Part shown: piece by piece, positions 1 through 64,000 of the stretch
How positions within the stretch are numbered: the first letter of the stretch is position 1
How the letters are laid out: each line of letters opens with the position of its first letter
Assembly (NCBI RefSeq): GCF_004010195.1
Contig: NC_057736.1
Location: 13,388,123 to 13,452,122, forward strand
DNA length: 64,000 nt
DNA from: Chiloscyllium plagiosum
Lineage: Eukaryota
Direction of reading: 5' to 3'
Translations under genes and position numbers: made by a program
Notes under the pieces: generated by a model
Told to the model about the DNA's origin: nothing
Seen by the model: the letters and a program-made list of their open reading frames with translations, nothing else
Database searches by the model: none

Positions 1-300
1 GCCTCCGGCCGGCCAGCCAGTCAGTTAAATCTCCTCTCACTTGTGGTCAGACTTTCGGGCAGCTGCCTCTGACTAGGCGGCAAATCCCTGCTCACGGATG
101 GTCAAGTCCCTCCGGCCCGTGCCTAATCAGTTTCTTTACTGGTCACGCTCAGCAGCGCGCGCGACCGCTCCTGCCGTGGCCGCTGCCCATTGGCTACTGC
201 TCCTTTGTGACTTCAGCTCGGCTTCTGCAGACTTGACCAATCAAGAATCGGACACGTGTCAGCAGCAGCGGCGCTCCTGGCAGAGTAGAGCAATGCAAGA
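1..300. promoter_or_regulatory. CpG-rich promoter-like region, probably of a neighbouring gene lying left of the window
   Basis: High CpG density versus background; ATTGG 189-193, CCAAT 237-241, palindrome GACACGTGTC (E-box) 251-260. Confidence 0.6.
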
Positions 301-319
301 GGTGGAAGGGGAATATTAG

Positions 320-550
320 GAGAGATGGAAATAGTTGGTCGTGAGATTGAGAGAAGGAGGTTGGAGAGAAATAGAGTAGGAGAGATAGAGTGGACAGCTC
401 GAGAGACAAAGCAGGATAAAGATAGAGAGAAATATACACAATTGGAGAATGGGAGAGATATAAACAGTAGAAGATAGAGAGATGGACAGCAAAAGTACTA
501 GGGAGAGAGAATAAGAGGAAGAGATAGAGAAAAACAGGGTGGGAGGGTAA
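320..550. repeat. GA-rich low-complexity tract
   Basis: Purine-rich gaga/gatag runs. Confidence 0.7.
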
Positions 551-554
551 GAAA

Positions 555-1500
555 AAGACCTGTTAGAATCTCTTATAAAAGATGTAATACCACAGCATTT
601 AGAAATACATAATATGATCATTATGCTGGACAAATGTATTAGAATTCTTTGAGGAAGTAACAAGCAGGATAGATGAAGGGAAAGCAGTGAATGTAATGGA
701 TTTTGATTTTCAGGTGCTTTTTAAGGTACCATATGTTGGCTTACTTAAGAAGAAACCATAGTTTGGAGGTAGTATAATAACATGAGCTCTAACATTTTCC
801 CGAAAAGAGATGTTAAGCTTAATGACCTTAAGTTATCTTATTTTGTCTCCTCCCCTTTAAAATAAAGATGTTACGTTGGCAGTATTATAATTCTCTGGCA
901 CCTTTCCAGAACTCCAGGATCCTTGGAAGATTGCAACCAGTACTTGCACTATGTTTGTAGCTACTTATTTTAATATCCTATGATGCAATCCATCAGATCC
1001 AGGGGACTTATTGGTTTTTAGCCCCATTACTTTCCCTAATCCTTTTTCTCAAATGATAGTTATAGTATTTATTTCCTCTCCTCCTTTTGCCCCTTATTTA
1101 GTATTTTGGAATAGTATTAGCATCTGTGCAGACTGATGCAATGTATTTATCACTCCTCTGCATTTCCATGGTTCCTTATTATTTGCTTAGCATCATTTTC
1201 AACAGCATTTATGTTCTCTTTGGCCTGTCTCTTCCTTTATATAGATTTAAAGTTTTTGCTGTTCTTTTTGATATTATGTGCAAGTTTACCTTCAAAGATT
1301 ATCTTCATTATTTTGTTCATTATCTTTTGTCAGTTTTAAAACTTACCCAATCCTCCGGCTTTCTACTAATCGTTACCACATCGTGTGTTGTTTCTTTCAA
1401 CTGGATGCTGATTAACCATGGTCAACTTATCCCTTCTTGAATTCTCCTTTCTCACTGAATATATTTTTCTTGTGAATAATAAACTATTTTCTTAAATGTA
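555..1500. mobile_element. Degenerate CR1 LINE fragments (+ strand about 555-790, - strand about 850-1500)
   Basis: Similarity to ORF2 segments of the CR1 copies at 8655-9419 and 53736-54626. Confidence 0.6.
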
Positions 1501-1559
1501 TGTCATTGTTCCTCATTCCTCTGACCTGCTTCTGCAGCCATAGTACTGAACTTACAATG

Positions 1560-2540
1560 ACCGGTACAGTTCAGTTTTTGGTCAATGGAACCCCCCAGGA
1601 GATTGATACTGGAGGATTCAATGATGGCCATACCATTGTATGCCAAAAGGATGATATTGAAGATGGTAATTGCCTGACACCTATGTGGCACAAATATTAT
1701 TTGCCAGGTGCCGGCCTAAGCCGACTTATTATCTGGATCTTGCTGCATTTGGCTGTATCAGTATCTGAGAAGTCATGAAAGGTGCTGAATATTTTGCAAC
1801 TGGTAGCGTGTACCTCCATTTATTACCTTAGGATGGAGGGCAAATCATTGAAGTAGTACAGATCATTGGGCCAAGGACATAACCCAAAGAAAATCCTGCA
1901 AAGATGTCCTGAAGCTGCGATGACTGATCTCCAACACCAAAATCATCTTCCTTTGTGCCAGGTATGACACTTAACTAATGGAGAGTTTTACCTCTGATTT
2001 CTATTTACTCCAATTTTGCTAGAACTCTTTGATGCTGGACTTGGTCAAATGTAGCTTTCATGTCACTCTCACCTCACCTCTGGAATTCAGCTCTTTTGAT
2101 CCATGTTTGAATGAAGGCTGTAATGACGTCAGGAGCTGAGTGGCTCTGACAGAACCCAGACTGAGCATCACTGAGTAAGTGTAGATCAAAATAGCCTATA
2201 TGGATGAACCTACCATCACTTTACTGATGATCGAGAGTGTACAATTGTGGTGGTATTTGGCCGGATCGAATTTCTCCTGCTTTTTATGTATAGGACATAT
2301 CTGAACAATTTTCCACATGGTCTGGTAGATTCAGTGCTGCAGCTTACTAGAACAGCTTGGCTAGTGACACAGCAAATTCTGGGGCATGAGTCTTTGGTAC
2401 CACTGGGATGTTGTCATAGGTGGATAGCTTTGTGGTACCCAGCACTTCCAACTGTTTCTTGACATCACTCGGATTGAATCAAATTAGCTGAAGTCTGGCA
2501 TCTGTAATGGTGGCGACATCACAGTTTTTCTAACCTGAAT
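1560..2540 (-). mobile_element. Old LINE (CR1/L2-group) RT fragment, same family as 57183-58565
   Basis: tcacctctggaattcagctcttttgatccatg is the reverse complement of the segment near 57918-57950. Confidence 0.6.
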
Positions 2541-2824
2541 TATCCCTCTCAAACTGAATGTGATGCTATGTACAATGTAAAACTGGAAGACAATGGTAGC
2601 ATCATTAGAGTCAGCATTGACTTATAACAGGAAATTGTCATGTTTGACAATTCTACTGAAATTCTTCCAGGACGTCACTAATAGAATTGAAGAGCTCTGC
2701 TACACCCTCCGTGCACCTCTTTTTCACCTCTCTTTCTCATTTTCCTCCTTTAAGATGCACCTTAAAATATTTTTGATCGTGCTTTTGATAATCAGACCTG
2801 ATATTTCCTAATGTGACTATTTCA

Positions 2825-2954
2825 AGCCTGAAGAAGGGCTTATGCCCGAAACGTCGATTCTCCTGTTCCCTGGATGCTGCCTGACCTGCTTGGCTTTTCC
2901 AGCAACACATTTCCAGCTCTGATCTCCAGCATCTGCAGACCTCACTTTCTCCTC
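2825..2954 (+). mobile_element. Penelope-like terminal-repeat (pLTR) fragment insertion
   Basis: Matches the PLE tail at 6957-7080; TSD actatttca at 2816-2824 and 2955-2963. Confidence 0.85.
2828..2855 (+). ncRNA. Minimal hammerhead ribozyme motif (PLE-associated)
   Basis: CTGAAGA-A-GGGC(TTAT)GCCC-GAAA-CG-TC. Confidence 0.75.
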
Positions 2955-3109
2955 ACTATTTCATTTTACTGTTCCTGAACTGGGATGCTTTATTTTATTA
3001 AACTTGCTATTTAAATGTAAGTTTCATTTATTCCTTCTTAATTACTTTTTTTTAGTAGGAGGTTCCATGTTCTTTTCACACTTTTTGTTGATTAGCTTCT
3101 GACTATATT

Positions 3110-4205
3110 ATACTTGCGGCCTAATTAATCAGAAAATGTTGGAAATATTCCATGGATTAGCCAGGAGCGATGTGGGAGAAGCAGAGATTAGCTTTCAGGT
3201 CATAGCCTTTGTTCAGAATTGGAAAAAAATATTTGCATACTTATCAATTAGGCAAGAACAAAAAGATAGGGAAAGCGGTTAAGTGGGGAAGAAAGCACAA
3301 AAGCAGTGATGTTGCAGTGAGGTGAAAGAGAGGTGTGAGAGAGAGAGAGATTAAATGACAAAAGAAATGATGATACAATGAAAAATGAGGTGAAAATGAC
3401 AAGTAACGAAGTAAAATAATAGTATTTGATTTGTGTAGCACTTTTCACAGCAATCTTTCAAGCTTGTACTTCCAAATAAACATGTTGGACTATAACATGG
3501 CCTTTTGTCATTTTTAACTTCAAACAGAAATATGACCAGGTAATCTGTCTTGAATACTATAAGAGATCAGAACCTTAAAGTGTTTATAGACATTTTCACT
3601 TTTAATTCCAACTTTAAAAAAACAGTACGGCACTGCTAAAAGAAAATAAAACAAGCAGGAGGCTGGAAGAATTCAATGTTCAGTCCTTAGGGCTGTAGGC
3701 TGCACAGGCGGAAGATGAGGTGTTCTTTCTACAATTTGTGGTCTGATTCATTCTGGCAATGAATGAGGCCAAAGATGGTCAAGTTGGAGGGAGAATGGGG
3801 ATGAGAACTGAAATGGGTGGATAGGGTTAGGATTAGTCTTCTGCCTGGCAGCCTACAGCCCAGAAGACATTGGGTTCTCCAATTTCAAATAACCTTCCTT
3901 CCCATCCCCGGACTCCCTTTCCAGTGCCTCCTCCTCTCTTCCATTCTTCTGACCAGCCCTTCCTTCCAGCTACCAACCAGATTAATTCCTCCCATCGACC
4001 AACCAGGCCACACCCTCTACCTGTGTTCAACCATCACCACCTTACCACTCCGCGCCGCTCCCTATCCAAACCCACTCCCCCTTTATCTGCAGCTCCCCTT
4101 ATGCCTACTCCCAGTTCTGAAAAAGGGTTACACCCAAAACATTGGCTTCTTCAACTTCTGATGCTGCCTGCCTTGCAGTGTTCTCCCAGCCTCCTGCTTG
4201 TCTGC
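3110..4205. mobile_element. Old Penelope-like fragments (minus tail about 3110-3230; inverted pair 3660-3830 minus and 3830-4205 plus)
   Basis: gcggaagatgagg (LIFRL C-terminal motif, reverse strand); degenerate hammerhead motifs at 3189-3216 (-) and 4117-4143 (+). Confidence 0.6.
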
Positions 4206-4603
4206 TGTGTTATACAGTCATCGAGTCATAGAAATGTACAGCACGGAAACAGACCCTTCGGTCCAACTCGTCCATGCTGACCAGATATCCCAATCCAATC
4301 TAGTTCCCACCTGCCAGCACCCGGCCCATATCCCTCCAAACCCTTCCTATTCATATACCCATCCAAATGCCTTTTAAATGTTGCAATTGTACCAGCCTCC
4401 ACCACTTCCTTTGGCAGCTCATTCCATACACGTACCAACCTCTGAGTGAAAAGGTTGCCTCTTAGGTCTCTTTTATATCTTTCCCCTCTCACCCTAAACC
4501 TATGCCCTCTAGTTCTGGACTCCCCGACCTCAGGGAAAAGACTGAAAAAAGTGCTGCTGGAAAAGTGCAGCAGGTCAGGCAACATCCAAGGAGCAGGAGA
4601 ATC

Positions 4604-4631
4604 GACGTTTCGGGCATAAGCCCTTCTTCAG
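4604..4631 (-). ncRNA. Minimal hammerhead ribozyme motif
   Basis: Reverse complement CTGAAGAAGGGCTTATGCCCGAAACGTC. Confidence 0.75.
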
Positions 4632-6956
4632 GAATGAGGAAGGTGTGCCAAGCAGGCTAAAATAAAAGGTAGGGAGGAGGGACTTGGGGGAGGGGTGTTG
4701 GGAATGCGATAGGTGGAAGGAGGTTAAGGTGAGGGTGATAGGCTGGAGAGGGGGTGGGGGCGGAGAGGTTGGGAAGAAGATTGCAGGTCAAGAAGGCGGT
4801 GCTGAGTCAGAGGGTTGGGATTGAGATAAGGTGGGGGGAGGGGAAATCTGCATTCATCCCTTGTGGTTGGAGGGTTCCTAGGCGGAAGATGAGGCGCTCT
4901 TCCTCCAAGCAATGTGTTGCCATGGTCTGGCGATGGAGGAAGCCAAGGACCTGCATGTCCTTGGCGGAGTGGGAGGGGGAGTTAAAGTGTTCAGCCACGG
5001 GGCGATTGGGTTGGTTGGTGCGGGTGTCCCAGAGGTGTTCTCTGAAACGTTCCGCAAGTAGGCGGCCTGTCTCCCCAATGTAGAGGAGGCCACATCGGGT
5101 GCAGCGGAGGTAGTAAATGATGTGTGTGGAGGTGCAGGTGAATTTGTGATGGATATGGAAGGATCCCTTGGGGCCTTGGAGGGAAGAGAGGAGGAAGGTG
5201 TGGGCGCAAGTTTTGCATTTCTTGCGGTTGCAAGGGAAGGTGCCGGGAGTGGAGGTTGGGTTGGTGGGGGGTGTGGACCTGACGAGGGAGTGGTCTTTCC
5301 AGACCGCTGATAGGGGAGGGGAGGGAAATATATCCTTGGTGGTGGAGTCTGTTTGGAGGTGGCGGGAAATGACGAAGGATGATACGATGTATCTGGAGGT
5401 TGTGGGGTGGTAGGTGAGGACCAGGGGGGTTCTGTCCTGCTGGCGATTGGAGGGGCAGGGTTCAAGGGCGGAGGAGCGGGAAGGGGAGGAGATGCGGTGG
5501 AAAGCATCATCAACCACGTCTGAGGGGAAATTGCAGTCTTTGAAGAAGGTGGCCATCTGGGTTGTTCAGTATTGGAATTGGTCCTCCTGGGAGCAGATGC
5601 AGTGGAGGCAAAGGAATTGGGAATAGGGATGGCGTTTTTACAGGGGGCAGGTTGGGAAGAGGTGTAATCTAGGTAGCTGTGGCAGTCGGTCGGTTTATAG
5701 TAAATGTCCGTGTTGAGTCGGTCGCCCGACATAGAAATGGAGAGGTCTAGGAAGGGGAGGGAGGAGTCTGAGACGGTCCAGGTAAATTTGAGGTCGGGGT
5801 GGAAGGTGTTAGTAAAGTGTGCCCATGGCTACTCCTTTGGTTTGGAGGAAGTGGGAGGATTGGAAAGAGAAGTTGTTCAGAGTGAGGACCAGTTCAGTCA
5901 GTCGAAGGAGGGTGTCAGTGGAAGGGTACTAGTTGGTTTGGCGGGAAAGGAAGAAGCGGAGGGCTTTGAGGCCTTTGTGATGGGGGATGGAGGTGTATAG
6001 GGACTGGATGTCCATGGTGAAGATAAGGCATTGGGGGCCGGGGAAGCGAAAATCATGGAGGAGGTGGAGGCCATGGGTGGTGTCCCGAACGTAGGTGGGG
6101 AGTTCTTGGACTAAGGGGGAAAGGACCGCGTTGAGGTACGCAGAGATGAGTTCGGTGGGGCAGGAGCAGATTGAGACAATGGATCAGCTGGGGCAGTTCA
6201 GGTTTGTGGATTTTGGGCAGGAGGTGGAAACGGGCGGTGCGGGATTGTGAGACTTTGAGATTGAAGGCGGTGGATGGGAGATCCCCTGAGGTGATGAGTT
6301 TATGGATGGTCTGGGAGATGATAGTTTGGTGGTGGGTGGTGGGGTGATGGTCAAGGGGGCAGTCAGAGGAGGTGTCCGCGAACTGGCATTTAGCCTCAGC
6401 AATGTAAAGATCAGTGTGCCAAACTATCACCGTGCCTCCCTTATCTGCCGGTTTCATAGTAAGGTTGGGGTTGGAGTGGAGGGAGTGAAGGGCTGAACTT
6501 TGGGAGGGTGAGAGGTTGGAGTGGGTAAGAGGGGTGGATAGGTTGAGGCAGTTAATGTCGCGGCGGCAGTTGCCTATGAAGAGATCGAGGGCAGGTAAGA
6601 GGCCAGCATGGGGTGTCCAGGTGGATGGGGTGTGTTGGAGGCGGGAGAAGGGGTCGTCAGGAGGGTGGGCGAGAATCCTGGTTGAAGAAGTAGGCGCGGA
6701 GGCGAAGGCAGCGGAAGAATTGTTCAATGTCTCGCCGCATGTTGAACTCGTTAATCCGGGAGCGTAGGGGGATGAAGGTTACTCAGCACTGCCTTCTTGA
6801 CCTGCAATTTTCTTCCCTACCTCTCCGCCCCCATCCCCTCTCCAGCCTATCACCCTCACCTTAACCTCCTTCCACCTATCGCATTCCCAACGCCCCTCCC
6901 CCAAGTCGTTCCTCCCTACCTTTTATCTTAGCCGGCTTGGCACACCTTCCTCATTC

Positions 6957-6984
6957 CTGAAGAAGGGCTTATGCCCAAAACGTC
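6957..6984 (+). ncRNA. Hammerhead motif with mutated G12
   Basis: CTGAAGAAGGGCTTATGCCC-AAAA-CGTC. Confidence 0.6.
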
Positions 6985-7145
6985 GATTCTCCTGCTCCTT
7001 GGATGCTGCCTGACCTGCTGCGCTTTTCCAGCAACACATTTTTCAGCTCTAATCTCCAGCATTTGCAGTCCTCACTTTCTCCTCAGGGAAAAGACTGCCT
7101 ATTTATCCTATTCATGTCCCTCATAATTTTGTAAACTTCTATAAG

Positions 7146-7584
7146 AGATGGAAATGTGTTGCTGGAAAAGCGCAGCAGGTCAGGCAGCATCTAGGGAACA
7201 GGAGAATCGACGTTTCGGGCATTAGCCCTTCTTCAGGAATGAGGAAAGTTGGTCCAGCAGGCTAAGATAAAAGATAGGGAGGAGGGACTTGGGGGAGGGG
7301 CGTCGGAAATGTGATAGGTGGAAAGAGGTCAAGGTGAGGGTGATAGGTCAGACTGGGGTGGGGGCGGAGAGGTCGGGAAGAAGATTGCAGGTTAGGAAGG
7401 CGGTGCTGAATTTGATGGATTTGACTGAGACAGGCTGGGGGGAGGGGAAATGAGGAAACTGGTGAAAGGGCTAATGCCCGAAACGTCGATTCTCCTGTTC
7501 CCTAGATGCTGCCTGACCTGCTGCGCTTTTCCAGCAACACATTTCCATCTCTGATCTCCAGCATCTGCAGACCTCACTTTCTCC
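7146..7584. mobile_element. Palindromic mini Penelope-like insertion (two pLTR arms head-to-head)
   Basis: Minus arm 7146-7463, plus arm about 7466-7584; TSD taaacttctataag at 7132-7145 and 7585-7598. Confidence 0.9.
7209..7236 (-). ncRNA. Minimal hammerhead ribozyme motif
   Basis: Reverse complement CTGAAGAAGGGCTAATGCCCGAAACGTC. Confidence 0.75.
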
Positions 7585-8088
7585 TAAACTTCTATAAGGT
7601 CACCTCTCAGCCTCCGACGCTCTAGGGAAAACAGCCCCAGCCTCTTCAACCTCTCCCTACAGCTCAAATCCTCCAACCCTGGCAACATCCTTGTAAATCT
7701 TTTCCGAACCCTTTAAAGTTTCACATCTTTCCAACAGGAAGGAGACTAGAATTGCATGCAATATTCCAACAGTGACCTAACCAATGTCCTGTACAGCTGC
7801 AATATGACCTCCCAGTACTCAATACTCTGACCAATAAAAGAAAGCCTTCTTCACTATCCTATCTACCTGCAACTCCACTTTCAAGGAGCTATGAACCTGC
7901 ACTCCAAGGTCTCTTTGTTCAGCAACAGTCCCTAGAACCTTACCATTGAGTGTATAAGTCCTGCTAAGATTTGCTTTCCCAAAATGCAGCATCTCACATT
8001 TATCTAAGTTAAATTCCATCTGCCACTCCTCAGCCCATTGGCCCATCTGATCAAGATCCTGTTGTAATCTGAGGTAACCTTCTTCGCT

Positions 8089-8275
8089 AGGAAAAAGTGA
8101 GGACTGCAGATGCTGGAGATCAGAGCTGAAAAATGTGTTGCTGGAAAAGCGCAGCAGGTCAGGCAGTATCCAAGGAGCAGGAGAATCGACGTTTCGGGCA
8201 TAAGCCCTCTTTCAGGAGGCTTATGCCCGAAACGTCGATTCTCCTGCTCCTTGGATGCTGCCTGACCTGCTGCGC
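8089..8275. mobile_element. Palindromic mini Penelope-like insertion
   Basis: Arms joined at the hammerhead (8215/8218); TSD taaccttcttcgct at 8075-8088 and 8276-8289. Confidence 0.9.
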
Positions 8276-9757
8276 TAACCTTCTTCGCTGTCCACTACAC
8301 CTCCAATTTTGGTGTCAACAGCAAGCTTACTAACTATACTTCTTATGCTGACATTCAAATCATTTTTATAAATTATGAAAAGTAGTGGACCCGTCACCAA
8401 TTCTTGTGGCACTCCACTGGTCACAGGCCTCCAGTCTGAAAAACAACCCTTCACCACCACCCTCTGTCTTCTACTTTTGAGCCAGTTCTGTATCCAAATG
8501 GGTAGTTCTCCCTGTATTCCATGAGATCTAACCTTGCTAATCAGTCTCCCCCATGGGGAGCCTTGTCGAACTCCTTACTGAAGTCAATACATACAGATCA
8601 CATCTACTGCTCTGCCCTCATCAATCCTCTTTGTTACTTCTTCAAAAAACTCAATCAAGTTGTGAAACATGATTTCCCATGCACAAAGCTATGTTGACTA
8701 TCCCTAATCAGTCCTTGCTTTTCCAAATACTTGTACATCCTGTCCCTCGGGATTCCCTCCAACAACTTGCCCACCACCGAAATCAGTCTCACCGGTTTAT
8801 ATTTCCCTAGCTTGTTCTTACTACCTTTCTTAAACAGTTGCACCACGTTAGCCAACCTCCAGTCTTCCGGCACCTCACCTGTGACTATCGATGATACAAA
8901 TATCGGAGTAAGAGATCCAGCAATCACTTCCCCAGCTTCCCACAGAGTTCTAGGGTACACCTGATCAGCTCCTGGGGATTTATTCACTTTTATGTATTTC
9001 AAGACATCCAGCACTTCCTCCTCTGTAATATGGACATTTTTCAAGACGTCACCATCTATTTCCCTACATTCTATATCTTCCATGTCCTTTTCCACAGTAA
9101 ATACTGATGCAAAATACTCATTTAGTATCTGCCCCATCTTCTGCAGATCCTCACAAAGGCCACCTTGCTGATCTTTGAGAGGCCCTATTCTCTCCCTGGT
9201 TATCCTTTTGTCCTTAATGTATTTGTGAAAATCCTTTGGATTCTTCTTAACTCTTTTTGCCAAAGCTATCTTATGTCCCCTTTTTGTCCTCCTGATTTCT
9301 CTCTTAAGTATACTCCTACTGCTTTTATACACTTCTAAGGATTCATTTGATCTATCTTGTCTATACCTAACATATGTTTCCTTCTTTTTCTTAACCAGAC
9401 CCTCAATTTCTTTAGTCATTCAGCATTCCCTATACCTACCAGCCTTCCCTTTCACCCTAACAGGAATATACTTTCTCTGGATTCTTGTTATCTCATTTCT
9501 GAAGGCTTCCCATTTCCCAGCCGTCCCTTTATCTGTGAACATATGCGCCCAATCAGCTTTTGAAAGTTCTTGCCTAATGCTGTCAAAATTGGCCTTCCTG
9601 CAATTTAGAATTTCAACTTTTAGATACAGTCTATCCTTTTCCATCACTATTTTAAAACTAATTGAATTATGGTCACTGGCCCCAAAGTGCTCCCCCACTG
9701 ACACCTCAGTCACCTGCCCTGACATATTTCCTAAGAGTAGGTCGAGTTTTGCACCTT

Positions 9758-9942
9758 GGAGAAAGTGAGGACTGGAAATGCTGGGGACCAGAGTTGAAAA
9801 ATGTGGTGCTGGAAAAACACAGCAGGCCAGGCAGCATCCGAGGAGCAGGAGAATCGACATTTCGGGCATAAGCCCTTCTTCAAGCTCCTCAGATGCTGCC
9901 TGGCCTGCTGTGTTTTTCCAGTACCACATTTTTCAACTCAGA
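9758..9942. mobile_element. Palindromic mini Penelope-like insertion
   Basis: Inverted arms; TSD ttttgcacctt at 9747-9757 and 9943-9953. Confidence 0.9.
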
Positions 9943-12872
9943 TTTTGCACCTTCTCTAGTAGGTACATCCACATACTGAATCAGAACATTTTCTTGTCGA
10001 CACTTAACAAGTTCCTCTCCATTTGAACCCTTCACACTATGGCAGTCCCAGTCTATGTTTGGAAAGTTAAAATCCCTTACCATTACCACTCTATTATTCT
10101 TGCAGATAACTGAGATCTCCTTACAAGTTTGTTTCTCAATTTCCCTCTGACTGTTAGGGGGTTTATAATACAATCCCAATAAGGTGATCATCCCTTTCTT
10201 ATTTCTTAGTTCCAACCAAATAACTTCCCTCAATGTATTTATGGGAATATCCTCCCGAAGTACAGCTGTAATGCTATCCCTTATCAAAATGCCACTCCCC
10301 CTCCTCTCTTGTCTCCCTTTCTGTCCTTCCTGTAGCATTAGTATCCTGGAACATGAAGCTGCCAGTCCTGCACATCCCTTAGCCATGTTTCTCTAATTGA
10401 TATGATATCCCAGTCCCATGTTGCTAACCATGCCCTGAGTTCATCTGCGTTCCCTGTTAGGCTTCTTGCATTGAAATAAATGCAGTTTAATTTATCAGTC
10501 CTACCTTTTTTCTGCTTTGTCCCTGCCTGCCCTAACTGTTTGACTCGCCTTTGTTCTCAACTGTGCCCCCCCACCTGACTAGTTTAAATCCTCCCAAGCA
10601 GCTCTAGCAAATCTCCCTGCCAGTAGTTTAGTCCCCTTCCAATTTAGATGCAATCTGTCCTTTGTGAACAGGTCACTTCTACCCCAAAACAGCTTCCAAA
10701 GATCCAAAACTATCAATCCTTCTCCCGTACACTAGCTCCTCAGCAACTCATTCATCTGCTCTATCCTCCTATTCCTGCCTCAATAGCTCATAGCACTGGG
10801 AGTAATCCAGATATTACTACTTTCAAGGACCTCCTTTTTAAATTCCTGCCTAACTTTCTGTAATCTCCCTTCAGAATCTCAATCTTTTCCCTTTCAATGT
10901 CATTGGTTCCAATATGTACAATGACCTCATGCTTGTCCCTCTCCCCCTTGAGAACATTCTGCACCCTTTCTGGGACATCCTTGATCCTGGTACCAGGGAA
11001 GCAACACACCATTCTGATTTTTTGTTGCTGGCCACAGAAATGTCTATCTGTACTAGAGAGTCCCCCAACACAATCGATTGCTTGGAAACCGATGTACCTC
11101 TTGTTACATTAAAGCCAGTCCCAATACCAGAAACTTGGCTGTTTGTGCTACATACCCCTGAGTGTCCATCACCCCCTACATTTTCCAAAACAGCATACTT
11201 GTTTGAAATGTGGATAGCACAGAGAACTCCTGCACTATCTGCCTACCTCTTTTACCTTCCCTGGAATTAACCCATCTATGTGACTGTATCTGAGACTTTT
11301 CCCCCTTCTTATAACTGCTATCCATCACATTCCCTTGCTCTTGTGAATTCCTCATTGTCTCTAACTGCCTCTCCAACTAATCCATTCGACCTGATAGGAT
11401 TTGCAACTAACTGCATTTATTGCAGATATAATCCTCAGTAATACGTAAACTCTCCCTAAACTCCCACATCCAACAAGAAGAGCATATCACTCTACTAAGG
11501 GCCATTTTGCTTCTTTCAATCTACAGACCCAGGAAATACCAATGTCTTATTCCTCTACAAAACGCTGCTCCAGGTTAAATGAATACTTATGGCTTGTATT
11601 TTAAGTTTAATCAAGAGACATAGCTCAATAAACATATAATCAAGAAAGAACCCACCCTACTCACTACTGCAAACTTGTTTTAAGGCCGCACTTAAAATCC
11701 ACTTATTTGTTTCTGCGCTGTGACCTTTCCCAAACAGGTTCCTCCAAGATCAGTTGTGAATTTCACTGTTTTTTTAATTTTCCAAGATGCACTCCGATGT
11801 CCAGCGATACATGAATTCAACAACAAAGGCAGTAACTGCTAACGCTGTCAGTTAGCAATGTGAGTTTCTTTCTCTCTCCTGCACTGACCTCACCATGTGC
11901 TTCCTTTGTCTGTTCTTCTCCCTTTTAAAACTGCTGTTGGTTTGAGTTATTTTTTTCTCTGAACTTCAAAAACAATGCAATAGCATATAATATAGTAATT
12001 GCTGCTACTTGAATTCAAGGAAATCACTTCCAGTCTCCAGTTCGTCTACCTTGGATTCCAGTAGGTGCAGTTTTTTTTGTCTCTAAAGGAAAATAAAACT
12101 ACAGTTGTAAAATCTGGCAAATTCTTGTGTGAAGCTCATGGAATGTTGTACCAGTAAAGTATCAGTGAAACTCTAAATAGGAAGAAATTTGTTTTTTTTA
12201 ATATAAAACAAAGGGGTTACCTCTGACCCACCTCAGCAGAAAACTACCTCTTGCAGACTTGGGTCAGATTCAGATCAGAAAAAAGGAGGTAGAACATTAA
12301 TTAGTGATGTAGTCAATGATTGATAAAGACAATGGAATGAAGATTAAGAAACATCCAGCAAAGGAAATTGGTGTGTTTAAGCCGTTTATACTTCAATACA
12401 AAGAGTATTATAAAGAAAGCAGATAAACTAGTGGCACATATATACATGGCAGCACAGTGTTGTTGCTAAAACAGATAGCTGGCTAAAGGAGAGACAGAAT
12501 TGGCAATTTAATATAGACTTTTCAGAAAGGATAGAATGGGTGACAGAAAAGGAGTTATGGGTAGCAGTGTTAGTTAAAGAATCAATTACAGTTGTGAGAA
12601 TGGATGGCATACTAAATAGGCTTTATAGATTGGGTTTAGGAATCAAAACGGGGCAATCGTGCTACTAGGAGTCTCTCAACGATAGACTCTCAAACAGCGA
12701 GAGGGAGATAGAAGAAATATACGTAGACAAATTTCTGCCTGTAGGAATAAGAGGGCAATAATAGGATAAAAAGGGGTAAAAACAATGACTGCAGATGCTG
12801 GAAACCAGATTCTGGATCAGTGGTGCTGGAAGAGCACAGCAATTCAGGCAGCATCCGAGGACAGGCAAAATC

Positions 12873-12900
12873 GATGTTTCGGGCAAAAGCCCTTCATCAG
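12873..12900 (-). ncRNA. Minimal hammerhead ribozyme motif
   Basis: Reverse complement CTGATGAAGGGCTTTTGCCCGAAACATC. Confidence 0.7.
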
Positions 12901-13012
12901 GAATAAAGGCAGAGAGACTGAAGCGTGGAGAGATAAGCTAGAGGAGGGTGCGGGTGGGGATAGAGTAGCATAGAGTACAATAGGGCGGTGGGGGAGGAGA
13001 TGAAGGTGATAG

Positions 13013-13419
13013 NNNNNNNNNNNNNNNNNNNNNNNNNNNNNNNNNNNNNNNNNNNNNNNNNNNNNNNNNNNNNNNNNNNNNNNNNNNNNNNNNNNNNNNN
13101 NNNNNNNNNNNNNNNNNNNNNNNNNNNNNNNNNNNNNNNNNNNNNNNNNNNNNNNNNNNNNNNNNNNNNNNNNNNNNNNNNNNNNNNNNNNNNNNNNNNN
13201 NNNNNNNNNNNNNNNNNNNNNNNNNNNNNNNNNNNNNNNNNNNNNNNNNNNNNNNNNNNNNNNNNNNNNNNNNNNNNNNNNNNNNNNNNNNNNNNNNNNN
13301 NNNNNNNNNNNNNNNNNNNNNNNNNNNNNNNNNNNNNNNNNNNNNNNNNNNNNNNNNNNNNNNNNNNNNNNNNNNNNNNNNNNNNNNNNNNNNNNNNNNN
13401 NNNNNNNNNNNNNNNNNNN
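13013..13419. other. Assembly gap (N run)
   Basis: Run of n. Confidence 1.
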
Positions 13420-13756
13420 TCTTTGCGGAAGGCTGAGAGGGGTGGGGAGGGAAATATATCCCTGGTGGTGGGGTCTGTTTGGAGGTGGCGGAAATGTCGG
13501 TGGATGATTTGGTTTATGCGAAGGTTGGTAGGATGGAAGGTGAGCACCAGGAACGTTTTGTCCTTGTTGCGGTTGGAGGGGTTTGGTCTGAGGGCGGAGG
13601 TGCGGGATGTGGATGAGATGCGTTGGAGGGCATCTTTAACCACGTGGGAAGGGAAATTGCGGTCTCTAAAGAAGGAGGCCATCTGGTGTGTTCTATGGTG
13701 GAACTGCTCCTCCTGGGAGCAGATACGGCGGAGGCGAAGGAATTGGGAATAGACAA

Positions 13757-14093
13757 GCGGCACAGTGGCTCAGTGATTAGCACTGCCACCTCACAGCGCC
13801 AGGGACCCAGATTCAATTCCAGCCTTGCGTGACTATGTGGAGTTTGTACATTCTCCCCATGTCTGCATGGGTTTCCCCAAGATTTCCTCCAACAGTCCAA
13901 AGGATGCACAGTTTAGGTGGATTTGCCATTCTAAAATTGTCTATGGTGTCCAGGGGTATATAGACTAGGGTGATTAGTCAGGGAAATGCAGGGTTACAGG
14001 CATAGTGTAGAGGGTGGGTATGGGTGGGATATTCTTTGGAAGGGTTGGTGTGGACTTAGCCCACTTCTGTACTGTAAGGATTTGATTATTCTA
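13757..14093 (+). mobile_element. tRNA-derived SINE (HE1-like)
   Basis: A box tggctcagtgatt, B box gattcaattcc, CR1-like 3' tail; homologous to the other SINE copies. Confidence 0.85.
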
Positions 14094-15352
14094 CTTTAAC
14101 TATCCCAATATGAACTGGGTTTCAAAAAATATAAGGGGCATTAAGGGTGAAAAAGTCATGTACTCAATCCAGGATTTTTTTTTAACAATATGTGACAAGC
14201 CCAAATGGAGGAAATGCCATTCTTGATCTATTTTGGGAAATGAAGAAAGGCCAGTGAGTAAAGTGATAGTGGGTGACCATATTGGTTAGATTTAGTATTA
14301 TTATGGAAAATTACAAAGATAAATCAGAAGTAAAAATTTTTAACTGAGGGAAGGCAAATTTTATAAAATATGACTCTATGAGAAGGATTTGGCTGAGGTG
14401 GACTGGACAGAACTGTTGAAGGCTAAGTCAGTAGTAAGCCAGTGGGAGACATCAGAAAGTCAGATCCTTGGGTCAAAGCAGACATGTCCTCTCCAAAAAT
14501 AAGGAAGATACTGTCAAATCTATACCCCCATCATTGTCTAGGAAAATGCAGGGATGATTAAACCTAAAAACAGAGCTTATGATAGTCACAAAAAAACTCA
14601 TTACCACAGATAGCCTAGAAGAGTACAGAAAGTACAGTGATCAAGTAAAAACATGAAATAAGGAAATCAAAGAGAGGGCATGAAAAATATTAGCAAGCAA
14701 GATGAATGAAAACCCAAAGACATTTTACCATTTTATAAACTAAAAGGATAGGTAAGAAAAAAAGTGGGACCTATCAAAGATGAAGAAGGGAACTTGTGTG
14801 AAGATGCGGAGAATATGGGAAGCCTGGCTAGTCAGCACTTGGAATACTATGTGCAGTTTTAGTCTTCTTGCCTCAGGAAAGATATGATTGCTGTAGAGGA
14901 AGTGGAACAAAGGTTCACCCGACCTGTTCCCAGGATGATACGACTGTCTTGTGAAGAGACATGGGCAAACTGGCCCTGTATTCTCTGCAGTTTCAAAGAA
15001 TGAAAGGCAATCTAATTGAAACCTAGAAAATATTTAAAAGGATATACAGGGTAGATGCAAATGAGATTTCTCCTTGGATGGTGAGTTTAGAGCATGGGGC
15101 ACAATTTAAAAATAAGGGGATGTATTTAGAATTAAGATAAGGAAACTTTTTTTACTCAGAGGATTGTGAATCTTTGGAATTCTCGACCTCATAGGGCTGT
15201 GGAAGCTCAGTCTTTGAGGATATTTAAAGTAGAAGTTGTGAAAGTGGAGATGGAGCCTAAAGAGAGAGAGAGAGAAATATGAAAGGGGAGACTATGGATA
15301 GCAAGCTAGGACAGAAGAAAAGCTAAATAAGTGATAATAAAAGTTAAGAGTA

Positions 15353-15674
15353 TGGAATCACAGAATCCCTACAGTGTGGAAAGAGGCCATTCTGCCCAGC
15401 AAGTCCACACTGACCCTCTGAAGAGCATCCCACTCAGACCTTGTCCCCTACCCGCGTAACCCTGCATTTCCCATGGCTAATTCACCTTAACCTGCTCATC
15501 ACTAGACACTACAGACAATTTAGCATGGTCAATCCTGCACTTTTGGACATTGGGAGTACATCAGAACAGCCAGTGAAAAATCATTCAGACACAGAGAACA
15601 TGCAAACTCCACAAGGCTGGAATCAAACCCGGGCCCCTGAAGTTGTGAGGCAATAATGCTAATCACTGTGCCGC
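15353..15674 (-). mobile_element. tRNA-derived SINE (HE1-like)
   Basis: Reverse complement homologue of 13757-14093. Confidence 0.85.
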
Positions 15675-15824
15675 TATACTGCCCAAAGTAGGAGTAGGAG
15701 AAAATGTGTGAGCTGTAATGAATGCAATCTGTGTAATGTGATAACAGGCGTAGGACTTCCTGCAAATGGGTTACTGTGCTAAAAGCACAGGATTGGGTGT
15801 GGTGTGGGTAAAAACATGGGAGAC

Positions 15825-16590
15825 TAGAATCAGGCTCTAAATTTAGTGAACTTCATGTTGAGTACTAGAGGCTCAAGAATCCCCAAGCAGAAAATTAGAC
15901 TTTGTTCCTTAAGCTTGCACTGAGACTCACTGGAATACTGCAGCAGATCTGCACCAGAAACATTGGCCAGGGAGCATGGCGGTGTGTTGAAGTGGCAAGC
16001 AACTGGAGGCACAAGGTCATTTTTGCAGATAGAATGTAGGAATTTTGCAAAGCAGTCACCTGCTTCATCTCCCCACTCTACAGGAGACAACATTGTGAAC
16101 AGTGAATGCAGAAGATTAGATTGAATAAAGTACAGGTAAATTGCTGTTTCACCTGGGAGGTATGTCTAGGGCACTGTATTTTGAGGAGATGGGAGGTCAA
16201 AAGGCAGGTAAAGCACTTCTGCGATTGTCTGAGATGTTGGGAATGGAGGAGTAGACCAGTGTGTCCCAGAGTGAACAGTCTCTGCAAGGGAGAATACTGA
16301 TAAGGGAGGCGATGGATATGGTGGCTTACAGTCGTTTGGATGTGGTGGCTGGTGGGCTGATAAATGAAGACTGGGGACTCTATCATTGTTGTGGGAGAGA
16401 AGGGAAGGGAAAGGGTGAGGGCAGAAGTGCAAGAGATGGGTCAAACACAGCTAAGGGCCCTGTCAACCATGGTGGCAGGAATCCTTGGTGAGGAAAAATA
16501 TGAACATTTCTGAGGCCCATCCCCCTTCACGGAAGGTGAGATCCTAAGAAAAGGTGGGACAGAGATGGAGAAACTGGGAGAATAGGAATT
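15825..16590 (-). mobile_element. Old Penelope-like fragment (GIY-YIG region)
   Basis: FTCTLFNLIFCIHCSQC, PVACHFN and LIFCLGILEP resemble ORF 4807-5556. Confidence 0.75.
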
Positions 16591-17039
16591 TCTAAGTTTA
16601 TTTTAAACTGATGTTACCCTCTACTACTCAAATGTATAGCCTTTACATAATTTTTCGGATTACTGTAAAAAGTTTTTGAAATAAAATGGGAAACTGACTA
16701 TTTTTATTGTGTCCGAGTTTGCCTTGACCCACCCCCGGGTTACCTAGGTAGCATCTAGGGGATTTATTCCTGAGAACATTATTAACTGTAACGAAGTTTA
16801 ACAGAAAATGAGCAGAACAAAGGGTTCTCTGAGGCTCCTGCAGTCTGTTAGAGAGGTAATTCAAACATTCAATCAGGTGGAAAAAAACACAAGCAGCTTA
16901 TAAATTAATATGGCAATTAGTGTGAAGCAACAGACAAGCAGAATAAATGGAAAGTACACATTTAATAAGTTGATGCTGAATTTTTAACGCAACATCTTCT
17001 TGCTCCTGAAGCAACTACCAGAGGGAAGAAAGTTGACAA

Positions 17040-17372
17040 CTGTGGGAACCGCGCCTGCGCAACCACATTTCGTTCCCCCCCCAACTACCATGACTGCACT
17101 TGCGCACCCAGTCTTCCAACTGCAATGACTGCGCATGAGTCCTTCGCCTCACCACGACTGCGCCTGCGCATCCGCCACCGGTCTCACCACTACTATGACT
17201 GCGCCTGCGTACCCACTGCCCATCTCTCCGCCACAATGACAGCGCTCCCATTTCGCTCCGCACTGAGTCGGCGCGAGGAGCCGGGAGGTAGCGCGAGAGG
17301 AAGCAGCAGAAGTGGCGCGTGCGGAGCGGCGTTGGTTCCGGCGTTTCAAAACGAACCGACATCAATCAAAAC
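17040..17372 (+). promoter_or_regulatory. AK2 CpG-island promoter/5'UTR with clustered NRF1-like motifs
   Basis: CpG-rich; GCGCCTGCGCA-type motifs within units starting at 17051, 17090, 17125, 17154, 17195, directly upstream of the ATG. Confidence 0.8.
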
Positions 17373-17471
17373 ATGAGTCCAGGAGCTGGCAAGGAACCGA
17401 GAGCGAGTCATGTCCAGAAAGGGATCAAGGCCATTCTGCTGGGGCCACCCGGGGCAGGGAAAGGCACACAG
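17373..17471 (+). CDS. AK2: Adenylate kinase 2, coding exon 1
   Basis: MSPGAGKEPRASHVQKGIKAILLGPPGAGKGTQ (P-loop); donor gtgagg at 17472. Confidence 0.96.
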
Positions 17472-18499
17472 GTGAGGGGAATTGTGTCGACTGAGGGACG
17501 AGGGGGTCAAGGCATTGGGGAAACAAAAAACGCAGAGCCTGATGAAAAGAAAGGGTTAGGGAGATGTGGAGGGAGGAATGGCTGCAGAGTGAAAAATAGG
17601 TCATTAGGCTGAATACCGGAATGATTGATTGAGATCATTTTTCCAAAAAAAAGTAGTTTAATTGTAAAGATTTGTACAGGTATGTTGCATAATGGTTCAA
17701 AATTCAGCATATTGAAAGTATATAGTTCTTTCTATATAGCCTATGGCACTTTCAATACAAGAGACATTTGTACATCCCATCGCAATCTACAGCATGAGGC
17801 GTTTTACAGTTTCCAGCAGTTATAATCCTTAGGCCTTTCGCCATATTTATGCAAATATAAACTGTCTGCTTTAACATAAATGCAGATTATACAAACAAAA
17901 TGTTTTTCATAAAGTACTTTTAAGTTAATTAAGTTGATCATATCCCAGTTTCATTGCCAGAATGGTATGTAACTTACATGTTGGTAGAGGAGGGAGAATG
18001 CAGTTCTTCTAGCTCCATCGTGGAACATCCATTCATGTGTATCCTAAATTTTAAATTTGGATAAGAAGGACCCTTTTAATTGATTAGATGGCCCATTTAA
18101 TATTTTTACAATAATAAAAGCATATTTTTCTACTTCAGATTTCTAAATTACTATATTATTTCCCAATTTTCACTGTAAATTGGGATTCCATTTACTAAAA
18201 TGGCCTTCATGAAAAATTTTTTTGTAGTGTTCAAGCATTCAATAAAGTTCTTAAATTATAGGATTCCTGAATCTTAGATTGAAACTTATGTAGGCAAATT
18301 TAAGATTTGTAAAGTTAAAGTTTAAAAAGTAAAATCTTTTAAGCTAAAGTGAGATCTGACCAACTTAATTGCATCATGGTACTTTAAAAATTATGTCTGT
18401 ATCAATCTGAATTTATGCTAGTCAGAAAGGACAATTTATGTTTTTATGCTTGATGAGGAAAGGCCCAAGGATTTTGACTACTGAAAAATGAATTGTTTT

Positions 18500-18960
18500 T
18501 TCATCAGCCACACCTAGATTGGCTAAATCTTCCTTTTTTGAACATGTGGAGGCATCTCGAACTTGGGCACATAGTTACAGAATAAGTGAACACTCATTTT
18601 TAAACGGAACTATGAAGGACTTTCTTCTCCCAAAGGGTGGTGAATGTTTAGAATTCTCAATGCCAACACTAGATGTTAGCCTGAAATGTTGTGGAGTTGG
18701 ATCATTGAAGAGAAGGTAGATTTTGAAATATCAGGGAATTGACAGCTATGCTAAACTCGATAAAATGTGGCGCTGCTGCCCGAAATATTGACTCTCCTCC
18801 TCGAATGCTGCCTGATCTGCTGTGCTTTTCTCCAGTGCCATATTTTATCGACTCCAGCATCTGCAGTCTTCACTATCTCCTAGCTATGCTGAGCTAGCGT
18901 GAAAGAGAAGTTGAGGCCTGGAGCCATGGTCTTGTTGAATGGTGGATGCATGTTTGAGAA
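18500..18960 (+). mobile_element. CR1 3' fragment containing a mini PLE insertion at 18753-18881
   Basis: CR1 3' end similarity; PLE arms tcgataaaatgtggcgctg / cagtgccatattttatcga; TSD agctatgct at 18744-18752 and 18882-18890. Confidence 0.75.
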
Positions 18961-19645
18961 ATTTCTATTTCTATTATTCTTAGACGAATAAGGGCCTCAC
19001 TTGGGCACCAGGTGGGCAATCCATATGCCACTGTCCAGCAGCTGGTAGATGTGAGGATGGTGAAAATATATTGGTATGCCACCTGTTTCCTTCCTATGTC
19101 ATTTTACCATCCATCCTACCTCCCAAGCTACTTTCAGAGGGCTAGTTTAAAATATTAGCCTACAGTTTTCATTGGAGCATCCATGCAATACATGCAGCTT
19201 CCTCTTTACAAGACTGAGGCTGGATATGGTTTGGAGCATGTGACTGCCCTGAAAGACCCCAAATTTCATGAGAAATTCACTTGAGGATATCCAATCAGAA
19301 AAAATTTTAATCCCAAAGATAGAATGGAAGGCAATGGTGAGACAACTGAGACAAAGAATTCCTTGCAAATGAATTTGTAATCTAAAAAGCTGTAACTTCA
19401 GGAGCTATCATACTGTGGTGGGGGAACACAGAAATCTTACTGTAATTAATACTGTAAATTGTCAAGTTTAAATCTGAGATCCAAGATGCTGTGAATAAGA
19501 TTGTAAGTGCCTGATTAAAATAACGCAACTTTGTACATATGCATTGGTTAAGCTACAGCTAATGTGTTTCCAATCTGTGGAAGTTGTGCTTAAGCTAATG
19601 GGTTTTCACTTGTAGATGTGTCAGTTATTTAAAAAAAAAATCACC

Positions 19646-20318
19646 TGTCACAGCTAAAATGGGATAAGTGCCCTGATAATCATGTCCCACTGTTCAAGCC
19701 ATCACAAACGTATAAAATCCCAATGAAGCGACCAAAATTATCAATTTGTCTGACTGCTTTTGTCCTGAGTAGCAATTAACCACATTTCTTCAATAACACA
19801 AAAAAATTCATTTATTGTTTACTTAGCAAGAACAGTGAAAAAACATTTTTAATTTATGCAAACTTAAACTGTACTCTTTCAAAAACACAATTACAATTAG
19901 GAAACAGAAGGTAGACAGTGTAACACACACTATGGGTAGGAAAAGAATATGGGCAGGGTAAACAAAATTCAAAAGATCAAAAGTCCAGATCACAAAGTGC
20001 GTCAGTTATTTTTCTTTTAGTCGTTTTGATATTTGCAATGATGACACACTTGTCAGTTTTCGATTTGTTGGTCACTTGTGGAGGGGGATGGGTAGAGAGA
20101 GAGAGAGATTGATGCTTTCTATCTCGAGGTTTCTGAATGTCTCTTCTGCTCTGCTGCTCTTGGCACTAAACAGTATTTTAACACTTTGACGTTCAACCAG
20201 ACAACTGCTGTCATGTAGAATTCTCCATCATTCACATAACTCTATATGTGAACCTCACCAATTGGGTTTCTGCAGTGCCAAAGTGCTGCAATGACTCTTG
20301 TTAAAGTCACAAGTGACA
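19646..20318 (-). mobile_element. Possible old solo LTR
   Basis: TGTCAC...GTGACA termini, about 670 bp, minus-strand AATAAA near 19811; no TSD seen. Confidence 0.35.
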
Positions 20319-21137
20319 TTTTGCTTCCATTTTCATAATATTACCCATTTTCACTACAGCCTCCTCCCACTTGCTGTTGCAACCATCATCCTTTCGCAGC
20401 TTCAACTATTTTGATGTTCTCCTGGCTGTCCTCCAATCTTGAGCAAGCCTACTATGCTGCTGTCCTTATCTGAAGTTGCATTAAACCTGCTTCTGACCAT
20501 GGACTCACATCAACATGTGTTCCAGGAAAGCTTCAGTTTCACATACTTTATCCTTTTGTTCAGATCTCTCCACGGTCTTAACATGTAATCTCTTGCAACC
20601 TTGCGTGCTTTCTCAATTTCTTTTGCATCATCACCTTTGCCTGCCTCATCCGAAAACTATGAAGTTCCCAATCAAATATTTCCTGCTTCTCCATCTCTTT
20701 CCTTTAAAGAATTCTTAAAACCTAACTCTTTGACAAAGATGTTAGTTACTTGTCTCTGTGTGGCTTGGTGTAAAATATTGATTTGGTATAACAACTGTGA
20801 AATGTCAAGAGATATTTTTTGTTATGTAAACGGCACTATATAAATTCAAGTTTTTGATGGACTACAGTTTACATAGATAGCAAGGTTTCTTAGTTGCACA
20901 GGTGTTTTCAGGGTCTCTGCATGTTGATTAGTGCCAGAATTTCAGAAGTTGCGACTAGAACTTCAGAGGCCCATGCACGAACTTCGGAGGCCCGTGCAGA
21001 AGAGAAAAGATTTAGAGGGAACGTAGCTCAGAGGCATAATGTAATGCATTCAATGTCCTAAATTACTCTGAAGTAATTTTGTGGTGTTTCCTAATTATAT
21101 ATAGAGATACCTTAATTACTCTCTCTTCCTCCTTTAG

Positions 21138-21263
21138 GCTCAAAGGCTTGCAGACCACTACAATGTCTGTCACTTAGCAACAGGTGACATGCTACGAGCA
21201 ATGGTGGCATCAGGATCAGAATTAGGTCTGAAGTTGAAGAAGACAATGGATGAGGGCCAACTT
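21138..21263 (+). CDS. AK2: Adenylate kinase 2, coding exon 2
   Basis: [42 protein letters not shown]; tttag acceptor, gtaagt donor. Confidence 0.97.
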
Positions 21264-21659
21264 GTAAGTGGTGTATAATAAATTGATTAACTTTGTTAAC
21301 TATACTAAATGCTAATACTTTTAGTTTGTGTTCTAAAATTATGTTTGACTTCTAAATGCAATTTAAACTCGTTTATTTCCTGGTATCAAAGTGGTGACGA
21401 AACAGCTTAGTGTAAAACCTTATTAATAAAGACCATAAAGCTCTGTCCTTAATATTTCCTTGACTGAATTAGGTGATTTAGCCAAGGAAGAGATGGACAG
21501 TGGAGATGCAGTGGCAAAAATATCTCTGGGCAAAGGCAAAGATAAAAAACTCCCCACAGTTGCTACACCTTATGTTAATTTTATGAGGACTCAGTTGAGC
21601 TCATGTGATGTACTCTAAAACTGATTGTCAGTTTTGTTATGCATAGAAAATGATCACCG

Positions 21660-21790
21660 TTGGGCTGTTGTGGTAGTTGTATCCCTATGAGCTAGGTGGG
21701 CCTGGGTTCAAGTCCCTCCTGTTACAGAGCTTTGTCATTACACCTCTCTGAACATGTTGATTATAAAATAGATATTATAAAAATCAAAAT
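21660..21790 (+). mobile_element. Short tRNA-derived SINE, related to 63780-63895
   Basis: B-box-like ggttcaagtccc and shared downstream sequence. Confidence 0.55.
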
Positions 21791-23443
21791 AGTCACTGGA
21801 ATGAGTTACCAAAGGGTGCCTGGCACTCAAGATTAGTTCACAGTATTTCATTCTGTTAATCCATGAGGAGACACTAGGTTGTATTTAAAACAAATCATCT
21901 AACAGAAGTATCGTTTTTTAAGTAAAGGAACAAAGCGAACAAATTCTGTATTGTTAAAAGACATAGCAATGTTATTAGATAATATTATACTTTGTAACCA
22001 CTAGCTATTCAAGTTCCCCTGAGCCCACTGGTTGTGGACGTTCTTGAATATATACCAGTAAACATTCTATGCTCCTCCGCTGCTGCCCAGATGTAGATCA
22101 AGTCACAAAAGAGGGGCAGATACCAAATCATTCTTCTACATTGTGAAATGTGCTTAGAGAAGCCAATTTAAATTTTATTGAACCTTTCTTTTTCTGCATG
22201 ATAGTTTACATTTTCAAGATTTGTGCGTGTGTGTATATTGTATAGTGTGTGTGTGATCTACTGTGTACATTGTGCAAGTCATTTCTGCACACAATCATGT
22301 TACATACATTTTGTGTTGCAAATGTCCTTGATAGTTTTTGCTATTTTTCCTTCTTGAAGATTTGGCCATTTTTTTAGTTCATGGAAACAGGACACCTTTC
22401 AGTACTGTAACGAAATAAGTATCAATATGTGCAAGTTTTAATACCATTGCAGCACTCTCCCTCCTAATAGAGCCAACTTACAAATAGTTTATCCCAAAAT
22501 GTTTTATTTTTGTCTTAGCTGTGATAGTCATACTGTCAGTTTTATATCTACCCATTCCAGTTCTCAATTCTCCTGACTGTCAATAAGTATTGGCAATTTT
22601 AGATTCATCCAATCGTACTTATTTTTATTTGTAAGCTGCACTATAACTTGTTACGGAGGTTTTGCAATGCAATAGCTTACACCCTATATCTGAGACAGCA
22701 GCTTTGTGTTTCAGTCCAACTTCAGGACATGATAGTTGCAGAAGATCAATCAGAAAATGACTGAACAGATTGATCATCAACCAAGTCCTTCCATTGTACC
22801 TATGGTATATCATAAGAGCAGGAGAGATTCCAGGACAGCCACATTGATGCAAAGTGGTGCCTCTCAAGCTATAACTTCGGAGTAGCAACCTATTCCAGAT
22901 GAACAAATGAGCAATGGAAACAAATGTAAGCTTGTGCTTTGTCAACCTCATGGGTTTCTATACGAGGGAAACCTTCCCAGTATAAGTACCTTGTTGTCCT
23001 AAGGTACTTGTTATCTATTTATCACTGTTAGGACCTTAGAGTGCAGCTTTTGTGACACTAGGCAAGTGTACTATAATACTGCAGTTCAATTGACATTAAC
23101 TCCATTCTATTACTGTACATATTTTTCAACAACAAAATTTTTCAACAACATAGTTAATTACTCGAAGATTTTTTTTGAAAAGTTCAAAATACCATTTTAT
23201 GTCTCCCTTCTATATACATTATCTACCTCTCTAGTTAGGGAAATCAGTGTGTGCACTTTTTAAGTATCTTTTTTGATTAAACGTTTGTGGTTGGGAAATT
23301 GTGGCAATCATGCTTTCTTTTAATCCCAAAGTTAAGATACTTTCTTCAACAGCTCTCCATTTTAGCTTATGGAATGTTAGAAGGCACTAGAGCTTATTTT
23401 ATAAAGTTTCATGTCTGTAATTAATTCTTGGTTATTTGTCCAG

Positions 23444-23554
23444 GTCAGTGATGAGATGGTGGTTGAACTGATTGATAAAAACTTGGACAGTGCAGCCTGC
23501 AAAAATGGATTTCTGTTGGACGGATTCCCTCGCACTGTGAATCAGGCACAGATG
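23444..23554 (+). CDS. AK2: Adenylate kinase 2, coding exon 3
   Basis: [37 protein letters not shown] (FLLDGFPR signature); ccag / gtaggt. Confidence 0.97.
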
Positions 23555-23789
23555 GTAGGTTAAGCTTTATTAAAATTGTTTGACAGAGTGGAACATGGCC
23601 TTGTAGCATCATCAAAAAGCACTGCAATAAAGATATCCAGTTAAATTTGATTCAACTTGACGGTTTTATGAGAAATGTGCAGAGATTTAGTTTATTGCTG
23701 TCTTCTTATTTTGAGTTAATGTTGCTTTAGTTCCAAAGAATGTAGGAAATACAACTAAAATTCTTACAAAAAATATAATTAAGAGTTTA

Positions 23790-26160
23790 AAAATAAATTT
23801 ATTTCAAGTGAAAGAGGATAATCCAGGAAAGAGTAGGGCCCATTAGTGACCAAGATGGGCAATCTGTGCTTGGAGCCAGAGGACATTGGTAGGGTGTTAA
23901 ATGAGTAGTTCACATCGGTCTTCACTCTGCAGGAGGAGGATAGGGAAGCAAAATTTAGGAAGAGGAGCTAAGATTTTTGAGCACTTTGTCATAGGGCGTA
24001 AGGAGGTATTGGAGTTTTGCTGGCTTTAAGGTTGACAAATCCCCAAGTCCGGATGAGTTGTATCCCAGCTGCTTTGGGAGACAAGGGAAGAAATTGCAGG
24101 GGTTCTGAGCTGAATTTTTAATTCCCGTATGGCCACAGAGGAGATAACACAGAAGTAAAGAGCAGCTAATATAGTTTCACTTTTCAAGAAGGGTGGTAGA
24201 GATAAACCAGGGAATTACAGATGAGTGAGTCATAGATCAGTAGAAGGGAAATTATTGGAGAATTAATCTCCACTTGGAAAGGCAGGGTTTGATCAGGTAT
24301 AGCCAGCAATCCTTTCTGAGAGAGAGGTTGTGTGTCACATATTTTATTGAATTTTTAGAGATGACTAGTTGTGTAGATGAAGGTATACAGTTGATGTAAT
24401 TTTTATGGGTTTTAACAGAGCTTTTGATGAGGTCCGACATGGAAGAGTGATAAGAAGGGGTCCACGGTAATTTGGCATGTTGGATCCAAAATTGGCTTAG
24501 TGGTAGAAGACAGAGGGTGATGGTAGAAGGCTGTTTGTATGACTGGAGGCTCTTGTCCAGTGGTGTACTGTTACGACACGGGGTAAACTCTCCTGCTTAA
24601 TTTAAAACCAGCAACACAGAAAAGAGATATCCCATGCAGTAATCTGTGAAAATTCGAGTGGCCAAGAACTATGTAAAGTAAAAATTAACAACTTTATTTC
24701 TTAAAGTATATCAGAGAATGATTAACTAACCACTATTTACAATTTCTTTCTCAAACTTATCGTTTACCTTCCCTTCTATAATTCTAATCTAATAAAACTC
24801 CCAATTAAGATTGACAAAACAGCACTTATCTCAAAACCAGGTAGCTGTAGGTTCTTGACTTTGGATCTTCCTGTATCATCTTTTCTCCTTGGTAGGAATT
24901 TCTGTGTCACAGGTTACTGATTGAAAAGGTACTTTTAAGAGATTTTTTTCAAGCAGTCTGCTACATGCTAGGACTTGGCAGTTCTCCTCTCAACTGTTTT
25001 TTCCACAGTCTTATACCCCAGAGCATCGGATTGTGTCATTGGCTTTTAAGATTGTCAATGTACTCAGTTTAAACTTTATTGGAAATTGGTATTTTTTCGG
25101 GGTATAATTTAAACTGATTAGCTGAATTCAAATTTGTTTTTGTCTCCAGCATTGAACTAATAGAGTTGTTCGAATCAGTGTTACATTGTTGTGTTATTGA
25201 GAGCGCTTGGTTCTGTGTCCGGTAGTTTTGCTGCTTTTAACTCTCTTAAAGGTACACTCCTATCTTCACAACAGTACCACAGGGATCATTGCTGTACCCC
25301 TGCAGGGGCATGATAAGTAAGTTTGCGGATGACGTAAAGTTTGGCTGGGTGTTTGACTGTGAGGAGGAAAATATTAGGTTACAGAAGGATGTAGAGAGAT
25401 TGGGCAGATCGGTGGCATATTGAATTTAACCCGGACAACTTTGGAAGATGTAACAGGAAAACTCTCAATGAATAATAGGATAGTAGAATGCTTAGAGGAA
25501 TCTTCGTTGCTTGTCCGAAGATCCTTAAAGGCAGCAGTTCTAGTTGAGGAAACATGGGACACTTGCCTTTATCAGTTGGGCATAGATTATAAGAGCAGGA
25601 AGGTTATCTTGGAGCTGTGTAAGATTTTGTCTCAACTGTAGTACTGTTGGCAGTCCAGCCACAGCACTATAGGAAGAATGTAATTGTACTGGAAGGGGTG
25701 CAAAGGAGGTTCACCAGGATTGCCTGGGTTTTAGCAGTTTAGCTATGAAGAGAGACTTGGACAATCTTGGGTTGCTTTCTTTGAAGCAGATAAGACTGAG
25801 AGGAGACCTGATTAAGGTGTTTAAAATTGTGGGTCATGGACAGGGTGGATCGATAGCTGCTGTTTCCCTTCCGTGAAGGATCACAAACAAGCATAATTTT
25901 AGACTGAAAGGCAGGTGATTTAAAGTGGACTTGAAGGGGCACAAAATATCCACCCAGAGGATGGTGGGAATCTGGAATGTAGTGCCTGAGAGGGTAGTTG
26001 AGGCAGGCAAAAAAAATCTTGGATGAGCATGTGAAATATCATAACATTTCAAGGCTATGGGCCAAATGCTGGGAAGTGGCAGTGTAGGTTGAGGGTAGCT
26101 TTTTATTGAAGCAGACTCAATGGGCTAAAGGGTCTCTTCCACAATGCATGATTCTCTGAT
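23790..26160 (+). mobile_element. Degenerate CR1 LINE split by a solo LTR
   Basis: RT-like DNA resumes across the LTR (agtggtgtac...cacagggatc); 3' gattctctgat end. Confidence 0.8.
24569..25273 (-). mobile_element. Solo LTR (705 bp)
   Basis: TGTT...AACA termini, 4-bp TSD GTAC at 24565-24568 and 25274-25277; minus-strand CCAAT, TATAA, AATAAA in the expected order. Confidence 0.8.
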
Positions 26161-26604
26161 AATAGTGTAGGCAACTATTTTATATATAAGATTTTTTTTG
26201 GAGTGAAATTAATTGATTTGGTCACTGTTAACAATCTGGATTTTCAGTATCTTTCTCAAAACTTGGAGCTTATTTAAACATTTTTGAGAAGAAATTTATT
26301 TTCAATAGGCTACATATTAGGAAATATAATGTAGCAGTTGAAATCTAGTTCTAACTGGACAGTGCAAACAGCTACCCACAGTTAATCTTGATATCTTTGC
26401 ACCCAGTGTTTACAAGCATTATCTTCCAATGAGTTTAAAATTGTAGGATGCTAATTTGTATGGGAGAAACAGTCACCATTTGAACAAACTTATTACATTG
26501 ATAGATAAAATTCATCAATGGACATGTGTACTCAATGAAGGGAGTGTCACATAGAGTAAAAAAAACCCTGCAATATATAAGAAGTTGAAATCATTTTCTT
26601 ATGG

Positions 26605-26889
26605 TTAGATTACTTAGTGTGGAAACACGCCCTTCGGCCCAACAAGTCCACACGGATCTGCCGAAGCGTATCCCAACCAGACCCATTCCCCTACGTTTAC
26701 CCCTTCACCTAACGCTACAGGCAATTTAGCATGGCCAATTCACCTAACCTGCACATTTTTGGAGGAAAAACACGCAGACACTGGGAGAATGTGCAAACTC
26801 CACACACAGTCGCCTGAGGCGGGAATTGAACCCGGGTCTTTGGTGCTGCGAGGCAGCAGTGCTAGCCACTGTGCTACCGTGCCACCGTG
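26605..26889 (-). mobile_element. tRNA-derived SINE (HE1-like)
   Basis: Reverse complement A/B boxes (ggttcaattccc) and CR1-like tail. Confidence 0.88.
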
Positions 26890-28029
26890 TGGGAGTGGTA
26901 GTTTGAGTATCTAAAATGCTGATGCATAATGAATCATTGATGATAAATCCAAGAAGGCATTTGCCAATTTACAAAGCACAATAATTTAAGGGATTGTTTT
27001 GTTAATTGATGACTATTGTGAATGGGGTTTAATGGTAACATACATAACTGTAGGGTTTGGATTATTTAGTGAAGAGAAATTAAGAAAATAAGGCTATGGC
27101 CCCTTAACGTATTAAATGAGTTAGTGTTAAATCTAATATTTGAACATTAGTGAACATTAATTAATAGATTGATTTATTATATAGATAGTTTTTGGAAAAA
27201 CATGTTAGAAAAATCAGACTGGTTCCAACTATTTGCAGATGTCATTCTATTCAGCACCTCAAATGAATTTCATAGTCCATATTCCTTTCATCACGAAGAC
27301 TGTTTATTGCCATCTCTGTCATGCCATCTATCTCCTACCCCACCTCACCTGTCACTGAAACCCAAGCGACCTTGTCACCTCCAGTTTTGACTGTTCCACT
27401 GCTCTCCTGGTTCCTAGTGCATTGATCCCATCTCTTCAGCTCGCTGTTGGCTACCATGACTTTAACCATCTAGGCTTCACATCCTTTAATTTACATTCTG
27501 GACCTTCTGTCTTTTCACCAACCAATTTTCCTTTTCTGGGAAAAAGAAATGGTTTTGGTCACTCCTCCTGAAATCCTTTGGTTGTTATACTCTGATTGCA
27601 TCTCTATGAAATGCTTTTGGACATTTCCCTACATTAAAGGTACTATATAAACTTTAGTTGTTGTGCAAACTTTGTACCGTACCCATGCTTCAGACTGTAC
27701 AATGTGGGTTTGCCCTATGTGGGTTGGTTTGTAACAAAGTACTGAAATAACAAAGCATGCTTATTACAACAGAAAGTGATGAAGCACATTAGGCATTAAT
27801 TAGGTATTAATCAATTTGTTTCCAATTTATTGGCTTGTATTATAGTATAATTATATTTACCTGTTATGGCATTTTGTTTATTGATTATGCATCAACTGAA
27901 TTGATTATGGTTGTCCTAATTTTTACTGGAATTGTCTGAGTTCATCTACTTGAATTGTCTTAAGTGTTTTGGGAGGTGGCTGGGGGGGTGGGAGGGGAAT
28001 GAGGAGAATGGTGGAGTGCAGTAGTGGCA

Positions 28030-28340
28030 ATGCCCTAGTAGTGTTATCATTGGACTGTTAATCCAGAGACCCTGGTAATGTTCTGGGGATCCAGGTTTGA
28101 ATCCTACCGTTGCAGATGGTGGAATTTAAATTCAATGAAAAATCTGGAATTAAGAGTTTAATCATGACCATGAATCCATGAACCCATCTAGATTACCAAC
28201 GCCATTTAGGGAGGGAAACTGCCATCCTTACCTGGTCTGGCGTATGTGTGACGACACCCACAGCAATGTGGTTCACTCTTAACTATCCTCTGGGATGGGC
28301 AATAAATACTGGCCTAGCCAGTGGCACTCTCTTCCTGTGA
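28030..28340 (+). mobile_element. tRNA-derived SINE of a second family
   Basis: B-box-like ggtttgaatcc; tail ggatgggcaataaatactggcctagccag shared with the LINE end at 57183-57250. Confidence 0.7.
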
Positions 28341-28643
28341 ATAATGTTTTTAAAAAAGTCACCTAAATGATCTACTGATGAATGGATGTCAGACGATTCC
28401 TCACAGTAAATAGAAAATTAATAGAAGTTGGGAAGGGAGTAAACATCTTATTCCAGGACTACCATCATAGAAGTCATTTGTGTTGTATTCATTCAGATTG
28501 AGGTCTGGTGGAGAGTCAGTAGCCAGTAGGTGGAATATTAATTAACAGATTTTAAGTAGTGTTTTTGTACTGTCTGTCTTTTAAACTATGACATTGGCAT
28601 GTTAACTTTTGCAATATTTGAATATACTTTGCTCTTCTCATAG

Positions 28644-28738
28644 TTTGATCAACAATTGGAAAAGCGATCTGAAAAATTGGACTCTGTGGTAGAGCTTAAG
28701 ATTCAAGATGACTTGCTGATAAGCAGAATCTGTGGCAG
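28644..28738 (+). CDS. AK2: Adenylate kinase 2, coding exon 4
   Basis: FDQQLEKRSEKLDSVVELKIQDDLLISRICG+AG, 95 nt; catag / gtaata. Confidence 0.95.
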
Positions 28739-29656
28739 GTAATAATTTTTTACTTGTTCATTGACAGGTTTGTTGCGTGATTTGTTTTACTCGATTAGCT
28801 GCAATTTGGATGATAGTTGGATTTTCACAATTACTTAACAAATTCAGCAAACACTGTTTTTAACTCTACCCTCTTTTTAGCCTACTGTACAAAGCCAATT
28901 CTAGTGTCCCATTTGGGAATGTTAAAGGATCCATTAGTTGCAGCTGTTTCCTTTGCTGACCATGGCTATCACCAGTAGGTCCACCTTATTAAGTTTGCAC
29001 TACTGTCAGTTCCAAACATTACTCCACAGGATCATAGTGCCTGTCTTTCTCTCTTTATCATGTTATGGCAGACAGTATAGAAGTAAAATTTAGTGGGGAG
29101 GAGTGGATTTCATGTGACAAAATTTTGCTTTTGTAAAAAATAAGTTTCTAAGACTAAATTTTAGTCAAAAAATAAGAGTTCAACTTTTACAAAGTTTATA
29201 CAGAGCAAGGAATTATCATTTGAATGTGTATAAGAATTAGCAACCAGAATTAAGCAGTATATGTGTCCATTAAATTTTTGGGGTGTGTTAATACAAAAAA
29301 GCTTAAGATTTTTAAAGGAGCTACCATACTTTATATCTCAATTCAGATCAAGAATGTCTGTCTAATGGATACATGCAGCCTGCATTGAACTTGAATTGAA
29401 ATAAGAGTCTTTGGTTGATAAAAGTATTACTACTTTGTACCTTATTCAATTTAGCACCCCTGTTCCATTGGAGAACCTAATAGTGTTGAACCGTTTAGCT
29501 ATGAAGAGAAACTGGATAAGTTTGGGTTGCTTTCTCTGAAGCAGAGAAAACTGAGGGGACCTAATTAAGGTGTATAAGATAGCGGGGCATGGACAGGGTG
29601 GATAGAAAGCAGTTGTTCATTAAGCCTACTTAATGTTACCAAACTATTAAATGTAA

Positions 29657-29920
<264 letters not shown>

Positions 29921-31293
29921 TGAGTTATTTCAAATTATGTATTCTGACGTATAAAAATGTTTCTCAAAATTAAAAATTTTTATGTGCATCTTACTGGTGT
30001 AAAATGAGAGTGCAGCAATCTCACAGTCTACAGACTCAGCAGGTCTTCAAAACAAATATGTTCAAATAAAGGAAATAAATTTTCGAGCATTAATGGGTGT
30101 AGTTATCTCAGTTGGCTTCTGACTCACTTGCAATTAACAAATTCTTTGTTTGTAGATACAATAAAACTAGTTTAATAGTATCTTTGTGGTTGCCTTCAGG
30201 TATCTAATGCTTGGGCTTCTTAAGTGTATATTCATCAGATTAAAATGGGGCTTTGTGTAGGAGTGTACTCATTTTGATGTACCCCTTCAACAGCTTATTC
30301 CATTGCTTTGAGAAGCTGTGTAGATATAGAGGTGGGTAGAGGGGCACTTCCCACTCCAAACTCAACAGGCTTAAAATTCAGAATTAGTTTAAAATCCTCT
30401 ACTTGCAAAACTACATCCACAATGTATGCCCCTAATATAACTTCTTCCAAAGAGATTGGGGACTGTTGCCTGTTCCTGCTTTTATTTTGCGAGGTATTAA
30501 GAAAAATAAATCTAAATATCTCAGACTTGTAACCTCTGCCAAAAATTACTTGTGTAAGCTTAGATAATAAAATTCCTTTACTCCAAACATCCTTCCATAC
30601 AATTCATGGAAGGTTCTTGACAGTTAAATAAATCTTGCATCAGTTTCAGTATTGAAGATCGACTAAGTGTTGCACCTTGTTATTTTTGTACCTGGGTGAT
30701 GGCAAGTTAAAAGCCTGCATTAAAAAAAATCAGCCCACTGTATTGACTTTTAGCTACTAGCCATGAATTTTCATTTATAACACTGGCTTCATAGTCTGGG
30801 TGGAAGGCTGTTTCTGGAAAACCTTTCAGAATGTAAGGACTCAAAAACTTTTTCTATAAATATAGTGGTAACATTATTTCTTTTCAACCCTGGGCAATAT
30901 TGTGCTGACAAAGTCTCATTTCAATTTGTATGAAGCAAGTTTTCCCTTGTGGGTGTAACTTCTGCAGAGTATGAAAATAACTGATAAAATCAAAAGATTG
31001 TAATGGGTGTTCTCTAAACAATCCAGTTCCTTTGTGTATAAATTGGAAGTGACCTGCAATTGACTGCATGAAGGAAGAGATTTTAAAGGCAAACATATGC
31101 TTCGATTAATGTCTCCAAATTTTTTCAAGTTTGTATTTTTTACTGGCGTGTAGATTGTGATGGACAAATTGTTGTCTCTCACCCCAAATTGTGTATGCGT
31201 GCTACTATATTAGAAGAATTATCTTTGAGTGTTCTGAGATTCATTTTGTGCAATGTGGTTACTACTTAATATATTGTTTGTTTCTATTCGAAG

Positions 31294-31515
31294 GTAACCG
31301 GTGAACCTTTGCTAAAACGTTCAGATGACAATGAAGAAACATTAAAATCTCGTCTTTCTGCTTACCACACCCAAACCAAACCCCTCATTACATATTACCA
31401 AAAGAAAGGGCTCCTTACAGCTGTTGATGCCACACAGCCTCCTGATGTTGTTTTTTCTACTATTCTAGCTGCATTCAGTGGAGCTGCATGTAAGGACCTG
31501 GTTATGTTTGTTTGA
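31294..31515 (+). CDS. AK2: Adenylate kinase 2, coding exon 6 (AK2A-type C-terminus)
   Basis: [28 protein letters not shown]...[10 protein letters not shown]; total CDS 726 nt, 241 aa. Confidence 0.96.
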
Positions 31516-32750
31516 TTTGTTTATATGCTGCCAGATTTAATTTAATCTACTGCATTATTTACAGGTAATTTCTAATCTTAAGTTTTATTTTGGGTAATGT
31601 GATCATGACAGTTGTTAAGAGGTAATTTGGAAGGATGAAGAAACTCATCCCCTTGACTTTAGCTTTATTATCACTACATTTTCAAAAATATTTAAAAGAA
31701 ATATCTATCAAAAAGCGCTAAAGATTGCATTTGGTACCTCAGCAAGTCTGGTTGTTGCAGCCTATCATTTTCACTTGTTGCTATTTTAACAAGGTCTCTG
31801 ATGTTGAAATAGCTTGATTTGCCAGTTGGTCAATTCAGATCCAGTTTTTCTGATTCAAAGCCAGTCTTTCCAAATGAAACTGGTTAATCTGTAATTTCTA
31901 GTTGGTGCTTCAACTTCCATAAAAGAATCATAACGTTTAATGCATTCTGAGTTTAAAATGTAGCTAAAATGTAAAAGTGATTTACTATCAAATTTAACAA
32001 GCTGTGTTCTCTCTGTGGTCAAATGCAATTGACAACATTGCATTTAGTCTGCATTACACTGTCTAATCTGATTTGACAACATTTGAGTGCACATGTTAAA
32101 AAGAAATCATTTTTCAAGTAAGTAGTGGATTGGGAATTCATTTACAGGAATTAATCAATTCAGTGTGTCAGATCGCAAATTGTCTTAAGTTATGGTATCC
32201 TCTGCATCTGTCAGTTTGAATTGAAAATGGATCATTCTGGTTTAGTTATTCTAAACGTTAAATTAGAAATTAGTTATTCCTTGGGGGAAATAGTATTTGA
32301 TACTACATTATTAAATGGAATCATTAATGTTCTGTGAAAAATTCAGCTCAGTAAATTTTAAAATGTATAAAATCAACATCTAAACCTATTAACCTGTCAA
32401 AATTATGATGTTTATTTCTGTTGCCTTTTTCTGTTTCCTGTTTGGGTTATCTCAGAGGTCAGAATTTCCCAACAATGAGCTGCCCTCTTTTCTCCTTTGA
32501 TAACTGGCACTATTCTTTGACTGTTTACAGACTTATAAAATTTATTTCACTTTAAATAACATTTCTGAATGAAAAATCTATCATGCTGCAAACTAATACT
32601 CTTTATTTCTGTCAAGGATTTTTACTTTGAATATCTATGCCTATTCCTCAGCACACTGATCTCTTGTTTTTCTGCCCTTAAACATTTTGCTTCTGAGAAT
32701 TATGGATAACTGGTGGCCTACAAAGTCAGCATAATATACTGATCAGAAAA

Positions 32751-32756
32751 AATAAA
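32751..32756 (+). terminator. Candidate polyadenylation signal of the AK2A 3'UTR
   Basis: AATAAA within the repeat-free AT-rich region after the stop codon. Confidence 0.4.
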
Positions 32757-33379
32757 CCTTTTTATAGTAACTAAATGAATGAAATGGTGAGTACAACTTA
32801 CTGCTGAAAATGGGTTTATTTTCGTTTGAAGTGCTAAGAAACAACTATACATTATTAGTTACAAAGTAGATTGCACAGTTGTACAAGGGGGCCTTCGTTC
32901 TTCATGTAATGTTGTCTAATGCTATGAAGCAATTGTCCAAAGTAAAATTAATGAAAATTAGGATTACTTCTATTTCAAAAAGCAGTAGGATATCCTTTTC
33001 TCATTCTGTGAGGGTCAATGAAAGTGTGTCTAGGATTTAAAATTAGTATTCTACAATTCATCATCATGTATTTTATAATTATGTAGTTGCACCTGAGTTT
33101 CTACTGACTAGACTAGCTCTTGATTGTCCCATGGTGTGTTGCTAATGATTGACCTATAGGCCTTTTGATTTGTTTTAAATGTTCTTTCAAAGCCCAGTGA
33201 ATATTTTCATAGTTGTTTTAAGTTTTGTATTTCTAAGAAAACTTTGAAGTGAATGTAATGGCAGGCCATTTCAGTTTTGTATTGTTTGAGATGCCACTTA
33301 CTCACATTTCTAATTTGTTTATAATTTGTTTGCACTTTTATAGACTGAATCCAGAAGTAATCAATTTTTTAAAAACTGG

Positions 33380-34600
33380 TAAAACAAGCAGGCTTTCAGC
33401 AAATGTGGAGAGAGATTCAGGGGGAACGTTCAATTTGATTAGCCCTATATCAAAGCTTGAAAAATATTATTGACATAGCAAGTTTTAAACAAGTGCCGAA
33501 GTGAATATGAGGGAAAGAATAAAGCAAGATAAATTGAATGATAAACAGGTTGATGGATTGGTACTAGGCAAAAAGATGATAATGGGGGAATTAAACACGT
33601 TGGATCTGGTGTAGGTGTAACGAGGAATAGCAAAATTAATAACCAAGGCTGCCATTCAGAACAGTGGGGGAGAGGTTAGGATCTAAAATGGTTGAACTTG
33701 TTGTTGAGTCCAGAAGGCTATAAAGTGCCTAATTGAAAGGTGAGTTGCTATTTCTTGAATTTAGTGTTCCTTTGGGGGTATTAGAGGGTGGGGTGGAGAA
33801 AAGAGATCAGAGTTGGAAGGACAATTTAAATGACAGATGATCAGAAGCTCAAAATTCTGCTACTGGATTGGGTAGAGAAGTTCTGTAAGTTGGTCATCCA
33901 GTCTACATTTAGTCTCTAATGTAGAGGTGACTACATTTGAATAGTGAATACATATTTTACTTGTGCATCTTTCTATTTAATATAACTATTTCAGCTGGTA
34001 GGTGGGTTGTGATGCTATTTGTAGGAAGTCATGAGATAAGACAATTGTTACATCTTTGTAGATGTGTGGGGGGATAAAGTGGGAAGGGGAATGGTTTTTG
34101 ATGTTCAACAGAGTAAACCCAAGAATGGCAGTGTGAACAATTCCTTTAGAATTCTGAAAGAAGTAGGGACCATGGATTTTGTGATGCATCAAGCTAGGGC
34201 TGTTAGAACTTGCAGAGGATAATCTATTGTGTGGTTTGTATTGTGGAAAGTGGGGAAATGGAAAAGTGTGTCATATATCTAGGTGGGAGAGGAAAGGGTG
34301 AAAGCAGAAGTGCAAGGAAATGTCATGGTTGAGATAGTTGGCACCCATCGTGGAGAGGGATCCTTGGTCAAGGAACATATATTGGTTACTTTGATACAAA
34401 AGGTGGCATTGAGAGACAAAATGCAAGAAGGTGGAAGAAACTGGGAGAATGGAATAGAGTCCTCTCAAGTTGTAGGATGAGACAAAGTGTAGCACAGAGC
34501 TGTGGGAATCAATTAATTCAGACAATATGGATTCTGCTTGTCCCCAGAAATGGAGCCAGAGATGTCAAGGAAGAGAAATGTCAGATCAATCCAGACATCT
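33380..34600 (-). mobile_element. Highly decayed Penelope-like fragment
   Basis: Similarity to 15825-16590 (gttgagtccagaaggct, gaaactgggagaatggaat). Confidence 0.6.
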
Positions 34601-34703
34601 TAAAGCTAGATTCTGAACTGTATACATCACCAATAAATGGTGCAGGTTTCTAACCTGCATTGTGTCCTTCAACCCTGCAAAGTTGGGGCTAAATTGGCTG
34701 TGC

Positions 34704-35203
34704 NNNNNNNNNNNNNNNNNNNNNNNNNNNNNNNNNNNNNNNNNNNNNNNNNNNNNNNNNNNNNNNNNNNNNNNNNNNNNNNNNNNNNNNNNNNNNNNNN
34801 NNNNNNNNNNNNNNNNNNNNNNNNNNNNNNNNNNNNNNNNNNNNNNNNNNNNNNNNNNNNNNNNNNNNNNNNNNNNNNNNNNNNNNNNNNNNNNNNNNNN
34901 NNNNNNNNNNNNNNNNNNNNNNNNNNNNNNNNNNNNNNNNNNNNNNNNNNNNNNNNNNNNNNNNNNNNNNNNNNNNNNNNNNNNNNNNNNNNNNNNNNNN
35001 NNNNNNNNNNNNNNNNNNNNNNNNNNNNNNNNNNNNNNNNNNNNNNNNNNNNNNNNNNNNNNNNNNNNNNNNNNNNNNNNNNNNNNNNNNNNNNNNNNNN
35101 NNNNNNNNNNNNNNNNNNNNNNNNNNNNNNNNNNNNNNNNNNNNNNNNNNNNNNNNNNNNNNNNNNNNNNNNNNNNNNNNNNNNNNNNNNNNNNNNNNNN
35201 NNN
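34704..35203. other. Assembly gap (N run)
   Basis: 500 n. Confidence 1.
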
Positions 35204-37050
35204 TTGGGTTGGGATATTGGTCGGCATGGACGGGTTAGACCAAAGGGTCTGTTTCCATGTTGTACATCTCTGTGACTCTACAATCAGCCATGGAGAATGC
35301 ATTCTTCTCATGACTCCTTTCCATATCTCCTTAAACATTTTTCACTGCATTTTTATTGTCCTACCTTTTCATTTAGTTTCCAACTTCTCTTTTGCTGGTT
35401 CTGCTTTTATCTCCTTACCACATTTTTATTCAGGTTTAAAGCACTTGTCATAGACCTACACTTCTCTTAAAATGGAATGTAATCTTTTGGAAATGTTAAA
35501 TGTACTTCAATATTCAGGTCCCAGTTTTGGTCACCCTGCCACTGTTATCTCAGTAATGGCTATTGGATAATATATAGAAACTTTAGTTATGAGGGTAGAT
35601 TGAAGATGTTGGGACTACTCTTACAGAGAAGAACATTAGGAGGCAATTTCCAGAGGCTTTCAAAATCATGACTGGGGTGGACAGAGTAGGTGGGAAGAAA
35701 TTGTTCCTGCTTGTAAAAGAAGAAAGAACAAAAGAACATAGATTTAAAGTAATTTTCAAAAGAAGCAAGGGTGTTATGAGAAAAATCTTTTTCACTCAGC
35801 AAGTAGTTAAGATATAGAATGCACTGCCTGAAAATGTGATAGAGGTGAGTTCAGTTAAGGCATTCAAAAGGGCACTGTACAATTTGGTTATAAATAATGT
35901 GCAAATGTATCAGGGAGGAGAAAGCAGGAGCTTGGCAATAGGTAGTAATGCTCATTTAAAGATCCGGGGCAAGCATGATATACTGAATGGCCCCCTACTT
36001 AAGACTTCTGTAGTTTATTTTTATCTAATAGCAATTTATTCATTTTACAAATCCACACACACAGATACAGAGCCTTTCATTCTGACTCTTTACCATAACC
36101 TCTGATTTTTCTGCTAGTGCACTATTAATTTTGTATTTTTAGCCTCTCATAAGGGGCATAATTTTAAGGAAGGTTTAGAGACGATTTCAGCGGTAGGTTC
36201 TTTACACGGAGTGGTGAGTGCGTGGAATGCACTGCCAGTAATGGCAGTAGAGTCAGATACATTAGGAACATTTAAGCAACTCTTGGATAGGCACTTGGAA
36301 GATAGTACAAAGAAGGGTAATTAGGTTAGAAGGCCAGCCCAACATCGAGGGCTGTACTGTTACTGTCACACTTTGGTTATCATTATCTAATTCACTACCC
36401 TATTCTCTTACTTCATTGTTTCCTTTTGATCTATCAAATTTCCTGTTTCACGGTCCCTTCCCATCAGTATTTATTTCAAAGTCCTCACTACTGCCCAGTT
36501 CTTTGACTTACCAGAACACTGGCCTCAGCACGATTTTGGTGAAGTCTAGCCCGAAATGACAGCTTCCTCTTTATCCAGTGCCCCATAAGTTGAAACCCAT
36601 TTGTCCCATGCTAGTCTTTGAGGTATGCATTCATTTCTCTAATGTGAATTAGTCTACATTATTTTACTTGTGGCTTAAGACTCAACTTTCTACTTTATCC
36701 CCTAACTGTTTGTAATCCCTAAGCAGGACCTCTTGCCTAGTCCTGTTTATGCTGGTGATATCCCATGGCCCAGAGCAACTGGATCTTCCCTTTAACGGTG
36801 TAAGTTCTTCTCCAGTTCAGAACTGATGACCCAATCCCTGTCACCGGCAGGCAATACAACCTAGACTCCTGCTGTCAGCTGTGGAGAATGATCTTCCTAA
36901 CATGCCCCATACGACACCACAGTCCTAATAGCCCTTACTTGAATGGCTTCTTGTACCATGGAACCATGGTGTATTTACAAGCTACCAGAACTTCAAACCT
37001 GTTGGACAATTGCAAAACCTGAGACAACTCCACTTCTTGGTCTTATTTAT
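35204..37050. mobile_element. CR1 fragments: 3' ends at 35204-35285, 35585-36010, 36150-36360 (+) and an ORF1-like fragment at about 36500-37050 (-)
   Basis: Similarity to CR1 3' ends elsewhere in the window. Confidence 0.6.
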
Positions 37051-38858
37051 CACACTTCTGTCCTTTCACACATATAGCGCTAGGTTTCTGATCGACATCA
37101 ATGTTATTCATTTCTCTGTATGCTGAAATATCTCCCTTTTTCTGGACGACCTATGTATTTTAATCTTTAACCCTGGTGCTCTCATTCTATTTCATTCTGT
37201 TCTTCCTTTTGATGAATCTTTAATCATTTATTTTCTATTTTAATTTTTTGGATTTATTTTACTTCCATAGTTTTTGGATTTTTCTGTATTAGTACTCTGG
37301 TGCTTATTTCAATGCTAACATTTTAGTTTACCATTTAATTGGTCCAGACAAACAGATCTTTTTAATTTTGGCCTATTTCCAACTAAGAAAAGCAATTAAA
37401 AGTGTATTTTTCTGCCACTTTCAGATTATTTCCCTATTTCTTCCTTGGGCACTTCAAAACTTTGTGTTCACTTGTTCAAATTCCATTTTGACACTGATGG
37501 AGAGTGCAGGTTTTCAGATTTGCAAAAGGACACTGATAATTGTTTCTATGGATGCAAAAATCATTCTATGTTCGAGGCTTCAAAAACGAATATTTCAGTC
37601 ACTGAGAAAGGTTTTTAGTCTTGTTGTCAAACGCAACATTTATTTTTCTGTTTTGCATCGTGTTAGGAATGGTTTTGCCAACATTACTACTCAGAGATGC
37701 TGAAAAAGAGGGTTGTGATGTATCTTAGTAGAAAGGTGATCCAAGCCTGGTCCAATCTGAAAGAGAAATTGAAAAGACAAATTGTATATTGCAGATATAT
37801 AATGTCTTTCAGAATCTTGATGCAACAAACTACTTTTCAAGTGTATCATTGTTGTAAGGTGGGATTCATTTCAAAAGGCCATACTTTAAAAAAAAACCCT
37901 TCAAAATTTAAATTAAGGCTAACAACAGTAACTAAGAAAAATGATAACGAGAAGTGAGTAAAGTTAATGTTTTAATAAAAATACTCAATCATTGTTCAAG
38001 TTTATACGTATACAGCTGTTAGTTTTATACAGGAATAATATTAAATAAATGCAGCGAATGAATTGGAAAGATCAGAAGCAGTGAAGAAAAAGACAAATGG
38101 ATGCAGACAAAGGACATAATTATAAAAGTCTCGGAAAGCAGTGACAGGTACAGCAGATTTCTTTGAACTAGTGTAATGATAATAGAAGCTATTGCAGTTG
38201 ATTATATAACTACATCTTGGCATTTTCTTCCATTTCCCCCCTCCCAAAATGATTACCCATTATGCCTTTGTTCAATAATTTCAGTATGGCCTGGTTTCAA
38301 AAGACAATTATAGGAAAACTTCTCAGTTTAATATAAACCGTATTTGTCCATTTACAAAGTGAATAGAAATGTCTGAATTGTGCATGTGAATTAATTTTAA
38401 AAATAAACCACCTTGTGGAGGATGTTGTGGTGATGTCTGTTTCTTCGAGACAAAAAATAATGTTTTTGTCCTGAAAGCAGAGCCTGTTAGACTGGGGAGG
38501 TTGCTTTTCAAAAACAAAAATCTCTGGCTTTTATAGTTAAGAATTTAGTTGACTGAAATAAAGGGGCTAAAACTGGTGTGAAAGTAATATCAATGCAAAC
38601 TATATGCCGTCAGTAAAAAATATTTGCATATACATGAGTGAACATGTAATAGTACACACAAATGGTATGTAAAAACACAGATAAAAAGTATGGTGTATAT
38701 GTTGACTTCGATATTACTGTAATGGTTTGTCAACCGTTTCATATGGTTATCTGATTGTGAGCTATCTGATGCATCTCAGCTGATGGTCAAGGACCTAAAA
38801 TTGTGTCACCGATTTGTTTAAATTAAAATTTACTTAACCCTTTTTTGTCTCATTTCAG

Positions 38859-38866
38859 CCATCTGA
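38859..38866 (+). CDS. AK2: Candidate alternative terminal exon of AK2 (AK2B-like), coding part
   Basis: Branch-point-like tacttaac plus polypyrimidine tract tttcag|CC ATC TGA; joining to internal donor T|gtaagg at 31490 gives ...GAAS-I-stop. Confidence 0.55.
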
Positions 38867-41017
38867 AAATTATGATGCCCGAGACACACTTTTCCCAGCC
38901 ACCAATGTGCCAACAATCAAGGTTTATTATGTCAAGTTTATATAATGTTGAAGGGGATGGTGGTGGTAGGTTACAGAATGTAGGAGGGGATGTTGGTGGG
39001 TTATGAAAGTGCAATTCCATTTTAAAATTCTGGTTTATTATTATTGGGATTTATGAGGGCTTTTCAGCAATCAAACTTTTAAACCATTTTATTTTATTGA
39101 TCATATAATAGGAAAAGGAAGTATTTGTGGGGGTAGTGCGAAATCTAATTTTGTGTAAAAATCCTGAGCTAATTACTGCCCACTTTTTTTTTCCTTGCTC
39201 TGATAAAAGTGCACACAGTATTACACTTTTTGGGGTCACTGTGTAATGAAGGGCATGACTGTTACTAGTATCAAATGCTTTTCAAAAAGAATATTAGTTA
39301 TGATTGAACAATAAAGTTAAAATAGTTGCATTGACTCTGGTATTACTAGAGTTTGGTCCAGCTGATTACAGCTCAATTTTAATATTCATGTCAATAAAAA
39401 GGATAATTCATCACTGTTATTTTCATTTTATAAATATATTTTTACTAACTTGGAGATGACTATTTTTGAAATGCATAATTCAGAATTGATCAGTCATGAT
39501 GAAATATTGAGTGCAAAGGCAGTTTAACTGCGAGCATAGTTTTAAAATGTGTGCCGAAAGAGATTGGACATTTCAGTCCTTTTCAGTATGAAATCTAGAA
39601 TTCAATAAATACTAGTGTGACTCAGCATAAGCTTTTCTGTTGAATCTTTTATTAAATTGATTAATGATATGTGTCCACTAAAATATTAACCATTGTACTT
39701 TATAGTTACAAGTGTTAAAGAAAAGGTTGACCTAAATTAATTATCAAGCCACCTGGTTAATGATCCTTTAGCCTGACTGAAGAATCATGTTAACACTTGT
39801 CCCCCATGTAACATGAGGTATAGCAGATGTGTCAAGTTATACTACAGATGTCTAAGTAGCTGATTCTCGACTGTATTTCCTCCATGTCTCCAAACTAATG
39901 TCAAGGATGCGTTCATTAAAACGTCCTGGGCAGTTTGATGCTTGGACACTCCATGCAGATTTTTGAATAACCCCAGTCTGTATTGACTTTTAATTCAGTT
40001 ATTAAAAGCAAACTGCTGATGCTGGAGATGTCTGGTGGCTTTTGACAGAGAAACAATTAATTCCAATATGACTGTTCTCTGGAACTCCTGTTTATATAAG
40101 TATTGTTTGACTACTGTCTAACTTGGAACATGACTGAGAATCATGAGGTTTTCATTTCTGTTGTAACCTTCCGTGGTGGTCCATATAGCTGCAGTATGTG
40201 TATATCAACTTCAAAACAAACTGAGTTTCTACAGATGCGATTGGAGATTTAATGGCAGGTTAAAGCAACATTGGGTTCAAGTATTAATGCTTGTTGCATG
40301 ATTGTAACATTTTTATGTGATTAAAGAGCAAAATTAATTGTTGAGGGTTTCAACTTTTAGAAGCCTTGAATTACCCTAAATAAGAAACATCTTCACACAT
40401 TAATTTTATTTAAAACACTTGAAAATTAAATACTTTCAAAATTTTGACATTAAAATGGGGCGCAGGCGAATGGTGTGGAAGAAACTGACTATGGTTGAAA
40501 AAGAACCTTTAGGTCCTACAGTTTGTTTTGTACAGTAGTCAGCAATTGCTTATACATTCAGTGTAGAAGTGCTAGTTTATGTTGCAAGCAGCTGCTGTGG
40601 GCATGACTCCTCTGGTATTATCTGAAGCTTCAACTATTACAGGGTGGGACATTGAACTACAGGACCTGGCATGCATGCCTAGGGCTGGGGAGAAAGGTTG
40701 GCAAATGCAGATTAGATAGGTGGGTTGGGTGGGGACTTGGAGGTGCTATGCTTATGGGATTAATGAGGACTACTTGAAGGGTTTTTGATGTTTGGGGATT
40801 CACCTATGTGGCCAGGCAGGTACAAAGAGACTTGCATGAACATGATAGTCAATAGTGAGCATATATTAGATTTAGAATAGCCTTTATTGTCACGTACTTT
40901 TAAATGCAGTGAAAACTTTGTAATGTTACCGTTTTGGTGCCATCTTAGTTACAGGATACATAGATACAGATGCAGCACTCAGTTACAGAATTGAAATAGG
41001 GGTTGGTAACTAATGAA

Positions 41018-41344
41018 AGTGAGGTCTGCAGATGCTGGAGATCAGAGCTGAGAGTGTTGCTAGAAAAGCACAGCAGGCCAGGCAGCATCTGAGGAGCAGG
41101 AGAATTGACATTTTGGGCTGGAGCCCTTCATCAGGAAGGGCTGAATGTATGAGCAATTGCTGACCGCTGTAAACAAAAAACCTGATGGACCTAAAGGTTC
41201 TTTTTCAACAAAGTCAGTTTCTTCCATACCATTCGCCTATGCCCCATTTCAACTTCAAATTCATCATTCCTGATGAAGGGCTCAGGCCTGAAACGTTACT
41301 TCTCTGCTCGTTGGATGCAGCCTGACTTGCTGTGCTTTTCCAGC
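41018..41344. mobile_element. Palindromic PLE insertion enclosing an inverted copy of local DNA
   Basis: Arms 41018-41137 (-) and 41262-41344 (+), hammerhead motifs at 41107-41134 and 41270-41297; TSD aactaatgaa at 41008-41017 and 41345-41354. Confidence 0.85.
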
Positions 41345-43319
41345 AACTAATGAAGCATGTTTGGGATGATAGTGCAAGAAATCTCACCGTGCCTCATAGA
41401 ACGAAACCCGACGTGAAACCCAACAAAATTGACATTTAGTTAAAATATGAAATTCAGCCCATTGTTCTTAGTAGTATCTTTTTTAAAAATTGCAACGTAT
41501 TTGTAAAATAGATGCAAGTTGCACCTAAACTGATATTTTGAAGGACAGCTGTAAGGGTGTTTTTGATTTTAACTATAACCTAAGGTCTTCGATCTTCAAC
41601 AATTGTGATAGTTAATGGGAAATACCAATGATAAGCCAAGTATTGACTAATGCGATCTTTTATGATGACTTATACAGTGCACCTAACCTTCATTTTCCAA
41701 TTAAATGCAATTAAGATTGCTTTTCTGGCAACCAACATAAGGCATTGGTGGCTAGAGACATCTATGCAGACTCGATCCATTGCCATTGTGCTGCTTGGTT
41801 TAAGATAAGTGAACAAGTAAAATAAAAAAACACTAAGTTAAATGCTGCAAGAAAGAAAAAGTAACAATAGAAAAAAGGCTGTCAGGGAGTAAAGAACATA
41901 AAATTCTTATTTTCTATTGCAAATGCATTTTGACTCTTTAGCTCCTTGATTTCTTCGAGTTGTACGTCTCTTATCAGCTCGACCATTTATATTTCATCAT
42001 GTGTTCACAATCCTATGTAGGAATATTAAGACAGGCAAAAATTGAGATTAGTAAGTAATGAATGGTGTGATAACTTAGCAGCTTGGTTTGCTTTGAGGAA
42101 TAAGAATGGTTCAAACTTCCAATCCAGCACTTTTGTCATAAATTTAGTAGAACAAATGGCCATATTGTTCCTATTGAAAGGGGAAAAAGCTCTTGCTGAC
42201 AGCACCTGAAAGCATTGTATGTGATTTAGTGCTTTAGAACAGGTTAAATCAATTGTTAAAGTGTATTAACAGAAGGACATTGAACAAGTATTTTCCATAA
42301 AGCATACCTAATCTGCTTTAATGTTGGTTTTTGCTGACTCATTTCAACTCCGAGAAGAGATTTCATTTTCTCTCCAAACCTTGTTCTTCCCCAAGAACTC
42401 AGTGTACCACAAGAATCAAATGACGCATGATTTGCAGAAGGAATTGTCTGTTCTGCTTGCAAAGTTGTTGATTTCACTCAATTTTGCATCCTTCATTCAA
42501 TGTGATGACCACGGATAGAGTATTTATAGTTGTTAGATGATGCTTTTTAAAACTCAGAACAGACAAATAACAAGGAACAAGCATTAAACCTTACTTTCCT
42601 ATGTTGATGACACAAAGGCCTAGACTTTAGTTCCGATAGCGATGAATGCTGAGATGGACGCTCCACTGATTGTCCTTTCAGCTCCTATTAGAGTGTAGAC
42701 TTGGGCTGTTTGCCCTGTTCTTATTTACTTTTTTGCACAAATTTATTGGTTATGATCTTAGTAGTTATGGAGTCTGCCAAAAATGTGGTTCTTTAAATCT
42801 GAAAGAGTGTCTCTATGGTGCCATTAAACACCCACTCCTGCATCCAAGCTTATCCCACCTGTACCCCCATCCCATTGATGCTCATTACTAGTCCCATTCC
42901 CTGCCACTTCTCCTGCTTGTCATCCCTGACTCTTTAGTTCCACTGATGTTAGATCAGAGCCATTGGTGCAGTTAGGCTTGGGCTGAGAGGGATGGGTAAG
43001 GTGGGGAGTGACAACAGGGAGTGAGTAACACAAAATTTGAGAGCTAGCACAAAGGATACAGTTAAAACAAGTGAAGGAACTTGGACTTCAATACCTCCAC
43101 CACATGTAATGGTTCAATCATGTAGGTTTTTATGAAGAGACTCAGTTTCACCAATGAGGCATAGGACAAATCCACATTCAACAATCTGCTCTGAAAACTT
43201 ATTCTGACAGCAAAGACCAATTGCTCCACAGCAGCTAAGACAATTCACAGCATTCTAAAACAAACATTTTAAATGTGGTCATAGTGTGAAAGGTTTAGGA
43301 GTATCCAAGACAGCATTTT

Positions 43320-45725
43320 AAGATAGCATGGAGAAGACCCTACAAGAGAGTCGGTGGTTCTAGACCTAATTTTAGGCAATGAGGCCGTGCAAGTGGCTGA
43401 AGTATCAATGGGAGAGCATTTTGCAGATGGCGATCCTAATTGTTAGTTTCAAGATTGTTATGGAAAAGGACAATGATGGGCCTAAAATCAGAGTTTTAAA
43501 CTGGAGAATGGCTAATTTTAATACAATCAGATATCATTTGACCAGAGCGGACTAGGAGCAGATATTTTTGGGCAAATCTGTGTCAGATCTGGGATGCATT
43601 TACGAAGAAAATAAGAAGAGTACTGTATCAACATGTTCCAATAAAAATACTGGGTAGGCCCAACAAATCCAATGAACTACTGACGTCAAAGAATGTGTAG
43701 GATTGAATAAAGAGAAAAAGGGAAGCTGATGACAGGTACCAAGGGTTTAAAATAGCAGAAGATCTAAAGGAAGTATGTGAAGAGCAAAAGATGAGGGAAG
43801 ACAAATATAGGTTCCTTACAACTGAAACAGGAGAAGTTATAATGGGAACCAAAGAGAAGGTAGACAAATTACCTACATATTTTGGTTCTGATTTCACAAA
43901 GAACACATAGTCTCCAACACATTTTTGGGATGATATGTGGTCTAGTGAGAGAGAAAAACAAAAGGAAATCTGTTTTAGTAGGGAAATGGTGGGAAAATCA
44001 AGAGGATAAAGACAAACAAATCATCACTCCTGATAATCTGCATGCCAGAGTAATTCAGGAAGTGGTCCAGAAATTAGTGGATGCATTTGGTGGTCATCTT
44101 TCAAGACTTATGGATTGCAGGCTCATTAGTTTTTGCCTCACTATTTTAGAAAGGAGGTAGAGAGAAAACAGAAAGTTATAGACCAGTTAGCCTGACATCG
44201 ATAATATAGAAAATGCTAGGGTCACTTATTAAAAAAATTAATAAGAAAGCATTGGAAAACTGACAGGATCAGACACAGTCAACATGGATTTACGAAAGGG
44301 AAATCATGCTTGACAAATCTATTGGAATGTTTTGAGGATATAGCTAGTAGAGTTGATAAGGGGGAATCTAGTAGATGTGGTTAACTTGGACTTTCAGAAG
44401 GACCCATGTAAGAAATTAGCATGTAAAATTAAAGCGTACAGCATTGGGGGTTGTGTACTGACATGGCAGACAGGAAACAGACTAGCAATAAATGTGTCAT
44501 TTTCTGAGTGTTAGCCAATGATCAGTGGGGTACTGCAGGGATCAGTGCTTGGACCCCAGTTATTCACTATATATATTAATGGTTCAGATGAATGAACTAA
44601 ATATAATAACTCCCAAATTTTCAGATGACACAAAGTTGGGTGGGAGGTTGAGGTGTGAGGGTACTTCACTGACCTCAGGTGAAGTGCCAGATGTCTGGAC
44701 GACAGCTAATGTGGTTCCTTGGTTCAAAAATGGCAGAAGGGATAGGTTAGATAATTAAGACCAGTTAGTCTGATGTCTTTGGTCAGGAAATTATTGGGAA
44801 AAGTCCTGAACGGCAGGATTAATCAAAATTTGGGAAGACAGGGATTGATGAGGGATATTCAGCACAGATTTGTTAGAGGGTGATTCTGCCTGATTAATTG
44901 AGTTTTTTGAAAAGGTGACTGAATATGTTGATGTGTTTTGCTGGACTTCAGTAAGGCCTTTGACAAGGCTCCACGTGGAAGGCTGGTCCAAAATGTAAGA
45001 ACTCATGGAATCCAGGGCAAATTGAAAAACTGTATTCAAAACTGTCGTGCAAATAAGAAGCAAAGGATGATGGTGGAAGGATGGTCCGGGTAGGATGTTC
45101 TTTAGAGGGTTGGTGTGGACTCAATGGGCCAAATGGCCTGCTGCCACGCTGATTCTATAATTCTAGAATGTAGGATCAAGGAAGGCTTGTTACAACTTTG
45201 TAAAAGATTGCTTAGACCACAGATAGAATACAGTGTGATGCTCTGGCCAGCCACACTAATAGGGACATGATTGCACTGGAGAGGGTGCAGAGAAGATTCA
45301 CCAGATGTTGCCTCGGATAAAAAGTCTCAGTCACAAGGAGGGACTGGAAAGGCTGGGTTTGTTTGCAGAGAAGATTGACTGGGAATCTATACAGCATTAT
45401 GAGAGGTATAGATAGAGCAGATCATGAGAATCTCTTCCCCATGGCAGATGTGCCAAAGACCAGAGGGCATAAGTTTAAGGTGAGCACTATTGGTTTAGCG
45501 GAGATCTGAGAAAAATCTTTCTCACCCAGAGGGTGGTAGATATATGGAATGTGCTGCCTGAGAGGGTGGTGGAACAGAAATTCTCATAACATTTAAGGAA
45601 TACTCAAATGAATGCCAGGGCATAAAAGGCTATGGACCAAGTGCAAGTAAATGGGATTAGTATAGTTTGGCATTTGTTGGTCAACATAGATATGGATGAC
45701 TGAAGAATCGGTTTCTATGCTATAT
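43320..45725 (+). mobile_element. Composite degenerate CR1 LINE fragments, with a SINE tail at about 45086-45165
   Basis: KFSDDTKLGG and GEVPDVWTTANVVPWFKNG motifs; CR1 3' end. Confidence 0.75.
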
Positions 45726-46832
45726 ATGATTACGACTACAGATGCTGGAGAACTAAAATAAAAAACAGAAAGTTGTGAAGAAACCCAGCCACGTCCGTGG
45801 AGAGAGAAACAAATTTTAGGTTGTGTCCGACATGTGTCTTCAGAACTGAAGAGAAGTGGAAAAGTAATAAGGTTTTTATGTTGTTGAAAATGATGGGGAG
45901 GAGGTGAGTTTGTTTTGTTTCATTAACTCATGACAAAATATAGATTGAGTCAATCATTTATCAAATTCTGTAATACTTGAGCCAATCATCACTATAACAC
46001 ACCGTGGGACAGTAAATGTTTAACTGATTAGCCTGGGTTTTGAAAACTTGGAGAAGTTCACATCCTGAGAGGATTGGAAGTTATATCGCTTTGCTGAAGC
46101 TAATGCTATAACAGTACGATTCTACCAGACAATAAGGGACATTGACTGTACTGAATGTGCAATCTGAGCTGGTTGACATCAAACAAGACATTCAGCAGAC
46201 TAATGTGCTTTATGTTATGCTTAAGCCAATATTACAACCTGGACTTTGAGAGACAAGTCTGCAATGTCTCTGGGCTTTGGGTATCTGCACATGCACTGAC
46301 CCTGACACTGTTTGCTTCTTATCTCTAAGTAAAGCTCTTCAACTTGTTATAAACTGCGTGATTCTTTATTTACATTTATACACAGTCGGTTATCGAATAG
46401 AGCTCTCTGGACCAGTGGTTTTCAACTTGTGTGCCATGAGAACTATCCAAGTGTGCTGTGAAATTTTGTACAAAGGTAATGAAAAACAATGTAAAACAAA
46501 CATTGTTTCATAAAGTCATACAGCACGGAAACAGACCCTTCAGTCCAACAAGTCCATGCCAAACATAATGCCAAATTAAACTAGTCCCACCTGCCTGCTT
46601 CTGGCCCATATCCCTCTAAACCTTTCCTATTCATGTACTTATCCAAATATCTTTTAAACATTGTAATTGCATCCACATTCACCACTTTCTCAGGAAGTTC
46701 ATTCCACATGCGACCAGCCTCTGTGAAAAAATGTGGTAAAAACAATGACTGCAGATGCTGGAAACCAGATTCTGGATCTGTGGTGCTGGAAGAGCACAGC
46801 AATTCAGGCAGCATCCGAGGACAGGCAAAATT

Positions 46833-46860
46833 GACGTTTCGGGCAAAAGCCCTTCATCAG
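46833..46860 (-). ncRNA. Minimal hammerhead ribozyme motif, canonical core
   Basis: Reverse complement CTGATGA-A-GGGC(TTTT)GCCC-GAAA-CG-TC. Confidence 0.8.
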
Positions 46861-47345
46861 GAATAAAGGCAGAGAGCCTGAAGCGTGGAGAGATAAGCTA
46901 GAGGAGGGTGGGGGTGGGGAGAGAGTGGCATAGAGTACAATAGGTCAGTGGGGAAGGAGATGAAGGTGATAGGTCAGGGAGGAGAGGGTGGAGTGGATAG
47001 GTGGAAAAGGAGCGGGGCAGGTCGGACAAGTCCGGACAGGTCAGGGATCGAGTTGCTGGAGGTTAGAAGCGAGGATGAGGTGGGGGAAGGGGAAATGAGG
47101 AAACTGTTAAAATCCACATTGATGCCCTGGGGTTGAAGTGTTCCGAGGCGGAAGATGAGGCGTTCTTCCTCCAGGCATCTGGTGGTGAGGGAGCAGCGGT
47201 GGAGGAGGCCCAGCACCTCCATATCCTCGGCAGAGTGGGAGGGGGAGTTGAAATGTTGAGCCACGGGGCGATTTGGTTGATTGGTGCGGGTGTCTCGGAG
47301 ATGTTCCCTAAAGCGCTCTGCTAGGAGGCGCCCAGTCTCCATAAG

Positions 47346-47513
47346 ACTCATGTGTTGCACTGTGTATAATAAACTTCACTACAACACTCCTGTGTTACAG
47401 TGTGAATAATAAACTTCATTATAACACTCCCGTCTTACAGTGTGTATAATAAACTTCACTACAATACTCCTGTGTTACAGTGTGTATAATAAACTTCACT
47501 ACAACACTCCTGT
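47346..47513. repeat. 40-bp minisatellite, about 4 copies
   Basis: Unit tgtgtataataaacttcactacaacactcctgtgttacag at 47361, 47401, 47441, 47481. Confidence 0.92.
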
Positions 47514-49244
47514 AGGGCATCTTTGACCACGTGGGAAGGGAAATTGCGGTCTTTAAAGAAGGAGGCCATCTGGTGTGTTTTATGGTGGAACCGCTCCTCC
47601 TGGGAGCAGATACGGCGGAGGAATTGGGAATACGGGATGGCATTTTTGCAAGAGGTAGGGTGGGAAGGGGTGTAATCCAGGTAGCTGTGGGAGTTGGTGG
47701 GTTTGTAGAAGATGTCAGTGTCAAGTCGGTCGTCACTGATGGAGATGGAGAGGTCCAGGAAGGGGAGCCAGGTGTCGGAGATGGTCCAGGTAAATTTAAG
47801 GTCGGGGTGGAATGTGTTGGTGAAGTTGATGAGTTGCTCAACCTCCTCGCGGGAGCACGAGGTGGCGCCAATGCAGTCATCAATGTAGCGGAGGAAGAGG
47901 TGGGGAGTGGTGCCGGTGTAATTACGGAAGATCAACTGCTCTACGTAGCCAACCAAGAGACAGGCATAGCTGGGGCCCATACGTGTGCTACCCCTTTGGT
48001 CTGGAGGAAGTGGGAGGATTCAAAGGAGAATTTGTTAAGGGTGAGGACCAGTTCGGCCAAGCGAATGAGAGTGTCGGTGGAGGGGTACTGTTGGGGACGT
48101 CTGGAGAGGAAAAAACGGAGGGCTTGGAGGCCCTGGTCATGGCGGATGGAGGTGTAGAGGGATTGGATATCCATGGTGAAGATGAGGCGTTGGGGGCCGG
48201 GGAAACGGAAGTCTTGGAGGAGGTGGAGGGCGTGGGTGGTGTCTGTGAAAAAATGTGTCTCTTATGCCTATTTAAAATCTCTCTCCTCTCATCTTAAAAA
48301 TGTGCCCCCAAATCTTGAAATCCCCCATCCTAGGGAAAAGACAACTACTATTAAATTTATCTATTCGTCTCATTATTTTACAAACTTCTATCAGACCACT
48401 CTCAACCACCTAGGCTCCAGTGAAAAAAAGTCCCAGCCTATCCAGCCTTTCTTTATACCTCAAGTCTTCCATGCCTGGCAACATTCTGGTAAATCTCTTC
48501 TGAACCCTCACCAGCTTGATAATATCCTTCCTATAACTGGACAACTAGAACTGGACACAGTATTCCAAAAAAGGCCTCACCAAAATTACAACTCATAAAA
48601 CTGGTGAAAATTAATTATCAAAATAAAAATGCAGTTTTTTTTAATTTCCAGTACGTGAGCATTCTAAACTAGATGACCAAAAGGCAAAATTCAAATAATG
48701 TGATAGTTTTTACCTGTTATACTGGAATAAGACAAAACGAGCTAATGTTAGCATAGGTAGCTAAATTGACCATATCCACATTTTTTTCCAAAATTTATTT
48801 TGATACCACTAGTCTAAGAAGAAATGGATAAGTTTGTTGTCAAAAGAGTGAGTACCTTCACTAATTCAGTTGTTAATGAAAAATCTGAACCCTTCCCGCA
48901 AAAAAAAAGCCAGAACTATTCAGAAATTAAGAACTGTCTGGTTTCTGGATTTTTGTGGAAAAGGGATTTTTTTTCCCCTTACCTGAATTTTTCATCTTCA
49001 GACTGAAGTTGGAAAGAGCTGCGATAGTACCTTGTAAATTAAAATTCCATTTGCATACAGAAATCCATCTCTTGTGAATAAAGACATTCAGTACTTCCAA
49101 ACACTTGAAAGGACAAAGCATGGAGCAGGCCCAATGTCTGATGGAGTGTGCAGTTATCAATTAAAGCTCAAGAGGCTAGTTAACTGGTGGCTGAACTTGT
49201 AGCAAAATCAAAGAAGCTCTATACCTTTGCTGAAACCTTAATTA

Positions 49245-49297
49245 GCGCTGAAAGTGTGTTGCTGGAAAAGCGCAGCACACCCCAGGTCATCGAAGAT
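49245..49297 (-). mobile_element. 53-bp micro-insertion of PLE tail plus filler
   Basis: gctgaaagtgtgttgctggaaaagcgcagca; TSD tgaaaccttaatta at 49231-49244 and 49298-49311. Confidence 0.8.
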
Positions 49298-49637
49298 TGA
49301 AACCTTAATTACCCCTGCATGTAAAAATAATCATAGGTGTGACGTTAAGATTTGATGCCGCAAAACAGATCAACAAAATTCTTTTCTCTGATAATACAGT
49401 TGTCAGGAACAACAGAAAAAGAGCTCTTGTCAGTGGAGCGAGATTTGTAGGCAAGCCCAGGTTATACCACTGACCCAGTAAATCACAATTTACTGTACTT
49501 TGCATTTTGCTCTGATCCATTGAACTTCAATTGCATATCAGTTCAATTATTTAATAAAAATTGTAACTTAAAAATATTGTTACAAATGTGAAATGTCATC
49601 CTCAAAATTTGGACTCCTGAACTGCGTGTAGACAAAT

Positions 49638-49927
49638 TTAGATTAGATTTCCTACAGTGTGGAAACAGGCCATTTGGCCCAACAAGACCATACCAACCCT
49701 CCAAAGAGTAACCCACCCAGACACATTTTCCTCTGACTAATGTCACCTAACACTATGGGCAATTTAGCATAGCCAATTCACCTAACCTGCATATCTTTGT
49801 GACTGTGAGAGGAAACTGGAACACCCGGAAGAAATCCGCAAACTCCACATAGACCCGATGCTGGAATTGAATCCAGGTCCCTAGCACTGTGAATCAGCAG
49901 TGCTAACCACTCAGACACCATGCAGCC
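49638..49927 (-). mobile_element. tRNA-derived SINE (HE1-like)
   Basis: Homologous to 26605-26889. Confidence 0.85.
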
Positions 49928-52190
49928 AATGAATAGTTAAAGATAGTTGAATTGAGCAGATCTTAAAAATGTGTGCTCGCAATCGAAGACAGTCTGTTTC
50001 TTCCAGCGGATTTGAAACTTTAATGTATTCGATTCCTTCTTTAACTTGTATGCATTATGTTGCAAACCGCTCTAGTAAGACTGTAACCAGAGTAAATGCA
50101 ATAAATGTGATGTTTATGAGCAAGAAATTGAGCTGAAAAAGTGGGTGTGTAGTGCAATTGTTTGTCGCATTGAAGTGTGTATTTTGTTCCTGAAAAGATT
50201 GGCTCTGCTGTAGTGCAGTGTCTAAGACCTCTCTTGTCACATGCTCACTCTGGATAGGTGCCCTTTTTCTTACTGTAGGTACCTCATTAGTGCATGAATC
50301 TCATTTTACCACATTCCAGTGTCTCGACTTTGGTTCTGAGAAACTGCACTTTAATTCACTGGACCTGGGTCAGCCCCAGTGCCTTAGCAGGCAATGGGCA
50401 GTAGGAGAAAACCCTACCATGGAATCCTTGAACAACAGGAAGAGATAAAACGGTGTGAAGAGTGAATACAAAGATGGCATTCAATTTGCAGGGATGCTAA
50501 TAAAATGATCATTCCCAACTGGGCTACAAGGGTGTGATTCCCATCCGCCTCATTCAGTATTTAAGCATAAGGCAGCTCAATCTGATGCGTTACGGGAGCT
50601 TTTCCAATCGATAAATTGGAAGTCAAAATAAATCTAAATGTTCACCCTGTCTGGTTTAGAAAGTGATTTATTTCCAGATTAATGCAGAGGAATTCCACTG
50701 GCGTCACAACAGAAAGGAGCTTTCTTTGTGACGTCTCGAGCAGTTTGCGCATCCGCAGCTTCTCAATGGCTAACGATAAATGGAAAGGAAGATCTCAATC
50801 CAGGGTAAGCCACAATAGAGGAAGAAAAGCAAGGAAAAGCCAGGGCTAAATAAAACATCGCGACCCGCCACTGTGCTGCAAGACTGGCCCAGACAGGGTA
50901 AGAGAAGATTCTGTATTTGAATGCACAACTGTATTTTGAACCCATGCAATAAATTAATGCATGTCAGCAATTGCTAGAGGTGTTCAAAACGCTGCAGTTT
51001 CTCCCCGTAGCACCCTTCCCTTGAAATGCATCGTTCTTGAAAATCTCTATCTATTCCAATGCAATGCAATCCTAGAGAGGAACAAGGTTAGACATTTTCC
51101 AGAGATTTTGCCAGTTTGCTGAAACATTGAGACAGATGTGAATCTGAAAATGAGTTATAATTAATGCAATAGGAAATGGATCTGATATTGACATCATCAC
51201 GATTTGCAAAAAGAAAGGCTGCTTGTATTTGTAGGTTGTGTTTGCTCAGTACCTTGTACATGGTTTACCTATTCCCACGGTTCAGTTTCTGCTAAATTGC
51301 TTCAATTTCTGTTGCAGGTGAAGGTCAGTTTCTGAAATAAATATTATTTTTGGGTTCTCGGACCTGTAGTTCATCTTTGCTACCAGCTTTGAAAATAGGA
51401 ATTATATCGTTATGAGATGGCATAATTTTGTCGACAAAGACAATTTTGTGGGGGGGGGTCAATTAATGATTGACATAAACTCTTTCCTGCTGTTTCTTAA
51501 AGAATAGTGACATACCAAGACGTATAATTGAACGTGATGTTGACCAGCAAAGTGGTTGTCATGGTGATTACAGTAATTGCCTCATATGCGGGACATTTTA
51601 ATTTAGAATGCACCAATGGCTGGAAGCCTTGATCTGGTGCTATGTAACGCGACTCCAGGAGAATGCACGTTTGCACCATTCAATTGAATTTAACAAAACA
51701 TGATCAATTCCTTCCCGCAAATGATGAGGTGAGCGTTTACAAACGTGTGCTGTAGACTATATAAAAACTGGAACTTTTCTGTGGAGATGAAAGCATTTGA
51801 GAAAACCCAACAAGGATTTGACTTTTACACCGATATGTGAGGAAAACTTCAGACCATTAGAGAAAATTATGCCCCACCTATCCTAAACTTTAATAATTTA
51901 CATTCAAAAACTTTTTTTTTACCACAGTTTACACCATTGCTTTGTGGTGGTTGAACTCTCACATGATGTTGGTAGCTTCCTGGTTCCTTGCTGATGCTGG
52001 CTCTAGTGTGTCTAATGGGAAGTGTGGGAGGTCACTCAGCAAGCTCGATTTTAACTCCTTCGTTCCATGTCCACGGGAAGCTTGTGCAAAACATCCTGCT
52101 TGATGTTCCACTTTTCCCACCCTGCAATTGTTTATGAGTGCTGGTGCTTATTGCAATTTCCCTACCTTTACAATTACAGGATAATCTAGT

Positions 52191-52351
52191 TTGAAAAATG
52201 TGTTGCTGGAAAAACACAGCAGGTCAGGCAGCATCCAAGGAGCCTGAAATGTCGATTCTCTTGCTCCTTGGATGCTGCCTGACCTGCTGTGCTTTTCCAG
52301 CAACACATTTTTCAGCTCTGATCTCCAGCACCTGCAGTCCTCACTTTCTCC
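52191..52351. mobile_element. Palindromic mini Penelope-like insertion
   Basis: Inverted arms; TSD caggataatctagt at 52177-52190 and 52352-52365. Confidence 0.9.
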
Positions 52352-52445
52352 CAGGATAATCTAGTACAGAGCAGGCTGGGGTTTGCCTATGCTGTGTGCC
52401 ACATTGACTTCCACTTACTTCAACACTGTGTTTATGGGAGACAAA

Positions 52446-52812
52446 GAGTCATAGAGATGTACAGCACAGAAACAGACCCTTCGGTCCAACTCATTCATGC
52501 CAACCAGATATCTCGCCCTAATCTAGTCCCACCTACCAGCACCCGGCCCATATTCATCCAAATCCTTCCTTTTCATATACCCACCCAGATGCTTTTTAAA
52601 TGTTGCAATTGTACCAGCCTCCACCACTTCCTTTGGTAGCCCATTCCACATACGCACTATCCTCTGCGTGAAAACATTGCCCCTTAGGTCTCTTTTATAT
52701 CTTTCCTCTCTGACCCTAAACGTATGCCCTTTAGTTCTGGACTCTCCCACCCCAGGGAAAAGACCTTGTCTATTTACCTTATCCATGCCCCTCATGAGTT
52801 TATAAACCTCTA
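52446..52812 (-). mobile_element. CR1 3' end (HER1-like)
   Basis: Close match to 4216-4544. Confidence 0.85.
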
Positions 52813-54627
52813 TAGAACATAGAACATTACAGTGCAGTACAGGCCATCGGCCCTCGAAGTTGCGCCAACCTGTCATACCAATCTGAAGCCCATCTAACCT
52901 ACGCTATTCCATCTACGTCCATATGCTTGTCAATGATCACTTAAAGTTGGCAAATCTACTACCGTTGCAGGCAAAGCATTCCATACCCTTACTACTCTCT
53001 CTGAGTAAAGAAACTATCTCTGACATCTGTCCTATGTCTATCACCCCTCAATTTAAAGCTATGCCTCCTCGTACTAGCCGTCACCATACTTGGAAAAAGG
53101 CTCTCCCTGTCCATCCTATCTAACTCTCTGATTATCTTATATGTCTCTTTTAAGTCACCTCTCAACCTTCTTTCCAACGAAAACAGCCTCAAGTAGCCTT
53201 TCCTCGTAAGACCTTCCCGCCATACCAGGCAACATTCGAGTAAATCTCCCCTGCACCCTTTCCAAAGCTTCCACATCCTTCTTATAATGCGGTGACCAGA
53301 ACCCAGAACTGTACACAATACTCCAAGTGCGGCCACACCAGAGTTTTGTACAGCGGCAGCATAACCTCGTGGTTCCGGAACTTGATCCCTCTATTAATAA
53401 AAGCTAAAACACTGTATGCCTTCTTAACAACCTTGTCAACCTGGGTGGCAACTTTCAAGGATCTGTGTACCTGGACAGTGAGATCTCTCTGCTCATCTAC
53501 ACTACGAAGAATCTTACCATTAGCCCAGTACTTTGCATTCCGGTTACTCCGACCAAAGTGAAACACCTCACACTTGTCCGCATTAAACTCCATTTGCCAC
53601 CTCTCAGCCCAGCTCTGCGGCTTATCTATGTCTCTCTGTAACCTACAACATCCTTCGTCACTATCACAACTCCACCAATCTTAGTGTCATTTGCAAATTT
53701 ACTAACCCACCCTTCTACGCCCTCATCCAGGTAGTTTATAAAAACAGCAGTGGACCCAACACTGACCCTTGCGTTACACCACTAGTAACTGGACTCCAGG
53801 ATGAACATTTCCCATCAACCACCACCCTCTGTCTTCTTTGAGCAAGCCAATTACTGATCCAAACTGCTACATCTCCCACAATCCCATTCCTCCACATTTT
53901 GTACAATAGCCTACTGTGGGGAATCTTATCGAACTCCTTGCTGAAATCCATATACACCACATCAACTGGTTTACTCTCATCTACCTGTTTGGTCACCTTC
54001 TCAAAGAACTCAATAAGGTTTGTGAGGCACGACCTCCCCTTCACAACAGCGTGCTGACTATCCCTAATCAAATTATTCTTTTCGAGATGATTATAAATCC
54101 TATCTCTTATAACCTTTTCCAATACTTCACCAACAACTGAAGTAAGGCTCACTGGTCTATAATTACCAGGGTTGGCTCTACTCCCCTTCTTGAACAGGGG
54201 AACCACATTTGCTACCCTCCAGTCTTCTGGCACTATTCCTGTAGACCATGACGATTTAAAGATCAATGCCTAAGGCTCGGCAATCTCCTCCCTGGCTTCC
54301 CAGAGGATCCTAGGATAAATCCCATCTGGCCCAAGGGAATTATCTATTTTCACACTCTGCAGGATTTCTAATACCTCTTCATTGTGAACCTCAATCCCAC
54401 CTAGTCTAATAGCCTGTATCTCAATATTTTCCTCGACAACATTGTCGTTTTCTAGAGTGAATACCATAGAAAAATATTCATTTAGTGTTTCCCCTATCTC
54501 CTCTGACTCCACGCATAACTTCCCACTACTATCCTCGATTGGCCCTAATCTTACTCTCGTCATTCTTTTATTCCTTAAATACCTATAGAAAGCCTTAGGG
54601 CTTACCCTGATCCTATCTGCCAACAAC
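52813..54627 (-). mobile_element. CR1 LINE, second subfamily, 5'-truncated
   Basis: NYRPVSLTSVVG, VVYMDFSK, SGVTQGSVLGP, RPHLEYC-like motifs; agaacat-repeat 3' end. Confidence 0.9.
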
Positions 54628-55569
54628 TGGCAAGAATATCATTTACTGGCTATCTCTAATTGCCCTTGACAAGGTGCCAGTTGGCTCTCCATTTGAAGTA
54701 TTGCAGCCCATGTGATGAAGGTAGACTTTATTGGGGAAGTCTAAGGTTTGAACCCAGTGACACCAAATGGACAGAGACTCATTTCAAAGTCAGACCAGTG
54801 TGTAAGTCGGAGGAAAAGATGAAGGCTGTGATGTTCACGTGAGCTTGCTGAACTTAAGATTTTTAAACTCTTACTTTATTTTATGATTTACTTTTGTTTC
54901 TTAGTCCAGGCTTTTGATCCCATTCATTTCCTCTAGTCTCCTTTCTGTACCTGATCGGACATTGAATCCACTCATTATCCCAAATTCATTTCCTCTGTTT
55001 ATTTCTAAATCCTTAAATCCCATTGTAGTCACCCAGTTTGTCCCATTATTTGCCAAGGTTCTAAATGCCTTGATAGAGCTATCGCTGTGCTCTTACCAGC
55101 TCTCAATTCCAATAACTTGGAGCAATGTTTTTTATATCCCCAGGCTGCAATTTTAAGTCTATCTAATGGCACACTAACAAAATTTGGCTCTATGTATTGT
55201 TAAAATCATGAATGGTTTTGGTCTACTTTTTGGCTATAGCAATAGTGAACTTTAAAGCAAACTCCATTTGCTGGTGTACATGAAGTTTTAATGGGAATAT
55301 TCACACAGGATCCCATGATTTGGGAAACTATTTTACATGCTCAAACTGCAGTATTCTAATGTATAATAGTCAAATCCTTTGAAGGTGTGAATGCCCTTTA
55401 GCTGTGGTCTTGCTGTTCATTAATCTGTATGAGATGTTTCAACTTCAGAAATAAAAGCATTTGGCAATCACAGTAACTAGTTCAATCTTGAAATTCAGTT
55501 TGACTGCAGTTTTGCATTATATAGAGTTGATACATTAGCCATAAATATTAACACAAAACAATACAGCTC

Positions 55570-55875
55570 TAGAATCCGTACAGTGTGGAAGCAGGGCATT
55601 CAGCTCATCGAGTTTACACCAATTCCCCAAACAGCATTCCACCCAGACCTGCTCCATTCCTGTAAGTCTGCATTTCCCATGGCTAATCCACCTGGCATGC
55701 ACTTCCTTGGACACCATGGACAACTTAACATGGTCATTTCGCTTAACCTGCACATCTTTGGACTGTGGGAGGTATCCGGAGCACCCAGGGAAATCCACAC
55801 AGACAGTGGGAGAATGTGCAGACTGCACTTATACAGTTGTCTGAGGGTGGAATTGAACATGGGTCCCTGCCCTGT
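55570..55875 (-). mobile_element. HE1-like SINE, 5' part missing
   Basis: Homologous to 49638-49927. Confidence 0.75.
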
Positions 55876-56204
55876 GTCTACTATGCTCAGTATTTGTATT
55901 GCATTCATTTTTAATCACCTGCTTCTTGTCTTTCTGTTGTTTTTAAACCCTGAATCATGTACCAAACGCTGACTCATGTTATCAGACTTCAGTATTAGCC
56001 ACTAGGTGACACTCAGGAGCTTCCTTTAGCTGAATGGCGGAAGAGAACACTTTTTAGCTCAGCACCTTCTGTAAGCTCACGAAAGTTTTGTTGCAGCATC
56101 ACCTGGTTTTGTCTTAGTTTTACCATTTTTAATAGGACTCTTAGTAAATCTACCAAAGATTGTCTTTGTCTTTGTCTCGAAACATCCCTATTTTATTTTG
56201 AAAA

Positions 56205-56495
56205 ACGCCAAAGAACTGTGGATACTGGAAATTAGAAACAAAAATAGAAATTGATGGGAAAACTCAGCATGTCTGGCAGCTTCTGGGGAGAGAATTCAGA
56301 ATTAATGTTTCATGACTAGTAACCTTCCTCAGAACTGATGGTACCTTGGAGAATGTTTTTTATGCAGAAGATGGAGTGGGGGCTGGGAGTAAGGAATAAA
56401 CAATAGGTGGGCTTAAAGCCTAGAGAGAGAACAGTCAGACAGACTAAGGAGTGGATGTCAGTCTGGCTAAGGAGGTGAATAGCTGTTGATGGGGA
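56205..56495 (-). mobile_element. Old PLE tail with divergent hammerhead motif at 56304-56332
   Basis: Reverse complement cagttCTGAGGA...GAAACATTaatt. Confidence 0.55.
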
Positions 56496-57182
56496 TAATT
56501 TGCACATTTTCTTTTATAAAATACTGTATAGTCTTCAAGTGGCTTTGATCAGGGTGAGATGACTCCCCCAGTTGAAGTAAAATTGGAACTGACTCAACAC
56601 ACATCGATCATCTAACATTGGCAAGGTTCGAAAACACATTTGTGCTATACAACTGCCAGGCAATGACCACCTCCAATAACAAAATCCTTAGAGGGGAGCT
56701 CAAGAGTTAGGCAGCAGAACTGAGGAAATGAGCAAGGGAGCAAATGGGTTGCAAGCAGAAGGGAGAGAAGTGGGTGACTGGCATGAATCACAGATATGAA
56801 GTGTTGAATTGGATACAGGAGCTAAATACAAAGTGATGTCATAAATATTTATGTAGCCTACAGATTTGCAATGTTAGATTTACAGGTTAGGAACTTAATC
56901 CAGCATCATCACATTTTTATGGGAAAATGATTTTTGTTCAACACATTTTCATTTAGCGCACTTTTTAAAGGAAATTTATTAGGTCAGCTAAACAAAGAAT
57001 AGCTGTACTCCCTTTTTGTAATTTAACATTTGGAGTCAGATATTATTCTGCTGAATCTTAATTCATGACCTCCAAAGCCAAATACTTATAGCACACTAGG
57101 TGTGGCACCACCAGGATTTTGTATAACTGATGCAGAGTTTCCAGAACCTGCATTTTTTAGTGATCTAGATAAAAAGGAATAT

Positions 57183-58565
57183 TTTTCTTTTAATTCGCTC
57201 TTGGGATGTGGGCATTGCTGACTGACCAGCATTTATTGACTGTCCCTAGACGCCTTCAAGAAGGTGGTGATGAGCTGCCTTCTTGAACCACTGCAGTTCA
57301 TGTAATGTAGGTAGCCCCCACAATGCCCTTAGGGAGGGAATTCCAGGATTTTGACCCAGTGACAGTGAAGGAATCATGATATATTTCCAAGTGAGGATGA
57401 TGAGTGACTTGGACGGGAACCTGGAGGTGGTGTTCCCATGTTACTGCTGGCATTGTCCTTCCAGATGGAAGTAGTCATGGGTTTGGAAGGTGTTGTCTAA
57501 GGACCTTTGATAATTTCCTGCAGTGCATTTTATAGATAGTACACACTGCTGCTACTGGGCATGATGGTGGATGGAGTGGATGTTTGTGGATATGGTGCCA
57601 TTCAAGTGGGCTGCTTTGTCTTGGATGCTGTCAAGCTTCTTTAGTGTTGTTGGAGCTGCACTCATCCAGGCAAGTGGAGAGTATTCCATCACACTCCTGA
57701 CTTATGCCTGGGGATGACGGGCAGGCTTTGGGGAGTCAGGAGGTATGTTACTCACCGCAGTATTCATAACCTCTGACCTGCTGTTGTAGCACTGTGTTTA
57801 TGTGGTGAGTCCAGTTGAGTTTCTGGTCACTGCTCAGCAATAACCTGCTTAGTGACACCCGGTTTGGGTTCCACCAGGGTCATTCAGCTCCAGATCTCAT
57901 TATAGCCTTGGCTCAATCATGGATAAAAAAGCTGAATTTCAGAGGTGACGTGAGATTTGATAGCCCTAGACATCAAGGCTGTGTTTAACTAAGTGAAGGA
58001 GCCCTAGCAAAACTGGAATCAATGGGTATCGGGGGCAAACACTCCGGTGGTTGGAGTCAGACCTGACAGATAGGAAGATAATTGCGGTTGTTCGAGGTCA
58101 GTCATCTCAGCTCCTGGACATCTTTGCAGGAGTTCCTCAGGGTGGTGTCCTAGGCCCAACTATTTACAGCTGTTTCATCAATAACCTTCCATCAAAAGGT
58201 CAGAAGTGGGGATGTTTGTCAATGACTGTTCAGCAATGTTCATGACTCCTTAGACACTGAAGCAGTCCATGTTCAAATGGAACATAATCTGGAAAAATAC
58301 CCAGGCTTGGGCTGGCAAATAGGAAGTAATATTCACACTACACAAATGCCATGCAATGATAATCTCCAATAAGAGATTATCTAACTGCAATCCTTTGACA
58401 TTCAATAGCATTGCTATCACTGAATCTCGCACTATCACCATCCTTGGGATTACCAGTGACCTATATATGTCCTATACATAAAAAGCAGGACAAATCCAAC
58501 CTGGCTAATTACTACTCCATCAGTCGACTCTTGACCATCAGTAAAGTGATGGAAGTTGTCATCAA
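57183..58565. mobile_element. Old CR1/L2-group LINE: 3' end on minus (57183-57815) followed by an inverted RT fragment on plus
   Basis: AGVPQGGVLGP and KKQDKSNLANYYSIS motifs; tail shared with SINE 28030-28340. Confidence 0.75.
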
Positions 58566-58573
58566 CAGTGTTT

Positions 58574-60390
58574 CATATACCCATCCAAATGCCTTTTAAA
58601 TGTTGTAATTGTACTAGCCTCCAGCACTTCCTCTGGCAGCTCATTCCATACACGTACCACCCTCTGCGTGAAAACATTGCCTCTTAGAGGTCCCTTTTAA
58701 ATCTTTCCCCTCCCACCCTAAACCTATGTCCTCTAGTTCTGGACTCTCGCACCCTAGGCAGAAGCCTTTTATCTATTTATGCTATCCATGCCCATCATGA
58801 TTTTATAAATATGGAGTGGTTAAAAGACCAGTATCTGTAATGCTGTGGACCATTGGAGGACTCTGAGATGGATGATACACTTGGCACTTCCTGCTGAAGA
58901 TTGATGCAAATGCTTCAACCTTATCTTTTGTGCTGATGTGCTGGACCCCTCTATCATTGAGCATGGAGATATTTGTGGAACCTCCTCCTCCATTGTTTAA
59001 TTATCCCCCACCATTCACAACTGGATGTGGCAGGTCTGCAGAGCTTAGATCTGATTGTGGGATGGCTTAGCTCTAACTAGCACTTAAGACCAAAAGACCA
59101 TAAGAAATAGGAGTGGAAGTAGGGCCATTCTGCCCATCGAGTCCACTCTTCCATTCAATCATGGCTAATGGGCATTTCAACGCCACTTACCCGCACTTTC
59201 CCCGTATCCCTTAATTCTTTGAGATTAGAATTTATCAATCTCTGCCTTGAAGACAATTAACATCCTGGCCTCCACTGTGCTCCGTGGCTTCCACGGCCCA
59301 CCACTCTGTCTGAAGAAATGTTTCCTCATTTCTGTTCTAAATTGACCCTCTCTAATTCTAAGGCTGTGCCCACAAGTCCTAGTATCCCAGCCTGACGGAA
59401 ACAATTTCCCGGCATCCACCCTTTCTAAGCCATGCATTATCTTTTAGGTTTCTATTAGATCTCCCCTCAACTTTCTTAAATCTAACAAATACAATCCCAG
59501 GATCTTCAGCCGTTAATCGTATGTTAGGCCTACCATTCCAGGGATCATCCATGTGAATCTCTGCTGGATGTGCTCCAGTGCCAGTATGTCCTTCTTGAGG
59601 TGTGGGGCCCATAAGTGGGCACAGTATTCTAAATGGGGCCTAGCCAGAGTTTTATAAAGTCTTAGTAGCACCTCACTGCTTTTACATTCCAACCCTCTTG
59701 AAATAAATGACAACATTACATTTACTTTCTTAACCGTGGACTCAACTTGCGAGTCAACCTTTAGACAATCCAGTACTAGCATTCCCAGATCCCTTTGTAC
59801 TTTGGCTTTATGAATTTTCTCACTGTTTATAAAATAGTCCATGCCTTTGTTCTTTTTTCCAAAGTGCAAAGACCTCGCATTTGCTAACATTGAATTTCAT
59901 CAGCCATTTTTTAGACCATTCTCCTAAACTGTCTAAATCTTTCTGTAGCCTCCCCACCTCCTCAGAACTACCTGCCTGTCCACCTAACTTCGTATCATCG
60001 ACAAACTTGGCCAGAATTCCATCCAGATCATTGTGGCTTACACTGTTTGGCATGCAAGTAGTTCTAATTGGTAGCTTCACCAGGTTGACACCTCGTTTCT
60101 TGGTGTGCCCAGTGCTGCTTCTGGCATACCCTCCTGCACTCTTCATTGAACCAGGGTTGATCCCTTGTCTTAATGGTAGTGATTGAGTGGGGGCTAAACC
60201 ATACCGTGAGATTGCAGATGTGACCATAATTACAATGTTTAAAAGACATTTGAATAAGTAGATAAATAGGAATGGTTTGGAGGCATGTGGGCCAGGAGGA
60301 GGTAAGTGGAACTAGTTTAGTTTGGGATTATGTTTGGCATGGACTGGTTGGACCAAAAGTGTCTGTTTCCATGCTGTGTGACTCTGTAAG
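58574..60390. mobile_element. Nested LINE fragments, including a CR1 3' portion at 59087-60020 (-)
   Basis: KFVDDTKLGG and LYKTLARPHLEYC motifs; flanking pieces of the older LINE; CR1 3' end at 60230-60390 (+). Confidence 0.75.
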
Positions 60391-61031
60391 TCTGAGTTCA
60401 AGTATGTTTTTCCCTTTTGCTGGTTCCCTCACCACCTGTGCACACCCAGTCTTGCAGCTATATCCTTTAGGACCCGACCAGCTTGTTTATAACATTTTAA
60501 TGATCTATGTACACTGGTAAACTGTGAATGAAGGTGTTAATTCCTATAGAGCTATATTCTGGCATTTATCCTGATAGGTACTGCCATTATTAAGCAATTC
60601 TGAAAGGTTAATTGCTCTAATTTGCTGTGTTTCCTGCACTATTCTGTCATGATTTACATCTAATTTAAAATAATTTCTATTGTATGGGGCTAGATGTGTT
60701 TTCTCCCCTTTTTCCCTCCCAACTACTGATTTCTTTCATCTTGTGAAAGCTATAGTTTGTTACTTCCTTCTTTGTAGGATCTATTCGTGCACATATTGGC
60801 TTGAATGTTCACAACAAGAGGCACTCATGATTGTTACTTGTAGATATTTTCTAATCAGTCAACTTTACTGATGATTGGGAGTAGACTGACGGGCCAGTAA
60901 TTAGCTGGGTTGGATTTGTCCTGTTTTTCTCTACAGGATGTACATGGTCAATTTTCCACATTGTTGAATATATGCTGGTCTTGTTGCTGTACTGAACAAC
61001 TTGGCGAGAGGCATGTTAAGTTTTAGAACTC

Positions 61032-63105
61032 AAGACTGATTGGGGGCAGATGTTCGCAGGTAAAGGGACGGCTGGAAAATGGGAAGCCTTCAGAAATGAG
61101 ATAACTAGAGTCCAGAGACAGTTTATTCCTGTTAGGGTGAAAGGAAAGGCTGGTAGGTATGGGGAATGCTGGATGACTAAAGAAATTGAGGGTTTGGTTA
61201 AGAAAAAAAAGGAAGCATATGTCAGGTATAGACAAGATAGATCGAATGAATCCTTAGAGTGTAAAGGAAGTAGGAGTATACTTAACAGGGAAATCAGGAG
61301 GGCAAAAAGGGGACATAAGATAGCTTTGGTAAATAGAGTTAAGGAGAATCCAAAGGGTTTTTACAAATACATTAATGTCAAAAGGTAACTAGGGAGAGAA
61401 GAGGTCCCCTCAAAGATCAGCAAGGTGGCCTTTGTGTGGAACTGCAGAAGATGGAGGAGATACTAAACGAGTATTTTGTGGAAAAGGACATGGAAGATAT
61501 AGAATGTAGGGAAATAGGTGGTGACATCTTGAAAAATGTCCATATTACAGAGGAGGAAGTGCTGGATGTCATAAAACACATAAAAGTGGATAAATCCCCA
61601 AGACCCTGTTCAAGTGTCCCCCAGAATTCTGTGGGAAGCTAGGGAAGTGATTCCATGGCCCTTTACTGAGATATTTGTATCATGGATCGTCACAGGTGAG
61701 GTACTGGAAGACTGGAGGTTGGCTAAAGTAGTGCCACTGTTTAAGAAAGGTGGGATGAACAAGCCAGGGAACTATAGACCAGTGAGCCTAATGTTGGTGG
61801 TGGGCAAGTTGTTGGAGGGAATCCTGAGGGACAGGATGTATATGTATTTGGAAAGGCAAGGACTGATTGGGGAATAGTCAACATAGCTTTGTGCGTGGGA
61901 CATCATGTCTCACAAACTTGATTGGGTTTTTTTGAAGAATTGATGGATTGATGAGGGCAGAGTGGTGAACATGATCTATATGGACTTCAGTAAGGTGTTC
62001 AACAAGGTTCTTCATGGGAAACTGGTTGGCAAGGTTAGATCTCATGGAATACAGGGAAAACTAGCCACTTGGATACAAAACAGGCTCAAAGGTAGAAGAC
62101 AGAGGGTGGTGGTGGAGGGCCATATTTCTGACTGGAGGCTTGTGACACAGGATTGCCACAAGGATTGATGCTGGCTCCACTACCTTTCATCATTTATATA
62201 AATGATTTGGATGTGAGCATAAGATGTACAGTTAGTAAGTTTGCAGATGACATCAAAATTGGAGGTGTAGTGGACAGCGAACAAGGTTACCTCACATTAC
62301 AATGGGATCTTGATCAGATGGGCCAATGGGCTGAGAAGTGCCAGATGGAGTTTAATTTAGATAAGTGCAAGGTGCTGCAATTTGAGAAAGCAAATCTTAG
62401 CAGGACTTATACACTTAATGGTAGGGTCCTAGGGAGTGTTGTTGAACAAAGAGACCTTGGAGTGCAAGTTTATTGCTCCTTAAAAGTGGAGTTGCAGGTA
62501 AATAGGATAGTGAAGGCGGTGTTTGGTATGCTTTCCTTTATTGGTTCAGAGAATGCGTGCCATTCTGGTCTCCTTCCTATTTGGAAAGATGTTGTGATAC
62601 TTGAAAGGGTCCAGAAAAGATTTACAAGGATGTTGCCAGATTTGGAGGATTTGAACTATAGGGAGAGGCTGAATAGGCTGGGGCTGTTTTCCTTGGAGTG
62701 CTGGAGGCTGAGAGGTGCCCTTATAGAGGCTTTTAGAATTATGAGGGGCATGGATAGGGTAAATAGACAAAGTCTCTTCTTTGGAGTGGGGGAGTCCAGA
62801 ACTAGCAGGCATAGGTTTAGGGTGAGAGGGGAAAGATATACAAGAGAGATTGAAGGGGCAACTTTTTCATGCAGAGGGTGGTACATGTATGGAATGAGCT
62901 GCCAGAGGAAGTGGTGGAGGCGAGCACGATTGCAACATTTAAAAGTCATCTAGATGGGTATATGAATAGCAAGGGTTTGGAGGGATATGGGCCGGGTGCT
63001 GGCAGGTGGGACTAGATTGGGTTGGGATATCTGGTCAGCATGGACGGGTTGGACCGAAGGGTCTGTTTCCATGCTGTACATCTCTGACTCTTTGACTCTA
63101 TGACT
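61032..63105 (+). mobile_element. CR1 (HER1-like) LINE, 5'-truncated, inserted in an older LINE (60860-63410, minus)
   Basis: Same subfamily as 4216-9560; KFADDIKIGG, LERVQKRFTRM; ends with tgactctttgactctatgact. Confidence 0.92.
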
Positions 63106-63779
63106 TCAATACTATTGCTGGAGTGTTGTTAGGGCCCATAGCCTTTGCAGTATTCATTATCTTTCGCTGTTTCTTTTTATCACTTGGAGTGAATCGAATT
63201 GGCCGAAGACTAACATCTGTGAAGCTGCGACCTCTGGAGAAAGCCAAGATGGATTATCTACTTGTCACTTCTGGCTGAAGATTTTGCAAGTGCTTAGCGT
63301 GTTCTCTTTTGGAATGATGCACTGGATTCCCCAGTCATTGAGGATGGGGATATTCGTGGAAGCCTCTCCTCCTGTTAGATGTTTAATATCCACCAACATT
63401 CACGCTGATCAGGTTATCAGTCTGTCACAGCACAAAAACATTACCAACCAGGAACACAAGTGCTACTCTCTGAGGTCACGTCAATGGTGAATTATCCTTC
63501 CTCAGTGTTATTACAGTCTTCAACCACTCCATAGTCCTCCAACACCACATCCATTGTCTCAGTGGAACTTCCCTCACCTGGTTCCATTTTTATTTATCTG
63601 CCAATAGGAAGAATATTTCTAACAACTCTTTCTTTTCCCATTCCTGTGCCATTTCCTGTGCAGTCTAGGCACCTACCTTTGCTCCCTCCGCTTTTTCTTT
63701 ACATGCCTTGTAGACATGACCCATATATCTTTTTTTACCATTGTCTGTAGATGTTGAGTGAGCCTACATCTCCATGTAA

Positions 63780-63895
63780 AGGGTTGTTATGGTAATGTCC
63801 CTATCTCTGAGTCAGGAAGGTGCAAGTTCAAATCCCACCTGCTCCAGAGATGTGCAATATCAGCTTCAAGCAGGTTGGTTAGGAAGTGTCTACAT
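63780..63895 (+). mobile_element. Short tRNA-derived SINE, related to 21660-21790
   Basis: B-box-like agttcaaatccc. Confidence 0.5.
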
Positions 63896-64000
63896 CGAAC
63901 ACCCAAGCATGACTTTTCTACCACCATTTAACTGTCTTTATTGGTCTTGAAAGAACTGGAATTTATGCCCATTTAAATATGGATAAGATTGGCCATTGTC

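Follow-up and report, generated by a model that had tools for sequence, protein, structure and literature searches.

The 64-kb window (the whole stretch of DNA analysed here) carries minimal hammerhead ribozyme motifs in the pseudo-LTRs (pLTRs) of Neptune-type Penelope-like elements (PLEs), most copies of which are short, decaying and likely to be reverse transcripts of an uncut RNA that carries a cap and begins at stem I of the ribozyme; we give this reading a probability of about 75%. Such motifs are a known kind in the pLTRs of metazoan PLEs (Cervera and de la Peña 2014, PMC4209133), and their presence by itself is ordinary; what adds value is the copy ends. From tens of thousands of natural insertions one can read that the RNA probably starts at stem I and that the template was left uncut, and two priming sites can be located in a Neptune-type element; the insertions also supply exact constructs for work on protein-assisted cleavage and cap-related regulation.

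The original prediction had placed minimal type-I hammerhead motifs in PLE pseudo-LTRs, and this was borne out, with a GIY-YIG ORF lying upstream of the motif at 4604. The host element is a 5′-truncated Neptune-type PLE (4545 to 6790, minus strand), in which broken ORF pieces (6053-6778, 4878-5828 and 4807-5565, all minus) are followed by the 3′ pLTR. The piece at 4807-5565 holds a CxxxxCxxC linker and the GIY-YIG domain, whose PF01541 match (E 4e-4, 21.1 bits) falls just below the cut-off of 22.6. The linker, CNRKKCKTC at about 5232 on the minus strand, fits the CX2-5CxxC motif between RT and EN that defines the Neptune clade (PMC8557442); by this linker, which Nematis also has, the elements are putatively assigned as Neptune-type. 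The 3′ pLTR contains a complete family-A motif (4600 to 4635, minus; predicted cut after C17 at 4604), and the insertion ends in an inverted pLTR with a tail (6791 to 7080, plus; G12A motif at 6953-6988), a 17-bp target-site duplication (TSD) at 4528 and 7081 flanking the whole of 4545-7080. A 5′-truncated family-B PLE (46736 to 48241, minus; 16-bp TSD at 46720 and 48242) contains RT and GIY-YIG pieces, with an RT-like YIDD motif in ORF 47459-48019 and no Pfam match for RT; its motif (46829-46864, minus) has an intact core and G1.1A. Another family-B PLE is represented by a 3′ fragment (12774 to 13769, minus; motif at 12869-12904 with G16.2A).

Among 20 ORF loci sampled in the genome, 19 had, some 2.5 kb downstream, a pLTR match that spans the motif, while the remaining one matched the 3′ part of the pLTR only. 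Because long open frames in the sampled loci are broken by runs of N, we claim no intact ORF. Traits of EN+ PLEs were also found: 45 of 78 young copies had an inverted partner, TSDs measured 9-17 bp, and sampled copies had two 3′ ends separated by about 35 nt, in keeping with the optional 30-40-bp tail. In one long copy the ORF probably starts about 136 nt downstream of the predicted cut, whereas it starts inside the motif in PAc, the anole Poseidon PLE, in the portion of the report by Frangieh et al. (2024, PMC11167929) used here. A translation start inside the motif (an ATG in loop II, in frame with the ORF in long copy L064) was rejected, because the frame of this ATG closes in variants with four Ts and the ATG is absent from families B, C and D.

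All 13 motifs predicted for the window were found at their positions, each minus-strand coordinate giving the lowest position of the 28-nt motif, and a structure-based descriptor gave five matches in the window as compared to none in each of 100 dinucleotide shuffles. The stem II loop variants, the ACGT palindrome, the weak attc/gatt stem I and the G12A change at 6957 were all as described; by comparison, the 367 plus-oriented RNA reads from other copies include 279 with G at position 12. Core, stem II and ACGT are kept together in 4 of the 13 motifs (2828, 4604, 7209 and 46833), and the family stem I is additionally kept in only 2 of the 13. Only 4604 and 7209 are complete: the 5′ strand of stem I is missing from 2828, and 46833 carries G1.1A. 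The core is broken at 8188 (G8A/A9G), 9856 (C3U), 41107 (G12A), 3189 (G8C) and 4117 (G8A, G12A), the palindrome is lost at 12873 and 56304, and 41270 has U17 and a stem II closed by G-U. Nor are the 13 all independent, as 4604 and 6957 share the insertion with the 17-bp TSD. A search of the window against Rfam returned no hammerhead family at E values up to 5; miRNA-like Rfam matches on fold-back hairpins fell below the gathering scores and were rejected.

The remaining copies vary in form. A short family-A pLTR insertion (2825 to 2954, plus; 9-bp TSD at 2816 and 2955) contains the motif that runs from C3 at 2828 to C17 at 2855 with its core intact. A two-armed insertion (7146 to 7584; 14-bp TSD at 7132 and 7585) has a complete motif in its minus arm (7205-7240) and a plus arm (7466-7584) that starts at -22 and has lost the 5′ core box; here and below, positions are numbered from the predicted cut (0), -32 being the A of ATTC, the first base of stem I. 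Fold-back insertions are found at 8089 to 8275 (59-nt arms; 14-bp TSD at 8075 and 8276; broken-core motif at 8188-8215, minus), at 9758 to 9942 (56-nt arms; 11-bp TSD at 9747 and 9943; motif at 9856-9883, minus, with C3U and C15.2U) and, without a 5′ core box, at 52191 to 52351 (14-bp TSD at 52177 and 52352). Older short pLTR copies lie at 41010 to 41137 (minus; motif at 41107-41134 with G12A and C15.2U) and 41260 to 41347 (plus; motif at 41270-41297, core letters kept). Two further minus-strand motifs are decayed: an old one with an AGCT palindrome (3189 to 3216) and one of family-J type with an AGTT/AACT stem I and a longer stem II (56304 to 56336). A pLTR fragment (18753 to 18881, plus) begins inside stem II, has no 5′ core box and ends in a short inverted tail, with a 9-bp TSD. 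This fragment sits in intron 1 of an AK2-like gene.

The plus-strand motif at 4113 to 4147 belongs to family D and has a GGGT-TAC-ACCC stem II, this copy carrying G16.2A besides its two core changes. The GGGT/ACCC pairing had been proposed as a compensatory change, and it is real at the family level, with 350 exact copies; the family-level stem I is AGTC/GACT. As for covariation, it was not significant across the 13 window copies, where 139 of 500 shuffles reached the score, but it was present between families. Compared by their majority letters, ten families keep the core (CUGANGA, GAAA and the NUH cut site) while stems I and II covary; therefore, the source elements have been selected for the fold. 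The first three pairs of stem I were present in 27 of 30 family cells, against a shuffle mean of 15.8, and in 14 of 15 cells from five more distant families (P 0.001). A family with a GAGC/GCTC stem II had 959 matches, 89 of 100 among the matches listed being A-T paired.

Helix II contains G10.1-C11.1, follows an extra base after A9 and has a predicted pairing of 0.98-1.0, family I closing with G-U. Helix I is short, with an inner mismatch in families A, B and E and a U-U mismatch in the two largest families, and in the monomer it is not predicted to form (pair probability ≤0.053). The helix III remnant is an ACGT palindrome in eight families and AGCT in family F; the majority ACAT of family H (six copies) is likely to come from CpG decay. 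By core, helix II, helix I and palindrome, the motif fits the minimal hammerhead, self-cleavage being a prediction from its sequence. Insofar as PMC4209133 was drawn on here, the minimal hammerheads described there share the type-I core, the extra base between A9 and G10.1, the G10.1-C11.1 pair, the palindromic 15.2/16.2 positions, a helix III without loop and a short helix I, and they too form many families with copies mostly single or inverted. Helix II, in contrast, has 4 bp in the main families here and 7-8 there, and those portions of the paper include neither cartilaginous fish nor an analysis of copy ends. The counts differ as well, with about 4,000 reported for coelacanth and about 9,000 for Xenopus. 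Here, one exact form of the motif occurred 71,522 times in the 3.56-Gb genome (control, 0), and the descriptor gave 59 matches in a 1.4-Mb genome sample versus none in five shuffles, which extrapolates to about 155,000 genome-wide.

The claim that the genome holds very many potential self-cleaving motifs was right as to number, but it overstated the catalytic potential, because, of 137 sampled copies that span the motif, just 35 have retained core, stem II and ACGT together, neighbouring motifs are mostly inverted (same-strand gaps below 600 nt in 4 of 33), stem I is not predicted to form and the copy ends indicate an uncut template. The core itself was intact in 75 of the 137. With the copies decayed and dimer-capable same-strand tandems rare, there are therefore many motifs and few likely cutters. 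Among sampled copies, the non-CpG core differs less than the family-invariant flank (62/1,370 versus 308/4,397, P 0.0008), a comparison biased by unmodelled subfamilies and the spanning filter; the lower divergence could mean selection on the copies.

The 5′ junctions of family A only, counted genome-wide by forced-mismatch patterns that differ in length and degeneracy, numbered 59 at -38, 7,329 at -32, 108 at -3, 358 at 0 and 221 at +3. Among young sampled junctions, 32 of 68 fell at -35 to -26, and family E showed a similar cluster (23 of 55 at -36 to -27); the long copy L064 begins about 4 nt upstream of -32. The excess at the predicted cut was modest (358 versus 221 and 108), with 44 of 100 among the matches listed there representing one fold-back junction and the pattern blind to T-ending partners. 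A cluster at +10 in family D was set aside, as the aligner is its probable cause. ATTC is not preceded by AG, and the idea of a splice acceptor at stem I was therefore dropped. For the 3′ ends there were two positions, about +57 to +65 and about +97 to +99, and an inverted pair usually had one of them on each arm.

The base at -33 was G in 4,415 junctions, A in 2,914 (by subtraction) and T in 607, a G/T ratio of 7.3 as compared to 0.71 expected. Among the matches listed, 45 of 100 G cases read AGG; without these the ratio was still about 4. For some of the excess of G, the template may have been the inverted arm. In the simple insertions L307, L310 and L316, the G lies between TSD and ATTC and is not in the target. 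Among 20 junctions inspected from the -32 list, chosen to avoid AGG and GGA, a clean extra G was seen in only three, with the G inside the TSD in two more and, by eye, in a duplicated third; most others were inverted and uninformative. L1 and SVA, too, carry an extra G between TSD and element, which the part of PMC3287187 cited here ascribes, as untemplated, to copying of the cap; there it marks full-length copies, whereas here the copies are 90-130 nt long and primed internally. The junction peak at -32 and the preceding G together suggest that the template was an uncut RNA with a cap, beginning at the ribozyme. The RNA evidence comes from one informative run (X20; poly(A) single-cell, possibly from another species), in which 77 reads had loose ends at 6953, the -32 base, and 94% of aligned reads continued into unrelated sequence; no site where many molecules begin, and hence no transcription start, was observed in this run.

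The -32 peak might instead arise at a structure boundary, where RT stops or microhomology makes a hot spot; we think this unlikely. Inverted arms give complementary ends, many junctions read GGAATTCC or AGG, and several targets end in GAT, matching G-AT. However, the upstream edge is sharp (59 at -38; 0 of 68 at -65 to -36) and followed by a downstream tail, as in run-off from an RNA end. Furthermore, RT would reach stem II before stem I, which is not predicted to form, the extra G is present in simple insertions, and family E has an equivalent cluster.

Under the preferred reading of a capped, uncut template, Pol II would initiate at the initiator-like TCATTC, and the element protein would prime cDNA at two internal sites, from two cut DNA strands. 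Synthesis would run off the capped 5′ end, the cap being copied as the extra G, while longer copies would derive from read-through RNA containing the 3′ pLTR. The ribozyme would be off by default and cut only with help from a partner copy or the element protein, and selection on it would act on source elements, dispersed copies losing it mainly by CpG decay. In the sections of PMC11167929 used here, PAc likewise has two RT start sites, internal and yielding an optional tail, an uncut RNA as main template in vitro and no RNA-seq ends at the cut; our elements differ in being of Neptune type by clade, and the evidence here is genomic.

Equally improbable, in our judgement, is that the ribozyme routinely cuts the element RNA, as in the dimer model of Cervera and de la Peña, with cut or circular RNA as the normal template and dispersed copies cutting host transcripts. 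Strong family-level conservation, the tandem locus L185 with its perfect 4-bp stem I and the small junction excess at the cut would agree with this. Yet for every junction at the cut there are some 20 at -32, the motif is present whole and uncut in most copies, and no read ends piled up at the predicted cut in X20. In 2.0 Mb of sequence, a small sample for the purpose, a short U6-like end motif beside a cut site gave 15 matches that look like chance, and a pLTR followed none of them. The predicted energetics point the same way, with stem I pairing at ≤0.053 and an ACGU dimer that contributes about -3 kcal/mol without being the best cofold, and so do the 4 of 33 same-strand gaps below 600 nt. 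Published minimal hammerheads are weak, with monomers inactive and one of nine Xenopus dimers cutting. Occasional cleavage is compatible with the capped, uncut template. The motif at 46833, proposed for a cleavage test, has a broken first stem-I pair, and such a test would be better made on 4604, 7209 or the tandem L185.

Least likely of all, the motif may be kept in the dominant families as a promoter or protein-binding element that is no longer a ribozyme, as the U-U mismatch in stem I of the two largest families, the initiator-like sequence within the stem I 5′ strand, the internal promoter of Penelope (PMC2377424) and the success of Naiad PLEs without the motif (PMC8557442) might suggest, but ten families with unrelated flanks keep the catalytic core letters and NUH site, stem I covaries as an RNA helix, and the anole motif cuts once protein is added, according to the part of PMC11167929 cited.

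The function of PLE hammerheads has been called unclear (PMC8557442), and our literature searches found no cap or start-site analysis of PLE copies and no study of shark PLE hammerheads. Tentatively, and at rather long odds, the PLE messenger may start on its own hammerhead, the ribozyme acting as a protein-triggered decapping switch while uncut RNA is copied into DNA. Cleavage of a messenger that starts there would therefore remove exactly the capped 32-nt leader. If so, protein would bind the structured region just downstream, the mRNA would cut itself and translation would be stopped or rerouted, with tens of thousands of cap-marked mini-insertions recording the start site.

Non-LTR retrozymes, reported in one chondrichthyan genome (Li, Clavereau and Pollet 2026, bioRxiv 10.64898/2026.07.22.740005), are, in the portion of that preprint considered, also pLTR-derived hammerhead units. 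They form tandem arrays, whereas the window copies are single or inverted, and no tandem array of units with intact hammerheads was found in the window. Elsewhere in the genome, L185 is a short array of such kind, a tandem 224-bp array with units 99% identical and the perfect 4-bp stem I.

All 13 minimal type-I hammerhead motifs of the original prediction were found in the window sequence. A structure-only descriptor matched 5 times in the window and never in 100 shuffles. Across 140 unselected 10-kb stretches of the genome, totalling 1.4 Mb, it matched 59 times, with no match in 5 shuffles; an Rfam search of the window returned no hammerhead. The core, stem II, and ACGT palindrome are kept in four of the 13 copies (2828, 4604, 7209, and 46833), only two of which (4604 and 7209) additionally keep the family stem I, and the remaining motifs carry changes in the core or palindrome, many of them at CpG sites. 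A single exact motif pattern had 71,522 matches in the 3.56-Gb vertebrate genome (control, 0), and rough extrapolation from the sample gives ~155,000 descriptor matches and ~680,000 pLTR pieces of families A to E genome-wide.

Motif 4604 belongs to the 3' repeat of an element that is truncated and carries a CxxxxCxxC linker together with a GIY-YIG domain, the latter scoring slightly below the Pfam cut-off. We retrieved 20 loci centered on the same ORF; in 19 of them, a motif-spanning pLTR match lies ~2.5 kb downstream. In L064, a long copy, the motif is upstream of the ORF, and a good-context ATG follows the cut site by 136 nt. Eight window insertions are bounded by TSDs of 9 to 17 bp, including a 17-bp TSD common to 4604 and 6957; a TSD search at 12873, 41107, 41270, 4117, and 56304 found none. 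This is the already known anatomy of endonuclease-bearing PLEs, as given in excerpts of PMC3846280 and PMC8557442. None of the 13 motifs falls inside the plus-strand AK2-like adenylate kinase gene (~17373-31450; exon motifs at about 17373, 21183, 23516, 29798, and 31363). Some PLE insertions sit within decayed CR1/L2-like LINE pieces (7819-11108, 52523-54638, and 59513-62953; RVT_1, Exo_endo_phos_2, and OSK-like matches), and a 40-bp AT-rich unit repeated 4.2 times (47346-47513) breaks up the family-B PLE ORF. Elsewhere, one insertion with its flanks is present twice, 3.7 kb apart (L301/L302), a local duplication.

The 5' ends of copies were placed relative to the predicted cut, 0 being the base after it and -32 the A of ATTC that opens stem I. 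From 260 profile matches, we kept 82 young copies of families A, B, and C with an identity and length of at least 93% and 40 nt, all extending to +40; 4 that lay at a gap or at the edge of a locus were discarded, and 10 extended beyond the profile, leaving 68 junctions. Of these 68, 32 fall between -35 and -26 and 2 between -2 and +2; the interval from -65 to -36 contains none. Family E agreed (23 of 55 at -36 to -27), and the pattern in family D was unclear. Genome-wide, family-A patterns with three non-matching upstream bases forced gave 7,329 junctions at -32, as compared to 59 at -38, 108 at -3, 358 at 0, and 221 at +3. The base preceding -32 was G in 4,415, A in 2,914, and T in 607, a G/T ratio of 7.3 versus 0.71 expected, or ~4 without AGG cases. 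Among 20 fetched junctions, an untemplated G was found in 3 simple insertions and a G inside the TSD in 2 to 3; the others were mostly inverted. The sequence around -32, TCATTC, matches the initiator consensus YYANWYY. The likely mechanism, to which we give a probability of about three in four, is that the element RNA begins at the ribozyme and is capped, and that this leader is reverse-transcribed by run-off without having been cut. Our literature search found no published account of such a PLE leader, though unexamined supplements may bear on taxon coverage.

The 3' ends clustered at two sites, +57 to +65 and +97 to +99. In 34 of the 45 cases with an inverted partner, each pair being counted once per arm, the two arms ended at different sites, one at each; the anole element likewise has two RT start sites. 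Downstream of the hammerhead, a conserved helix, GGAUGCUG/CAGCAUCU, is predicted to pair +17 to +24 with +76 to +83 of each pLTR (for example, 7002-7009/7061-7068) and to enclose the first site in folded A, B, E, and J copies; a variant form is predicted in D, and the helix is not predicted in the C copy, which ends earlier. The element's protein is a candidate to bind this helix.

In X20, a poly(A) single-cell RNA run possibly from another species, 2,120 of 12,955,460 records fell on 6800-7085, on both strands, and 94% of them continued into other sequence. No pile-up of starts or ends was seen over this interval; loose read ends at 6953 coincide with the -32 junction. These reads stem from passive transcription of many copies, possibly in a related species, and show neither a start site nor cleavage.

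Predicted pair probability was 0.98 to 1.0 for stem II versus at most 0.053 for stem I. Pairing of two copies through an ACGU-ACGU dimer contributes about -3 kcal/mol, and the best predicted cofold is a different one. Same-strand gaps were below 600 nt in 4 of 33 cases, and 45 of 78 young copies have an inverted partner, which would bury the motif in a duplex. Published minimal hammerheads show no activity as monomers and weak activity as dimers (PMC4209133), cleavage was seen for 1 of 9 Xenopus dimers (bioRxiv 2026), and the anole PLE motif requires the element's protein for cleavage and is dispensable for insertion (PMC11167929).

Covariation was present between families but not significant among the 13 window copies alone. 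Stem covariation was found in the GAGC/GCTC (959 matches) and GGGT/ACCC (350 matches) families. Ten families (3 to 88 copies each) were sorted out of all retrieved DNA with regular expressions; across them, the first three stem-I pairs formed in 27 of 30 family cells, a test inflated by family kinship, with A-U, C-G, U-A, and G-C types; a five-family test gave P = 0.001. The core, stem II, and ACGT were all kept in 35 of the 137 motif-spanning copies sampled, and CpG positions were changed in 18 to 34%. Non-CpG core positions differed in 4.5% versus 7.0% for invariant flank, a gap that we attribute mainly to unmodelled subfamilies, with selection perhaps sharing in it. Our reading is selection on source elements and decay in dispersed copies.

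Several tandems were also seen. L185:1415-1979 holds 2.5 units of 224 bp, 99% identical, each comprising a pLTR and ORF start with an intact family-C motif and a perfect 4-bp stem I; this array is retrozyme-like. The units of short tandems at L187:1401-1720, L183:1416-1752, and L163:1480-1680 begin at or near ATTCC and join ORF-start sequence, which suggests that copying jumped from the 5' end of the RNA to another priming site. Hammerheads of four unrelated families (F to I) occur at L256:7260, L122:9133, L109:9735, and L034:7835. An ATG overlaps A9-N-G10.1 in families G, H, and I, an arrangement described for the Poseidon element of Anolis, and copies of these three families mostly retain upstream sequence.

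Follow-up and report, generated by a model that had tools for sequence, protein, structure and literature searches.

Endonuclease-positive Penelope-like element (PLE) insertions have been described as carrying an inverted 5'-truncated pLTR, a 30–40-bp tail and a target-site duplication (TSD) (PMC8557442; PMC3846280), and the literature available to us calls the later steps, by which the inverted pLTRs and the one-sided tail would arise, unvalidated. In vitro work on PAc, the Poseidon element of Anolis, identified two reverse transcription start sites that bound the tail, with both strands nicked and extended, uncut RNA as the substrate and a predicted dimer; the portion of this account available to us covers neither inversions, the RNA 5' end nor cDNA joining (PMC11167929). 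In Schistosoma, PLE remnants contain opposite-strand dual minimal hammerheads 100–700 bp apart as well as many single motifs, and the available sections of that report offer no TSD, breakpoint or mechanism analysis of the dual motifs (PMC4209133). Non-LTR retrozymes are a further known system (bioRxiv 10.64898/2026.07.22.740005, as far as available), and non-autonomous hammerhead-bearing PLE derivatives in short tandem units occur in the genome considered here.

Short palindromic insertions of a Penelope-type element

The window analysed here, the whole 64,000-nt stretch of Chiloscyllium plagiosum DNA, contains the six palindromic insertions listed in a preliminary description, which omitted the longer insertion at 4542–7083. 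Positions with a sign are counted from the hammerhead cut, the last base before the cut being 0 (window position 6984 in the copy at 6783–7083, so that 6953 is -31).

7146–7584: head-to-head PLE insertion; long tailless minus arm (inner end -257) and short tailed plus arm (-21 to +98) joined through 2-nt microhomology; 14-bp TSD (7132–7145 / 7585–7598)
8089–8275: head-to-head insertion; tailed minus arm (inner end -29) and tailless plus arm (-18 to +40), blunt junction; 14-bp TSD (8075–8088 / 8276–8289)
9758–9942: head-to-head insertion; tailed minus arm (-26) and tailless plus arm (+10); 11-bp TSD (9747–9757 / 9943–9953)
18753–18881: old head-to-head insertion, recognised by eye and not called as a pair by the pairing script; inverted left arm of ~20 bp, tailed right arm starting near -12; 9-bp TSD (18744–18752 / 18882–18890)
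41018–41344: head-to-head insertion; inner ends -31 and -37; 10-bp TSD
52191–52351: head-to-head insertion; tailless minus arm (inner end +10) and tailed plus arm (inner end about -10); 14-bp TSD (52177–52190 / 52352–52365)
2827–2952, plus strand: lone tailed arm that begins at -28, with a short and degenerate TSD (9 exact bp)
4542–7083: long version of the same build; the minus arm, tailless and 2.2 kb long, contains a decayed RT and GIY-YIG ORF, and the tailed plus arm begins at -200; TSD of up to 17 bp
4810–5565, minus strand: GIY-YIG remnant frame with a C-x4-C-x2-C linker; Pfam PF01541, E 3.9e-4, 21.1 bits, below the 22.6 cut-off
6953–6988, plus strand: putative minimal hammerhead motif, recognised by sequence; CUGAnGA core, 4-bp stem II, GAAAC/GUC, weak 3–4-bp stem I, with a palindromic ACGU and a predicted cut after 6984

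The head-to-head build is as first described, but at 41018–41344 the outward-pointing arms do not overlap: between them lie 121 bp of filler (41139–41259), an inverted copy of 40443–40561 (85.8% identical) captured from the neighbouring DNA.

These palindromes lie at the short extreme of the inverted-pLTR-plus-tail architecture already known for PLEs, and their parent is a very common endonuclease-bearing Penelope-type element. Decayed frames in 4810–6183 match RVT_1 (E 0.037) and then GIY-YIG (E 3.9e-4), both below the Pfam cut-offs, giving the order of RT and C-terminal GIY-YIG found in endonuclease-positive PLEs; the linker between them has the Neptune/Nematis form CX2-5CxxC, unlike that of PAc. 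The pLTR occurs at both ends of the unit, as six sample loci run past +98 into common internal sequence and tandem derivatives are present too. An intact full-length copy was sought and none was found; of the 30 loci with internal continuation 19 run into assembly gaps, and the remaining 5' ends scatter from -230 to +53. The core, stem II and ACGU suggest that the pLTR carries a minimal hammerhead, which gave no family match at the gathering score in an Rfam scan. Head-to-head arms, one-end tails, TSDs, a pLTR hammerhead, heavy 5' truncation and assembly gaps at inverted repeats are all shared with known endonuclease-positive PLE insertions as available accounts describe them; unlike those, most copies here are only 150–250 bp long and have no ORF.

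A 1.66-Mb sample chosen by position contained 79 head-to-head pairs (extrapolating from 79 in about 1.6 Mb, the genome would hold on the order of 170,000). A TSD of at least 10 bp bounds 62 of the 79, compared with 1/150 random position pairs, and in 48 it measures 13–16 bp; TSDs of 9–14 bp, as originally described, hold for the six loci and are shorter than is typical. Inverted 5'-truncated copies with a tail at one end are the rule, all 62 TSD-bounded pairs having exactly one tail. The outer ends are bimodal in the main subfamily (+58 to +68 and +97 to +99), and the tail is 36–40 nt long. Both of these end points are also used by lone arms that have TSDs. In 28/51 pairs it is the tailless arm that is longer (e.g. 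7146–7584 and 4542–7083). At diagnostic variants the two arms of a pair agree in 248/258 comparisons (33 pairs) versus 4,835/8,024 (60%) between pairs, a level reached in 0/5,000 permutations.

Among 68 junctions, 30 have filler of at least 3 nt, 21 microhomology of 1–4 nt, seven 1–2-nt filler and four a longer overlap, while six are blunt; certain fillers are copied from the neighbouring arm. Both outer ends overlap the target by 1–5 nt, a feature not mentioned in the available in vitro account of PAc (PMC11167929). An apparently greater overlap at tailless than at tailed ends was an artefact of references stopping at +98, and after correction there was no difference (p 0.25; 21 and 19 scorable ends of 28 each). 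It should be noted that assembly gaps coincide with the ends of 27 of 362 arms, mostly long ones; the assembly is therefore enriched in short palindromes.

Inner ends at the upstream edge of the hammerhead

The preliminary description placed the breakpoints at the ribozyme, with at least one arm ending in or next to it each time. Clustering is indeed beyond chance, but it lies at the upstream edge of the motif and not throughout: 45 of 138 young arms (a slightly inflated figure, three arms being misassigned through overlap) end in the seven bases from -33 to -27, compared with seven in the 27 bases from -60 to -34 (binomial p 3.6e-24), and only 44/62 pairs have an arm ending between -33 and +5. 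The limit is at -31/-32, and neither at the cut nor at the 3' foot of the ribozyme. A naive BLAST histogram of starts partly reflected subfamily divergence, and the analysis was redone with 31 long reference copies, self and partner excluded; the -31 peak recurs across three subfamily groups. A second peak at +11 to +19 proved to be mostly a distant family sharing only +17 to +50, plus old copies.

Exact whole-genome counts from one 3' anchor fall in the same place, with 35,633 copies reaching -27, 21,160 reaching -31, 15,396 reaching -32, 12,470 reaching -33 and 10,669 reaching -35. The base before copies ending at -31 is G in 3,444, A in 1,634 and T or N in 686 (by subtraction, so T in at most 686), whereas before -30 the ratio is reversed (G 818, T 1,999; odds ratio 12.3). 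An untemplated G marks the cap at complete 5' ends of full-length L1 and SVA insertions in the available account (PMC4859970), and here G is enriched at -31 and not at the neighbouring truncation point. Inspection of 40 such sites placed the G in non-templated filler in 17, in sequence common with the partner arm in 14 and in the TSD in six, with three unresolved, and revealed no common upstream exon among them. As a counterpoint to a cap, those 14 Gs can derive from the partner arm and the limit is spread over -31 and -32.

Stem I begins at window position 6953 (A, -31), and this base sits inside TCATTCC, which we take to be initiator-like. A splice acceptor at -31, an idea inspired by Drosophila virilis, was rejected as there is no AG there and no common exon in the 40 sites. 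Nor do we claim a downstream promoter element, the spacing of which would be at odds with the consensus. In D. virilis helix I coincides with the end of the intron and not with the transcription start (PMC4209133, PMC2377424, available sections), so a start at -31 is not a universal layout. A single mapped raw-read run (poly(A) single-cell, from a related species) showed no RNA start site, the loose ends at 6953 in 131 reads being read-through junctions; a second run had 0 mapped reads, and among indexed runs none of RNA was on record as carrying the sequence.

A probable mechanism with two nicks and one RNA

We infer that in these insertions two nicks probably prime one RNA and the cDNAs run off its 5' end, likely a capped start at stem I. 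A staggered target cut would allow both nicks to prime reverse transcription on a single RNA, at fixed internal positions close to +98 and +62, giving one tailed and one tailless arm; the cDNAs would then run off the RNA 5' end, where transcription is likely to start, with a cap, at the base that opens hammerhead stem I. The priming signal is present in both pLTRs of a transcript, 5' and 3' alike: priming in the 5' copy would leave only 90–130 nt to be copied and yield stumps, and priming in the 3' copy would yield long arms. Both cDNA ends are minus-sense and hence unable to pair, so trimming would precede their joining through microhomology or filler synthesis. The earlier proposal that both target nicks prime reverse transcription is supported, as is its observation that both arms copy the same RNA segment, unlike L1 twin priming. 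In the latter the first cDNA primes on poly(A) and the two are copied from separate, neighbouring stretches of the RNA; here their starts are 36 nt apart and they copy the same segment, although the priming by the second nick on RNA and the small indels at the inversion junction are alike. Available descriptions of PAc are similar in having two internal RT start sites bounding the tail, an ATG within the hammerhead region and no reads at the cut site. An extended reading, to which we give even odds, has an RT/endonuclease dimer priming the two nicks on a single capped RNA at fixed sites 36 nt apart, with the palindromes then mobile, MITE-like and retro-copied with intact junctions and newly set ends; if so, paired priming yields both the tail and the inverted pLTR of PLEs. 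These data do not directly separate one RNA from two RNAs of one source locus.

The preliminary description instead had synthesis stalling at the ribozyme, on two RNAs held together by an ACGU hammerhead dimer and primed by the two nicks, which we consider improbable. Of the young arms, 79/138 do end within -33 to -1, minimal PLE hammerheads are said to be built to act as dimers (PMC4209133, available sections) and a predicted two-copy fold pairs around the ACGU. However, RT moves 3' to 5' along RNA and would halt at the downstream foot of the motif, so that stalling is unsupported by ends which lie past the entire motif at a one-sided limit, with an extra G specific to -31; RT read through the motif in 25/138 young arms, and in long arms and amplified families it crossed both the motif and far longer hairpins. 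Nor is the tether needed: two freely primed RNAs would give one tail in about half the pairs, and the 62/62 observed demands coordinated site choice and fits a single RNA primed at two fixed sites. Hammerhead mutants also left the insertion products unchanged in vitro (PMC11167929, available text). Self-cleavage of the template as the source of the ends is less probable again. A few arms end at 0 to +3, and the Schistosoma model of self-cleavage and circles, as available, predicts ends at the cut (PMC4209133), but ends at 0 to +5 show no excess over the flanks (4/138 young arms compared with ten in 23 flanking bases, p 0.33), and most short arms retain 20–31 bases upstream of the cut; the earlier view that templates were uncut at the hammerhead stands. 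A spurious pile-up, caused by subfamilies diverging upstream of the motif and by assembly gaps where long inverted repeats lie, is scarcely credible: the naive BLAST result was partly of this origin, the +11 to +19 peak came from a distant family and the 27/362 gap-ended arms agree with this reading, but the limit persists with subfamily-matched references, TSD-bounded pairs and exact whole-genome counts, and neither divergence nor gaps can yield the G bias.

For rotifer PLEs, one round of priming with subsequent fold-back or self-priming, perhaps on antisense RNA, has been proposed (PMC3846280, available text), and here it would explain identical arms and the fillers copied from a neighbouring arm. 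A fold-back copy can neither exceed its template inward nor gain a tail, which contradicts it for the 28/51 pairs with the longer tailless arm, and lone arms are found at either outer position; among the remaining 23 pairs it may apply to some, and overall we think it as improbable as the stalled dimer. Somewhat less unlikely is a hard but uncapped 5' end at -31, left by another cut or by a 5'-3' exonuclease halted at stem I, with RT adding an untemplated C on run-off. It accounts for the limit and the G equally well, coincides exactly with the first base of stem I and agrees with the missing RNA start in the mapped run, and since RT adding C at any template end also gives G, a hard 5' end is a firmer conclusion than a cap. 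However, stem I would be a poor exonuclease block as it has 3–4 bp with a mismatch and is absent from predicted minimum-energy folds, and -31 lies within the presumed initiator. The capped, singly templated account makes predictions about the RNA start position, the capped and uncut RNA, the priming of both ends on one template at different sites, and a ribozyme that does not set breakpoints.

Amplified junctions and their probable re-copying

The check for unique or shared junctions gave a mixed answer: most are one-off (64/65 sampled junctions do not recur within the sample and one does), and some have been amplified, apparently by retro-copying, as seen in two junction families of 17 and 309 copies. 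In the smaller, 14 copies have their own 13–17-bp TSD, the tail is on the left in seven and on the right in seven, and arm-specific variants are kept; in the larger, 25/25 fetched copies have the true junction, ten with a common host flank and four with another. Outer ends differ among the amplified copies, the number of units is not constant and host flank has travelled with them. Such new TSDs, varied ends and carried-over flank point to retro-copying from read-through RNA and not to DNA-MITE spread.

MITEs are mobilised as DNA and have symmetric termini at fixed positions. Cut-and-paste spread of the palindromes would explain the two amplified junctions, but seems very improbable as ends here are asymmetric and variable even among copies sharing a junction, the tail changes side, TSDs are 13–17 bp and only 1/65 sampled junctions recurs. 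Amplification as units is common to certain palindromes, retrozymes and MITEs; unlike the head-to-tail retrozymes, as available sources describe them, the units here are head-to-head with variable, asymmetric ends. On the retro-copying account, a palindrome would occasionally be transcribed through from its flank, the first cDNA would cross the old junction and the second could anneal to it, so that the palindrome would be copied again into another site and acquire new ends. Because variants specific to the far arm persist to at least +39 in the re-copied family, the second cDNA would add little sequence, and priming on the first cDNA or on antisense RNA fits equally well. We found no earlier report of re-copied junctions, a fixed inner limit with an extra G or a strict one-tail rule in the open-access literature. 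The amplified palindromes indicate that a head-to-head junction can survive passage through RNA, and repeat libraries may consequently file PLE derivatives as DNA MITEs; together with the stumps they make the little-understood PLE copying cycle testable.

Within the window, the 7146 junction has one exact match elsewhere (L256, contig C7) with a different 15-bp TSD and 98.1% identity over the 322-bp arm, the best of the compared loci, and the 52191 junction has one near-identical match (L301, contig C33) with one mismatch and another TSD. Neither is proof, as about one convergent match is expected for each (a rough estimate). The 8089 junction has 14 others within two mismatches, with different subfamily variants in the seven inspected, and the 9758 junction has three others which differ at the junction.

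Parent element and palindrome architecture

All of the palindromic insertions with target site duplications (TSDs) claimed in the preliminary description are present in the window, each with two arms (pLTR copies) placed head-to-head so that the inner ends meet at a junction and the outer ends lie at the TSDs. Judging from sequence, the parent of these palindromes is a Penelope-like element (PLE). The longest window arm and its inverted partner have one common TSD, which places the short palindromes at the short end of a continuum. Head-to-head PLEs are already known from passages in PMC8557442, PMC3846280 and PMC2377424, and opposite-strand hammerhead pairs are noted in PMC4209133. The palindromes are a real feature and a known kind of insertion, with probable re-copying as an added route. 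The following window features are referred to here:

4542–6780: 2.2-kb arm with decayed frames for a reverse transcriptase (RT) and a GIY-YIG domain, each scoring below its Pfam cut-off, plus a Neptune/Nematis-type linker (C-x4-C-x2-C); the inverted partner runs to 7083
6971–7081 (+): frame of at least 37 codons, also in homologues, whose ATG lies in the loop of hammerhead stem II and which runs through the tail (the stretch to about +98 from the cut)
About 6915–6930 (+): pyrimidine tract then AG, lying ~55 bases before the cut, with loose conservation across subfamilies and a resemblance to a splice acceptor
12765–13012 and 46725–47340: second-subfamily copies with tail end at +86/+88 and different upstream sequence, the former running into an assembly gap
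4209–4528 and 7085–9750: several palindromes nested closely inside one older repeat, found again at 61025–63104
41139–41259: filler between two arms, being host DNA of 40443–40561, ~450 bp away, inverted

The frame at 6971–7081 is like that of the anole element, whose ORF begins in stem II. No breakpoint pile-up was seen at the acceptor-like site. We note that long arms at other fetched loci (L167–L185) often end in a C-rich tandem-repeat ORF stretch, at most ~280 bases upstream of the inner end of the window arm, with a possible query bias.

Paired arms and their outer ends

The sample comprised 1.6 Mb of the same genome, picked by position as 30 blocks from 29 contigs, together with the window. 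A first BLAST pile-up of arm starts was partly caused by subfamilies diverging upstream of the motif, and each arm was therefore realigned to a set of 31 long copies from which the arm itself and its partner were excluded; 362 of 367 candidates were kept and five dropped. Three loci (C24:25739, C28:22771 and C6:24514) belong to a more distant repeat family with only +17 to +50 in common with the pLTR, and were the origin of a false breakpoint peak. The sample contains 79 head-to-head pairs, with TSDs of at least 10 bp in 62 compared to 1/150 random position pairs, and in 48 of these 62 the TSD is 13–16 bp.

Exactly one arm carries the tail in all 62 TSD-bounded pairs (left in 30, right in 32). 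Outer ends are bimodal in the main subfamily (+58 to +68 and +97 to +99), and single arms with TSDs terminate at either site. This matches the two RT start sites bounding the tail of the anole element, for which double nicking and uncut RNA as the substrate are also described (sections of PMC11167929). Target overlaps of 1–5 nt are commoner than chance at both outer ends, with no difference between tailed and tailless ends.

The two arms come from the same source, as diagnostic sites agree at 248/258 within an insertion and at 4,835/8,024 between different insertions (33 young pairs). Self-priming on antisense RNA has been proposed for the PLE architecture (in PMC3846280). Fold-back from one cDNA cannot yield the 28 of 51 pairs in which the tailless arm reaches further inwards (the tailed arm is longer in 15, and the two are equal in eight). 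We infer that one RNA, or RNAs from a single source locus, was primed twice in a coordinated manner. In paired priming of this kind one RNA would be the template for both arms, and the enzyme may act as a dimer.

The 68 close junctions include 30 with fillers of at least 3 nt, often copies of the neighbouring arm, 21 with 1–4-nt microhomology, seven with 1–2-nt filler, six blunt and four with longer apparent overlap. We take this pattern to resemble microhomology-mediated end joining, and the cDNA ends may have been joined by host end joining.

Inner ends and a probable RNA start

Inner ends were counted in 138 young arms, leaving out 27 arms, mostly long, which end at assembly gaps; positions are counted from the hammerhead cut, with window 6984 as 0.

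Inner ends of 138 young arms
Beyond -60: 25
-60 to -34: 7
-33 to -27: 45
-26 to -1: 34
0 to +5: 4
+6 to +32: 17
Further out: 6

Three subfamily groups each peak at -31/-30. Exact whole-genome counts of copies reaching -27, -31, -32, -33 and -35 are 35,633, 21,160, 15,396, 12,470 and 10,669, respectively, with the steepest one-base drop from -31 to -32. The proposed enrichment of breakpoints stands as a cluster at -33 to -27. Among the 138 young arms, ends are not enriched at the cut itself (p 0.33) or at the downstream foot of the motif, where a stalled RT would halt. This signal differs from that of RT stalling at the hammerhead on two RNAs held by an ACGU dimer, and that part of the preliminary description is not supported. 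The distribution has a limit on one side only, at -31/-32, and downstream of it a tail of trimmed ends, as would be expected from run-off and subsequent end joining.

Position -31 (window 6953) is the first base of hammerhead stem I, and also the A of an initiator-like TCATTCC. Across the genome the base before -31 is the templated C in 15,396 copies, G in 3,444, A in 1,634, and T or N in 686, while before -30 it is G in 818 and T in 1,999 (odds ratio 12.3 for G over T at -31 compared to -30). For the first 40 of these G sites along contig C1, the G lies in filler in 17 (a lone G in four), is common to the partner arm in 14, lies in the TSD in six, and cannot be assigned an origin in three; after subtracting the partner-derived third, G is still ~3x T before -31. 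For L1 and SVA, an untemplated G is the accepted sign that a cap has been copied (PMC4859970). These counts suggest an RNA starting at -31 and probably capped, for which the main rival is an uncapped hard 5' end with C-addition by the RT. No RNA start site was found in the RNA runs examined.

Amplified junctions

The independent origin of junctions holds for most of them, with 1/65 recurring in the sample, and where simple junctions recur, the copies lie in different subfamilies from one another. The youngest subfamily, however, contains amplified junctions. Two amplified families, junctions A (n = 309, youngest subfamily) and B (n = 17, L283–L299), were reached via top hits, and these counts give no share of all palindromes. 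A true junction is present in 25/25 fetched junction A loci (L258–L282; see also L199 and L208). The left end of these 25 is at +97 in ten and at +55 to +66 in 15, the TSD lies inside the locus in eight, and beyond the far arm ten have a host flank in common and four share a different one, a sign of 5' transduction out of one source locus or two.

Junction B copies have one short palindromic junction and 0–2 additional tandem units, and their tail may lie at either end (left in seven, right in seven). Fourteen have their own 13–17-bp TSD, and five are 166–216-bp palindromes like those in the window. A left-arm-only variant at +7 occurs in 6/16 left arms and 0/17 first right arms. The variable ends and carried flank favour read-through RNA and disfavour DNA transposition, and on this sequence evidence we argue for spread by the former; re-copying may involve annealing of a second cDNA. 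None of the open-access main texts searched was found to describe the cap limit, the one-tail rule or junctions that had been re-copied.

The window junctions at 7146 and 52191 have one possible sister each, a match which convergence could also produce. Finally, very young non-autonomous derivatives (L186–L215, and sample block C23 near 40490–40870) combine the pLTR with a short 5' body piece in head-to-tail units of ~224–320 bp, with one hammerhead per unit in a retrozyme-like arrangement.
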